The notes under the pieces: model-generated
What the model was told of the DNA's origin: nothing
What the model saw: only the letters and a program-made list of their open reading frames with translations
Database searches by the model: none
Translations under genes and position numbers: made by a program
Assembly: GCA_045837725.1 (NCBI GenBank)
Contig: JBEWZL010000013.1
Span: 248,001-312,000 of the forward strand
Source of the DNA: Vermamoeba vermiformis
Taxonomy: Eukaryota
DNA: 64,000 bases
Reading direction: 5' to 3'
Part shown: piece after piece, positions 1-64,000 of the stretch
How positions within the stretch are numbered: position 1 is the stretch's first letter
Layout of the letters: each line of letters begins with the position of its first letter

Positions 1-791
1 CTTAGCGCGCTCTTGTTCACGAGCCTCGCGCTCTCGTCGCGCACTCTCGCTCTCACTCTCGCCCTCTTCACTCACTTCAGGCACTGCCTCTTCGTCGAGT
101 GGGGCAGGTGCTGACTCCACACTCACGGGTTTGATCTGCGGTCGTTCCCAGTTCTTCTTCCACAGCAGCAGCGCATTCACCCAATGGCGCGCATCAGCTG
201 CACTCTCAGCCTCCAAGTGCCACACGCGCGTGCTGGTCTCGATGTCAAATGACTGGCCCTCCATCACGCGTGCCCTGTCAAGTGTCAACACATCGCTTTG
301 ACAGGTGTCACATGTCAGAGTGTCACTTACGTCGTCATCTGCGTGAGATCGATCGAGTTGATCGGTCGTTCATCGCCGTTCTCGTGATAATAGGCCAGGG
401 AATTGCCGACCAGGCGAAAATATCTGCGACGCCACGACTTAAGGCCTTTCTCGCCTTGTTTTTTCAAGTAGCCCTTCATCTTGAACACCATGCGCGACTT
501 GGAGGGTGAAGGTGGTGCGTCGAGCTTCGGATTGATATTTGACGGTGCACTGAGCACTGCAGGCTGAGGGTTGGATCCGCTGTCTGAGTGTCCATTCACC
601 GCGCCGTTGTTCAGCTCTGCAGTGTCGAGTTGCATCGAGCTCCTCTTGCTCGTGTTCGCGCTGTTCGTAGCACTGTTGCTGGCACTGATATTCGCTTCAC
701 TCGCTGCACGGCTCAGTGGAGGGACAACACGTGGTTCTGGGATCGGATCTGTGGCTTTGGGCTCGATAGGAATAGCTTGATTTATTTGCAT
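1..791 (-). CDS. PH-domain protein, runs off the left edge; an upstream exon at 880-1107 is possible
   Basis: MKGYLKKQGEKGLKSWRRRYFRLVGNSLAYY...INSIDL is a typical PH N-half; after an intron (~272-328) it continues FDIETSTRVWHLEAESAADARHWVNAL, followed by a charged coiled coil. Confidence 0.8.
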
Positions 792-1223
792 TGGTGATGT
801 TAGTGGCTAGTTCTTTGAATTTTACTAGTCCTGTCTTTATACGCACACTAAAATATTCAAAAAAATCTTGCATTAATAATTAATTAAATATACCAACAAT
901 TAACACGGACCTAAATTCTTTGCATTTGTTATCATAATCGACATCAACAGGTGTTTGTGGTTTTTCTATTAATTGTTTCATGCGAATCTTCAACGATTGA
1001 AATAGAAGGGAAATCTGCGTTGCACTTTCCACAGTAAGCTCGGCATCGAGCAACTGTTCGACTTCAACCAATTCTTTAAATGCCTTATCTAGATCTGCTT
1101 TTGTCATGTTGTAAGTGTTGTGCTCATATTGAATGGTCAGTCACACTCAAATTTCATCGCGTTAATTGAAAATTTCTTTTTTGTACAAATTAGGCAAGTG
1201 TTTACAAGAGCAAGGGTGGCTCG

Positions 1224-4200
1224 TTATTTCTTGGCTACAGTCTGCCCAGCTTGAGCGAGCACGAACCACTCGTTGCGGCACTTGACAGCATGACGTCGCA
1301 CGAGTCGTTTCTTGTCGTCGAGTGCCTTGCTGAGTGCATTGAGCACCGCGCTCTTGAACGGCGCAATCTTGACATAGGCGAACTTGGAGCACTCGGTCAG
1401 GCAGTCGAGCGCTATCACACGCATCTTCATCTCGGGGTGATGCACCGCTAGACGCAGCAGATGCGGCACCATCTGCTCAGCGTGCTCCTCCATGATGCGC
1501 GGCACTTCAATGTTGAGCAAGCAGATGAGTGACACGATGGAGTGCGAGACGGACGACAGATCTGCAGTCGCTGTGCCGGCTGTGAGCTGCGCGGCCATGG
1601 AGTTGAGCGTGTTGAACAGCACGGGCAGTATCGCACTGAGGTCGTTGAGCAGCACATCCACGGGCAGCTGCGACATGAGCTGCGACCAGGCCAGCAGCAC
1701 AATGTTGTAGTGACTCGCAGAGCTCTGTTGACTGGTGGTCATCTCTTTCATCAGCATGGGCACTTCATAGGTGAAGGTCTTCTGTCGGTAGAGCTGCTTC
1801 TTGTTGGGCATGATCTCGTTCAAGGTGATCTCGCGACTCAGCAGCGAGGACTTGACATCTGCGCTGTGTTGGTGCGCGGGCTGTTCGATCAGTTGAATCA
1901 CTGTCACGTGATCGTGTTGCAGCAGGGCACTGAAGTTGAGTGCTGCAAACTGTGCGAGATTGAGATCTGGATTGCGCAACAGACCAATCACGTGCTGCCA
2001 ACACTCCATCCACCACGCACTCTGTGACTTGTCTTCGCGCGTGAGTTGACGACGCGTACAAGCCGCGCACAGCTGTTAGAATAGTCAGATGAGCACCGCA
2101 ATATATACATAGCTGCGAGTCACTTACATAGATGAGCAACAGCACTGCACTCTCGCGCGTCACCAGGGCAGCACTCGAGTCCTGCACGGTGCTCAACAGC
2201 TGCGGCAGTCGTTGCGTCAAGAACTGGTCCATAGCTGCACTGGCACTCAGCGGTATCTTGTCGAACAGCGAGGCCACTGCAATGGCGAGCAACTGACGCG
2301 TGCGGAGTGAGACTGCAGCGAGGGTCTGGTCGAAGAGCGCATTCAAGAGCTGCGTGCAGGGGGCCAAGTGCTGTTCAGTGAGCTGTTTGTTGACCACGCA
2401 CGTGACAGCGGCAATCCACTCGATGATGAACGGACTCACCGTCACAGCTCCGAGTGTGAGGGGATGAGTGGTGAGCAGCGCGGCCAAGTCAGGCAAGTGC
2501 TTGGCAAGTTCAGCGCCGTTGTTCAAGAGTGCGTGCAAGAAGGACACATCGCGCTGCAAGTAGAACTGGAACAGCACTTGATCCACAAAGGTGTCGTGCA
2601 CCGCGAGCTGATCGTGCAGCATGCTCACCAGGGTGGTAGATATCGCCAGCAAGTGGCGCGTGATGCTCTCGTGCAGCGCAGCACTCTGTGTCGCGGTGTG
2701 CAGGGCGAGTACGAGCAGCGCGTGGTGCACATTGATGGACCAGGACTCGGTGAGCTGCCACTCACTCGAGAGACCTGCGCTCTTCATGGCCGTGCGGTGA
2801 ATGGGCAGCAGATTGTTGAAGCAGCTCAATATTGCGTCCAACAGCTGCTCCACTAGCGCTACACCGCAGTGTGACTCGGGTGTGCTGAGTGTGGTCTGCA
2901 ACACACTGTAGGTCATGGCGAGCAGCTTGTTGAGAATGGTGTGGTACAGCACGCTGTTGGTCACTGACAGCTCGGTCAGGGCCTCTGCAATCAGTGCCAT
3001 CTCCTTGGCGACGTGTTGTGTCTTGAACGAGGCACCGATGAGGTCGTGCAGTGCGTGCACAAGCGAGTGAATGCTGAGCTGTTGCAGCGGGGCAATCAAC
3101 CAGCCGTAGCTCGCGAGCTGCACCAGTGACTTGCGCGCCAGTTGACGCAGTGCAGTGTCTTGATGCGTGAGTGCGGCAGTGAGCGAGGTGATCACGTGAC
3201 TGGTCTGTTGCTCGAGCAGGAGCGGTGTGACCGTGTGCGAAGTGTCGGGCTGATCGGTGAGTACAGCAAGGTGTGTGAGGGCTTGCAGGGCCACGGACTG
3301 TGTGCGCGTGTCAGGGGACTGTGAGAGCGCAGAGAGCAGTGCAAACAACTCGTCTTTGAACACGCGCAGCGGATGCGGACCTTTGAGTGCTTGAATGCTG
3401 CTCGCACTGTCTAGCTGCACATCGGAAGTGAAGCGAATGAAGTCCGCGAGTATATTGACAATCGCGAGCTTGTTGTTGAGATCAGTCTCCGCGGTGTAGA
3501 GTGACACGAGCCAGGGAATGGAGTGGTGCAAGATGATCGTGCTGGCCTTGAAGTGCGCGGAGGCTGCGGTGTGCAACACTTGTGCACTGAGCAGCGAGAC
3601 CTTGCTGTCAAAGGACTTGAGCTGTTGGTGACAGTCCTTGATCAGTGCACTCAACATGTGTTGCAAGTAACTCGCGTGCGGCCATTCAAAGGCGTGCTGT
3701 TGCTGCGGATTGAGCAGTGCGTACTTGAAGTAGTGCTGCAGATCATTCGTGTCGTGCAGTGAGAGGCTGAGCACCATGTCGCGCAGTGACACCAAGCACT
3801 CGTCTAGCACGGGCTGATCGGTGCTGGTCATCAGCTCTTGACGCACGCCACTCCACACGGATTGGATCACACGACCCTCATTCGCATTGTGCGCATCTAT
3901 CTCGCGACCCCAGCCCCGCTCCAAATAGGCGCGGATCACGTGACGCAAGCAGACGAGCGTGTCGAGCTTGGTCTGCACGAGTGAGGCCGTGAGTTTGTCG
4001 AGCAGAAATGGTATCACGTGCGCCGCGAGTCCCGGACAGGCCCCGAGTGCAGCGTTGAGCTTGGTGACGAGGTCCGTGCGCTTGATGGCGTGCGGATCAT
4101 CTTTGCGCTCTTGAAAGGTGATCGGGAAGTAGCAGCTGGTGATCTCAAACAACTCCTCGCTGAATCGAATGTACACGCGCGTGGGCAGGGTGCGACAGAT

Positions 4201-5022
4201 GTCTGCCACGAGATCGAAGCACAGCACCAGATTGCGCGGATCTTTTTCACCGTCCATGGCCTGGATGAAGCAGTACACATAGGCACTGCCGTCTTGGTCC
4301 TGATCTGCGAGTGCGGAGCTGTAGTCCTCGAGCAGCAGCTTCAATATTTCAAACACCCAGCGGCGCGCATTGACCGACAAGCTCTGAGTGTGCACCTCTT
4401 CTGAGAGCGACAGAATGATTGCATTGACATTGCGCGGATCGATGGGCGCGGGAATGGTGCCGTGCTTGGTGCGACAGTAGTTGTAGAGTAGCACGTGCAA
4501 GCAGAACAGCACTTCAACTTGCGTGCCAAAGTCTGCTAATCTGCTCGTAAAGAACTGCACCAAGTAGCAGATCTCGCCTGCTGTCAACCAGGAGTTGCGC
4601 GGAGTGGGCTGTGTGATATCCATACTAACTACTTCATTATTTCCTGAAATCATCAGCTGCAAGACAACACCAAGGAGTGTCGTGGCTGGATCGAATAGAC
4701 AGATTAGCTTTTTGGGTAAACACTCAGCGATTTTATCCGGAGAAATAAATTATTAATTAATGACAATATTACTCCGTATTGTATAAATGTTTTCCTTCAT
4801 TATTGTCAGTAAATCCACAATTTTACCTCTCGCGCGAGCAACTTCATTCTTGGCAGTCAATGATTCTCCTAATTGCTGCACTAATTGCAATAATGTCAAG
4901 GTGCGATTGTGAAGCTCTGTAGTAATGGGCTGCAATAGCGCTGCATTCTGTGTTGGGCTGTCGAGGTAACTTTTAATGGCCTCCTGCAACTTGGCGGAGT
5001 CGTACTGCCCTTCACTAGTCAT
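1224..5022 (-). CDS. MMS19: MMS19/MET18 cytosolic Fe-S assembly targeting HEAT-repeat protein (spliced)
   Basis: FIQAMDGEKDPRNLVLCF...EELFEITSCYFPITF (MMS19 N domain) and C-terminal ALDDKKRLVRRHAVKCRNEWF. Confidence 0.95.
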
Positions 5023-5154
5023 GGTGACTGCAATATAATAGCTACAAACAACCGATTGTGTGCTAAATATTAACACGACGGGTCAACTTGCCACGTGGAA
5101 CGAAATTTCATAAAGAGATCGTGGATCCAAAAAAAGAATGTAGCATCTACTTTA

Positions 5155-8091
5155 TTATTTCTTGGCCTTTGACTTTGCCGGTGCCTTTTTAGCGCCACCA
5201 GCTGCAGGAGCGGCTTTCTTTTTGATTTTAACGAGCTGATCATCCTCGATCCGCTCTTCTTCAGGCTGTTCTTCCTCATCAATATTATCTTCTTCGTTAA
5301 CAACAGGCTCATCTGCGAGGCCAATGACTTTCTTCTTCTTACTCGCTGTTGGTGGTACGGCCATTGCATGACTCTCCGCATTATATTTGCGCGTAAACTT
5401 GGATTTGACTTGGGTCGGGATCTGCTTGTTCGGATCATCTTTGGCAGCGAACTGTGTCAAGTCTAGAATGGTGTCTCGGTCTTCACGATTAATAAAGTAC
5501 TGATCCATGAATTGAATCACATTGTCAATGCCCTCCTCGCCCTGCTCAATCAAGGGCTTGGTGAGATGCGTGCGGAACATCTGCAAGTACTCGCAACAGA
5601 GCTGATCACGTGACGCTTGAGTCTTCAAGTAGCTGTGGATCTGCAAATCAGCCAGCAGTCGCATGTACTTGCTCTGCGACGAGTTCTTGCCCATCCACGC
5701 GGGGAATTCAATGCGCTGGTGCAATGAACTGCGCATGCGAGCAGCGGGCAACACAGAGGACAGCAGGCCGTGGAAGGGTGCGAGTTCCCAGGCCTGATCA
5801 CGGCGCAACAACTTCTCCACGACATCGCCCTCGCTGATCGCATCTGCGGCTGCTGCGACATTCTCCAAGTGCTGCACGCTGTTGCCAGGTATGCGCAAGT
5901 AGTTGTCCTGCACCATGAGGGGCACTATGCCACTGTCCACAAAGTAGTGGTTGAGTCTGTCCGCGAGTGACTCTTGATAGTTGACTGCAAACAGCTTGGG
6001 CACGACGTCGAAGGGCCCCAGATCAATGTTCTTGCCTGTAGCTGTCAAGCTGCACACGTGTTAGCAGGGAATGCGATGGGAGGGGTGAGTTACGTACAGG
6101 TCTTTGACATTCGAAGGATTGACGTTCTGACCATCAACACTCCAGAGCATCAACAGATTGAGACACTGGCGCATGTCACCATTCGTGGACTCAATGATCT
6201 TTTTGAGGGTGATTTCATCGAGTTTGAATCCCTCTTGATCACAGATCGCCTTCAGACGCGGATACATTTGTTGAGTAGTAGGACTGATGGAGCATTAGTA
6301 ATGCTTTGAAGGTAGCTGAGAACGTTACGTACCGTCTGAAGCGCAGATCCAAACAGTGATTGGCCAGTGATTTGAGCTTTTGACTGTACCGATCATTGCA
6401 GACACAAATGAATGGAATCTTCGTGCCGTGAATGGAACGAATCACTTCGGCAATGCCACCACGATCACCGCTCGACATGCCGTCAATCTCATCCATGATC
6501 AGCAGTGTCTTGTGCTGATTCTGCGCTGGCTTCTTGTCCTTGCTGCCAAAGAACTGCGTGATGGACTTGGAGGTCGCTGAGCCCTCTAACAACGGTGCCA
6601 GTGAGCCCTTGTTGCGCGTATCAGAAGCATTCGTCACAATGGGCTCGTAACCGAGACTGCGAGCCACGAGCACGGCAGCAGTGGTCTTGCCGATGCCTGG
6701 TGGTCCTGAAATGAGCACTGCTTTCGGTGCCCCAGCTGCTTTCTTTTTGCCGTCACCTTCGCTGCGCTCCTTGCGTCGTTCCCAGTCCCAGCCCTTGAGC
6801 CACTCAGTCAGCTGTGCGATGGGTCCTGGATTGGCCACCAGGTCCTTTACACCAGTGGGCTTGTACTTGTCAGTCCACAGCTCCGTTGGGCCTCGTACTG
6901 TCTTGACTGTTCCTTCACTCTTGATTGGTGCGGGGGTCACTGGCAGACTAGGCTTTTTGGGAGATTTCTTGGGTGTCACGTGACTCGCTTTACCAGCGGG
7001 CAAATCACGTATCATGGCAAACAGTCCGTCCTCGTCGATAATGGGGATATTTTGCGCCTCAATCTTTTTCATCTTGGACTGACCTGGCTCAATGCCCACC
7101 AGTGCGTGCGTCGTCTTCTTGGCCACACTCTTCACAGTCGAGCCACCGTACTGCGCGATCAATGCCTCGGCCTCTTCGCGCTCCAACGAGTCGAGCACCC
7201 CCGTGATGATGAACACTTTGCCTGCGAGACAGTTTGGCTGTCCTTGCGGCACTTCTTTCGTGCCTTTGTTGGGCGGTGTTGGCTTGTTCATGTACCGCAT
7301 GTAATTGGACTTGTCGCGCGCTAGGGGTGGCTTCTTTGCCTCACTAGCACCTGTTGGAGTCGTGGGGCTTTTGTGCTCAGCTTTCTTATCTTCAGACTTG
7401 GGGGGTGTCTGTTTCTGCGTGGGTGACTTTGATTTCCGAGAATTTACTGGCGGTGACACCTCTTCAATATCGTCATCTAACTCGACAATGGGCGTCTTTG
7501 GCTCAGGCTTTGATTTTTTTTCGCCGCTCGATGGCGTTTTGACGCCGTCTTTGGGGCTCTTGGTTGGTGTCACTTTCTTTTTGATGTAAGCTTTTTTAGT
7601 GGGTGTCACCTTAGCATTCGTTTCGTTGTCATCGTGTTCATTATTGTCATTATGAATGGTCTTATGATCGGTGTCCATTGCCTCGCTCTTATCAAGGAGT
7701 TTGGGTTTGTCTTTGGGACTGTCGCTCAACTTGACTTTCTTTTTGGGAGGACTCGTCGCATCGTCTTTGCTTTGTTTACTAAATGCCTATTAAATATTGC
7801 ACATTGCCTAACATCGATAATATTGAACACTTACGGTGAAGTTGTGGTTGCGTCTGTCAGCGGTAAAAATTAATAAAATTAGATGCAAAAAGTTTTATCA
7901 ACAAATTGTGCGAATCACCGGTCACATACCTAGCCCTGCATCCGCTGCCTTTCTCTTCTTCGTGTTTGAAGCTGGAGGTGGTTCCTAATGCAGATTGGGT
8001 TACAAAATGAGAAAACATTTGCCAGGTTAGCGCTAACCTTGGGTGCCGCATTGCCCTTCGCAGGCCTAAAAAAACTTCTGATATCACTCAT
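5155..8091 (-). CDS. RFC1: Replication factor C large subunit (spliced)
   Basis: N-terminal MSDIRSFF, BRCT (CLAGKVFIITGVLDSLEREEA), WTDKYKP, Walker A GPPGIGKT, Walker B MDEIDGMSSGDRGG, C-terminal FPAWMGKNS. Confidence 0.97.
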
Positions 8092-8218
8092 GTGGGTAGT
8101 GGTATGCAGCACACATTCATGACAATACTGGCTTAGTGAGAGTGCGCGCGCTTTTTCAAACCAAAAAAAAACGAACAGTCTGGTAAAATTCAGTGCAGCA
8201 GTCACAATTACGCTGACG

Positions 8219-9580
8219 ATGAGTACCATGGAGGAGGACCTAAAGGACATGCAACCAGCGGAGTGGAGCGATGACACTCGCATGGCTGCGTTGTTCGGCA
8301 AGTACAGACCCGATCACTTTGACTTTTGGTACCCTTTGATCTTCGAAACCTCAAAGCGCTTGAATACCTTCACATTTTCAGTTAAAGATTTGAAGAAGCG
8401 ATTTAAACGCAAGGGGCTTGTTCCTATTGGATTTGCAAAGCTTTTCGTACGACAAATAATTAATAATATATAAATACCCTTCTAATTACTTGAAAAATAG
8501 GAAGATGCACGAGAGAAGCAGAAATTTGTACCGCTCAACGAGTATACAGCAATGGAGAACAATAATAATGTGTTGGGTTCAATGTGGCGCAAGTTCGTGA
8601 AGGTAAGCTTGTGGATCGTGTCAATCTCAACGAGGCCAGCTAATTAACTGCCACAGGTAGCTGGAAGTTATTCACCACTGCGCAAACCAACAACGATCGA
8701 TGACGACACTGTATTTGTATTAGCGCCGCTGGTGCAAGAGCGCGCAGATGCACTGTACGCGTGGCAAGCGAGTCACGAAGACGACTCAACCGTGCTGCTG
8801 TACACAGAACTGCTTGCATCAGACCCCGTACTCACTCCTGCAGCACTGGACCTGTTGATTGACACGCTGCACGCACGTCACTTGGCCACGGCGTTTGAAG
8901 TGCACGGCACACGCGCAGTGAAGTTCAGTCGCGAGCGACACAGCACAACGAGTCCGAGTGTGACGAGTGTGGAGCGCGGTGTGGCAGCACTCAAATACAC
9001 ACTGCAGCTCTTGGACACGCAGCTGGCACGTGTGGAACTCGAAGTCGCGGCGAGTGCAGCAGAGGTGCTGAAGAGTCTCGCGGCGCAGAACAGACGTCAC
9101 GCGCTGCTGCACTTGAAGCGCAAGAAGGTGTTGCAAGCACTGCACGACAAGCGCTTGACGGCCAAGCACAACATTGAGCAGGTGTTGCTCACCGTGCACG
9201 GCGCACAGTCCGATCAGAGTGTGCTCGAGGCCTACAAGAGCGGAGTGGCAGGTCTGAAGCAGGTGCAGGCCAGTCAGAGTGTCGAGGAGATTGACGCCAC
9301 GCTCGACGAGTGGCGCGACACTGTTGCCAGTCAAGAGGAGCTCAGTGCTGCGTTGACAGGTGTCACTGACCAACTCGCGGCAGTGGACGATGCGGAGCTC
9401 GAACGCGAGTATGAAGCCCTGGAGAGTGAACAGCGCGCGAGTCACGAATTGACACCTGTCACTGCACCTGTCAAACCGAGTGTCGAGGAAGAAGAGGACG
9501 AGTTGATTGCCGCACTCAAAGAGCTCAAAGTCAACTCGAATGAACCTAAGCCAGTGCGCACTGCTGACACGACCCTGTGA
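8219..9580 (+). CDS. CHMP7: ESCRT-III-related CHMP7 (winged-helix plus Snf7 domain; spliced)
   Basis: WSDDTRMAALF...FW...FKRKGLVP N-terminus and Snf7 coil ALLHLKRKK...NIEQVL...VLEAYKSG...ELEREYEAL. Confidence 0.9.
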
Positions 9581-9764
9581 GCACGTGATCAAAAGTGTCA
9601 AAGTGTCAATGTGTGACTTGTACAAAATTGTGGATCCAGGTGCAGGGATCTGTTGTAAATAATGTAAATAGTTGCGATTCGAAGCCAAATGACAAGCGTT
9701 GACTATGAAACAAGACTTGATATAAGACATATATATATTCGCGACTATTATACAAGGGCTGTGC

Positions 9765-10293
9765 TTATTCTTTGCGGCAATTTACTTCAATGACTTGCAT
9801 TTCTGCTTCTTTGCGCACTGCACAGTGTTAGTTGAGTATATACAACGATAATAGCGCGTACCTTTCACGGATATTTTGACCTCTTCATTGGTCCAATAGC
9901 GCTAATTGCAATTAGTGAGTTAACTGGATCCACCACACAAACTAATTTTGTACGATTTTCTACAATTTTAAGAGATGAACAAACTATTTGCCACATCACA
10001 AATAGGGTCGATGTGATTGTAAATAGAATTGATAAATTTTCAGAATTAATTCTGCTTACGCTTGCAATATCCGCCATTGCTTTGTGGATCTCGTCAATGC
10101 TGCGCGCAGACACACTTGCAACACTGGATCGCTGTGTTATAATCAACTGAATGCCTTCTTTCAACTCGCTGCGAGGGGTAGCGATTGGTGCATCCGTGGC
10201 ATAGGTGCGAGCAAACAACGACGAGTGGATGTGTGTTCGTCGTGAATTGAGTGCCGCTTTGGCCGCGGTTCGTTTGATTATATTACGCAGCAT
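9765..10293 (-). CDS. Small hypothetical protein with a mitochondrial-presequence-like N-terminus (tentative 3-exon model)
   Basis: MLRNIIKRTAAKAALNSRRTHIHSSLFARTYA is Arg-rich and acid-free; GT-AG splicing gives ...DIAS/RYWTNEEVKISVK/VRKEAEMQVIEVNCRKE*. Confidence 0.5.
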
Positions 10294-10370
10294 GTAAATA
10301 TGTGCTCTTATGTTCGGTAACAAAAATGAAGTTGGATCAGCAACGGCAGTGATTTAACCCCGCGCAGACA

Positions 10371-11863
10371 ATGAGCACAGAGAGCGCACAACACATTGCA
10401 CCTATCAGCGTGCTCGTCGAGACACATGGTCGATATATAGCACTCGCCAGCAACAAGCACTTGTTCGTCGCAGATCTGCAGTCCAGTGCAGTGCGCGCAT
10501 TAGACGGACACGAGAGTGTTATTCGCGCAGCATATTGGTACACAGCTCCTGGCGACACTCAACCCAGCTATTTAGTGTCGGGGGGCGATGACAAACGACT
10601 CTACGTGTGGAACTGCGCAGATTGGTCACGCAGCGAACCTGTGTAAGTGGTATTTATTATTATAGTCATCAGGGGCAATAATATATTCGCTATTATTTTA
10701 AATATCACTTGTCGTCGATTTGTAGATATTATTATGCTATTTTTCTCATAATCCCCTGCTCACTTATCACTATTAATCGCATTAATGCACGCAAGGTTCG
10801 CTTCCAAGAAGATCACCAGTGTGGCTATGACGGGCAGTGGTGCGGAGCGACAAGTCATGTACGCAGACAAGTTCGGCAATGTCTACAGCTATCCCCTCAC
10901 CGCGCACAGCTCTGTTGCTGCACGTACTGCGCGTCGCGTGCAAGTGAGTCAACTGCCCGCGCAGCAAAAGACCAAAGAGGGCAGCGACGAGGACGAAGAG
11001 AGCGCTGATGGCCTCACACTGCTGCTCGGACACTTCTCGTCCATCACCAGCCTCGCGCTCGATCACAGCACGCAGCACATTGTCACTGCTGATCGCGATG
11101 AAAAGATTCGTGTCTCGCGCTATCCCAATGCCTACAACATTGTCACCTTCTGTCTCGGACACACGCAGTTCGTCAGCAAGGTGTTGGTGCCACACTCCAG
11201 TCACGTGACTGTGCCGTGCGTCATCTCCGCGGGAGGTGATGGCACCGTGCGCGCATGGCACTTGACCGCTGGCACTCAATTGGGCCAGTTCAATCTCGCC
11301 AGTGTGAATGTCACGCGCAGTGATGCGAGCGAACAAGAGGTGCGTAATTGCTTGATTGACACGTGTCACATGCTGACTGACACTCGATTGCAGTTGATAG
11401 TGTCTGACTTGAGTTATCACAACAACTCTGGCTTGTTAGCAGTCTCCATCGAAGGGTAAGAGCTAATAATACGCACCACTCACTGACCACATTCAGATCA
11501 CGTGATGTGTTGGTGTTGCGCGTGAAACAAGTTGAGCAAGCAGTGCAATTTGAACTCACAGAGACCATCAAACACGACAGCGATGTGTACGTGGTGACAT
11601 TCAATCAGCACAGCGATCAGTTGTGGCTCGGAGGAGACAAGGACAGTGCGAGCTCGGCTGTGGCAGTGTATCGCATGACAGCTGAGGGCAAAGCAGTGCG
11701 AGAGACAAGCAACGCAGCGGCACAACAGATCAATGCAGCACTGAGTGGCTTGACCATCGATGCAGCACTGCACACACAGATCGTGGAGAGTGTGAAGCTG
11801 CGCCAGTACAAGAAGATGAGTCACAAAGAGAACAAGAAGCGGAAAGTGGAAGCCAAGCAATAG
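10371..11863 (+). CDS. WDR4: tRNA m7G46 methyltransferase WD40 subunit (Trm82/WDR4; spliced)
   Basis: ADKFGNVYSY, LLLGHFSSIT, IVTADRDEKIRVSRYPNAYNIVTFCLGHTQFVS, SAGGDGTVRAW. Confidence 0.93.
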
Positions 11864-11920
11864 CACTGTTCGTCGCATTAAATACATCGTGTTTATTTAC
11901 AGAGAGTGAGCACTACACTA

Positions 11921-13613
11921 TTATTTATTTACAATTTTGGCCCTCTTGTGCTTGGGTGCTTCCGGACTGCTCACTTTATCGATCGTGCGCTTCGTCTTAT
12001 CCTTCAGGTTTGGAGGCACGTGCTCGAGTATCATGTCCATGAACTGCGTCCAGGTGTAGTAATTGGACTTCTGACCCTCGAGATCATCGCCCACCAGCAC
12101 CATACTAGCCTCGCTCTCTTTGACACGCTTGCCCTTGCCGACTTTGAACAATATCTCCGCATTCTTCAAGTTGGCAGCGCCTTGACTGCCCGTGCTGAAT
12201 GAGCGGTGAAATGCAAATGTTTTGTCCTTCAGCGGTGCTTCTCGCAGTCGAATGCCGTACGAGTCAGGACTCAACAGCGGTGCAGAGGGGTTGGCTGCGT
12301 GTGCTTGCTGTGCATCGATCAGCCAATCGGGAGTGACCAGCCACTTGCACGTCAACACCGCTGAAAGGGTTTTCAAGGTGCGCGTGTGCGGTGGTGTGAC
12401 GACGTGTGTGATCTGGTGACTGAACTCGGCCGAATCGTGCACTTGACCCTTCATCACATCAACTACAAACTCGGTCAAGTTGTTCTTGAGTGCTTCGTTG
12501 TACTTCTTGCACGAGTCTTTGAACCCTGAGAATTGGACAATGGGACCAGACGCAGGCTCAGTGCGTGTGCTGGCACGCTTGGGACTGGCCAGTGAGACCT
12601 CATTCTTTGTGGGTGCTGCGTGCTCGTCACTCGCTGCTTTGTCTTTGTTGCGCACAGTGCTCGCGTCTGATTTAGCCGTGTCTGACTTGTGGCTTGCAGT
12701 GCTCACTGATTCGCGTGTGTTCGTGGCTGGTGCTTTGTCCACTTTGTTGCTCGTATCGCGCACATTGACTGCGTGTGTGGCGAGTTGCAGCGTGTTGATC
12801 GACTCCTGCAAGAGCTGTTTGTCGTGCTTCAGTGCCTCAACAGTCTTGTGCAGCTTGACGAGCTCTTCGCCGCGCTGTTCCCACTCGCGCTTGAGTTCTT
12901 GCAGCTGTTGCTGTAGCTCGTCAATGACATCGCACTGTCGGGCCTCGACTTCACTCAATGCACTCACGCGCGCTGATTTGTCGCGCAGTTCGCGCTGCAA
13001 GTTCTCCGCGTGTTGATGCAGTGCAGTGCGCTCCTGCTCCACGCTCTTCATGCGCTCTTCAACACCCTGCAGTGCTTCGTGTACTTGGCGCAGTTGTGCT
13101 TCAAAGTCACTCACTGCACTGCTCTTCTCGTGCAGTTGACGTGTGAGGTCGTCAGCGTGCTCGGTCTTGGCTTGTACTTGACGCGAGAGCTCTTCGACAG
13201 CGCGGTGCTTCTCGTCCACTTGCTGCTGCAGACTGCGTACGTCACTCAACAATCGATCGCGCTCTGTTGCGTGCTCTTGCATTAAACCTTGAAGCTTGCT
13301 CTCTAAATCTTTGATGGCATTGTCTTTTTCTTGCAGCTTATTTTGCAGATCCTCTTTAGAGAATAATAGCCGAGGGGGTCCTAAATATGGTTAGAGAATA
13401 TAAAAGAGCGCCGCAATTTATACCTTGTCCGTCGGCAGCTAACACAACATTCAAGAAAGTCTCTGAAACGATCGTCAATAAAAAATAAAGCTCATGCTAT
13501 TTTGACTTACTCTGATAGCGCTCTTTTAGTGCCTCTATCTCGCGTGATAGCTCAGCAATAACACTGAGGTGAACATCTTTGGGTACGAATTGATCTTCTT
13601 CTGTGGTGTTCAT
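11921..13613 (-). CDS. Coiled-coil protein with C-terminal BRCT domain(s) (spliced)
   Basis: Long heptad region, then VQFSGF...ITHVVTPPHTRTLKTLSAVLTCKWLVTPDWLID (BRCT signature). Confidence 0.8.
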
Positions 13614-13722
13614 GTTGCATTGGCGTAAACAAAGAAAAATGGCACAAGAAATTCCCAGAAAACACCGTGGATCGCGATCAGCAAAAATTAATACTGAGGA
13701 ATATTAGGTTTGTTTATTTACA

Positions 13723-16700
13723 TCAGTAATCTCGCATGTTGTCGCAAGTCGTTTTCACTAGTGCATCAGTGGTGTTCTTGAACGGCAGCAATGCCGCGGT
13801 ATCCTCAACAAAGTCAATGACAATGCGATGGAATCCATCAGTGCTCGGCTCTAGGACCTCATAAGCACCTTTCTTAACAGGCACGGTGTATTCTTGCCAC
13901 TGTTGCTTGACCACTACGACGAGTTGACTGCCCTCCCCTCTCGTGGCGTGTATGTCCGTGTAGTAGACGAGCCAATTGAGCTGCAGGTGATGATCGGGGG
14001 TGATGCAGAACAGCGCGCGATCAGAGAAGATGTACAGCTGCTTGAAGGTACGCTTCTTCACCCACTGACCAGTCTTGTTGCGCTTCTTGAGGGCGTGCAG
14101 CAGCAGCCAGTGCTGGTGATAGAGGTGGTCCTTGTACGCACCGCGCTCAGTCGAGATGAGCACCAGCGACATCAAGTCGTAGCGGTACTGCTCTAGGGTG
14201 GGCTGGTGGCGCGGTCGATGCCACTGCTGGGTGGAGGGATTGCCTAATTTGGAAGGTCTGCAGCGCATGATGACACCGCCGTGCTGCAAGTCACGCATCA
14301 CCACCGCGACGGAATTGCGCAATTGTGTGGAGGACTTGTGCAAGAGATGCAACAGCACTGTAATGGGCTTGAATATGACGGACATCATGCCTGACGTGAG
14401 TTCATTCAGCACGTGACTGGTGCGCGACACTGGAGCACGTGATTGATTGGCGCGGTGCAGGTGTGCGGGCAGATCACGTGGTGTGTAGCTGGTGCGGGGA
14501 GTGCGCGAGGTCTGTGCAGCGCGTACATAGGCCTTGTCCATGGTGAGCGTGGCCGTGGCTTTGCTGAGACTGCCCGAGATGTTGGAGAGCGAGTGCAACA
14601 GTCCGAACAGCGACTTGGTGACCAGCGAGGAGGTGCCCTTGGCCATGGCCTTGACAAAGTCCTTGGGATTGGTCACGAGGGACTGTGCGGGCTCGTAGAA
14701 GAAGTCGTACACACCCGTGCCCACGTGACGGATCAGCGACAGCGGACTGCCCAGCACTTCGAGGGCACCGAACAGCTTGTAGGCCTGACGCAGCAGCAGT
14801 GCCTTGTAGTGCTGTGCGAGGTAGCTGACGAGTTCGTTGCGCGTCAAGAACGGGTTCTGCAGTGCGAGGGCATTGAACACAATCGCTGCAGAGTCGATGT
14901 TGCCGAGCGAGACACCGGCAGCACGCAGCACGGTGGAGAACAGACTGGGCCTGCCATCGAGGGTCGGATCTCCACTCGCAAAGCTGAGGGTGAGCTTGAT
15001 GGGATTGATGAGCAACATCTCAAAGTAGATCTTCTTCTCGGCCACCACATCTTCAGTCACGTGATCGGTGTTGTTCACATTCACGTTGTTGAGCGAAGTG
15101 GCGGGTGTGGAGGGTGCGAGGGGATAGAGGGACTTGGCGAGGGGTGCCAGCACATCGCTCTCAAACACGCGCGAGAACGAGTTGATGAAGGTGAACAGCT
15201 CGTTCAACAGCGTCTCGTCCACAATCACCGCCACCTCTTGCAGCGCTACCGCACAGTAGTGGTAGTACTCGAGATCGGTGTACAGCAGCGACTTGACCAG
15301 ACTGATGTGCGCAAAGGGCTTGCGTGTGGAGGAGGAGTGCGCGGTGTCGGGTGCGGAGTGCAGCGACGAGACCACCACGGGACAGTCCGTGTTGAGCAGC
15401 TGATTGTCTACCTGTGCGCGGTCAGTGAGTGCGTGCTAGTGCTGCGTGCAACACGTACCTGGAAGTGATCGATCAACAGCTCCACGGCCTGTTGCAGTCG
15501 CGTGGCAGAGAGGGCGAGGTGAATGCGCTGACAGCTGAGGTACAGCAGCTCTTTGGGGCCCAGTGTCACCACGGACACACCCAAGCTGTGCATGTCGACT
15601 TCGAGTTCAAAGCTCTGGCTGTTCGGGGGACTTGGTGGCACCTGGCGCTCTTTGTTCAGCACCTTCAAGGCCCGAGTGTGTTGACCGTCAGACACACCGT
15701 GCACGTCATCGTCGGTCAAGCGCAGCACTCGCGTCGGACCTTCGAGTGTGACCACTGGCCGCAGCTTCAGTGTCGTGCGTTGTGTGCGCGCACGTGACAC
15801 TGATCTCGACAGCGATCTCGTGGGGGTCAGCACACCACTGAACAGCGGAGATTTCCGCGACTTGGACGAGTCACGTGACTGGTTGCTGACGTCAGTGGTG
15901 AGTGCAGTGCTGGCCAGGGTGAGCAGCGAACACTCGTGCGTGGCAATCTGATCGAGCTCAATCTCGCGCGTGAACGAGTAGCGCGGCAGTTCAATCACCA
16001 GCACGTGGGGCATGGCGGGCTGTTCCCAAGCATAGGGCTGTGACTCGTACGGCGTGAGCTGTTGCGCCATGTGCTTGTGGCCCTTCTGATACACGAGCAC
16101 GGTCTCGGGACTGTGGTTGTCGATGCGGTACGGGGGATGCTGCACGGACTCGGCGCGCAGCGTGATGAAATTGGTGCCATGTGCCACCGTCACCTCCACG
16201 CGCATCAACTTCTTGATCTGGTGCGTGCTGTCGCGAATGTTCACGGAGAGTTCTCCGAGCTTGTCCACGGCAAAGTAGCCCGACCAGAGCCACTCGTCAG
16301 GGCGCGGTGTGACGCTCAATTTGCAGCTCGAGCCCTGGGCGGTGGCGAGGGGATGGAAGGGCAGCTGTTCGTAGGGGGCGAGCGAGTACACGTGCTCGGT
16401 GTGCTCTTGACGGTAGTAGAGCACGTGACCAGTGTGATTGACCAGCACGTAGCGCGGTGCAAATGTGACGACTTTGGTGCGGAAATACTTGGAGGGCGTT
16501 GCGAGCTGAATGCTGGTGACCAGGGTGTAGCTGTGCGTGGCTTGTGGCACCTGTATCGCACCTGACCACCCCACGGTATCTATATTTAGCTCTTGCGACC
16601 ACTGCGAGTCCGACACTTGGACATTGAGTCTATTTTTAGACTGCATCGGATCCAGTCCCGAATAGAGCACGAGCTGATTGAGTGCAGATCGATCGACAGT

Positions 16701-19700
16701 GCGGTACCACAGCTTGGGATCGAGGTGCGGGTCAGTGTTCGGGGCATCGATCGCGCGCAGACCTGCAGTCACGTGCTCCACACTCGCGGCACGGTACTGA
16801 ATGGGCAGACCCGTGCGATTGACGAGCCAGTACTTGCTGTACACGGACACGGTGCGCGTGCCTGACACTGCGTAGTCGAGCGCGAGGTGCAGAGTGCGCT
16901 GCTGATCGTCGCGCAGGGCCAGCGACTGGTCGGGGGTGCGCGTGTTGTTGATGGTCGCCCACGTGCTCCATGCATAGCCCTCAATCTTGACGCTGAGCTG
17001 CAGTTGACGCATGGTGGCACTGGTGCAGAATATCGGCACCAACTCCCCGCGATTCACGCACTGCTCCACGAGCTCAATGTGGCTGCGTGCGTCGCGGAGT
17101 TTGAACCACATCAGCGCGGGCAACAGATTCTCGACAATCACGTGGGGCTGTACCACGATGGCAATGTTGTTTTCACTGAACGCGGTCAGTTGCAGCACGC
17201 ACTGTGGCGCAGAGATGTACACGGAGACAGGCACGTGATCGACTTCATCGGGCTCGATCAGCGCACTTCTGTCGCGCAGTGCTGGATCGGTGAGTGGTGT
17301 CAGGGCCAGCACCGCACTCTCCTCGCTGAGTGTGTCGCGCATCACTCGCTGTCTGCGCGCCTCTTGGATCACACTCAGCAGCTCCCACACACTCAGACTG
17401 CCCTCGTCGTCCACTTCTGCCTCGAGATCTACATCCAGATAGCGCTCGCTGCTGTCCTCCTCGTGCTCGCTGTCACTCACCGTGCTGTCCTCGCTCACCG
17501 ACACTGGACCGCGCTCACGACGACGACCGCGCTGCTCGAGATCAGCGGCGTTGTTGACGAGATTGTGCTGCAGTGTGACGGTGATGCGCGTGTCATCTTG
17601 CAGCAGCAGATCGAGGGGCACGGGCCAATCAGCGAGGGGTGCCAGTGTGCGCGAGACAGTGCCGTGCTTGGCACTCGTCAAGTACACCGCTGCTGGGGTG
17701 TAGCCGACTGCTGTGGACGAGGGCAGACCATTGGCAATGCGTATACCTGTGCGCAGTCGTTTGACACGTGTCATGCGCGTGGTGTCACGTGTCACAGATT
17801 CGGCGGAGCTGTTCTCGCTGTCCACCGTGAGCATGCCCCCGCGTCTGCTGAGCGAGTAGTGCAGATCAGCGGCGTAGTCGTGCCAGTCCTCCCACAACAA
17901 CTTGACGCGATGCGTGTTCTTGGGGTGTGGCGATAGTGTCAGGGCCAGGGCGGAGTGCAGCGCCGAGTAGCGATTGGTGAGCACAGGCACGGCGTGATAG
18001 GGCTTGAAGGGCGTGACTTGCAGTGCGAGGGTGAGCTGTGTGTCGTGCGAGCCAGTCTGCGCCAGTGTCACCTCGCTTTGATCTTTGAGCTCGTGCACCA
18101 CGGTGCTGTGGCCCCATTTGATCGCACGACCCACCGCATTGCGCAGTGCGAGTGCTGGGGCACGACCACGTGATCGTGGGGTGCGTGTGGTGTGCTGGAA
18201 TTGGCGCGAAAACAGCGAGGCGAGCACTTCAGCAGCACGCGAGGCTACTTGCACGAGTGGCTGCGAGACTGCGAGGGCGACAGGATCGGCGATGCGACAC
18301 TGCGCGGTGGTGCGCTGTGCGTGCTGCGTGAGTGCGAGTGCTGCGGTGAGGGGGTGCAACAACGACTCCCACTGCATGCTCTGCGGATTGAAGAAGTTGC
18401 ATTGCACTCCCACGCGTGCTGTCACTTTCATGTCACCGTGCTGTCAGAGTGCTGGTCAGTACAGTCACGTGACACCACATTCACTGAAACAAGTACTTAC
18501 CAGGGTGAGGTGCAGGGTGACGGGATTGAGACTGCACTCGATGAGGGGCAGCGAGAATGTCTGGCCAATCAAGCTGTCGTCAATCACTGTCAGCTGCACA
18601 TTGGACAGCACCACGGTCAACTCCACGCCACCGCTGTTGGGGGCCGTGCTCTTTGCATCACGTGGTGCGGGGGGTGTGGCACGTGACTGCGCATGCGTGA
18701 GCTGTGCGATGAACGGTGCTGTCGTGAATGCTGTCGCGAGCTGATTGAACAGCACCAAGTCCTGTCAAACGGCCGTCAGTACTGCGTGTGACACGTGTCA
18801 AACAGCGTACCATGAATGAAATGCGCAACAAGAGGGGCTGTGCTGTCACTTCAGCACGTGACTCGTGAGCTGTGAGCTGTGCTGTCGCTACTAGCTCGAA
18901 GGGGTCGAGCAGTTGTGAGCGTTGAACATCGAAATTTCCTTCCTGCGTTGCAAGTGGTGAGTGACAGGTGTCATTCTGCCGACTGATCAGCATTACCTTA
19001 TTTAGCAAGTCTAACAGCGCGAGATCGGTGTGTTGCAGCAGCGCATGCACGTGGGTGCCAGTGGCATTGAGCTGCACGGATGCCACCAGATCTGTTTTTA
19101 GCGACAGCACTTTGACACTGCTGCTATTATTAGCTTCGCTGTTCTCGGGCACTGTCAACTCCAATTCTTTCACGACCACTTCAATCTCGCGCGTGCTGAT
19201 AACACGTGACACTGACGTGGGATTGACACGTGTCACTGGCTCGCTAGGAGTGCTTGGAGTGCCAGGTGTCAATACAGATGTCAAGTTGAGTACAGGTGTC
19301 ACAGAGTTCTGCACAGTGGTTAGTTCACTGAACGTACTCGTGTCAAACAGAGACTTACAACGAGGCGTGTCAACGTGTCAATCAAACATACTGCGCGCAG
19401 AGGCATCACTTTGACACGCACCTCCAATCGATCGAGCAGGGCACTCTGTGATTGGTGCAAGTCAAGCTGTATCAGAGGCTCGCGACTGGTCACGTGATCG
19501 GCCCGTCTGCCCAACACGGTCACGTGACTGGCTGGGCCCAACAGCACCAAATCCTCCACGTGCCGCTGATGCGCGGTGATCTGAATGGACTCGACAGCAG
19601 CGCGCACGCGTGTGTGAACTTCACTTTGATGTGGATCTTGATCCATAGTGACACGTGCTGTCACTTGTTGGACAGCACACGTGGTGACGCACTGATTGGC

Positions 19701-22700
19701 ACCGTCAAGCTTGACAGCTAATTCTTCGAGGTGCACAAAGAGTGCCACGTGTGATTCAGTGACAGGTGCACGTGATGCTGACGTGTCAGGAGTGACAGCT
19801 TCAATGTGAGTGCTGGATCATATTTGCATTGGCAGATTGAGGCGTGTGTGAAGTTGGAGCGCGTGACTGATGTCTGTTCCATTCACTGAACAACGTTGCG
19901 AATACATCGCATATTTGCTGATTTACTGCAAATATTACTGGAGACACTGTACAACGCACCTGCAAATGAAGGTTGTTAGTCCGGAGCTCCTTGACAACAC
20001 GTGACTTACTGTGAAGTGCGGCGTGGTGAGCACGTGACGCGAATAGACGCGCTCGACAGCAGCGACTACCGCGAGATTTGAGATCACGTGATGCGTGCCA
20101 GCATCGAGGGCGAGCAGTGGCTGATAGGTGAGTTGACAGCCAGTCCACGTGACGTTGATGGTGTCTAGCAGATCACGTGCCTGGCCCTCCCTCCAGCGCG
20201 AGGTGTTGAACAGCAGGAGATCTCCGCCAGTGAGCACGAGCTGACCAATCACATGACGCTGTTCGTTGCGCACCAACACCACGAGTTCGGGAGCCTCGAC
20301 GATGATCTGATACTTGGGCACTGCGCGGACTGGGTGAGCTATTTTTAGAACACGACGGTACTCGACTTACAGTGACGTGGCACTTGGTGTTTGACCGGGA
20401 CTGGCGGGGCTGGTGGCAGAGTGTCACTGACGACAGCGACATCACGTGACTGTTCCACCACGGGCACTGCAGCGGTGAGGTGCGCGCTGTAGCTGAGCAG
20501 TGCTGTCACGTACTCGAGATGTGCTGTCACACTCAACTGCTTGACATGAGCACGTGATTGGCAGTTAAGGGAAAAGGAAGATAAAAATAGAACGGTGTTA
20601 GATGTTTCTATTCTAAATAAGGATATGAATGAGCGGATTGGCGAGTTCGCGAGGATTGCGCAAGTGAATCAGATTGAAATCTACCCACGTGAGATCGTCA
20701 CGTGACTTGGTCAGCACCACACGTGGTTCACTGGCCGTGCAGTCCATCACGCGGAGATTTCCGATGTAACCCTGGCATCAACGATCAGCCTCAATGCCCC
20801 TAATAAGGCAATATCTTACCTTGACGCGCTGATACTCCGCTTTGAGATCGATCTGAGCGGTGACATCGTGCAGTGTGACAGTAGTGACAGCAGTACGCGT
20901 GTCATCGAGTGCTTGAATCACCACACTGGACACGTGCATCAACACCTGTGAGTCACGTGATTAGTAGTGTGACACGTGACACCTGTCATTGCACGTACCT
21001 TGGAACTCAATTCTTCTGACTGCGCGGAACTGGCACGTGATTTCTTTGCTGGCACTGCTGGCACATCACGCGGGACAGTGCTGGCAGGGGGAGTGAATGC
21101 AGCGACTAAATTTAGCGCATTGGTGACACTGGGTGGCACAATGCACAGCGTGAGAGTGCCGAGCGTGAGCTTGACAATGTGTGCCACGCCGTTGTAGCGC
21201 GGTGAACTGCTGTCAATCACGCGCACGTGTGCTGTCAACCACTCGGGGTGTCCGTGCGTGTGCAGCCAGTCACCGTGCTGGCCGTCACTCACGCGCACCT
21301 CGCGCAGCAGCAGATTGGCCGTCAACTCCCCCTCACGTGCCAGCACTCCGAGCATCACGGGCCCGAGATACACTCGGAGATTGCGCGGAGATTTATCATC
21401 ACGGAGCTGTATCTCCACCCCCGCGAGATCGAGCGTGCACTCTGCTGTCTTAATCAGCTCGTACTCGCTGAGTGACAGGTGTCAGTGACATGTCAAACAG
21501 CGTACTGCACGGGACGTACCTCTTGTCAATGGCGCGCTCGTCACTGAGCTCCTCTTCGTCCTCGCTGGCACTCTGATCGGCATCCACGGCATCGTACAGC
21601 TGCAGAATCGTTTCGTCCGTTTGCAGCACCGTCTCGTCCAGTACATTGCCGTTCACTGAATCGATGCTCTCGTTCACTGAAGGAGCTGGCACCAAGTCCT
21701 GCATGAGCGGCAACAATTGGTGAATCAGCTCGGGTGTCACGCGCACACTCAGCAGCGACACTGAACTGCGGGCCCTGGTTGATTGGTGGTGGTCAGTATT
21801 TGACACGTGTCATACAGTGCACAGTACTTACTTGACACGTGCTTGTGCAGCACTGGCCAATGTGCCCAAGAAGATGTCAGCAGTCACGTTGAGGGGCTGC
21901 AGCACGGTGTGGATGTGCGGTGATTGACGCGCATTGACAGCTGTCACGGCGGTGACATGGATATCGTCCCAGACCACACTGAACTCATTCGCACTCGTCA
22001 CACTGCTCGTGTGTGCAGCGTCCTCGTTGTGTTGAGCGCGAATGTGGCCCAGTGCCACCGTCAATTCGCACCGCGCACCGTGCTCCGTGCCATGTGCCAC
22101 CACGATGCGCGGCAGGGCAACATCCACGTCACAACGCACGTGCAGTGTGCTCGACTGCTTCATTTGTCGCTCCACGTGACGGCGAGTGCGTCTGCCGATG
22201 CGCTTGAGTTGATACTTTGCAGCAATTTCAATGTGTTGTATGGAGGGCGTGTGATGACGTGTCAACATGCCAGTGAGGGCGTGCAAAATATCTTTGTCCA
22301 CGCGCACTTCGAGCGGTGTCAACAGCAGTGTCAGATCGTAGTCGTTGCGATTGGACTCCACGTGACAGGACAGCAGTGGTGCACTGTCCAGCATGCGGAT
22401 CAGTGGTGTCACGTGATCGGGATGCAGCAGTGACGTGGCCTCCACGGTCTCGAGCTCTGCGTGCAGTTGCACACCACGTGCGCGGTGATTCATGCGCACT
22501 ACAAACTCGCGCAATGCTACGGTACACACGGGTCCAGTCACGTGACTGAGTGTCAGGCTGAGCAGTGGCATGCTCAATTCGACACGTGCATCGATCCAAT
22601 CCGCGGGCAGCTGATCACGTGACACTGGTGCGGTGTTGGGCTGATATTCAATCGTCTCCAAGAATTCTTTGCGCATCTCTTCGGTGATCTCCACGCGAGA

Positions 22701-24454
22701 TTCACTGTCCGCATCGTCCTCAGTGCTGTCAGTGGCGCGGCGCTTGAACCAGCTCTTGGCCCACGACGTCACACTCGCCACGTACCCACTGCGCGGCACC
22801 ACTGCGCGCCCTTCACGCTTCAGCTCCAACTCGGCCCACGCACGAAATCTGCACGAGTGTTAGTACGGGGAGTAGAGATAGATGTATATATATGACGCAG
22901 CATCACTCACAGCAGTATGTCGTCGTAGCTGAGCACGAGTTCGAGATGATCGAGACGTGCGCGGCCATTGAGCGAGAGTGTCTTGTGCAAGTAGCGCTTG
23001 TACAGCTTGAGGTACTCGAGTCGCATGCGGCGCCGTTCAGTGAAATACTCGCCACTCCAGCGGTACTTGCGCGCACGCACTTGACTCAGCAGCAGCGTGG
23101 CCAGGTAGTGCCACCACGCGCGGGGATTGGTGTGCGGGGTCATGCGCGGTCTCAAGCGTGCGTGCTGCAAGGGCGTTAGTGCTCCGATCACGTGATGTGC
23201 ACTGCAGTACTCACTTTGACACGTGTCGCGTGATTGGACAGTGCTGTCAACAGACACATCGCATCGCTGTACTGCGCCTCACTCACGGAGAGATTGATCG
23301 GCTCCAAGCGAATGCGCGCGTCTATTTTTGGAACGTCTTGCGCACTCGTCACGTGATCGCTGGGATTGACCTGCAACTGCACGTGACAAGTGACAGGTGC
23401 CAGCATGTACTGCACCGGACGTGCGCTGGTCGCGTGATTTCCTCGTGCAATCTGCGCTAGTTAGTGTCGAGAACACTTCCAAATTAGGCAAGCTTACAAA
23501 CTGATCCATCACGTGTATCAACTCGCTGACAGAGGTGTATTGCACGGGTGGATCTGCCGTCCAGTACAGCGCGAGATTGCGTACGGTGAGCACTTTGTGA
23601 ATGAGGCGCTGATAGACCGCACTCATTGCCGTGGCGGGGGTCGTGTGCAGACTCAACTCCTCCAACGTCACACCCACCGAGAAACCTCGCTGAAATTTCG
23701 TGAGTGAAAGGAAAACTCCTTTTTTGGAGCAGTGCTCGCTTACCCTGGGATTGGTGACGTGATCCTCGTAGCGCAGATGCACATTGCGCACAGTGATCTG
23801 CACCTTGTCCACCACTTTGGTCAGCAGACGCAGCACAATGCCGTCAGCACTGCCCTGCTTGTCACTCGACTTGGGCTGCAGCTTGGCGGCTTTGAGCATC
23901 TCAGCCCTCATCAACCGCGCTTGTTTGTTCAACAACTCGCGCTTCTGCTCCTCTTCAGCAGTCTCCTGCGCGTGCAGTCAGTACGGAGCAGATCTGCGCG
24001 GGCACTTACACTTTCAGCCACTGCTGCTGGTCTAGCGAGCAGATAAATGCCATCGAGTGTGATTTCAATATTGCCGCCCTTGAGGTTGTGCCAGGGAATA
24101 GAGAGTGACAACGATCGTACCGCTCCTGCAAGTCAAAATTAGATCTGCGACCTCTACGCTTGATTGAGGCACGTACCGTCTTTAATGGATATGGGCAGTG
24201 AAAAACTGTTTAGTACATCTACTTTTAATTTGATATTGTGATATTCGATTTGACCTGACAAATAATGATGAATTAATTTACAATATCCCTAAGCTAATTA
24301 GCGTACCTTTCCAGATCCCAATTTTCAGTTGTTTGGGATCAAAACCGTCTATGTATTGTCCCAAATATCGAGACAAAAAATCAGCAACGATGCCTGCAGC
24401 CAATTCAACAAGTTAATGTTGGATCTGATCGCGAACTGCCTTACCTTCAAACAT
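13723..24454 (-). CDS. VPS13: VPS13-family bridge-like lipid transfer protein (multi-exon)
   Basis: Spliced N-terminus MFEGIVADFLSRYLGQYIDGFDPKQLKIGIWKG (Chorein_N), VQITVRNVHLRYED, VAB repeats (YWLVNRTGLPI, TKVVTFAPRYVLVN, PPYRIDNHS, YAWEQP), C-terminal GSPLSLIRHVGTGVYDFFYEP. Confidence 0.95.
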
Positions 24455-24727
24455 TCTTTAAATATTTATATATTATGCTATATGTCTCATCTTCTTCGTG
24501 TAGTTCGTGTTGACGTGAATGATGTCAGCTCCGCTCTCTCTGAACTCAATAGCACGTGACTCGGAATTTCACATCACGTGACGTGTTGATTTGTTCTGTC
24601 TGTGGATCGGATTCGCGGTATTGTCGCCTTGCACTGACGAAGACTAACACTAGAGCTACATACCATAGCGCTTCGTCTGGTGCCTGTTGTGGAGTCCAAA
24701 AATGCACTGCGCGTACTGACCACAACA

Positions 24728-26287
24728 ATGACATCCGTTCGCGCACGAGAGCAGCGCTTACTGCACCAGCTAATGACACGCGAGATACACGGGAGATTGC
24801 GCAGTACGACAGGTGTCAATCCGCGTGCAGCGTGGCAGCTGTTCTGGACCAAACTCCCCACCCGCTTCGTCTACTCGCTGCCGAGTCTGCTGCAGAGTGC
24901 TGCTGCGCGCGAATTACAGCGCTCGTGTTTGTTAGGATTTTCTAAGGACCTGTATCACCTGCGTAAGTAGTGTTGGCTGGATGTGCCGTAATCTGATTGA
25001 TTTGTAGTCGCGTACCATTCAAAACGAACTTGCAAGCGATACTACTTTGAGTTGTGGCAGTGGTCAACCTCTCCATGGCACTCGCTTCGCAAAGAACTCG
25101 AGATCCCGATTGGTCCACCAGATCTCGAATCAGAAGCTGACGAATGGCTATTTGATGCTCATCAAGAACACCCCTACATGCAAATGTTCGAATCTGACAA
25201 CAGCAAGCTGTTTGCGATCTCAACAGAGCCCCTTCGCTTAACCGCTGAAGACACATCCGCGACTCGGCACTTGACGCTGTTTCCGAACCCTGTTTGTTAC
25301 ACGCCCATGGAGGCCCTGCACATCAGTTACGACTGCTTGAGTGGTAGGGCAATTGCTAGTTCATTAACAGACTAATGACGTACAGAGGTGACTTTCAAGC
25401 CACATCTGCAACTCATCAGTGCCCCTGCGAATCAATTTCATCTCGTGCTTAATAACGGAACGGCGCTCTATCACGTGATTGCAGAACTATGCACGCTCGA
25501 TCAAGCGCAATCACCCAGCACCACCGCCAATCCCTTTGCGTTCACATCCAGCGACGCACTCACCACCGCCCTCACACTGCTGCACGACACACGCGACTGC
25601 TGGCACGCACTGGCCGAGGACGAGATCAAGCTCACCTACGAACCTCTGCACCTCACGCCCACTCCGCACCGAGCTGCAGCACGGCTTGTCATTCGCAGCA
25701 CACTCAAGTTCGATGCGGAACAATACTTGAGCGCACTGGTCAAGCGCATGGTACGTCATAGCCATTGTTGAAGCACCGCCCCTCTGACTCTGCTTTGTAG
25801 AATGTGTTGAAAACTGAGAGTACCGAGGACTGGCACCTTGCCACCGCGTTAGTGACCGTTGAAGCTGCATTTGTCGCGCTGAGTGTCAAGTACGATTGAA
25901 CCCCTCCAAATGCCCCATTGAATAGTAACTGATGCGTGCTACAGAACTGACAAGCACGTGCACAACTTCTTGATTCGCCTGTCCTTCACGAGCAAGTCCA
26001 CTGCACTGTGGCACCTGTCATCTGTCCACATTCCCGCGCAACGACTGTCACGCTATGTACACCAGTCACTGCTGCCACTCATTCACAACAAGGCACACGG
26101 AGAGTTCTTGCCTGCTTACGCTGTGCTACCTCGGTATGCTTCTTGGTCCTATCCGTTGGGTATGTGTTCAGTTCTCCTCAGAATGCAGCTAATGCCTCAC
26201 TTAGTGCTGTCAAACCTCCCTGTGCTCCAGGGTAAGTCTCTGGCGTACTTGCCACATTGCTACTTTCCTTTAGCCATTGCAAAGTGA
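24728..26287 (+). CDS. DCAF15: DCAF15-like CRL4 substrate receptor (spliced)
   Basis: LLHQLMTREIHGRL...LFWTKLPTRFVYSL...LLGFSKDLYHLLAY...YYFELWQW, LHISYD...TFKPHLQL...LVLNNG, KFDAEQYL and C-terminal GKSLAYL resemble, from memory, the conserved blocks of DCAF15. Confidence 0.7.
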
Positions 26288-26856
26288 TGTACATAAAACC
26301 ATTTCGTAAATTACGTTTAAATTAATCATTGAAGCAATCATGTACCATTGGTGGATTCAGCTTGTGAGTGTCCCACGTTGCTGGGAGTTGCAAGGTTCTA
26401 ACCCACATATTTCAACCAGTTACTGGCTTGCCACAGTAGCCAGGACATTTACTACCCTGGTGTACATAGAGACAGCTGATTCCAACTCAACAGAGGGTTC
26501 AGGCTGCTGGTAGGTGGACGTCCCGTCCGCCAAAAATTTTTCGTCTGTCCGGGGTCGCTGCGTGAACTGTAAATTCAAAAATTGCAGTCACTCAATATTT
26601 TTGATGATTACTTGTATCATTTGTTATATAGCGATAGTGCTAGGATTTTCGTTTAAAAGGTATTGCAGCAAATAGAACAAAGTTTTAGTCTTAAGTTCTT
26701 TGCAGAACATTGCTATTTTCAGCCTCTGGCGTTTAGCCCAAAGGCGTCCTGATTCCAATGGTAGGCTTCTTGGGCCACTGATGCAATGGCAGAGTTTGGT
26801 ATAAGGTCAATTACTAAGGAGGTCGACCTGTCCTATTAAGACATGGTGTCCGTCCG

Positions 26857-26906
26857 GGACAAGGCATCCATCCGTGGACAGGCATCCGGGTCCGGACAAG
26901 GCATCC
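26857..26906 (+). repeat. Three copies of GGACA(A)GGCATCC
   Basis: Copies at 26857, 26876 and 26894. Confidence 0.85.
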
Positions 26907-27320
26907 GCTGAAGTTAGTAATTAATGAAATTTAATTCTGTTTGCTGCAGTAGGTAGGTCATACACAGAATACTACTAGGTACGGGCTTTGCATCCGTATC
27001 AGCTTCTGGCCACTGGAGATTGAGAAAGAATTGTAATCGCCATGCATTGGAAAGTTTGGATATATCATCTTAGGAACATAAGGGTAGCATCTGTATCAAG
27101 CAAATAACTTATATTTGCAACCAGGATATGTTTGCTGCACACAGAACAGTTAAACATCATACCCAAAAATTGTGCCCATTTAAGCAATCCTCTAGTAAAT
27201 ATGTAGTTCTGCATAGAACTATACCAGAATAGGAATATTGTGAATGCGAAATATCTCATAACAAAGTGCAAATGTAGACTCTTCCTATTGAACTCTTACA
27301 TTTCTATTATTTTGTAAATG

Positions 27321-27376
27321 TTTTCTTTTTTTTTTTTATTTTTTTTTTTTTTTTTGGGTTTTTTTTTTTTTTTTTT

Positions 27377-27412
<36 letters not shown>

Positions 27413-27430
27413 GCCCCCCCTTTTTTTATT
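27321..27430. repeat. Interrupted poly-T tract (~110 nt)
   Basis: Directly visible low-complexity run. Confidence 0.95.
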
Positions 27431-27784
27431 AGATGTTAGTAACTGGCACCCTATAAAGCATCAGCTTCAACATTCAACCACACTCTGCTCTCAAGATTGC
27501 TGTTTGGGCAAGTTGAAGTTGGCAAGCAATTTCTCTAATAGCATGGCCACAGCACAGAATGAAATGATCTGGCTGGTATTTGTTAATTCCATTGTGGACA
27601 CAACAGTGTTTGGGGATTTCTAATCGTTCAGCACTTAGTGCTGATGCCCTGGAAACTAAATAATCCATTTGTATCAATGCCTCTTGGTAGTGTGTGGAGG
27701 CAGCTCGATCTACAACAGTAGTTATTTGAAATGTCAAGATGCTGAATGGATTCAGTTATCATCATTGCCTTAATTTTATTTACA

Positions 27785-29413
27785 TTAGTTTTTGTTATTT
27801 ACAAGCATCAGTTTCTGTTGGTACCACAGTTGTGCTTTTTTCTTAATTGCAGGCTCAACTTGGTCCCAAGACAATTTACTGGCCTCTAACTCAGCCTTGC
27901 CTTCTTTTTTCACATCTTTCACGATCCACTGCACAAATTGATTGGTTTTTTCGCGCACCACTTGTCCCTTGCACACCTCTTCAAATCCTTGTTGCAAGCG
28001 CTGTTCAGTCACGAACATATTTGCGTAGTCTTCTCCGTCCTGCGCTACTTCAGGATTCAACAAGATGAGTGCTGCTCCATCAATATTATTAGCTACGGAT
28101 AATCATAATCGCCCAATTTGTACAAATACTCACCCTCTTTCTCACCGCGCTTGTGCTTCACCATGGCGTGCGAGGGTCCCTTGGTCTTGAACAGCGTGTC
28201 GCTCAGCACACGCATCGTCGCTGGCTCAGAGCTCTGCACGGGGTACCACACCAGCCCCTCGCCCACACCTTCGATGCCGAACTCTTCGCGCACCCAAGGG
28301 TCCGTCTTGTCAATGGCAATCACGTGCTCTGTCAACACCTGCACCACGTGCTCGAGTTGTGTCACGTGCTGGAAGTCGATGCTCATGGGCTCCGTGGCCC
28401 AGGGGATGATGTAAATGTCGTGCGTGAGGTCCTTGGTCTGGTGCTCGTTGTCGAACAGGAACTGCGACAGATCACGTGGCTCTACAATCACGTGCTCACC
28501 GATCTGCACTGCAAAGACTGCAAAGATGTTCTTGGTCAAGCTGCAAATGGCCGCACCTTGCATGATGCCCTTGCCGCACCATTCACCGAACACGATCACG
28601 TCTTGGCCCTTGACACGTGTCACATGTCGCTCTACCAGGGCACGGAAAAACTGTTGCCGCGCCTCGACAAACTGTCTGAAGCCGTAGTGTGTCTTGTCGG
28701 CCCAGAGCAGTTCGTTGCGCGACTGGGCGTAGATCTGACCGCGCTGCATGTTCACTGCGGCATTCGAGCCGTGCACTGCAGAGCCCCATTAATAGCAGAA
28801 CAAGTATATATTGCGTGCAGTGACAGCGACTAGTAGTGCCCGCACGCAGCGTGTAGCGACACTTACGCTTGATCTTGGCGCGGTACGTGAGCTGTGCTAG
28901 GGGCTGGTCAGCGAGTCTGTGGCGCACGTTGTGAAAGAGACTGATCTCAGGCCAGGCATAGAACACTGCTGTAGGCTTCTTGGACTTGGACTTGACTTGC
29001 TGCAGCTTCTGTTGCAGATCGAGATGGGGGTACAGCCGTTGATAGCCTTGCGCCACCAGCCATGGAATGCACTTGAGAAATTGCTTTTCAGCGTTGAACT
29101 CGCAGAATTCAGGCGGCATGCTGCACTCTGTGATTTGAGAATTGCTTGAGAATTGGATCTGAGAAAATTAAATAATTTTGTAATTTCATTGTGAATAGCT
29201 AATCAAGCGTAAACGTAATATTCTATAAGCATAAAAATGCATTGATATTCTAATATTACCAGGGCAATAAACAGTGGTGAGTGGATATTGGGGATCTTTT
29301 GGCAGAGTGCAGATCCGCTCTTCAGAATCAGAGAGCTCTTGATCGTCAGCTGCGATGTTATTATTGTTCGTAGTTTTGTCCTCTGCGGTACTAACAGTGT
29401 TTGTGTTGCTCAT
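27785..29413 (-). CDS. Fusion protein: DENR/Tma22 N-terminal Zn domain plus Rnl2-type ATP-dependent RNA ligase (4 exons)
   Basis: GT-AG introns 29259-29128 and 28866-28776 restore YPLTTVYCPECSMPPEFCEF...KCIPWL and ligase motif I KIKLHGSN; further motifs QSRN, FGEWCG, FAVF, EGLVW, FKTKG and C-domain VTEQRLQQG...KDVKKE. Confidence 0.88.
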
Positions 29414-29565
29414 AGTCGTCAGTTTTCGAAATGAACAGTCAAACGCTGGATGTGCTCGTGAGGCACTTGGCACCATTAGAGAAGAGTGTTTATTGTTATT
29501 ATGGTGCTAGACTTATATTACAGATGCTGATCGATGCTTATGTACACTGTGGCCAGTCAGTCAAC

Positions 29566-30058
29566 TCAATTGCTATTCCGCTGCAGCTGAATGCTGTTGC
29601 TCAAGTGCGTGGCGACAGTACTGGCAGGATTGCTGTCGAACACCGCGTGGTGCAGCACGGCACTGTACTGCGTCATCTCCGCCGCGAGGATCTGCTTCTT
29701 CTTCGCGGCACTCACTCGACCGCTGCCTTGCTTGGGCACGGCACTCGCAGGCTTGGAGGCAATGTCTTGCAGGGTATTCGCCATCACATCGAAGGTCAGC
29801 AGCGGTTGTTCGGGCTTGGCTTGTTGTGCCTTGGATGCGCTCTGTTTCTGCTTCTGACTCGTCTCGAGCTCTGCAGTGGGCAGTCAGCAATCATGACATC
29901 ATTATTATTTTCAAGATTATGTGCCTACTTTTAATTAACTGCTCGTGCTTTAATTTGCGCTTGTCTTTTTTTGTGAGGGGATGTGGATCGACATCTGGAT
30001 TGTTCGGCACTGCTTGCGACACATAGGACTTCTCACGCGTACGACGTACTTTACCCAT
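29566..30058 (-). CDS. SLX9: SLX9/FAM207A-like 40S biogenesis factor (spliced)
   Basis: MGKVRR...LTKKDKRKLKHEQLI...; C-terminal KKQILAAEMTQYSAVLHHAVFDSNPASTVATHLSNSI. Confidence 0.8.
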
Positions 30059-30324
30059 GACAATTAATTGAAAGTAATAAATGCGCTGCGAGTCAACAGA
30101 GGTGTGTAGTGTCGTTGAAAATAAACTGCGATCTGAGTTCATTCAGCGCAACACGACTTGATTAAGCGCCACAGCACTTGTATATAGTCATAGTAATTGG
30201 ACAGTGCCTGGATTGAACATATAGTCGAAGCAGTGGGTACGTACTCGTTGTATTATTGAATTACGCGTAATTAACTCAGTTTTCTTATTGGATCCAGATC
30301 TGATCAGAATATTAACTACAAACC

Positions 30325-33300
30325 ATGTTACGGGCATCAAAATTAATATTAAAATACACGCTAAATAATAGCAAACCTTGCTCGTCATTATTTGTGCAGC
30401 GATCGAGTGTAACGTCAGATCGGATCTGTCCTCCATCAACAACGCGACACTCGGCGCTGTTCGATCATCGCAACTACAATACTACCGCTGCATATAAACT
30501 GAGCAACAACGAGGCGCAGACTGGACAACGCACCAAGACAGAATTGGTCAGCGAGAACTGGATCAAGTCAAATTACACGCTCGAGACACGCGATGACGAT
30601 CACATTATAGGCCGCACGAATAAGAACAAGCGCGTGCAGCAGCACGAAGAGGAGTTTGTACCGCCTCAAATGCCACGATTGTATGAACGACTGTCCAAGA
30701 GCTCCATCCAACTCGGTACGTCACATCCACCTCGAATATCTTGGCGCCGTTTAATTAACTGATTGCGCATTATAGGCGAGGATTACTATTCACACAAGAG
30801 CTTGAGCGAAGAGCAGATCAAAGAACAACTGTACCTCGAGATGGAGGCAGTGGAGCGCGAGGCCAAGAAGTTCAAAGAGCTGGTCGATGACGTGCTCAAG
30901 CTGAACAGAGGCGCGTGTTTGGATCCAGGCACGGAGCTCTTGTTGGAATGGTTTCAACCACTCGTCAAGCTCTTCGATCTCGAGAAACAACTTTCGCTGG
31001 CAGATCCAACCGTGCACCAAGAACTGCGCACCTCCGTGGAAGAGCTCGGCATCATATACAACGAGCAGTATTTGAGCGAGTACCACGCACACATCAACGA
31101 GGTAGCGAGTGACAAGTTGGCGGTGATTGTGATCCACGAGGTGATTGGTGCTGCAGCAGGACTGAAAGAACAGAGTCCTGTGCGCACTGTCGTCACGCAG
31201 ATCAGCGAGGCTGTGCAGGGTGAGGTCAATTGGCAAGATCTCAAAGAGGAGCTCGAGAACCCTGCTGAGAACCGTGCCACCGCCGACGGAGCAGATCCGA
31301 GTGGCAACGTGCCAGCCAAGAAGAAGAAGCGCGTGATGCAGTTCACGAGTGTCAACAAGCTGAATCGCCGTGCCCTCAAAGTGCTGGGCAGTGAAGCGCT
31401 GTGGTCGCGCGGACTGAAAGAGTTCATGGGGGCACGCTTGCTGTCGCTGCTGCTCGGTGTGGCACAACTGCGCGAAGAGGACCCTGTGACGGGGGTGTTG
31501 CACGCACGACCTGCTTTCGAACTCACGCACCGCACGCAGCACCGCGCCGCACACCACGACACGACGCACAACCCCTCGCGACTGGTGGTGAGTGCGAGTG
31601 AGGCAGTGCGCGCCAAGTTCGATCACATGATGACGCACTTCTTCCACTTCATTCGCCAGTACCCCATGCAGATACCACCGCGGCCCTGGGACAGTCCCGA
31701 CAGAGGCGGCTATCTCGCGGTGCAAGTGCCCATCATTCGCTATCAGAGCTACGAGGAGCAGTTCCGACCGCTGTTCCGCAAGAGCGACGATCTCGCAGTC
31801 ATCTACGAGGGCCTCAATGCACTCGGCGAGACACCGTGGCGCATCAATCAGCGCGTCTATCACGTGGTCAAGCAGGCCTGGGACCAGGGCGGCAATCTCG
31901 CGGACATTCCCGACCGAACTGACCGGCCCTATCCGATGCCGAGTGCGCTGGGCAAGGACAGTCGGTGGTACCGCGAGTTGAAGAAGATCGATCAGCTCAA
32001 CTACGATCTCGTCTCACTCCGCGCAGACTTCTTGCTAAAAATGGAAGTCGCGGAGAAATTCAAGGACAAGACGCTGTATTTCCCGCACAACATGGACTTT
32101 AGAGGCCGCGTGTACCCCGTGCCCCCGCATCTCAATCACATGGGCTCGGATATGTCGCGCGGACTGCTCTGGTTTGCAGACGGCAAGCCCCTCGGTGAGC
32201 GCGGACTGCACTGGCTGCGCATTCAACTCGCCAACTTGTACGGCTTCGACAAGGTGCCGTTCAGTGAACGACTGGACTTTGTGAGCAAGAACCAAGACAA
32301 GATCTACTCGTGCGCGCAACGTCCGCTGGAAGATCGGTGGTGGGTGAGTGCAGACTCGCCGTGGCAGTTCTTGGCTGCGTGCTTCGAGTACTACAACGCC
32401 ATGCACAGCGCAGATCCGCACAGCTACGTGTCACATCTGCCCATTCAGCAGGACGGCACTTGCAATGGACTGCAGCACTACGCCGCGCTCGGTGGTGACG
32501 AGCAGGGTGCCAAGTCCGTCAATCTGTTGCCGAGCGACAGACCGCAAGACGTGTACAGTGACGTCGCGGAGCTGGTGGCACAACGCATTCAACGCGATGC
32601 TGAGAATGGCGTGGCAGTGGCGCAGCTGTTGAAGGGCCGCGTGGACCGCAAAGTAGTGAAGCAGACCGTGATGACGAGTGTGTACGGCGTGACGTTCATT
32701 GGTGCGCGACAACAGATCACCAATGCGATGAAAGACCATCGACTGCTGACGCATCTGACCGACAGCGAGATGTACCAGGCCTCGCAGTACATTGCACAGC
32801 TCACCTTCGAGTCACTCAAAGAGATGTTCACGGGAGCACGTAACATCATGGACTGGCTCGCTACATGCGCCAAACTGGTCGCCAAGAAGGGTCGATTGGT
32901 CAGTTGGACCACACCGCTGGGTCTGCCAGTCGTGCAGCCCTATCGCCGTCAAACACGCACGGGCACTGTAGAGACCGTGGTGCAGTCTGTGGCCCTCGAA
33001 CACGAGCCTACTAAGTGGCCTGTGTATTCTAATCGACAACGCTCTGCTTTCCCGCCCAACTTCATTCACAGCTTGGACTCAACGCACATGTTGTTGACAG
33101 CCATTCACTGCAAGCGACAGCAGATCACGTACGCCTCAGTGCACGACAGTTTTTGGACACATCCCGCCACCGTGGATGACATGAACGTCATTCTGCGCGA
33201 GAAATTTGTGCAGCTGCATGGCCGTCCTATTCTCAAACAACTGCGCGAGTACTGGACCACGGTACACCCCGATATCAAATTCCCAGAATTGCCTGCGTTG

Positions 33301-33351
33301 GGCAAATTCAATCTCAGCTTGGTGAAGGAGAGTCCTTACTTCTTCCACTAA
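30325..33351 (+). CDS. POLRMT: Mitochondrial T7-like single-subunit RNA polymerase (1 intron)
   Basis: HNMDFRGRVYP, motif A QQDGTCNGLQHY, motif B RKVVKQTVMTSVYG, PPNFIHSLD, motif C SVHDSFWTH, terminal PYFFH; presequence-like N-terminus. Confidence 0.97.
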
Positions 33352-33563
33352 TCAATTGCCCTCAGTCATTAGACTACCTTGTACAGAACATTAAACTGCG
33401 GATTCATACCACACGTCACACGTGATTGTTCACTAACTTTTCGTCGTCGTTTGCTATCAAAATCCACCAGGGCTCCGCTACAAGACAGTATTTTTTTTCC
33501 CGCTTTTTGGTCATTCGTGTTCGTTACTTGTTCGTGTTAAGGTCCACACTTAATATTTCATCT

Positions 33564-36500
33564 ATGTCAACGACGGACGAAATACCCCAACAGCCTCATA
33601 TTACGGTGCCTGAAACAGCTCCGCCTACTGATGAGCCGATCACTTCCGCTCCAGCAACTGATCAGCCGTCAAATAATCAACCAGAACAGCAAACAAATAC
33701 TACAACAGATGTAACAATGTCAGACGCACCTGTTGAAGTGTACGCACCACCAGCAACGCGATTAGAAATATTTGACTAAATTAATAATTTTTCAGTAACC
33801 AAACGACTCCCGCTCCACAACCTGAAACAGCTGCAGAAAAACCTGCAGAGAAGGTATTTATTATTTTTAGATTTTTTGCGATAATTATTATAATTTTTAC
33901 GTGTAGCCGGTGGAAACTCCGATCGCAGTGGCGGTGAAAGAAGATTCGGTCAAAGAAGAATCATCAGCGGGCAAGAAAAAGAAAAAAAACAAAGCAAATT
34001 TACAAGAGAAGCTCAAACAGTTGAATGAAAAGTTAAATATGCTGAACGCGCTGAACAAGAAAATTGAGAGCAAGACAGGTGTAGCATCGAGTCCCGTCTT
34101 GTTGCCCCTCGCCGCCCCAGCATTGCCCGCACAGAGCAGCTTGGCACTCAGTGGCACGGGTGAAGACGAGCTCAGTGACTCGAAGAAGCGCAAGACACGA
34201 CCGAACACGTTGTACGACGACTACGAGATTGATGCGACCTCGCGTCCTTTGAAGAAGATTGTACGTCGCTGATCACGTGCTGTATTGTGCAGCAGCTAAC
34301 AGCTCCTATTCAAACAGGGTGTGCCAGTGGGTGCCTCACCTCCACCTATGATGCCGCAGTACGTTGCACCGACCACGCCGACACCTGTAGCTCCCAAAAA
34401 GGCGCACACACCGCGCGGACGAGGTCGACCAGTGGGCAGACCGCGCGGCAGTGGTCAACACGGTAAGTCTCTGAGAGCTGCACTGAGTGCGCGACTGACC
34501 AGTCACCCCCAGCTACCTACGCACAGCCAGGCACTTACGAGCCAGAGTGGGACGAAGACTACGAGGACTACGAGGTCGACAACGACTTTGACTCCTTCTC
34601 ACCCAAGGGCGTAGGCAGACCTCCCAAGGCCAAGCGACCACCACGTCCTCAACCGCGTCCAGTGGTGCCAGTCGTGCCCTACACGCCAGTTGCAGCCACA
34701 CTCACACCTCCTCCTGGCCGCAAGCGTCGCACAGGTCAGTATCTGCCGCTGAGTGCCCCGCTGCAACAGTGCGCACAGATTGCCACCGCGCTGATGAAAC
34801 ACCCGATGTCTCCGCCCTTCAACATCCCTGTGGACCCCTTGGCACTGGGCATTCCTGATTACTGGACGATCATCAAAGAGCCCATGGACCTCGGTACCAT
34901 CAAGAGTTGGGTCGACGGTGGTGCTTACAAGGACATTCACGAGTTTGCCGATGACGTGCGACTCGTGTGGCGCAATGCACTGACCTACAACGCACCTGGC
35001 TCGCAGATCAGTGTCATGGCACAGACCTTGGCTGATTTCTTCGAGCAGAAGTTCAATGCACTGCTCAACAGAATCAACAACCCTGAAGCCGTGCAGTCGA
35101 GTCCTGTGGCTGTTGAGCCTGTGGTCACTGCCTCACCGCAACCCGCGGCCGTGCAGCGCGTGGAAGTTGATCCTGCTGTCTTACAACGTCGCAAAGAGAT
35201 GCAAGAGACGCTGAATGATCTCCGCGGACTGTTGCGATCGCTGGACAAGCAGGTCACTGAGCTCAAGAAACAGACTGCCAATTTGCCACAACCTCCGAGT
35301 GCCAAGCCTAAGGCTCGTTCTACGCGTGCCAGTGCTACTCGTCCTCCCCCTAAACGTCGTCCTCGCGATTTGAACCTCAAGTAAGCCAACAACCTCGGCC
35401 GCGTGTTTTCGATGTACTAATCTCGCTGCTTTGCAGACCAATGAGCTACGAAGAGAAGTGCAAATTGAGTGACGACATCAACAGCCTCAACTCTGAACAC
35501 TGGGCTGGTGTGATGGCAGTGATTGAAGAAGAGATGCCGCAAGCACTCAAGAACGACACTGACGAAGTAGAACTCGATATTGACACGCTGGATATTGTCA
35601 CACTGCGTCGATTGGAAGCGTTCATTGCCGAGTGTCAAGGCAAGCCAGCTGTAGTGACTGTCACACAAGCACCGACTGCTGCTCCGGTAGTGCCCTCACC
35701 TCCCGTGCCTCCTCGTGAGCCCAAGGTGAAGAAGCCCAAAGATGATGACGCCAAGCAAAAGCCCAAGCGACAACCGCGCAAGAAGACAGGCCCCCCTCAG
35801 AGCATCACTGAAGAGACTATTCGCGAGACTGAGCGTCAGTTGAAAGCAGTGAATCAATCGCTCACTTCTGGCAACGCTTCGCTCAGTAAGTTGATTCGTT
35901 GTCCGTACTTGAATGACGCTATTAACCCGCACATGCACAGAGAACATTGGTGACTTGGAGTCGAAGCAACAGTCCAACAAAGAGGCGTTGACACGTCCCA
36001 AGAAGGGCAGTCACAGCTCATCCTCTTCGGACTCCTCTGACTCGTCTGACACGGACAGTGACAGCTCTGATGAGGGCTCAGGTGATGAGGGTGTCAAGAA
36101 GAAGGTAAGTGTCTTGTCATCCATCTAGCCGATCTGTCTTCGTTGTCTCACTGGTATCTGCAGAAAAAGGACAAGCATCAGTCCACGGGTGGCAAGGCTC
36201 CGATGACGAGCAAAGCCCCTGAAGGCGAGACAGCAGGTGAAGAGACCGCTGCCCCGAAGATCTTGACACCGACTTCACCGCTCAAAAAGGAAGTCGTGCT
36301 GCAGAATGTGGAGTCGTGGACTGCACTCGATGAGTCCAAGCCTGAAGAAGGGGACTCGAACAGCACGGGACCCAACAACGACTCGCTGTGGTCTGAGTTC
36401 CGCACCAAGGGTCAGCAGAACAAACAGCGCGTGAGTAGTTGCGAATAGGTGCACAATAAGCGTAGAGTACTAACAACACCGACAGATGAAAGAGCGCGAG

Positions 36501-36845
36501 GACTTGGAAGAGAAACAACGTCTGGAGCGCGAGAAGAAAGAGCGCGAGTTGAAAGAAGAAGAAGAGCGTTTGAAGCGTGAGCAGCGCGAGAAACAAGAAG
36601 AAGAAGAGCGCAAGCGCATGGAAGAGATGCAGCGCAGACGCGAACAAGAGCGATTGATGCGCGAGCAACAGAGCGGTCAATCAGGCCCCGAGAGCAGCAG
36701 CGAGAGTGCGCACCAATCGACCATTCTGCAGAGCATGACTGAACAGAGCGAGATGTTGCACTCGTTTGAGCACCAGTTGATGGGCCACGGCTTGGACACG
36801 GAGACCAAACTGCCCCTCAAACCTGTCGACGATGAGGACTTGTAA
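33564..36845 (+). CDS. BET-family protein: AT-hooks, one bromodomain, ET domain, BRD4-like C-terminal motif (spliced)
   Basis: PFNIPVDPLALGIPDYWTIIKEPMDLGTI...NALTYN bromodomain; ET MSYEEKCKLSDDINSL...EVELDIDTLD; GRPR hooks. Confidence 0.9.
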
Positions 36846-37115
36846 GGGCCACTGTCGACTTGTATTGTAGTGTTCGCAGTAGTAAAGTCATTTGATCACA
36901 GCTAGAATTAACAATGTGTGGCTGCACTCCTGTACTCGTACATAATCACAGCTATAAATAGACACTCCTGTTCTTGTGCTGACTATCATGACGCGGTGAC
37001 GTGCAGAAATTTCGTGCAACATTTCACGTCCAAAAGATTTGTTGGACACAATTGTTACGGATACACTATTGTTATTATACTAGCTCTTGCTGCACTAGGT
37101 GTCCAGATCTTCGCA

Positions 37116-39029
37116 ATGACCTCCGAAGAGCGCACCAGTTTGTTGCAGGGCAGCAAGAGTTTGTCGTACATTGAAGATCCCAGTCGATTACCATCTTACG
37201 CCAGCCCTCGCAGCAATTATCGCACGATTAGTCGATATTCACTCAATGAAGATGCTGTTGAACACGAACATCGTTTCATTCCTCCATTCCACAGCAGCTT
37301 CACAAGCTTCACACTGCTGGATCCACCCCCAGAATTAATAGCCACTGGACCAGCGTTGCCCGTTACACAACCTAGTCAAGCTAATGAAGCTCCTAAATCA
37401 AATAGTGGCTCATTATTTTTAATGATATTTTTGAATTTTTTATCAAACGTCATGTTTAGCATTGTTTTGCCCACCTTGCCTTCATTTATCGCGAGTGTAA
37501 GTCATATTATAGGAGCGGTATATTGATATAGTCGCTCATAATCTTTGCATTGACACCTTGCAATTGATACACCTTCCTCGCAGGTTGGAGGCAATGTAGG
37601 TATAGTAGGCTGGGCTGTGTCAGTCAATTCATTTGGTACTTTCATATTCTCTCCTATTATGGGGCTGCTAGCTGATCGGATCGGATTCCGGTGGTATGTG
37701 ACCCTACACCGTAGCATGCCTGGCTTAACAATTATTCACGAAATACAAAAGGGTGTTTCTCGGCAGTCTAGTGCTCATGTTTGGAGGCAGTGTGTGGTAC
37801 TCGCTCTCCCCCGACATCTATCAACTGCTTGCGGCGCGGTTCATCGTGGGAGCAGCAGCAGCTAACTTCGCACCAGCGGGGGCCTATCTGTCCTATGCCA
37901 GCCAGTCCACTTCGCGCACTAAGATCATGGCTTGGAACTCTGCAGCTACCGTGCTCGGTTTTATCTGCGGCCCTGGTAAGTGACACGGACCAGTGATCAC
38001 GTGACACAGCGAATGACATGTTTGACAGCTTTCTCACTGCTCACTTCGTTCAAATTTGTCGAATTTCACATTGGCATCGTGCACTTTGACAGGTACGCAC
38101 ACATAGATACGAGTCAATGTCCAGCACTCACCTCGCTGCAGCAACACTGCGCCTGGCTACATCTCCGCGGTACTCTCGCTGATTGCCATGTTCTGCCTCA
38201 TTCCCTTCCAGGAAATTTCCAAGACTCAAGCGCAAGCAGCCGCAGCGCAGCAACAAGACCAGTCATGTACGTACTGCGTGCAGTGGATCGTGCGCACTAA
38301 TCTAACCCTCTCTCATAGTCCGCTCCTTGCGGTCCATCGCTAAAATCAGCAAGATGAAAGTGCCCATGCGCGGCATAGTCGTGCTGCTATTCAACTGCTT
38401 TGTATTCACCGCTGCATTCACCGTGTTCGAGACTACTGGCTCACTGTACACCAAGTACGACTTTGATTGGGACAATACGAAGACGAGTATATTGTACCTG
38501 GGCATCAGTCTCGTGTGTCTCGTGGCCCTCATGTCCCTGCAAGCAATAGTGATGTGTGCGCAAGAGCACGTGATGATGATCGTGTTCATGTTCGTCATGA
38601 CACTCGGCATGGGGCTGTTCATCAATTGGAATGCCTATGTCTCGTTCCCGGTCTTCCTCGTGGCAGTCACACTCGTCAGGTACGATGCAATCGACTCCAT
38701 CGCCGCGATGTATTTCTAACTCTACTCGCAGCATTGGTTATGCAGACAGTCAGGCCTTGCTATTGAGCATATTCGCAGCGCTGTTAGACTCGCAAGAACA
38801 AGGACTCATGATGGGCTGGTTGTCCTCGAGCAGCAGTGTGGCCCGCATGATCTGTCCCCCCGCTGCAAGTTACACTTATCAGTACCTCGGTGTCAATGCA
38901 CCGAATATTGTGTTCATAGCTACAACGGGCTTAATTCTGGTCTCGGATGTACTGACACTCACTACACTCAAACATCTCAAGGTGAGTGGCGACAAGAAGA
39001 AAGACCAAAGAGTATTTGGAGGTCACTAA
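37116..39029 (+). CDS. Major facilitator superfamily transporter, MFSD8-like (spliced)
   Basis: FSIVLPTL, motif A GLLADRIGFR, LAARFIVG, LGFICGP, QGLMMGWL...VARMICP; multiple transmembrane segments. Confidence 0.88.
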
Positions 39030-39250
39030 AAATGACAAACGTGTAATATATAAGATAAAAGTCAAATTCAGCTAATGAAATTTGCCTTCACCGCACAGAG
39101 AATTTTGACGGTCAAAAATCGGAATCTTTTTTTTGTCAGGTCAAATACAATTAAAATTTTAGTTCGGCGCTGTTTGAACGTAGTGTAAAGCTTGAATAGG
39201 ATTGCCCGCATACTTATTCAATTTAGTGATTATTTGTTTTCTATCACAAA

Positions 39251-40263
39251 ATGCAGGCAATTAAATGTGTCGTTGTCGGAGACGGTAAATCTAGATTTAA
39301 TTTAAAAAACTCAATAATCAAAATTAACTCCTTGTTTTTTAAATATATAGGTGCTGTTGGTAAAACCTGCATGTTAATGTCATTTTCGAACAATACATTC
39401 CCTCAGGATTATGTTCCAACGGTTTTTGATAATTACAATACAGCAATTATGGTTGATGAAACTCCTTACAACCTTGGACTTTGGGATACTGCAGGTAACA
39501 AATTAATATTATGTTTTTTACTCGTTATATTATTGTTATTTATTCCTTCAACGAAAAACCGAAAGCTTGCGAAACTAACCGATTCGATTTGATTCATCTT
39601 AGGTCAAGAAGAATATGACCGCTTACGAGCATTATGCTACCCACAAACAGATGTATTTTTAATGTGCTTTGCGATTATTAGTCCTAGCTCCTTCGAGAAT
39701 ATTAAAATAAGGGTGAGTTGCTATTATTTTTTTTAACTAAATTTCTAAACCGAAGAAAAATGATTATGATTCATTGATTTGCATTCAATTATAATATTAT
39801 ATTGATTCTATTTTTACGTAGTGGTGGCCTGAAATTAAACACCACTGTCCCGACACTCCGTACGTGTTAGTTGGTACCAAGCTAGATCTGCGCGAAGACA
39901 GTGCGACCTTGGCTGAATTGGCCAAAACAAATCAAAAGCCGATCACTACTGAACAGGTGCGTACGACTAGTCCTATATAGACAAATACTGAGGTGACGCA
40001 TGACATGATCCCCTCTCGTTCTGTGCTCGGTGCCACTGACATTAACCACGTGACTGACACAGGGCGAACAACTCTGCAAGGACATTAGAGCTGCGAGTTA
40101 CATCGAGTGCAGTGCCCTGACACAAAAGGGCCTCAAGACAGTGTTCGACGAAGCAGCGCGTTCAGTCGTGCGCTTGTTGCATCCCCCCGCGGACAGCAAC
40201 GGCTCCAACGGCAGTGCTGCAGTGCAGGGACGAAAGCGACGACGCGCCTGCACGCTCTTGTAA
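39251..40263 (+). CDS. Rac-type Rho GTPase (5 exons)
   Basis: [53 protein letters not shown], polybasic tail plus Caa[11 protein letters not shown]. Confidence 0.97.
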
Positions 40264-40569
40264 ATTACTCGCCCCACCACCCCCTCCCCACCCGCAGTCA
40301 CTGGCCACTAGTGTCTGCACCCCCCTAGCGATAGTTATATTTATGAATCAATGCCACCCCACCCCCCTCGCACTCCTTTTAATCAAACAATTAATATCAA
40401 TCCTCGCCCCTCCCACTGACAGAAATTAATGCTATTTTATTCTTGTTGTGTTATATCATTGACTAGGGACCGATTATTATGCACCCCTCTCTATGCAATG
40501 ACTACTTCTTGTAAATAAAGCAATGTGTTCTACTCTAGCGCCGCTACCACTCAATGCACCTGTACCCGT

Positions 40570-40642
40570 GCAGTCCTCACTCCTCCGTGTCAAGGGGGCA
40601 GTGCTCACTCCTCCGTGTCAAGGGGGCAGTCCTCACTCCTCC
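40570..40642. repeat. 28 bp tandem repeat, ~2.6 copies
   Basis: GCAGT(C/G)CTCACTCCTCCGTGTCAAGGGG at 40570 and 40598, partial copy at 40626. Confidence 0.9.
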
Positions 40643-41271
40643 ATATCCCCGTGCAGTGCGCGCAGTTCGTGCTGCAAGTAGCGCAGTGTCTTGCTCTTGC
40701 TCAGCACTAGGGTCGCACCGCCTGGTACGCAGTGGTCAGTAGTGTGCAGCAACAGTGCAAGACATACCTCCGCACCACGTGAGATTGACGGCATCAGTGG
40801 GCACTAAGAACTCAGGGTACTGCGCTTGTTCTTGCCTGCTCGCTTGCATCAGCGACGCGAATTTCTGAGCACGTGTCAGCGTGTTGTGTGGAAAGATACG
40901 CACCTTACTGTGAACTGCGGTGTTATTTCACTGTATTCTAGCCGTATTTTATCTTCTGTTACTTCAATGTGGCGCAGTTTGCTGTTGCGATCTGGATTTA
41001 ATATAATATTCTCTCGCAATTCGGAGCTAATTTCGCCAGCGAGTAAATTAACCAACACATCTGTTCGTGTAATTTTTTCAAAAATTGCCACGGCTCTATC
41101 AGCTTGTTTTGGCGCCGTGTCACCGAGATCGGGCCTAGATCCAGAATTGCAATATGTTCTATTGGCTATACATGCACGCGAATTGCGGTTAAATACAACG
41201 AGTTTGGTGATATGTTGTGTATTTAGCTTCTTGCTGTTGGATAAAAGTGTAGACAGAGTTTGGCGCAACAT
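40633..41271 (-). CDS. Hypothetical protein with a mitochondrial-presequence-like N-terminus (3 exons)
   Basis: MLRQTLSTLLSNSKKLN...RTYCN; GT-AG splicing continues KFASLMQ...NLTWCG/GGATLVLSKSKTLRYLQHELRALHGDMEE*. Confidence 0.55.
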
Positions 41272-41510
41272 CTGGACGAGTAGAGCTTACTTCAGCTCAG
41301 AGCATGTGTAATTGCGAGGCACCTTATGCAACGATTGCGTTGTTGTAAATGCCGTATTGTTGCAGGTATTCAGCAGCTTTTGCGCGATATTTCCTCATTT
41401 TTTCTCCGCGAGAAAACTGTGGCTGCAATTTCTGGGCCATTCAACACACAACGCCAAAACTCAGCACCACACGTCCCGCTTTATTGTCATTACAGTGCAT
41501 ATTACCCACG

Positions 41511-42598
41511 ATGCCCCTCATTGTAAAGATTAAGTACGGCACTGAAATTAGAAGATTCACCTTGCAAGACCCCATCTCTTACAACGTGCTTTGTCGCACT
41601 CTAACGGAGTTATTTCCGCACAACAATATCACATTTTCGGATAGCTACACTATAAAGGTAGGTTGCTTATGGAGTTCTTCGAATTACCAATTCAGATTCG
41701 GAAATTGACTTTTAATTTTTAGTATTTTGATGACGAGGGAGATTTAGTGAGCATTGAAACGGACGAGGAATTATACGAAGCAAGTAGATTAGCAAAATCT
41801 CACAGCAATGTTTTGCGCTTGGAATTGTTCGTGAAGCGCGATCATGCCAAGACCAATCCATCGCGCCCCATCCGCGAAGAGAACGTTGAAATGAGTGTTT
41901 CAGCGAGTGAACTGGACAATTCATTGGCACCTCTCACTGACAGCATTAAATGCTCGTCTATCTACGCCAGTCAATTGCCCGTGCTGCCACAAACGCTCAA
42001 GCGCGCTGCATCTACCGGTACGTGCCCTCACCAGCCAGTGCCACGCACTCGCAGTACTGACCAGTGTGCTGTTCTAGAGCCCACGCCAGCCCCCGAGCCC
42101 AAGAAGCAGCGCATGGACGAGTCCTTGAGTGCCAGTCGTCGCGGTGCCCTGACGCAGAGCTGTGCCCTGATGAGCTCGCAGATCAAAGACGAGTGCGCGG
42201 AACTGAGCAGCCGCACAGCGAGTGACTGCAACACCGCGGCACAACTCATCTCCTCGCAGTGTCGTGTCAGCAGCGAACAGATGGCCAGTGCCATGCGCGG
42301 ACACGAGAGCACCGCACACCTGGCGCAGAGCACGAGTGAGCACTGTCAACAGCTCTCGCACGAGATCTCCAAGCAGTGCGAGCTCGCGGTGAATGCCACC
42401 AGTCAGCTGTCGCGCGCAGAGAGTGACAGCACGAGTCAGTCCACGCAAGAACTGTCCAATCAGATTGCGCGCTTGATGCTCGGTGCGCAGGCTGAAGATG
42501 TGCAGCAAGCACAGCTCGTCAAACAACTCTCCTCGCAGACCAAGGCCGATTGTCTCAAGCACGCGGACAGCATTGTCGCGACTATCATGGCCCTCTAA
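41511..42598 (+). CDS. PB1-domain protein with C-terminal 11-residue Cys-periodic helical repeats
   Basis: MPLIVKIKYGTEIRRF...YTIK/YFDDEGDLVSIETDEELYEA (PB1 with basic Lys and OPCA motif). Confidence 0.85.
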
Positions 42599-42857
42599 GC
42601 ACTCGCGAGTGTGTAGCTGGATGTGACCCAAAATTTTGTAAATATCGTGTACGAACTGTAGAATTACTTTGTATAAATGTACAAATTTTGACTGTAATCA
42701 CCGTGATTCAGTGAATGGAGTTGGTGCCGATCATCTACCAGGGCTCTGCAAATAACACGTGAAAATTATTTCTGTCAATCATTCGCTACGAGAACAAGCG
42801 CAACAATACTCGTGATTTGTATATAGTGACGTCATATTATTGTAGTGCCGGCTCGCG

Positions 42858-45042
42858 ATGATTACATTTCAACTCTTTGTAACTGTCGCGTTGTGCTCGC
42901 TGATCGCCGCGCTGTTTCTGCGGATGTTGCGATCTGGTTCTCAGCCGTCAAAAGGAAGCGTCTCCACCATCAAAGAAAATACTCCTATAAATAACAATAC
43001 TAGTCCATCATCCACTGATTCATTGAAGACCTCACAACCCAAATCCCTTACGATCGTGTACGCCACTCAAACAGGCACGAGCAAAGTCTACGCGGACAAA
43101 TTAGCCGCAGCAGCCCAGTCCTTGAATATAGAGGTAGGTGCATATTTAGTGGTGTTCAGGGGAATTATAATTATAATTATTTTTTCTCATTAATTTCTCT
43201 GCCGCCGAACAACACCCTTGTACCCAATCCATATAACTCACACGCACGTATTGTCGCAGAATATTAAAGTGCAAGACATGGCTGAACTCGATCCAGATGA
43301 GATCACAGCTCTGCGCGGTGAACAAGCCGTGCTGGTGCTCATCGTCAGGTACGCACACAATATTGCTCAAACACTCACTCACACTGTGCAGTACGTGGCA
43401 GGACGGTGGTGCCCCGCCCAATGCTGAGCCCCTCGCGCGCTGGTTGCGTGAAGAAGCACGTGATTTCCGCGTGTCAAAGACGCACCTCGCTGGTGTCAAG
43501 TGTGCCGTGCTGGGACTCGGCAATTCTATTTATGGCAGCACCTTATTTGGCAAGGCAGCACGTGATCTCGACCACGCCCTGCGCGCACTCTCAGCGACAT
43601 CGGTGCTGCCAGTCGCGGTGCTGGATCAAGACAGCGGCACAGATCTGGCCGTGCAGTACCAGACGTGGCAAGACAAGCTGTTGCGCGCACTGAGCGAGCA
43701 CACGACACACACTGCTGTGCGCGCGCGAGTGACGACCGAGGACGAGGAGCTGCTGGAGTCTTCGAGCGATGAGGAGGGCGAGACTGAGCCCATGCTGGAC
43801 CTCGAAGACCTCGGTGGTGCACTGCAACAGGCGAGCAAGAAGAGTCGCGACGAGGACATTGTGATCACTTCACGCGACGAGCTCAAGCTGCTGCAGAAAG
43901 AGATGGTCACGCCCTCACTCGCCAAGTCCCTCACCAAGCAGGGCTACAAGCTGATTGGCTCGCACAGCGGTGTCAAGTTGTGTCGCTGGACCAAGGCCAT
44001 GCTGCGCGGTCGTGGCGGCTGTTACAAGCACAGCTTCTACGGCATCACGTCCTATCAGTGCATGGAGATGACGCCCTCCCTCGCGTGTGCCAACAAGTGC
44101 ATCTTCTGCTGGCGACACCACAAGAATCCAGTCGGCAAGGGCTGGCGCTGGAAGGTCGATGCCCCCGAGTACCTCTACGACCAGGCCATTGCCCTGCACC
44201 GCGCCATGATCCGCGAGTGTCGAGGTGTGCCCGGTGTGAGTGCTGAACGCTTGGCTGAAGCAGACATGCCACGCCACTGCGCGCTGAGCTTGGTGGGTGA
44301 GCCGATCATCTATCCGTACATCAACGAGTTCATCGATCTGCTGCACAAGAATCACATCTCCTCGTTCATGGTCACCAATGCACAGTTCCCAGACAAGATT
44401 GATGAGCTCAAGCCCGTCACACAGCTCTACATCAGTGTGGACGCAGCGACCAAAGAGAGTTTGAAAGCAGTCGACAGACCGCTGTTCGATGACTTTTGGG
44501 AGCGCTTCTTGGCCTCAATCGACTCCCTCGCCAAGAAGGGTCAGCGCACAGTGTTCCGCTTGACGCTGATCAAGGAGTGGAACATGGCTGAGGTGCACAA
44601 CTACGCCTCACTCATTGCACGCGGCAAGCCAGACTTTGTGGAGATCAAAGGTGTCACTTACTGCGGCACATCCAAGGCCTCACCGCTGAAGATCAGCAAC
44701 ACACCCTTCCACGAAGAGGTGGTCAAGTTCACGCAACAGATCTGCGATGAAGCGAACAAGATTCTCGGCGAGGACAACTTCTACGACCTCGCGTGTGAAC
44801 ACGAGCACAGCACTTGCATGCTGCTGGCCAACACCAAGAAGTTTAAAGTCGATGGTGAGTGGTACACGTGGATTGACTACGACAAGTTCCACGAGCTGGT
44901 GGACACCAACACACCCTTCTCGAGCGAGGACTATCGTGCCCCCACGCCTTCGTGGGCTGTGTTTGGCAGCAAGGAGCACGGTTTTGATCCTGAAGAGACG
45001 CGCTTTCAACGCAAGAAGAAGCCCCCGACTCAAGGCTGTTAA
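42858..45042 (+). CDS. TYW1: tRNA wybutosine-synthesis radical SAM enzyme TYW1 (transmembrane anchor, flavodoxin, radical SAM; spliced)
   Basis: YATQTGTS flavodoxin, GSHSGVKLCRWTK, GCYKHSFYGI, CANKCIFCWR, HCALSLVGEP, EIKGVTYCG. Confidence 0.97.
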
Positions 45043-45103
45043 TTGAGTCATCTTGTATTTAGTTTTCGAAAGTAAATTTACAGTTAAAGTAGCTACAGCT
45101 ATA

Positions 45104-47190
45104 TTACAGGAAGTTGAGGTCAGTTTGATACAATCCAATCGCCATCAAGCAGACTTGATCGCGTTTGAACGTCGCATCTGTGATAAAATCTTCTTTGTTT
45201 GAGAACACAAACACCTTGTGACGCGTGGTGAGGGTGAAGAGCTCAGCCTGATCAATAATGCATATTAATACACGTAGTTGCGCGTACAATACCTACCTTG
45301 CCACTCTGATGCAAGTAGTACAACAGATTTTCACACTGTGCTTCAGAGCCAGGCCGCGGTGTCAATTTGAGGATGGTCTTGATGATGCTCGTGTTGGCAG
45401 CGATGGTTTTGACTGTGTTGATAGGCACCACACTCATCAGCTCCAGCTGTGCGGGCCTAATGTTCCTGTTAAACAACGCCGTCGTGAGTGGGATTCGACT
45501 TACATCTCGAGCTTGGGTCCAGAGACAGTGACCATGTCCAGCACGCAGATCAGTTTGTTGTGCTTGGTCAGTTCGAGCATTGGTGCTGCATTGAGGAGTT
45601 GATAGCTCTGCTGCACCTTCGACACTGTCAGCTCACTACTCGCAGGCTGAGGTGGTGGCGGTGGCGGTGCGCTGAGAGTGGGTGCGCTGAGAGTGGGTGC
45701 GGTGCTGGGTGGTGAATAGCGCTGCGAGTAGCGCATCTTGTCTCTGTCGGGTGATCTGTCGCGATAAGTGCGTGACGTGCGCAGTGGTGAGGGTGAGCGG
45801 CGGTGCGAGGAGTGCGGTGAGGGCGAGCGACGATCAGACCACGTGCGCGAAGAGTGATAGGGCGAGTGTCGCGAGCGCGGTGGTGAGGGTGAGCGGCGGT
45901 CAGGGGTGCGCGAGTAGAGTGAGCGCGAGTCTCGCAAGTCACGTGGCTTGTCTTTTTCACGCGAATTGCGATTGCGAGGGCGGAATGAGTCACGTGATCC
46001 GTCGTATGAACCACGTCCTCGGCCACGTCCTCTGAACCCTCCACGTGAAGGCGGAGGAGTGACGCGCTGTTTGAGCTCTTTGACCTGTGCATCGTTGTAG
46101 CCCATGTCGAACAGGTCCCACTCGTCCATGGCAGCCAGGCGTTCAATCTCCGCGCTGTCTGTGGGCAGTGAGAGCCCTGGCGCGACTTCTCCCTCGTCAC
46201 TGACACTCGGGGCAGGGAGTGGCACGGGCTCCACTGGCACCTGATTGGTCAGTTCAGCGATCAGATTGGGCGTGTAGTTGGGCAGGCGCGGGTCGAGTGG
46301 ATTGGTGTACACTGTGCTTGTCGTGCTGCTAGTGACAGGTGTCACCGTCGAGGGTTGTTCCGCGACAATGTTAATGTTGACACTTTTGACACGTTGACAC
46401 TTGCCGCAGAGACAGTACATGCGCGACAGCACTTGAATGTCGGGCTGACAGCTCGCGTGATAGGCCGCACAGCAGTCAAAGCAGTACAAGAGGGGCTGAC
46501 CGGATTTGGCGCCTTCACCGCGGCACACTTGACACACGTGGCGCGGACAAATAAATGTTCCGCTCTCTTTTCCTGTTTTGGTCAAGCTGTTGCTGCGCAC
46601 ACAACTCTCGTGATAAAATTTGCCGCAAATGAGCAGACAACACTTCTGCGGGGGCGAGGGGTCACTCGTGTCGTGACAGATGAAGCACGTGCGCGTGTTG
46701 TTGAGGCACTCGTTGCAGTAGTAGTGCGCGGTGTGATCTGGCGCGAGATTGAGACAGCTGCGGTGATAGGCACGGCGACAGGACCCGAGACAATATAGCA
46801 GATCTGTGTCTCTGCGACAAATGTTGCAAATATCATCGGCCTATTGTGGGTATAGAGGCATTAATAGGAGAGTTAAAAGGTTGTGTTAAGTACTCACTCC
46901 TGAAGGTGGATCTGCAGTACGTGCTTTCTTGTTCGACTCTGTTTCTGCTGGCAGTGACTCAACCTCCTAGACCAGAATATAGTTGAGTAATAGGGACTAA
47001 TAATAGGCCTTATTTGGACTCACCGAAATCGTTCGCTTGCGAGAATCGTTTAGGTCTGAAAAAATAATTAATATTTTATTAAAAATAATTCGCTAATGCG
47101 CGTAATCATCTTATTATAGCGCTGAAATGATATGAACACTTAAAAGAAAATATTTAGCGGATTTATTATCGAGTTTTGCGTACCAGACAT
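45104..47190 (-). CDS. Protein with NSD-type tandem PHD fingers, an RS/SP-rich region and a C-terminal globular (possibly SPOC-like) domain (spliced)
   Basis: ICNIC...YCLGSCRRAYHRSC...CFIC...CGKFYHESC...FICPRHVCQVC...CFDCCAAYHASC; RSPSP repeats; no SET domain seen. Confidence 0.8.
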
Positions 47191-47408
47191 TTTAAGTGTC
47201 AAGCATTGGATGGGGGCCGTACAGGATAATATGCAGATAATAGCTCCTCCTACAATATAGATAGTTTGACTACCTGCCTCGTGTTCAGTACACACAATTG
47301 GAACAAAGTAATTTGATCGAGAATTCGACATTTTAATTCAACCAAGCCACTCAAGCAACACGACGCAGCCTCGTTTATAGTGCCCAATATAATTATACAT
47401 CATATACT

Positions 47409-48847
47409 ATGGCAAAACCAACTACCGGCGATGAAAATTCAATGAAAGGCAATGTAAGTCGAAAACATTATTATTACAGCACAATATTACAAATAATATA
47501 CAAGAAATTCAAATATTAGAACCATTCGTGTACCATAGCAGCAGTACCCCCGAACAATAATTCCCCGATAGTCTTAAATTTCCTCGCAGGACTTGCTCGA
47601 GCCCTTCAACTACATTGCCAGCTCGCAGAAAGAAGGCGACACCTTGCAGTCGCTGCTCGTCGAGGCATTCAACGCGTGGATGCAAGTGCCGCACGACAAG
47701 CTCGAACACATCAAGAAGATCGTCTTCATGCTGCACAATGCCAGTCTGTTGTACGTACTAGCGCACTAGTCCCTCCCTGGCCCTACTGACCGCAGCAGAG
47801 TGGACGACATTGAAGACGGGTCCAAGATGCGTCAAGGAGCACCTGGTGAGTCACACTGCTGCACGAATGATCTTTATTATTATTGCATATCTAATGACCC
47901 CTCGCACTAGTGGCGCACAACATCTATGGACTGCCGAGCACGCTGAACTGCGCCAATCTGGTCTACTTCATGGCCCTCGAACACTGTCTCAAACTCGATC
48001 ACAACAACAACGACAACTCCATGCGCGCCACTGCTGTCTTCATCGGTGCGTCGTGCTGATCGTTACTGTCTCATCTAACGGCGCTAACAGAGGAGTTGTT
48101 GAGTTATCACCGCGGCCAGGGCCAAGAGATCAATTGGCGCGAGAGTGCGCAGTGTCCGAGTGAGGAGCAGTACCGCGCCATGGTGATCGACAGTGCGTGC
48201 TTGTTGGGCACCTGTTGCGGATGTTAATCGTTGTATTCACAGAGACTGGTGGCATATTGCGACTTGGCATGAAATTAATGCAATTAATAAGTCAGGACAA
48301 CAAGTAGGTATTTCCATAAAAGGCTATTCCGTGCTTACAGCTCAAATGCGCAGAAATTACACGCCACTCGTCAATCTGTTGGCACTTTATGTGCAGCTGA
48401 TCAGTGACTACATTAATCTGGACTACAATCACCAGCAGAATGTCAAAAACAAGTCTGTGTGCGAAGGTGAGAGTGACACTTTTGATGACACGTGTCACAT
48501 ACTGACACGTGCGCAGATATCACAGAAGGCAAATTCTCACTGCCCATCATTCACTCTGTGCACCGCAATCCAGAGGATCATCGCCTCTTAAGTACGTCGA
48601 TGCAGAACTCGATTTGACACGTGTCAAAGTGCTTGTTAACAGTTTTATTGCAGATATTCTCAAGCGACGCACCTCCGACGAAGAGCTGAAGAAGTACGCC
48701 TCGAATCTGATTCGCACCAATGGGTCCTTTGACTACACGATCACGTGCATCGACCAGCTCCTCGCGGAGATTTCGCGTGAGATTTCAACGCTCGGTGGCA
48801 ACGATAAGCTGATGCTCATTGTTAAAAAATTGCGTGGCTCCATTTAG
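47409..48847 (+). CDS. GGPP synthase (GGPS1/BTS1-type) paralogue with degenerate catalytic motifs (multi-exon)
   Basis: [59 protein letters not shown]. Confidence 0.9.
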
Positions 48848-48896
48848 CCCTTGTAACCGTTCATAAATGTCCTCACGCTATCAATACGATCAGTCG

Positions 48897-49670
48897 TTAT
48901 TTGCGCTGTACTCGCAGCAGTGCTAGTCGTTCCAGATCTGACGCACGACGCATGACCACACTGACTTTCAATTGACAGCGTGTGGCTGTCTTGACGATGG
49001 CTGGCAGCTGTTCTTCGAGTGCAATGAGCCAGCCCACACCCCGCGCACTCAGCAGCAGTGCCCAGTCCTGCAGCACTTGTTCGGTCAGTGCCACTCCTCC
49101 GCGACCCCCCGACCACGCAGCCCACAAATCACGGCCTTGTTGGGCACGCGTCCATTCAGCGCCGTGATCAGGTGCATCGTCCTCTTCAGTGGGCACATAG
49201 GGTGGATTGCACAGCGCAACATCGACACAGCCGTGCAAGCGAGGCATGAGGGGTGTGGCTCGATCTGCGCCAATGAGCTCGAAGTGACCGAGCGATGCAC
49301 CTCCGTTGTGCGTTACAGTCAGGTGCGTGGCATCGAGTGCGTGTCTGTTGATGTCGCACGCGTAGAATAAGCGACTCTGTTGTGGCTGCAGTTTGGCGAG
49401 CAATTGCGCGAGAAACACGATCACGACACCACTGCCTGGTCTGCGGGGGTAAATTGATAATATTAACAAGTTATTAAATATAGTTAGTACAAACCCAATC
49501 TCTAGGATGACTTGCGGATTTAGTGCTTGCAATAATTCGCGATCTTTTGTCAGCCCATCCAAAAACAAGAATGAATCCTCTGCTGGCTCGTAAAAATTTT
49601 TATAATCAGCGCGCTTAAAATGATCAAGAGAGGGAGTGGGATATTCAAGCGTCTCTTTGGAATAAATCAT
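48897..49670 (-). CDS. N6AMT1: HemK2/N6AMT1 (Mtq2) glutamine methyltransferase (1 intron)
   Basis: YEPAEDSFLFLD, LEIG/PGSGVV, DIN, NPPYVPT, WSGG. Confidence 0.93.
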   Translation of the reverse strand: MIYSKETLEYPTPSLDHFKRADYKNFYEPAEDSFLFLDGLTKDRELLQALNPQVILEIGFVLTIFNNLLILSIYPRRPGSGVVIVFLAQLLAKLQPQQSRLFYACDINRHALDATHLTVTHNGGASLGHFELIGADRATPLMPRLHGCVDVALCNPPYVPTEEDDAPDHGAEWTRAQQGRDLWAAWSGGRGGVALTEQVLQDWALLLSARGVGWLIALEEQLPAIVKTATRCQLKVSVVMRRASDLERLALLRVQRK

Positions 49671-49781
49671 CGGTCTTGTGGTGATCTACAATGCGCAACG
49701 ATTTTTTTCCTCAGTAATTACAAACCCCCCAAACCCAATACAGCACAACAATCGAGCCAATTTTGATATATTAGTCAAGAT

Positions 49782-50458
49782 ATGTCTGTGTTTGCTGAGT
49801 TTGATGCCAAATTCGCGGGGCCTACCAATGCCTTTGCATATAACAAAGACGAGCCTAAGCGCATGAGACTGGATGCGAGGGCCGCTAATCGCTTTATTAT
49901 TCATGCAATCAAACAAACACAAGAGATCGCCAAAGATATTGCTAGTAAGTACTTATACCTAGTCGAGATATTGGAGTTGGAAATTTAATGCAATTTAATT
50001 CCAGAAAAAAAGAAAAATCAAAAGAACGTTGAAAACACCGCTAAAGTGATGGTACGACGTTCATTGCGTATTATGATGAAAGAATCGCCATTTTCCTTCG
50101 TTAAGGATCAGACGGAGGTCGAATTCAGTAAGTTGATGGTGGATGGACGTTACTAGTTGCTAAAACAGCGCTTAGTGCAAGCACATGGCAACACTATGGA
50201 TAAAGCAAAGAAAATTTCCAAGAAGAAACGACAGGAAGCGATTAATAAGCGTCGATCGTTGCCCAGTATGTCTCCACACCGCACCGAGTGTTAATACTAA
50301 TCAACACTATGCCAATAGGTCCTACTAAAACTGAGCCCAACGCCGATGGCAGTGTAGCAGATGCTAAGCCTGCATCTGGTCCTGTACCACTCACGCTACA
50401 CATTGCACTGCCTTTCTTTTCGAGCAAACTGAACGAATTTAACTTTAACAAGCAATAG
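49782..50458 (+). CDS. Small basic hypothetical protein (spliced; 3' end tentative)
   Basis: Open Lys-rich exons separated by GT-AG introns; no family recognised. Confidence 0.45.
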
Positions 50459-50550
50459 AGGTGAGTACAATGTTGTATTATTGGTCAGTATAGTAATGTA
50501 TAATAGCTGTAAATAAATGTTTTTTAATGACGAAGATCCGACGTGTCACG

Positions 50551-52403
50551 ATGACCACACAAGGTATATCTATACAATAATCTAATGCGAATGAAATATA
50601 TTTACATTGTTTGTAGCATTGATAGCGTGTTTGGATACACTTGACACCAATCCTACAAAGAATTTAGATCTCTTGTTCGAACTGAGCCGCGATCTGGTAG
50701 TGAGGTATTAATTTTTGATAAATAACAGCCACATCGATTCACGTACTAATATAGAATAGACAAGAAGCAGCGCGTCACAACACCATTCCAAAATTAAGCA
50801 CATTATTCAACCAATATTACCCTCTGCGCAATGCATCGAGTGACAATACAGCGCTGCTATTTAAAATATTGCGAGTCATGCGCAATTTGTGCGGTAATGT
50901 TCCTGAAACTCCGATCGCGATCAGGTTCGTTCGCTTCGTATGCATGTCGATCTGTTGCTTACACCAGTGCTAGGGACGCGCAAATATTAGAGCACAGCTA
51001 TCACCTGCTCGACGAATACACGCACAAGACAGCACTGAACGAGCACGACTATCTCTTGCTGCGCACTATCGTCACACTGCACTCGAACATGGTGATCAGC
51101 AGTGCGGAGATTAAGCGCGAGATTTGGGAGCGCGCAGTCAACTCGCAGCTGTACTGGCACGTGACACAGCTGGCACACACCCCACTCAATGCGCACATTG
51201 CGATGTGTTTGTTGAACTGCACCGCGACTGATGCAGCACTGCGGTATGACACACCGAGCCAGTCACAGTGAGGTACTGACGATTGACACGCAGAGAACAG
51301 CTCGTGCAAGACAAGCCAGCCATGCACTTGTTCATGAAACTGCTCGATCTGGCTGCTCACGAGACAGATGAACACGACAATGTGAACACGAGTGTGTTTT
51401 ATTGGACGTAAGTGTCGATCTACAGTGCTTGCTGTGGTGCAGTGTTTGACACGTGTCATTCAGATACCTCGTGTTTCAGAAGTTGCGCGACAGATTTGAC
51501 GAGTTGATGGTGCTGGCACGTGACACTGACTGGCACAAAACTGACCAATCAGAGGACAGCGAGCCCACGAGTGTCCGTCAAGTGCTGCTGCTCAAGTTCT
51601 TGGAAGCGAGTGTGGAGGAGTTGAATGCACACCCTGAACTGATGGACCACGAGCACAAAGCACGCATGTTGAAGTATTTGGAGCAGCGATTCGAGGAATT
51701 GGAGGCCAAGGAGCTGGTGTTCACGGCGCGGATCAAGTTCAGTGACGAGGCTCAGTTCAAACGAGATCTCGATGCATTATATTTAGTGGCACGTATTCTC
51801 AGTCACGTGCTCGAGTGTGCCAGCAGCGAGGAAAAAGAATTGCTGCGCACTGCAGGGCTGTTAATTACAGTCATTCGTAAGTGACGCGAAGAGAACTCTT
51901 ATCATCCGATTGACACGTGTCAAACAGGCATGTTCAAGAACTCGTTAGATCACGAAGCTGAACTAGAACGTGCGCGCAAAGAGACAGGCGTTGATTTGAA
52001 GCGCGAGAAGATGGCCAAGACGCGCATAGTGGAGGACGAGTTCAATTTCAAAGTGGAGCTGATGAAAATAGTGTGCAACATGTGTTATCGACACCGCGCC
52101 GCTCAGGATGAAGTGCGCGCATTGAAAGGTCTGCCAGCGATATTGAACCACTGCAACATTGACGACAACAATCCCTGTAAGTACTCGTCATATGATGTCC
52201 AGTGAGTGTGACTGATGCGTGCAGTAGACATCAAAGAATGGGCCATTGTGACGCTGCGCAACTTGTGCGAGAACAACGTGGAGAATCAAGAAGTGATTGC
52301 GAGTCTGAAGACACAAGGCATATTGGCCAGCGACGAGCTCGAACGATTGGGCCTGCAAGCCAAGCTCGAGGACAGCGGCAAGGTGACCATCAGCAAGAAG
52401 TGA
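50551..52403 (+). CDS. ATXN10: Ataxin-10 family ARM-repeat protein (spliced)
   Basis: RVMRNLCGNVPET; C-terminal FKVELMKIVCNMCY...QDEVRALKGLPAILNHCNIDDNNP/YIKEWAIVTLRNLCENNVENQEVIASL. Confidence 0.92.
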
Positions 52404-52626
52404 ACGGCGTGTTGGACATAATCTGTGCGAGGAGTAATATCACTTGGAGGGGCATGATAGCAATACGATGCAAACAGATAGCTGCGCTGGTGCTCAAAAT
52501 AAAACTGAAATTCCGAGCACGTGCTGGTGACACGATTGTGATTGGACAATAATTATCGAACTAACAATTTAGTTTCTATTAATCGACCACAACGATCATA
52601 TACAGCAAGCATTTGTAGTAATTAAG

Positions 52627-54109
52627 ATGACTTCAGTAGAATAGCAAGTGATCTATTTGCGCGATCCGTTTTAAAACAAAGCGCTAAATAATCTAATTAT
52701 TATTTTTAGCCGATTTCCCATGCCCTTATCTTTGAAAGAAGTAAGTCTAATTGCCAAACAATGCATTTTAACAATTTTAATAATTATTTTCTTACAGTAT
52801 TACCGAGCAAATATTTACTTCACACTGCGTATGAGTCGCGAACAAACATCTAAGGTACTGTCCATAACAATAATAATAAAGTGAGTATTTAAGTGAGCTC
52901 ACCCAGCCATTAGGGTGAAGGCATTGAATTTCTCGAGAATTCACCGTACAGCGATGAAAAGGGTCCTGGCTTCTACACGCACAAGATTGTGCACCTTGAA
53001 AAGTACGTGCAGTCTGACAGTAACAGTAGCGAGTGATTGCTACAGCAATCATACGTGAATTATGCGCTGAACTCATCACTCCCATTAGACGTTTGCCTGG
53101 CTGGGTGCGAGCGTTCTTGCCAGCCTCAGCACTGCGCATCGAAGAGAAGTGTATGTACTAGCAGCAGTCTTATTATATGACACTCGATAGTGCTGCACTG
53201 TACTGACGTGTTTCATGTAGCGTGGAAACAGTTCCCATTCAGTCGCACAGGTACGCCCCTAAATTGATGAATTTACACTCACTAACTGATATTTGCAGTC
53301 TATTCTGTAAGTATTACATGCAAGTCACATTTTGACACGTGTCATCTGATGACATTCGTGTCAGACTCCGTTGTTCGGTGACAAGTTGTTCGTCGAAGTG
53401 AAAAGCATCTACAAAGAGGACCGCGGTACCTCTGAGAATGTACGTGCAGTATAAAATATATATACATGTAGGATTAGCGCCATATGTGCTGGTGTTAATG
53501 ACGCTGTTAGGCACTGAATTTGAGCGAAGAAGAATTGAAGCAGCGCAAAGTAGAGTTGATTGACATTGCCAAATGTGAACGAGATCCGCGCAAAGTGAGA
53601 GTCATATGTGCAATATAAAGATATAGTAATAACAACGGCTGCATTTGTAGTACCGTCCTGAAGAAGATCCAACCACCTTCAAATCGAAGAAGACAGGTCG
53701 AGGTCCCTTGACAGATCCAGACTGGATTGTAAGTGCTAATGTACTAACATGCCTTGATTGTGACTAACATTCCTTCTGCAGCAAAAAACCAACCCCATCG
53801 TGTGTGCATACAAACACGTGACCGTTGACTGGAAGGTAACACGAGCTCACTTGTACTATCATCATAGTTCATTAACTGCTCGCACAGTACTCGTGGCTGA
53901 TGAAGTCGCGCATTGAGAACTTTGTGCACAGTCGCTTCTTCAAGGACATATTCACGCAGTCACACTTGAAGGCATTCTGTTGGATTGATGAGTGGTGGGA
54001 CATGACGCCACAAGACTTGGCACGTTATGAGCGCGAGACGAAAGAATTCCTCGAAAAAGAAATCAAAGACAAGCAACACCCAGCGGAGCCGCAAAAGAAG
54101 GCGCAGTAA
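52627..54109 (+). CDS. Phosphatidylinositol transfer protein (START-like PITP family; many short exons)
   Basis: EYRFPMPLSLKEY, GEGIEFLENSPY, GFYTHKIVHL, LPGWVR, EDPTTFKSKKTGRGPL, CAYK, AFCWIDEWWDMT. Confidence 0.93.
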
Positions 54110-54500
54110 CCTTTTGCTAGTGTGAATAATAAAGGAAACTATCAAGCACTCGCGTCATGTAAGTGATCAATAACCTTTTCGTATGCTGTAAATGAGATAA
54201 AAGAGAGAGGCTCCCTTCCGCTACAAATAATTCACGAGCACGTGATCAAGCACGTGACACGGAAAAAGATTTACACCGAGTCGGTCATTTCGTTTTTGCG
54301 CTGAATGGAAAGATAACGAGACAAGTGATCGAAACTATTTATTTGATTGATTATTATTATTGCTCTCGTAAGCTCTTTCCTGTCAGAACTAGGACAGGAC
54401 CCGCACTAGATCAACGAAAATAAGCAAAATTGTGAGTGAAGGACTTCCCATTTATTATTATAATTAACACGAATATCAGCAGAACCTATGAGTAATTGAA

Positions 54501-57500
54501 ATGGGCTTCTTCAGACAGTTTGTAACATTATTTTGGAAGAATGTCTTACTGTCTTTTCGTAATTGGAAGTCAAGCATAGCACAAATATTGAGTCCTCTAG
54601 TTATAGTACTATTATTACTCGGTAAGTATTATGTTTTCGCTTCGATTGATTTTTGAGCATTTCAATCGCTATTTTCGATATTCAAATAATTAATTACGCA
54701 ATATTTCCATAATTTGAAATCAGTCCAATAATGCTGCGAATAGGATTTCAACAAATCAGCAATGCAGTTTTGAACCAAGATATTTTGAATCCGGAGCCGC
54801 ACAATGTTGGGAAGATCCCTCAGTGCACAGAGCGAAATGGATTCCGCTGTTACAATATGTTATACGCACCTAAAAATGTTACTTGGGTCGATAATCTCAT
54901 GCGCGAGGTGAGTCCATCTGTCAGATCTGTTAACTGCATCCACGCTAACCGAGTGCCCCTCCAGCTAGCAGCAGCGAATGACGTCGATTTCAACACGAGT
55001 TATTCCGCGATGGGCAGTGGCGTGGTGGCAGGCGAGTGGACATTCATGCAGGACCACAAGACTATCTACGAGTACCTGATCAACAACCCCAACACCACGC
55101 AACATGCGCTCATATTCACGTCAGCCTATAGTTACGCTTCAGACGCTGAAATACCCCCTGAAGTGGGCTATGTCCTATTCTACAACTCCACCATGAAGAA
55201 CCCGCACGCCTTGGAGTTGATCCGCTCACTCGATCAGCTCGTGTTGGCCAAGAAATTGAACGTCTCATCCACCAGCATTGATGTGGCACTGAATTCATAT
55301 CCGAGGTACGCGTGTGGTTAATTACTATTGTACTGTATTGTACTGCTGTTGCTGACTGCTGTCTCAGGAAATTTCGCATTTCAGGCTACGACGTGGTGGC
55401 AGCGAATGGTGGCACGGTACGATCTAACTGATTATAGTACCATATTACTAACACGCTAGCACTTCAGTGGTTCTTCTTGGGTCCGATGGTGACCTTCTTT
55501 CACATTCTGACTGAGATTGTCGGTGAGAAAGAGTCGCGATTGAGACTCGGCATGCGCATGATGGGCTTGAAGACGAGTGTCTATTGGCTGGTCTGGTTCT
55601 TCACTGGCGCACTCTACATTCTGCTCGCCACACTCGTGCTCATCGGTGCTGGACTCGCCTGTCAATTTGCATTCTTCGTCAACTCAAATGTAAGCACTGA
55701 CACTCGCCGTGCTATGAACTCACCTCCCCTCGTTCTTTTGCAGATATTTGCAGTGTTCTTGCTGTTCTTCTTGTTCGGCATTGCCATGGTGTGCTTTGCA
55801 TTCTGGCTCAGCTCACTCATCTCGAGCTCCAAGACGGCACAAACAGTCGGCTATGCCATCATCTTGGTCGGCTTCGTGTTTCAAGCCATCATGTCCAGTG
55901 GCAATGGCGCACTCGTCGACATGTTGTGGGCTGATGACTTGCCGCCGTGGGTCGTGTTCGTGCGCTGGGTCCTCACGCAGTATCCACCGTTCAACTTCGA
56001 CAAGGCCTATGCAGACATTGCGTTCAAGAGCTCAGACACACTCAGCCTCAGCGAGGGGCGCATAGTGAAGGGCAAGGGTTTTGAATGGGATGACTTGTTC
56101 GAGGGTCGTGCCATTGATTTCTTCGGCACTCACGTACAAATCCCTGCGCCGATGCAACAAATCTTGTGGCTGGTCATCAACACAGCTATTTATGGCCTCG
56201 TCGGTCTCGTAAGTAGAACCTATCGTGCATTCTGACTCATTGACACGTGTCATTGGCAGTACCTCGACAATGTGTTGCCAGGCGAACACGGCTCACCGCG
56301 CCACTTGTTCTTCTTTTTAGACCCGTATTACTGGGGCTGGAAGAAGCCTAAGATCCGCATGAAGGACACTGAGTACGCAGTCATTTATTTATCTCTCTGT
56401 GAGTACAGCACTGACCTAGTGACAGCGCGGCACTGGAACACAATCGCGAAGACTTTGAGCGCGGTGAATATGACGAGGATGTGGAAGAAGAGGTGACACG
56501 TGCCATCGAAGACACCGACAACGAGTCAGCAGTGCGTGTCATGCAACTGACCAAGAAATACCGACACTACTTGTGTCTGCCCTCACAGCGCGATGTGACT
56601 GCCGTGGACAACTTGTCATTCACCATTGAGGAGGGCGAGATATTCTGTTTGCTCGGACACAACGGCGCTGGCAAGGTACGACATTTCCATATGTGGCAAT
56701 CACTACTGACAGCGCTGACAGACCACGACGATCAACATGTTGACAGGGCTGTTCACTCCGACGAGTGGCACGGCCTTCATCTACGGCCACAATGTGTTGA
56801 GTGAGATGGACGAGATTCAAAACATCACTGGTGTCTGTCCGCAGCACAACATTCTCTGGGATGAATTGACTGCGCGCGAACACCTCATCTTCTTTGCCGT
56901 GCTCAAGCGCATTCCGCCGATGCAGATCCGCGAAGAAGTGAACGACAAGCTGCATCAGATGGGCCTCAGCTCTGTCGCCGATGATCGTGTGGGCTCATTC
57001 TCTGGTGGCATGAAGCGACGGTACGTACTGTGACACGTGACATTGAAGGGGATGACTAACTGACACGTGTCACTATCAGACTCTCAGTAGCAATCTCCGC
57101 GATTGGAGATCCGAAGATTATTTTTATGGACGAGCCCACCACAGGTCTCGATCCCGTGCACAAGCGCGAGGTGTGGCACTTGATTGAATCGATCAGAAAA
57201 GAGCGCGTCATCTTGCTGACCACGCACTCGATGGAAGAGGCTGATGTCTTGGCCTCGCGCATTGCTATCATGTCTGGCGGCAAACTGCGCTGTCTCGGCA
57301 ACTCGCTGCATCTGAAGAGCACGTACGGCACTGGTTACCGCATCAACGCACTGCTCAAGACCACGGAGGTGTTCGCGCCCTTTGTAAGTCTGTCAACCAA
57401 TCATAGCGCAGTGATTAATATAGCCACAGATTGAACAACTCTATGCGCACTGGCCCTGGTTGAAAGGTCACGTGACAGGCTCACTCGTGCAGCGCAGTGT

Positions 57501-60500
57501 CATTTTGACAGTGGACACGGAGCACAAGTCATTCGTGCCTGAACTCGTCAAGTTTGTGGGCCGATCAGATCTGGTCTCCGAATGGGGCATGAGTCACTCC
57601 ACCCTCGAAGACGTATGTCGCTCATATGACACTGTTGCATTGTTGCGCTGACCACTCACTCGTTCATGAATCAGGTGTTCTTGCACGTCACGAGCAAACA
57701 CAGCGAAGAAGTGCGTGAGATGCATTTGAACGACAATGTCGATGATCTGTTGCTGCAACACGACTCCGCGCACAGCATCAATGGCGTGGACGAGGACAAA
57801 GAGTCCGACAACACACACGTGCACATCGATCAGCAGCACTACCTCGATGTCTCCAAATCATTCCCATTCCGAGCACTCTTCCGCAAGAACTTCAGCTTGC
57901 AGCGCCGCCAAACATTCACCAATCTGTGTCAGATTCTCACACCTGTGCTCGTCATGGCCATATTAGTGCTCTTGCAGCTCATTATTCGCGCACAGCTCGG
58001 CGATGATTTCAACAAGCGCGAGTTGATCCCTTCAGTGCCCTTCCCGCTCAACGAGCACGGCTTGAAATCTCCATTCACTCTGCACGAGGCACAGTTCGCG
58101 CAGTACATGGAGACCGAACACTTGCAGCGCGTGTATGACTTGCGCAGCGAAGAGATGCCGCAGGACACGAACAACACGAGTGCGGCCACGTGCTTCACGT
58201 ACTTCTTGATGAGCACGGACAGCGAGGCCATGAACAGCAGTGTTGGACACGCCACAGAGGACGGGGCTCGCGCAGGACTGCTCGGTCACATTCAACAACG
58301 CGCCTGTCAGCTGCTCAACGACACCACGCTGCAAGTGCCGTTCTTTGAATCGCGCGACAGTTACGAGGACATTCAAAGCGAATTGTTTCACGACATTGTG
58401 ACGCTGAACAACCACTCGCTGACCGATGTGCAACTGCCGCCACTGCTCTATCTGTTGCCTGACGGCTACATCTCCTTCCACGAGCTCAATGTCACTGCAG
58501 CCAGGTATGTCATCGCACCATATCAATAGCGTCCGTGAGTAGCGCTCATCTGGTATTCCTAGATTGAAGTACACCATGGCTGTGAACGACAACATTGTCT
58601 ACAAATATCACCGCGCCAACAACTTTACGCGCTTAGATCTGCCAGGCAATTTGACACTCAACATACCGGGCTCATCGATCGACTTGACCGGTCAGATCTT
58701 GATCGTCAAAGAGGGTCAAATGCAGCTCTTGTCGCTGATCGATCAAGCATTCATCGCACAGCTCACTGAGCAGCATCACATTACACCGCCAGGCAACGAC
58801 ACCAGAAGTCAGTGGCTCAATGCGCGACTCGTGCAGCGCATGCCTTATTTTGCCTCGGCCAATCTCCTCGCCATCCTCGAGTACGTAGCACACCGTAACT
58901 AGATGTGTGACACCAGATCTGACTGTCTATTCAGAGCATTCGGTGCCTTCTTGTACCCCGTAGCACTGTGTCTGCAGCTGCCTATTTACATCTACTTGCT
59001 CGTGCTGGAGAAGAGTCAGAAGTTGAAGGACATGATGCAAGCACACGGCATGCAGAGTCGACACTACGTCGCGACCAATTACATCTTCTTCTACTTGCTC
59101 TACATGCTCGCGTTTGGCTTCTTGTGGCTCTCAGGACTCGCAGCGCAAATTCGATTCTTCACGCAGACAGATCCGCTGCTCTTGTTTTTGTTCTTGTTCG
59201 GCTGGGGCCACTGTCTCATTGCCCTCGCCTTCTTAATCAGCACCTTCCTCTCCTCGCCGCGGTAAGTACCACGCATTCGTGCCTCACCGTACAGCCCTAA
59301 CACAGCTGCAGAGCGAGCACATTGGTCGGCTACATCATTGCACTGCTCGGCACACTGATCGCGGAAGTCGTGTCCATTGGTATCTACGGCCCCTTTGCAT
59401 TCAGCATTGGCACGGAACTGCCCAAGTGGCTGCTCATCTGGCCGCAGTTCTCATTCGTGCGCGGCATTTATCTGCTGAATGACGCCTGTGCGCAACGTTT
59501 CTCGTGCTACGGACCTCTCTGGACCATGAGCATTGACGACGAGTTCGTGGACTGTCTTGTCTTCCTGTACGGTGCTGCACTCGTCTATGGTGCACTCGCT
59601 GTCTGTGCGCAGCGCGGATGGCGTCGTACATTCTTCTGCCAACGCGTGGTGACGAGTCATCGACCGAGCGTTGCCACACCGACGAGCAGTGGCTATGGTC
59701 AATCGCTGCAAGAAATGCCCAAAGAGAGTGACGCGCTGTTGAGTGAAGAGAATGCAGGTGCAATGGCGCAAGAAGATCCAGACTGTCGCAATGAACGCAA
59801 GCGCGTGCACGACGGTGATTATCCGAACAACGCGCCACTCGTGATTGGCGACCTGCACCACGAGTACAGCGCGAACAAGACTGCGCTGTCGAGTCTGTGT
59901 CTCGTCGTGGAAGAGGGCGAGTGCTTTGGTTTGCTCGGTGAGAACGGCGCTGGCAAGACAACGACGATTGGCATCTTGACAGGTCTCGTGACACCCACTG
60001 CGGGCTGGGCCATGGTGGCAGGCTACGATGTGACGACAGACCTGCCCAATGTGCAGCGTCGCATTGGTGTTTGTCCGCAATTCGATGTGTTGTGGGACAC
60101 CCTCACCGTCGAAGAACACTTGCTGTTCTATGCACGTCTCAAAGGCATCACGCCCAGCCACGAGAAAGTGCACGTGCACAAGTTGTTGCAGCAAGTCGGA
60201 CTGTTCAATGTGCGCACGAGACTCGCGGGCAATTTGAGCGGTGGCATGAAGCGACGTCTGAGTGTCGCTATCGCCCTCGTGGGTGACAGTCGCATAGTGT
60301 TCTTAGACGAGCCCACGACAGGTCTCGATCCAGCCAGTCGTCGCCAGTTGTGGGACATCATCTTGGCTGCTCGCAGAGGGCGCGCCGTGTTGTTGACCAC
60401 GCACTCCATGGAAGAAGCTGAAATCTTGTGCACACGCATTGGTATACTCGCCAAGGGTGTGTTGTGTTGTCTCGGCACGCAGCAGCACCTTAAGAACACC

Positions 60501-60806
60501 TACGGCGAGGGCTTCCGATTGCAGATCAACTTCGATGTGCGCGAAGAAGAACGAGCGCGGGAATTTATTTTGAAGACATTTGACAGCGCCACCATGCTCG
60601 CAACATTCAAGGGCACTGAAGAGTATCAACTCGACAAAGACACGCCAGTGCATCGTGTGTTCGCGGTCATGGAGAAGTTCGCTGCTCGCCACGGCATTAT
60701 TGATTGGAGCATCACGCAGATCGGACTGTTGGACGTGTTCCAAAAGATTGTTGCAGCATCGCACTTTTTGGACCCGAGTGAAGAAGACATTTTCACGACA
60801 GTATAA
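54501..60806 (+). CDS. Full-length ABCA-family transporter (TMD-NBD-TMD-NBD; multi-exon)
   Basis: RQFVTLFWKN start; EKESRLRLGMRMMGL; two NBDs (LLGHNGAGK/FSGGMKRR/MDEPTTGLDP and LLGENGAGK/LSGGMKRR/LDEPTTGLDP, each with LTTHSMEEA). Confidence 0.96.
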
Positions 60807-61124
60807 GAAACTAGGTCATTGTACAGCGGATCATGTAAATTTAAAACTTTTATTATGACTGGCCTTTACAATCGAAATGCTGCGTAAATGAAAATTCTTA
60901 ATACAATTTAATTGTGAAAGCATCAAGGATCACACGGAAGATATAATTTGTTGCCTAAAATAGTTCAAAAGCCATAAAAAGCAAATTTAAATTGTTTTCA
61001 CGTGTCAGAAAAATTCGTCACACGTGATCGACGGGATTTAAATAAACAAGGCAATTGACCGCCATTTTCTATGCACTACAGCTTTCGACAAGACACAAGA
61101 CTCGAACACTGATCAATAGTCATT

Positions 61125-62305
61125 ATGGCGAGTGCATCGATTACTATGCGAAATCCGAGAAAGCGACTTTGTCCTTTCCTTGATTCAGTACAACCGAGCA
61201 AGAAACTCCGATCTGAGTGCCCTAGCTCATCGGACTCGCATGTATCGATGTTCTGCCTTCTGCCTGATGAAATTGTGGTCGAGGTATGTTTCGGTTTTTT
61301 GTTTTTTAGCGGATCCCAGCTTTATCGACTCATAACAAATCATATCCCCAACACCTTATGTTGTATGAAGTGCATACATTCATTTAATTTGAATAATTCC
61401 GCAAAAAAAGTGGATCACTGACAAGTTTTTTTTTCGATCCAGATTTTGCGCTTCATTTCATGTCCGCACGATTTGCAATCAGTGTCCAGTGTCTGTCGAC
61501 AATTCTCCAAGCTACATCATGAATCCTCGCTCTGGCGAGACTTGTGTAATGTCAAATTTCCATGGCTCACTACGGAACAAACCGAAAAGCCTATTGAAGA
61601 AGATTGGAAGTCCTATTTTATTCGCTTATATCGTATGCCTGTATTCTCCAACGATAGAGAAAGACTCCGAGATGCATTCTCAGCCCTTCGACGTCTGGGC
61701 ATTACCGCCAAGATGTAAGTCTACCAGTACAAAGCGGACTTTTAGTCCAAGTGGATCGGTACACCCAAATCAAATATATACTCATCGTTTTTAAATCAAG
61801 GATTAAGGATACGTTTCTTATCCTTACCGTAAATTTGAAGCGAGAAAATCCGGAACCCATTACTACTATAGTTTTTTTTTTTTTTTTTTTTTTTAATAGC
61901 TAAAAATAGACCTCAAAAAAATAGCATCCACTCCGATTTCACGGTGACAACCTGTCGCGTCTGGATACTGAGATTTATTTCCTTTATAGGTCATTTTCAT
62001 GTTGCTCAAATTGCGGATGGAGGGAAGTCAAGCAAGGCCGTCGCGGCACCGTGTTCTGGCACATGGGCATGGACAAGGCTTTCAAACAACGTCGTCTCGT
62101 TAGCAAATTAGCTCTTGCTTGGCGCGGCAACAAACAACTCATCTGCGATGTACTGAGCTCGCGTGGCCTTAATGTCGAAGTACCTCTCGACAACAGCACG
62201 CCGATCTTTGTACATCCTCAGCCACGCCACTACGTGCCTAATTATGAGTGCTATTCACTATCGGATGAGTACGTCAGCGATGGTGAGTGCTGCGATGACG
62301 ATTAA
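61125..62305 (+). CDS. F-box protein with a C-terminal CCxxCG (DUF6891-like) domain (2 introns)
   Basis: F-box LLPDEIVVE/ILRFI...LQSVSSVCRQF...LWRDLC; intron 61715-61989 joins RLRDAFSALRRLGITAKM to SFSCCSNCGW...GTVFWH. Confidence 0.8.
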
Positions 62306-62399
62306 TAGTGCATTGTTCGTCATTGTCGCCTAGTAATTGTAAATATGTATCCGGGTATTGAATAAATTCCTCTTTGTGACACGAAATCTTTAATTGTAA

Positions 62400-62888
62400 T
62401 TAATTAAATACAGCTGACACTTGTTCAATTACTGTTAATGCGTCACTCCAATCCGTAGATGACTGAATTGGGCCTTTCTCTCCTTCGGCAGTACGAATCT
62501 CTTCCTGGTTGCGAACGCACGATCAGCTTTGTCAAAGCCATTCAATAATTACTCACCATATGATCTCTAATATCATTCAGTGCTGTCTCTAATCTATTTC
62601 TGCTGTCTGTGATCATTGTCAATGATTCCCCGAGAACTTCTTCCTAATTATTGTATCAATATTTAATTTAATTTCTAATATATCAAATACCTGTTTTTTA
62701 ATTGTGTAGGAATCGGCACCCTCTTGTTTTAATTTTTCAATCTTTTCTTGAATTTGTTTCTCTTCTTTTTTGTAATATTCGAGATCCTTGTTCAATCTGA
62801 CGTCATTAATTATTATGGCCTAATATATTTTCCCCTACCTCTTGCACGTTCCAGTCTTAATCTTTAGTTTCTTTTGCAAGTCAGCCAT
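62400..62888 (-). CDS. TBCA: Tubulin-folding cofactor A (4 exons; absent from the ORF track)
   Basis: MADLQKKLKIKTGTCKR/LNKDLEYYKKEEKQIQEKIEKLKQEGADSYTIKKQ/EEVLGESLTMITDSRNRL. Confidence 0.92.
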
Positions 62889-63046
62889 GTTTGGACAGTT
62901 GATCCTTATTTGAAATAAAATGGCGGGTTTCTGAAGCACAGAGAATTCTTTCTTCAATGACATTGTGCTTATTGTCAAAGAGCACTAGAAGCACTTGTAA
63001 ATACTCACTTGCCATGTTTATTTGATACAGATACTCGATGTTCAGG

Positions 63047-63665
63047 TTACATCTGCACACGGCGCAAGACCGCTGCAGTGAGGTGGTCCAAAGACTGCGC
63101 GCCATCGAGCAGTGTGATGTCGTCGAGCTGTGCAAGGTGTTCTAAGTACCGTTCATAGCCTGGCCACACGCACAAGTCAAAGTAGGCTCTGTTCTCACGC
63201 AGCCAGTCATCGCGTGTCAATCGTCGTGTCAAACAGGTCTCTCTATCAATGCTGATCATATACTTGACTGCGCACAGATCCAGCACGCGTCTGTCATAGT
63301 ACAACATGTTGCCTTCAACGACAATCACTCGCTCTGGATGTTGGTGCTTTAAATCGATTATTGTTTGAACCATCCGATCAAAGTCGATAGCCGAAGGATC
63401 GTCCCAGTCGTCAAATTGTTCTACTTTCTTGAATCCAGCAGACTAAAATAGAAAAAAGAAAATATTAATTCAACGGTTACAGCCCTGCACAATTGAATAT
63501 AATTTATTATTGAAAAAATATGATTTTTTATTATACAATTGACAACTTTACCTTGTAATAATCATCCTGGGAAATTAAAACAGCATCTACACCGCTGCTC
63601 GCACTTATGCGCTTTGCAATTGTTGATTTACCACTACATGTAGCCCCACCAATTCCTATTATCAT
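63047..63665 (-). CDS. Nicotinamide riboside kinase / uridine-kinase-like protein (1 intron)
   Basis: MIIGIGGATCSGKST, QDDYYK, WDDPSAIDFD, IVVEG, RRLTR, YFDLCVWPGY. Confidence 0.85.
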
Positions 63666-63770
63666 GCTAAGGCATTCACACGACGTATCTTGTTGGGGGG
63701 CTCGGGACTAAAATTGGTTTGAGAAAAATTCTGGATTAGTTATCACACAAACTTCACACTAACGCAACAA

Positions 63771-64000
63771 ATGGAGAAAGACGAGCCCAAAGTTTATGAA
63801 AATGAGATATTTAAAGTTTACGAGGTCGCAGGCCAGCGCTGGGACAGCTTTCTAGAGAAGTTTAGGCAGACTACCAAAACGCAAGTTGAATTAATAACTC
63901 AGGTAGGGATATTTGCCTATAAATTTATTAAATTAATAATATATAAAAGGAAATCGTGTTCCCAGAAGATAAGAAGCAAGTGTGTTTTTTGTTACGTAAC
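63771..64000 (+). CDS. 5' end of an unidentified gene running off the right edge
   Basis: ATG in A-rich context, open exon MEKDEPKVYENEIF...ELITQ, then a GTAGG donor. Confidence 0.45.
   Translation, partial: MEKDEPKVYENEIFKVYEVAGQRWDSFLEKFRQTTKTQVELITQVGIFAYKFIKLIIYKRKSCSQKIRSKCVFCYV

Follow-up and report, generated by a model that had tools for sequence, protein, structure and literature searches.

What maintains an exact 12-bp palindrome in many copies inside the genes of one stretch of eukaryotic DNA? In the window, i.e., the whole 64,000-nucleotide stretch analysed here, the word TGACACGTGTCA occurs 13 times, at every position listed by the first-pass annotation, and there is no 14th copy. 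We describe the anatomy, sharpness, location and cross-species retention of this 12-mer as observed, and then weigh what might read it. Given its enrichment and its retention in a relative, the palindrome is probably a functional signal. We found no published description of the element in the literature.

Copy number and anatomy of the palindrome

The 13 exact copies of TGACACGTGTCA are as follows. Intron and exon assignments follow predicted gene models, partly backed by spliced contigs of run X5. Scores out of 12 give identity to L001, one orthologous VPS13 contig from a related species.

11357 to 11368: intron 11340-11393 of a plus-strand WD40 gene (Pfam WD40), backed by a spliced X5 contig that skips it
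17762 to 17773: large VPS13 coding exon, minus strand, encoding M-T-R-V-K; X5 record 3 unbroken over 17415-18440; L001 12/12
18789 to 18800: VPS13 intron 18762-18810, minus strand, 10 nt from the 5' splice site; backed by an X5 loose end at 18762; L001 12/12, the intron being otherwise diverged
19224 to 19235: VPS13 coding exon, encoding V-T-R-V-N; X5 record 4 unbroken over 18996-19308; L001 11/12
21801 to 21812: VPS13 intron 21775-21831, backed by a spliced X5 contig that skips it; L001 10/12
28611 to 28622: coding exon of a minus-strand RNA-ligase-domain gene (Pfam RNA_ligase), encoding V-T-R-V-K; X5 record 6 unbroken over 28201-28728
48486 to 48497: predicted intron 48467-48516, plus strand; intron length not a multiple of 3
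48615 to 48626: predicted intron 48592-48653, plus strand; retention would give an in-frame stop; a 75-nt exon separates this intron from the preceding motif-bearing one (48467-48516)
51447 to 51458: predicted intron 51408-51463, with 5 nt between the motif end and the 3' splice site; the TGAC of this copy may be usable as a branch point
51911 to 51922: predicted intron 51877-51927, likewise 5 nt short of the 3' splice site
53333 to 53344: predicted intron 53307-53364; the gene model is weak because the adjoining exon is 8 nt long
56241 to 56252: predicted intron 56209-56259 of an ABC-transporter gene (Pfam ABC_tran)
57061 to 57072: predicted intron 57021-57079 of the ABC-transporter gene; this intron also holds a one-mismatch copy, at 57031

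The enrichment is robust to the choice of background. Under uniform composition 0.0038 copies are expected, in agreement with the earlier estimate of about 0.004. Dinucleotide shuffles gave a mean of 0.01 and reached 13 in 0 of 100 cases, and Markov models of orders 1 to 6, trained on the window itself, predict 0.017, 0.019, 0.051, 0.13, 0.30 and 1.17 copies. The first-pass annotation had allowed that the excess might vanish under a low-order Markov or codon-aware background; for the palindrome in this window, it persists under Markov, codon-aware and dinucleotide-aware backgrounds alike. Among introns, 10 exact copies compare with 0.01 expected from shuffling and 1.8 from an order-5 model trained on introns. 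In exons, we counted 8 members of the wider family described below, against 0.22 and 0.73 in two shuffles that keep codons, protein and dinucleotides. The palindrome is also very sharp: windows with 0, 1, 2 and 3 mismatches number 13, 12, 15 and 54, where 0.02, 0.82, 7.6 and 51.7 are expected.

The core hexamer behaves differently from the full word. CACGTG occurs 133 times, against 16, 40, 70 and 109 expected at Markov orders 0, 2, 3 and 4, so the bare hexamer is largely accounted for by its own 5-mers, whereas the 12-mer is not. Outside VPS13 there are 43 copies against a codon-aware expectation of 21.3, and this core-word enrichment is seen in most genes. Two further words are TCACGTGA, with 26 copies, 13 of them within VPS13 and all 26 flanked by R..Y, and GTCACGTGAC, with 8 copies in the window.

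The exact palindrome belongs to a discrete family, TGACA-SS-TGTCA, of which the window holds 21 copies, and is its commonest form. The remaining members are listed here.

299 to 310: TGACAGGTGTCA, predicted intron 275-330 of a minus-strand PH-domain gene
9354 to 9365: TGACAGGTGTCA, coding exon of a plus-strand Snf7/ESCRT-III gene; reverse complement of the 9450 copy
9450 to 9461: TGACACCTGTCA, same Snf7/ESCRT-III exon; this copy and that at 9354 both lie inside a 31-nt inverted repeat, 74% complementary (I14)
18962 to 18973: TGACACCTGTCA on the sense strand, putative VPS13 intron 18940-18996, assigned from its GTAATG...CAG boundaries and an X5 contig that begins at 18996; L001 6/12
20977 to 20988: variant 10 nt from the 5' splice site of predicted VPS13 intron 20946-20998; L001 has the exact CG form in the same place, 11/12
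21473 to 21484: variant in VPS13 intron 21468-21519, which an X5 contig skips; shares bases with a CTGAC that resembles a branch point and lies 14 nt from the 3' splice site; L001 4/12
21935 to 21946: TGACAGCTGTCA, VPS13 coding exon; same as the canonical TGIF1/MEIS palindrome; L001 3/12 at the aligned position, with an 11/12 look-alike 9 nt upstream (by eye)
46333 to 46344: variant in a coding exon of a minus-strand NSD-like PHD-finger gene (Pfam PHD)

The spacing of the two half-sites is fixed: spacers of 0, 1 and 3-8 nt yield 0 or 1 copy each, and everted arrangements 0-2. The central dinucleotide is CG in 13 copies, GG in 5, CC in 2 and GC in 1, and is never A- or T-containing (0 of 21 in the window, hence no TG/CA centre). 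The GG and CC centres make 7 of the 21 copies non-self-complementary, with both arms still perfect, and 8 copies lack the central CpG. Around the core, the two halves are all-or-none: TCA flanks on both sides are seen 13 times against 2.4 expected, and mixed TCA/AY flanks 3 times against 14.2 under independent halves. Outside the half-sites, position -2 is A or T in 34 of 42 and position -1 is T or G in 32 of 42. Half-sites in exons are strand-symmetric (TGACAC 46, GTGTCA 40 on the sense strand), and TTGACAC|GTGTCAA reaches 33 against 15.4 in a shuffle preserving protein, codon usage and dinucleotides.

Placement within genes and retention in a related species

By the gene models, 14 family copies lie in 14 of 102 short introns (5.98 kb) and 7 in coding exons (about 40 kb), a density about 13-fold higher in introns. 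The exonic count of 7 was set after the 18962 copy, which the gene-finder had called exonic, was reassigned to an intron. The 17.8 kb of intergenic and UTR DNA holds no copy, where about 40 would be expected at the intron density, and the family is found in 10 of the 19 predicted genes over 57 kb. It is important to consider that the seven motif introns at 48-57 kb are model predictions. Three copies, at 17762, 19224 and 28611, are exonic because spliced X5 contigs run across them unbroken.

The observation that most exact copies are intronic was correct by these models (10 in introns, 3 in exons). The further claim that exonic copies occupy different frames was mistaken: all 7 exonic family members share the frame xTG ACA SST GTC Axx, which encodes T-[R/G/P/A]-V. 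Their distance to the nearest intron ranges from 73 to about 700 nt. Motif introns are canonical GT-AG introns of ordinary length (median 55 nt, against 54 without the motif). Proximity to the 3' splice site, described earlier as frequent, applies to 5 of the 14, in which the motif ends 5-7 nt away; in the other 9 the distance is 19-31 nt. None of the 25 introns within 300 nt of a predicted ATG carries the motif. Motif introns also cluster in neighbouring introns, with 5 adjacent pairs against 1.49 expected (P=0.007).

Our sole cross-species comparison is with L001. As for the enrichment being confined to this contig, copies also occur in L001, the only contig compared, which keeps several of them while its intron interiors are only 43% identical. 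Among intronic VPS13 sites, 2 of 5 match at 11 or more positions out of 12 and 3 of 5 at 10 or more, and only 1.3% of background windows in this comparison reach 11/12 (P=0.0017 and P=0.0002). Other VPS13 sites show turnover to a nearby position, the behaviour of binding sites. In L001 each of the 5 VPS13 motif introns has a counterpart, with the motif or without it. At 21935 the aligned L001 12-mer has 9 of its 12 positions changed, against 75% identity for the exon as a whole; judged from the alignment, this looks like multi-base replacement.

What might read the word

Our tentative preference, held at well under even chances, is that a dimeric protein acting inside gene bodies recognises the 12-mer in double-stranded DNA. 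A homodimer would read it as a cis-element of two inverted TGACA half-sites, extended to W-K-TGACA and exactly two G/C base pairs apart; a TALE-homeodomain-type or bHLH/bZIP-type dimer would be a candidate. Selection would keep the element within transcription units, away from promoters and gene 5' ends. It would then fall mostly in short introns, as the only unconstrained sequence there, and otherwise in the one tolerant coding frame. Its action might be on gene-body chromatin, transcription elongation or co-transcriptional splicing.

Several features argue for such a dimer: the fixed dyad, the dispensability of self-complementarity, the co-occurring halves, the strand-symmetric and enriched exonic half-sites, the TGIF1-like flanks and the retention in L001. 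There is also no RNA-folding signal, the mean MFE z being -0.17 for motif introns and 0.08 for others (P=0.32). However, the absence from intergenic and UTR DNA and from the 25 introns near an ATG is the opposite of what an ordinary promoter motif shows, and restriction to gene bodies is not predicted by DNA binding alone. The degeneracy profile is much sharper than is usual for eukaryotic transcription-factor sites, and clustering in adjacent introns is predicted by RNA pairing too.

Inverted TGACA half-sites at a fixed 2-bp spacer (21 copies, against 0-1 at other spacers) correspond to the architecture of TALE-homeodomain sites. According to PMC6158717, the canonical TGIF1 homeodomain site, ATTGACAGCTGTCAAT, is a palindrome bound by two monomers. 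The TALE site TGACAGCTGTCA (TGIF1/MEIS) of that description has the same half-sites, the same 2-bp spacer and the same A/T then T flanks, and the 21935 copy is identical to it. Unlike this site, our family has CG rather than GC as the dominant centre, occupies gene interiors rather than enhancers or promoters, and has a far sharper profile. No homeobox domain was matched among the window ORFs and exons scanned.

A possible, if doubtful, alternative to a DNA-bound dimer is that the self-complementary word acts in the pre-mRNA, through an intron-intron 12-bp duplex or an RNA-binding factor, modulating splicing, exon skipping or circularisation, intron retention or lariat fate. The preference for introns, the absence from intergenic and UTR DNA and the excess of adjacent motif introns suit this proposal, as do the self-duplex energy of the 12-mer (-19.3 kcal/mol) and a sharpness typical of base-pairing recognition; the GG/CC variants at 9354 and 9450 are, moreover, exact complements within their 31-nt inverted repeat. 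It is hard to reconcile with the 7 non-self-complementary centres, with the copies at 299 and 46333, which lack a complementary partner in their own gene, or with exonic copies at a distance from introns, one of which (17762) is conserved. Exonic half-sites lack strand asymmetry, and there is no excess folding energy. Flank pairs of RTCACGTGAY, counted by hand on the sense strand, are G..T in 5 cases and A..C in 8, which gives no wobble bias, and the X5 joints listed, at low coverage, include no back-splice or exon-skipping joint.

We think it rather unlikely that the word is a eukaryotic counterpart of the iterated words of bacterial genomes (HIP1, Chi and uptake sequences), i.e., an exact 12-bp palindrome actively kept within transcription units and recognised by a dedicated system. 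It might then be a gene-interior tag by which a specialised dimer marks or organises gene bodies, or it might provide pairing sites that tie together neighbouring introns of one pre-mRNA. Either option, if true, would constitute a previously undescribed layer of gene-body signals in an amoebozoan-like lineage.

If the pattern is genome-wide, about 1 in 7 introns would carry the same exact 12-bp palindrome, with selection preserving copies as the intron around them diverges. This would provide an inexpensive, sequence-defined handle on a within-gene process, whether that process is a DNA-binding factor of gene bodies, the pairing of introns or a sequence-specific drive; we found no such process described for any eukaryote.

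The last of these, a HIP1-like drive, we judge unlikely. In it, a sequence-specific DNA enzyme system, e.g., mismatch repair working with a methyltransferase, or an activity that nicks or converts DNA, would rewrite or restore the exact word wherever protein selection permits. HIP1 is the highly iterated palindrome GCGATCGC of cyanobacteria. Both words are short, perfect and sharp palindromes, over-represented hundreds-fold, present in coding and non-coding DNA and retained between relatives. As with HIP1, an exact short palindrome here lies far above Markov and codon-aware expectation (13 against 0.01 to 1.17). The restriction of coding copies to a permissive frame, the excess of core words over codon-aware expectation in most genes and the apparent multi-base replacement at 21935 also agree with a drive. 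However, under a neutral drive intergenic DNA should be no poorer in copies than introns, and it has none; retention in diverged orthologous introns points instead to selection on individual sites. The 12-mer further differs from HIP1 in being eukaryotic, 12 bp long, tolerant of any G/C centre and concentrated in spliceosomal introns. The earlier likening to HIP1 is apt as a description of a sharp, background-robust, iterated palindrome kept in a relative, while its version based on methylation or deamination and repair is weakened: CpG is not depleted in the window (observed/expected, rho, 1.00), and the centre variants are transversions (CC/GG), not deamination products. Indirectly, the same ratio and the 8 of 21 copies without a central CpG speak against dependence on CpG, and the lack of TG/CA centres also weakens the case for a simple methylation footprint.

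Branch points, introners and other known motifs

Neither a branch point nor an introner relic nor a footprint of CpG methylation is by itself enough to account for the palindrome. The branch-point consensus is UACUAAC in yeast and YTRAY in general, and CTRAC-AC extends the pairing to U2. It is quite improbable that TGACAC is an extended branch site pairing with U2 snRNA, of which the palindrome would be a special form. Outside the palindromes TGACAC is strongly sense-biased in introns (27 against 15 in total, intron palindromes adding one to each), as is CTGAC (31 against GTCAG 4); the 12-mer shares TGAC with the consensus and places the A of that TGAC 14-16 nt short of the 3' splice site in 5 of the 14 motif introns. 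The resemblance reported earlier holds for distance in these 5, and 4 of the 14 have no other CTRAY. Otherwise the evidence runs against it: a separate canonical CTRAY (CTRAC is the canonical branch point here) is present in 10 of 14, and of the 42 motif half-sites only 2 have the C at position -1 that is the rule for branch points in this DNA. In 9 of 14 introns a gap of 19-31 nt separates the motif from the 3' splice site, and 7 copies are exonic. No branch-site function attaches to the GTGTCA half, yet the palindrome accounts for 11 of its 15 intronic occurrences. The word therefore does not behave as a branch point, which would be a single sense-strand YTRAY per intron with its A about 10-20 nt upstream of the 3' splice site. 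Words that resemble branch points or E-boxes can be something else.

A relic of introners or mobile elements, with the word a remnant of terminal repeats or a footprint of an intron-making or invading element, is very improbable: some copies share longer context (11357/48486, 20/21 nt; 56233/57053, 22/27 nt; D3, D4), but most flanks are unrelated, the palindrome is internal and contiguous rather than terminal, no target-site duplications were seen, and the 5 VPS13 motif introns, canonical and of ordinary length, all exist in L001. Repeat families D3-D6, D9, D13 and D20 extend past the 12-mer at 62-81% identity, except for one pair at 95%. Neither shared sequence with terminal repeats and target duplications nor recent gain was found. 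According to PMC7789003, which also summarises Micromonas and Aureococcus introners, Amoebophrya introners carry 8-20 nt repeats at both intron ends and boundary direct repeats, and spread as units. Inverted-repeat sequence in many introns is common to both; unlike introners so described, ours is a contiguous internal 12-mer at variable positions in old GT-AG introns common to a relative.

Our family also recalls intragenic signals that work at the DNA level. Plant intron-mediated-enhancement (IME) motifs are promoter-proximal, and the PATCs of C. elegans are periodic A/T clusters. Like both, the 12-mer is intron-enriched and lies in the transcribed sequence from which it would work; unlike IME motifs it avoids the first 300 nt of genes, and unlike PATCs it is an exact palindrome rather than periodic A/T.

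E-boxes and G-boxes (CANNTG or CACGTG) are the sites of bHLH and bZIP dimers, and the core of the family, CASSTG, spans exactly the classical centres CG, GC and CC/GG. However, its TCA flanks form one all-or-none unit, isolated TGACAC is enriched and most copies are intragenic. An E-box (bHLH) site was rejected on two counts: the TCA flanks depend on one another (13 observed, 2.4 expected), and none of the 21 copies is intergenic. The RTCACGTGAY family, in contrast, fits independent half-sites (26 observed, 20.7 expected), and its 26 members resemble ordinary bHLH-ZIP sites, as do the AGCACGTGAY pairs upstream of VPS13.

Copy number and structure of the palindrome

The first-pass annotation had reported at least 13 exact copies of TGACACGTGTCA, and a search of the whole window recovered those copies at those positions and no others. 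The number is far above what composition predicts. Markov models trained on the window give an expectation of 0.004 copies at order 0, 0.05 at order 3, 0.30 at order 5 and 1.17 at order 6, and 100 dinucleotide shuffles averaged 0.01 copies, with none approaching 13. The Markov expectations rule out low-order composition as the cause. The bare core CACGTG is a weaker case than the 12-mer; low-order composition covers much of its count, which is 133 versus expectations of 16 (order 0), 40 (order 2), 70 (order 3) and 109 (order 4). Word bias in the window is strong in general (CA/TG 1.35, GC 1.26, CC/GG 0.66, TA 0.61, CG 1.00).

We also used codon-aware backgrounds for the predicted exons. In a first set of 300 shuffles, synonymous codons were swapped such that the protein and per-gene codon usage were kept. 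No shuffle reached the observed counts of CACGTG (94 observed versus 39.9±4.1), of TCACGTGA (21 versus 4.8) or of the wider family TGACA-SS-TGTCA (8 versus 0.22). A second set of 60 shuffles additionally preserved all dinucleotide counts, and it is conservative because 45% of codons moved. Its expectation for CACGTG is 49.7±5.0, and we observed 21 RTCACGTGAY versus 5.5 expected, 33 TTGACAC/GTGTCAA versus 15.4, and 8 family copies versus 0.73. An explanation by protein coding or codon usage is ruled out by these shuffles. Introns hold 10 exact 12-mers, where a dinucleotide shuffle of each intron predicts 0.01 and intron-trained Markov models predict 0.41 (order 4) and 1.8 (order 5). Since the excess of the 12-mer holds in the shuffles and in the Markov models, the loss of enrichment under low-order or codon-aware backgrounds that the first-pass annotation had named as grounds for giving up its proposal did not occur.

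As a separate observation, the predicted coding sequences have a strong general word bias beyond codon usage. Many hexamers besides CACGTG are in excess; CACTGC, CGAGTG, CGATCA, CGCGCA and GCTGCA are up 2- to 3-fold, purine or pyrimidine runs (e.g., AGGAGG, TGCTCC) are depleted, and the z-scores of words correlate with those of their own reverse complements (0.50).

TGACA-NN-TGTCA, a family in which the 12-mer predominates, has 21 copies in the window at a spacer of 2 and zero or one copy at each spacer of 0, 1 and 3-8. The centres of these 21 copies are CG (13), GG (5), CC (2) and GC (1), and never contain A or T. Flanking nucleotides extend the half-site to W-K-TGACA, with A or T at position -2 in 34 of 42 half-sites, T or G at position -1 in 32, and C at position -1 in only 2. 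The motif is very sharp; words with 0, 1, 2 and 3 mismatches number 13, 12, 15 and 54, versus 0.02, 0.82, 7.6 and 51.7 in an order-3 model, and 7 of the 12 single-mismatch copies differ at the centre. Among the 133 CACGTG sites, the combination of two TCA flanks occurs 13 times (2.4 expected), and that of TCA and the common AY flank 3 times (14.2 expected). Because the flanks are not paired independently, the 12-mer is an all-or-none unit rather than an E-box whose two flanks are preferred independently of each other.

A second palindromic family, RTCACGTGAY, comprises all 26 TCACGTGA sites, each of which has the R..Y flanks. They span positions 1904-57468, and 21 are exonic, 4 intronic and 1 intergenic, with 13 lying within VPS13. 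Unlike in the 12-mer, the halves of this family are approximately independent (26 observed versus 20.7 expected). Intergenic CACGTG is enriched too (15 observed versus 3.85), mainly as AGCACGTGAY and partly as close pairs directly upstream of genes. The two CACGTGAY boxes of such a pair are 12 or 22 nt apart, and the pairs are as follows:

24553-24580, intergenic pair of CACGTGAY boxes
54239-54256, intergenic pair of CACGTGAY boxes
60999-61026, intergenic pair of CACGTGAY boxes

One pair precedes the predicted start codon of VPS13 by roughly 100-120 nt, and the paired boxes look like ordinary promoter sites of the bHLH-ZIP type. VPS13 (13723-24454) contains 63 of the window's 133 CACGTG, i.e., 5.9 per kb, and 8 of the 21 family copies. 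Other genes have 0 to 3.3 CACGTG per kb, and outside VPS13 the hexamer is still about twofold up (43 observed versus 21.3 in the codon-aware background).

Gene models and the placement of copies

The window is eukaryotic and gene-dense. Pfam matches include MMS19, RFC1-like, VPS13, mitochondrial RNA polymerase, TYW1, ABC transporter, Snf7, RNA ligase, bromodomain and NSD-like PHD fingers, and a search of the window with Rfam gave no match. The best protein match is a metagenome protein with 94% identity, followed by others near 50%; among named sequences, transcripts of Echinamoeba exundans and Amoeba proteus in EukProt are the closest, so that the source is probably a Tubulinea-like amoebozoan. 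Twelve splice junctions were taken from spliced contigs of run X5, which are 99% alike to the window and presumed to derive from RNA. The introns at these junctions are GT..AG and very short (41-91 nt). An exon/intron parser trained on these 12 junctions and nine long ORFs predicts 19 genes and 101 introns. It recovers 11 of the 12 junctions, a figure that is circular because the junctions are training data. We swapped one prediction for the RNA-supported intron 21775-21831, and added intron 18940-18996 based on its GTAATG...CAG form and an X5 contig starting at 18996, giving a final set of 102 introns with a median length of 54 nt.

It is important to note that the evidence comes from a single window of 64 kb and a single orthologous contig of 5 kb, and that the gene models are our own, with RNA support for part of the window. 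Some predictions are wrong, e.g., in the region 19658-20688, where they conflict with an X5 joint and the relative's sequence is well conserved. The seven motif introns between 48 and 57 kb are predicted ones. Among 13 predicted motif introns, retention would cause a frameshift or in-frame stop in 10; X5 contigs support two of the remaining three, and the support for 56209-56259 is its GTAAGT...CAG form only. Raw reads of two further RNA runs (X21 and X23) over 9001-29000 are mostly 90-95% alike to the window and give little junction evidence. These reads derive from another strain or species, despite a species label shared with the best DNA matches.

With these models, 14 of the 21 family copies are intronic, in 14 of the 102 introns (5.98 kb), and 7 are in coding exons (approximately 40 kb); the initial split was 13 and 8, before the copy at 18962 was reassigned to an intron. 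Intergenic and UTR DNA, which is AT-richer, has no family copies in 17.8 kb. This zero is highly significant relative to the density in introns, but not relative to the density in exons scaled by half-site frequency (approximately 1.3 expected). Ten of the 13 exact copies are intronic, and spliced X5 contigs cover the exonic ones (17762, 19224 and 28611) without a break. All 7 exonic copies have the same frame, xTG ACA SST GTC Axx. Since one alternative frame gives a TGA stop and the other requires Cys, the single frame probably reflects what the protein tolerates. The position within introns is variable; the distance to the 5' end ranges over 10-40 nt and that to the 3' end over 5-31 nt. The motif avoids gene 5' ends; none of the 25 introns located up to 300 nt from the predicted ATG has it, versus 14 of 77 farther away (P=0.019). 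Motif introns are also adjacent to each other beyond chance (5 pairs versus 1.49 expected, P=0.007).

Other repeats were seen in the window. A coding exon of the Snf7 gene has a 31-nt inverted repeat at 9349-9466 (74% complementary, 56-nt loop), whose cores are two mutually complementary variants of the motif. Intergenic DNA at 27282-27430 is a long T-rich homopolymer stretch, and in unannotated DNA at 40570-40653 a 28-nt unit occurs three times in tandem.

Conservation in a relative

A single metagenome scan yielded one contig of a relative (L001, 5134 bp). It is orthologous to VPS13 at window positions of approximately 17614-22787, and over the matched part 87% of the amino acids are identical. 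A search of viral contigs with a VPS13 query found no relative. L001 has 3 exact 12-mers, one variant with a TG centre, and 30 CACGTG in 5.1 kb, which matches the density of the window's VPS13. Aligned globally, L001 and the window share 75.5% identity in exons and 43% in the interiors of ten well-supported introns. All 5 of the VPS13 motif introns are present in L001. The intronic sites are identical at 12 of 12 positions (18789), 11 of 12 (20977, which has the CG form in L001) and 10 of 12 (21801), with 6 and 4 for two others; exonic sites match at 12 of 12 (17762), 11 of 12 (19224) and, for a third, 3 of 12.

Only 1.3% of background intron windows (n=225) reach 11 of 12. With well-supported introns as background, retention of 2 of 5 sites at 11 of 12 or better has P=0.0017, and of 3 of 5 at 10 of 12 or better P=0.0002. 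With all predicted introns as background P=0.22; this background took in mispredicted, conserved "introns". Individual copies are thus constrained, with turnover of others in the vicinity. Exonic CACGTG is conserved at 16 of 33 sites, versus 24% for all exonic hexamers.

Possible mechanisms and precedents

Our leading reading, which we hold tentatively, is that a protein dimer binds the 12-mer as double-stranded DNA. The strict dyad points this way, as do the toleration of centres that are not self-complementary, the strand-symmetric enrichment of half-sites and the turnover of sites. Moreover, the architecture is identical to that of the canonical TGIF1/MEIS palindrome ATTGACAGCTGTCAAT, as given in PMC6158717. 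However, binding to DNA alone explains neither the avoidance of promoters, UTRs and gene 5' ends nor the sharpness of the word. A signal in RNA would suit the restriction of copies to transcription units, their excess in introns, their clustering in adjacent introns and the sharpness of the sequence. An RNA-level signal is nonetheless somewhat doubtful, because some copies with CC or GG centres have no partners, conserved exonic copies lie far from introns, and there is no strand asymmetry. Dimer binding and an RNA-level signal are the two serious readings left. A local hairpin in intronic RNA was ruled out, as there is no signal in folding energy (MFE).

The first-pass annotation had likened the motif to HIP1, the highly iterated palindrome of cyanobacteria. 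We consider a HIP1-like drive unlikely; 8 of the 21 copies have no CpG, CpG is not depleted and the variants at the centre are transversions, all of which argues against CpG methylation or repair. Its suggestion that TGAC resembles a branch point is very unlikely to explain the motif. The canonical branch site in the window is CTRAC (31 CTGAC versus 4 GTCAG on the sense strand of introns). The motif's TGAC is at branch-point distance in 5 introns, where it may double as a branch site, but this leaves the palindrome and the exonic copies unexplained. Moreover, 10 of the 14 motif introns have a CTRAY of their own, C is almost never at position -1 of motif half-sites, and 11 of 15 intronic GTGTCA exist solely as the palindrome's second half. 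A relic of introners or mobile elements is highly improbable, as flanks are mostly unrelated, the palindrome is internal and the introns are old. The probability left over from these five readings belongs to something we have not considered.

Literature searches with the exact 12-mer gave only matches related to Ebola, which are unrelated to the motif, and ACACGTGT combined with "intron" gave no genomic motif of this kind among the matches listed. We found no description of an exact palindrome concentrated in introns of amoebae or other eukaryotes in the literature, supplements aside. The nearest printed intronic inverted repeats are the introners of Amoebophrya, which PMC7789003 describes as repeats at the ends of introns that are mobile and mostly non-canonical; relative to that description, the 12-mer differs in every structural respect. 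We place the motif among the known iterated palindromes that act in cis, or among dimer sites; its word itself we have not found described in print.

A scan of viral contigs with a 14-mer turned up tailed phages that have the word at gene starts; we judge them unrelated to the eukaryotic window, with only the word common to both. In these uncultured tailed-phage contigs the 14-mer TTGACACGTGTCAA occurs 2-9 times per locus (L064, L074 (one 31.7-kb IMG/VR contig), L072, L060, L062, L051, L014, L035, L056, L023, L030 and L079). The group's genes are co-directional and include lambda-family portal, gpA terminase, capsid E, tail sheath and baseplate J. For 42 of 61 copies, an ORF of at least 60 amino acids starts at most 30 nt away, most often 3 nt, and the 14-mer looks like a palindrome associated with gene starts, a candidate promoter or operator.
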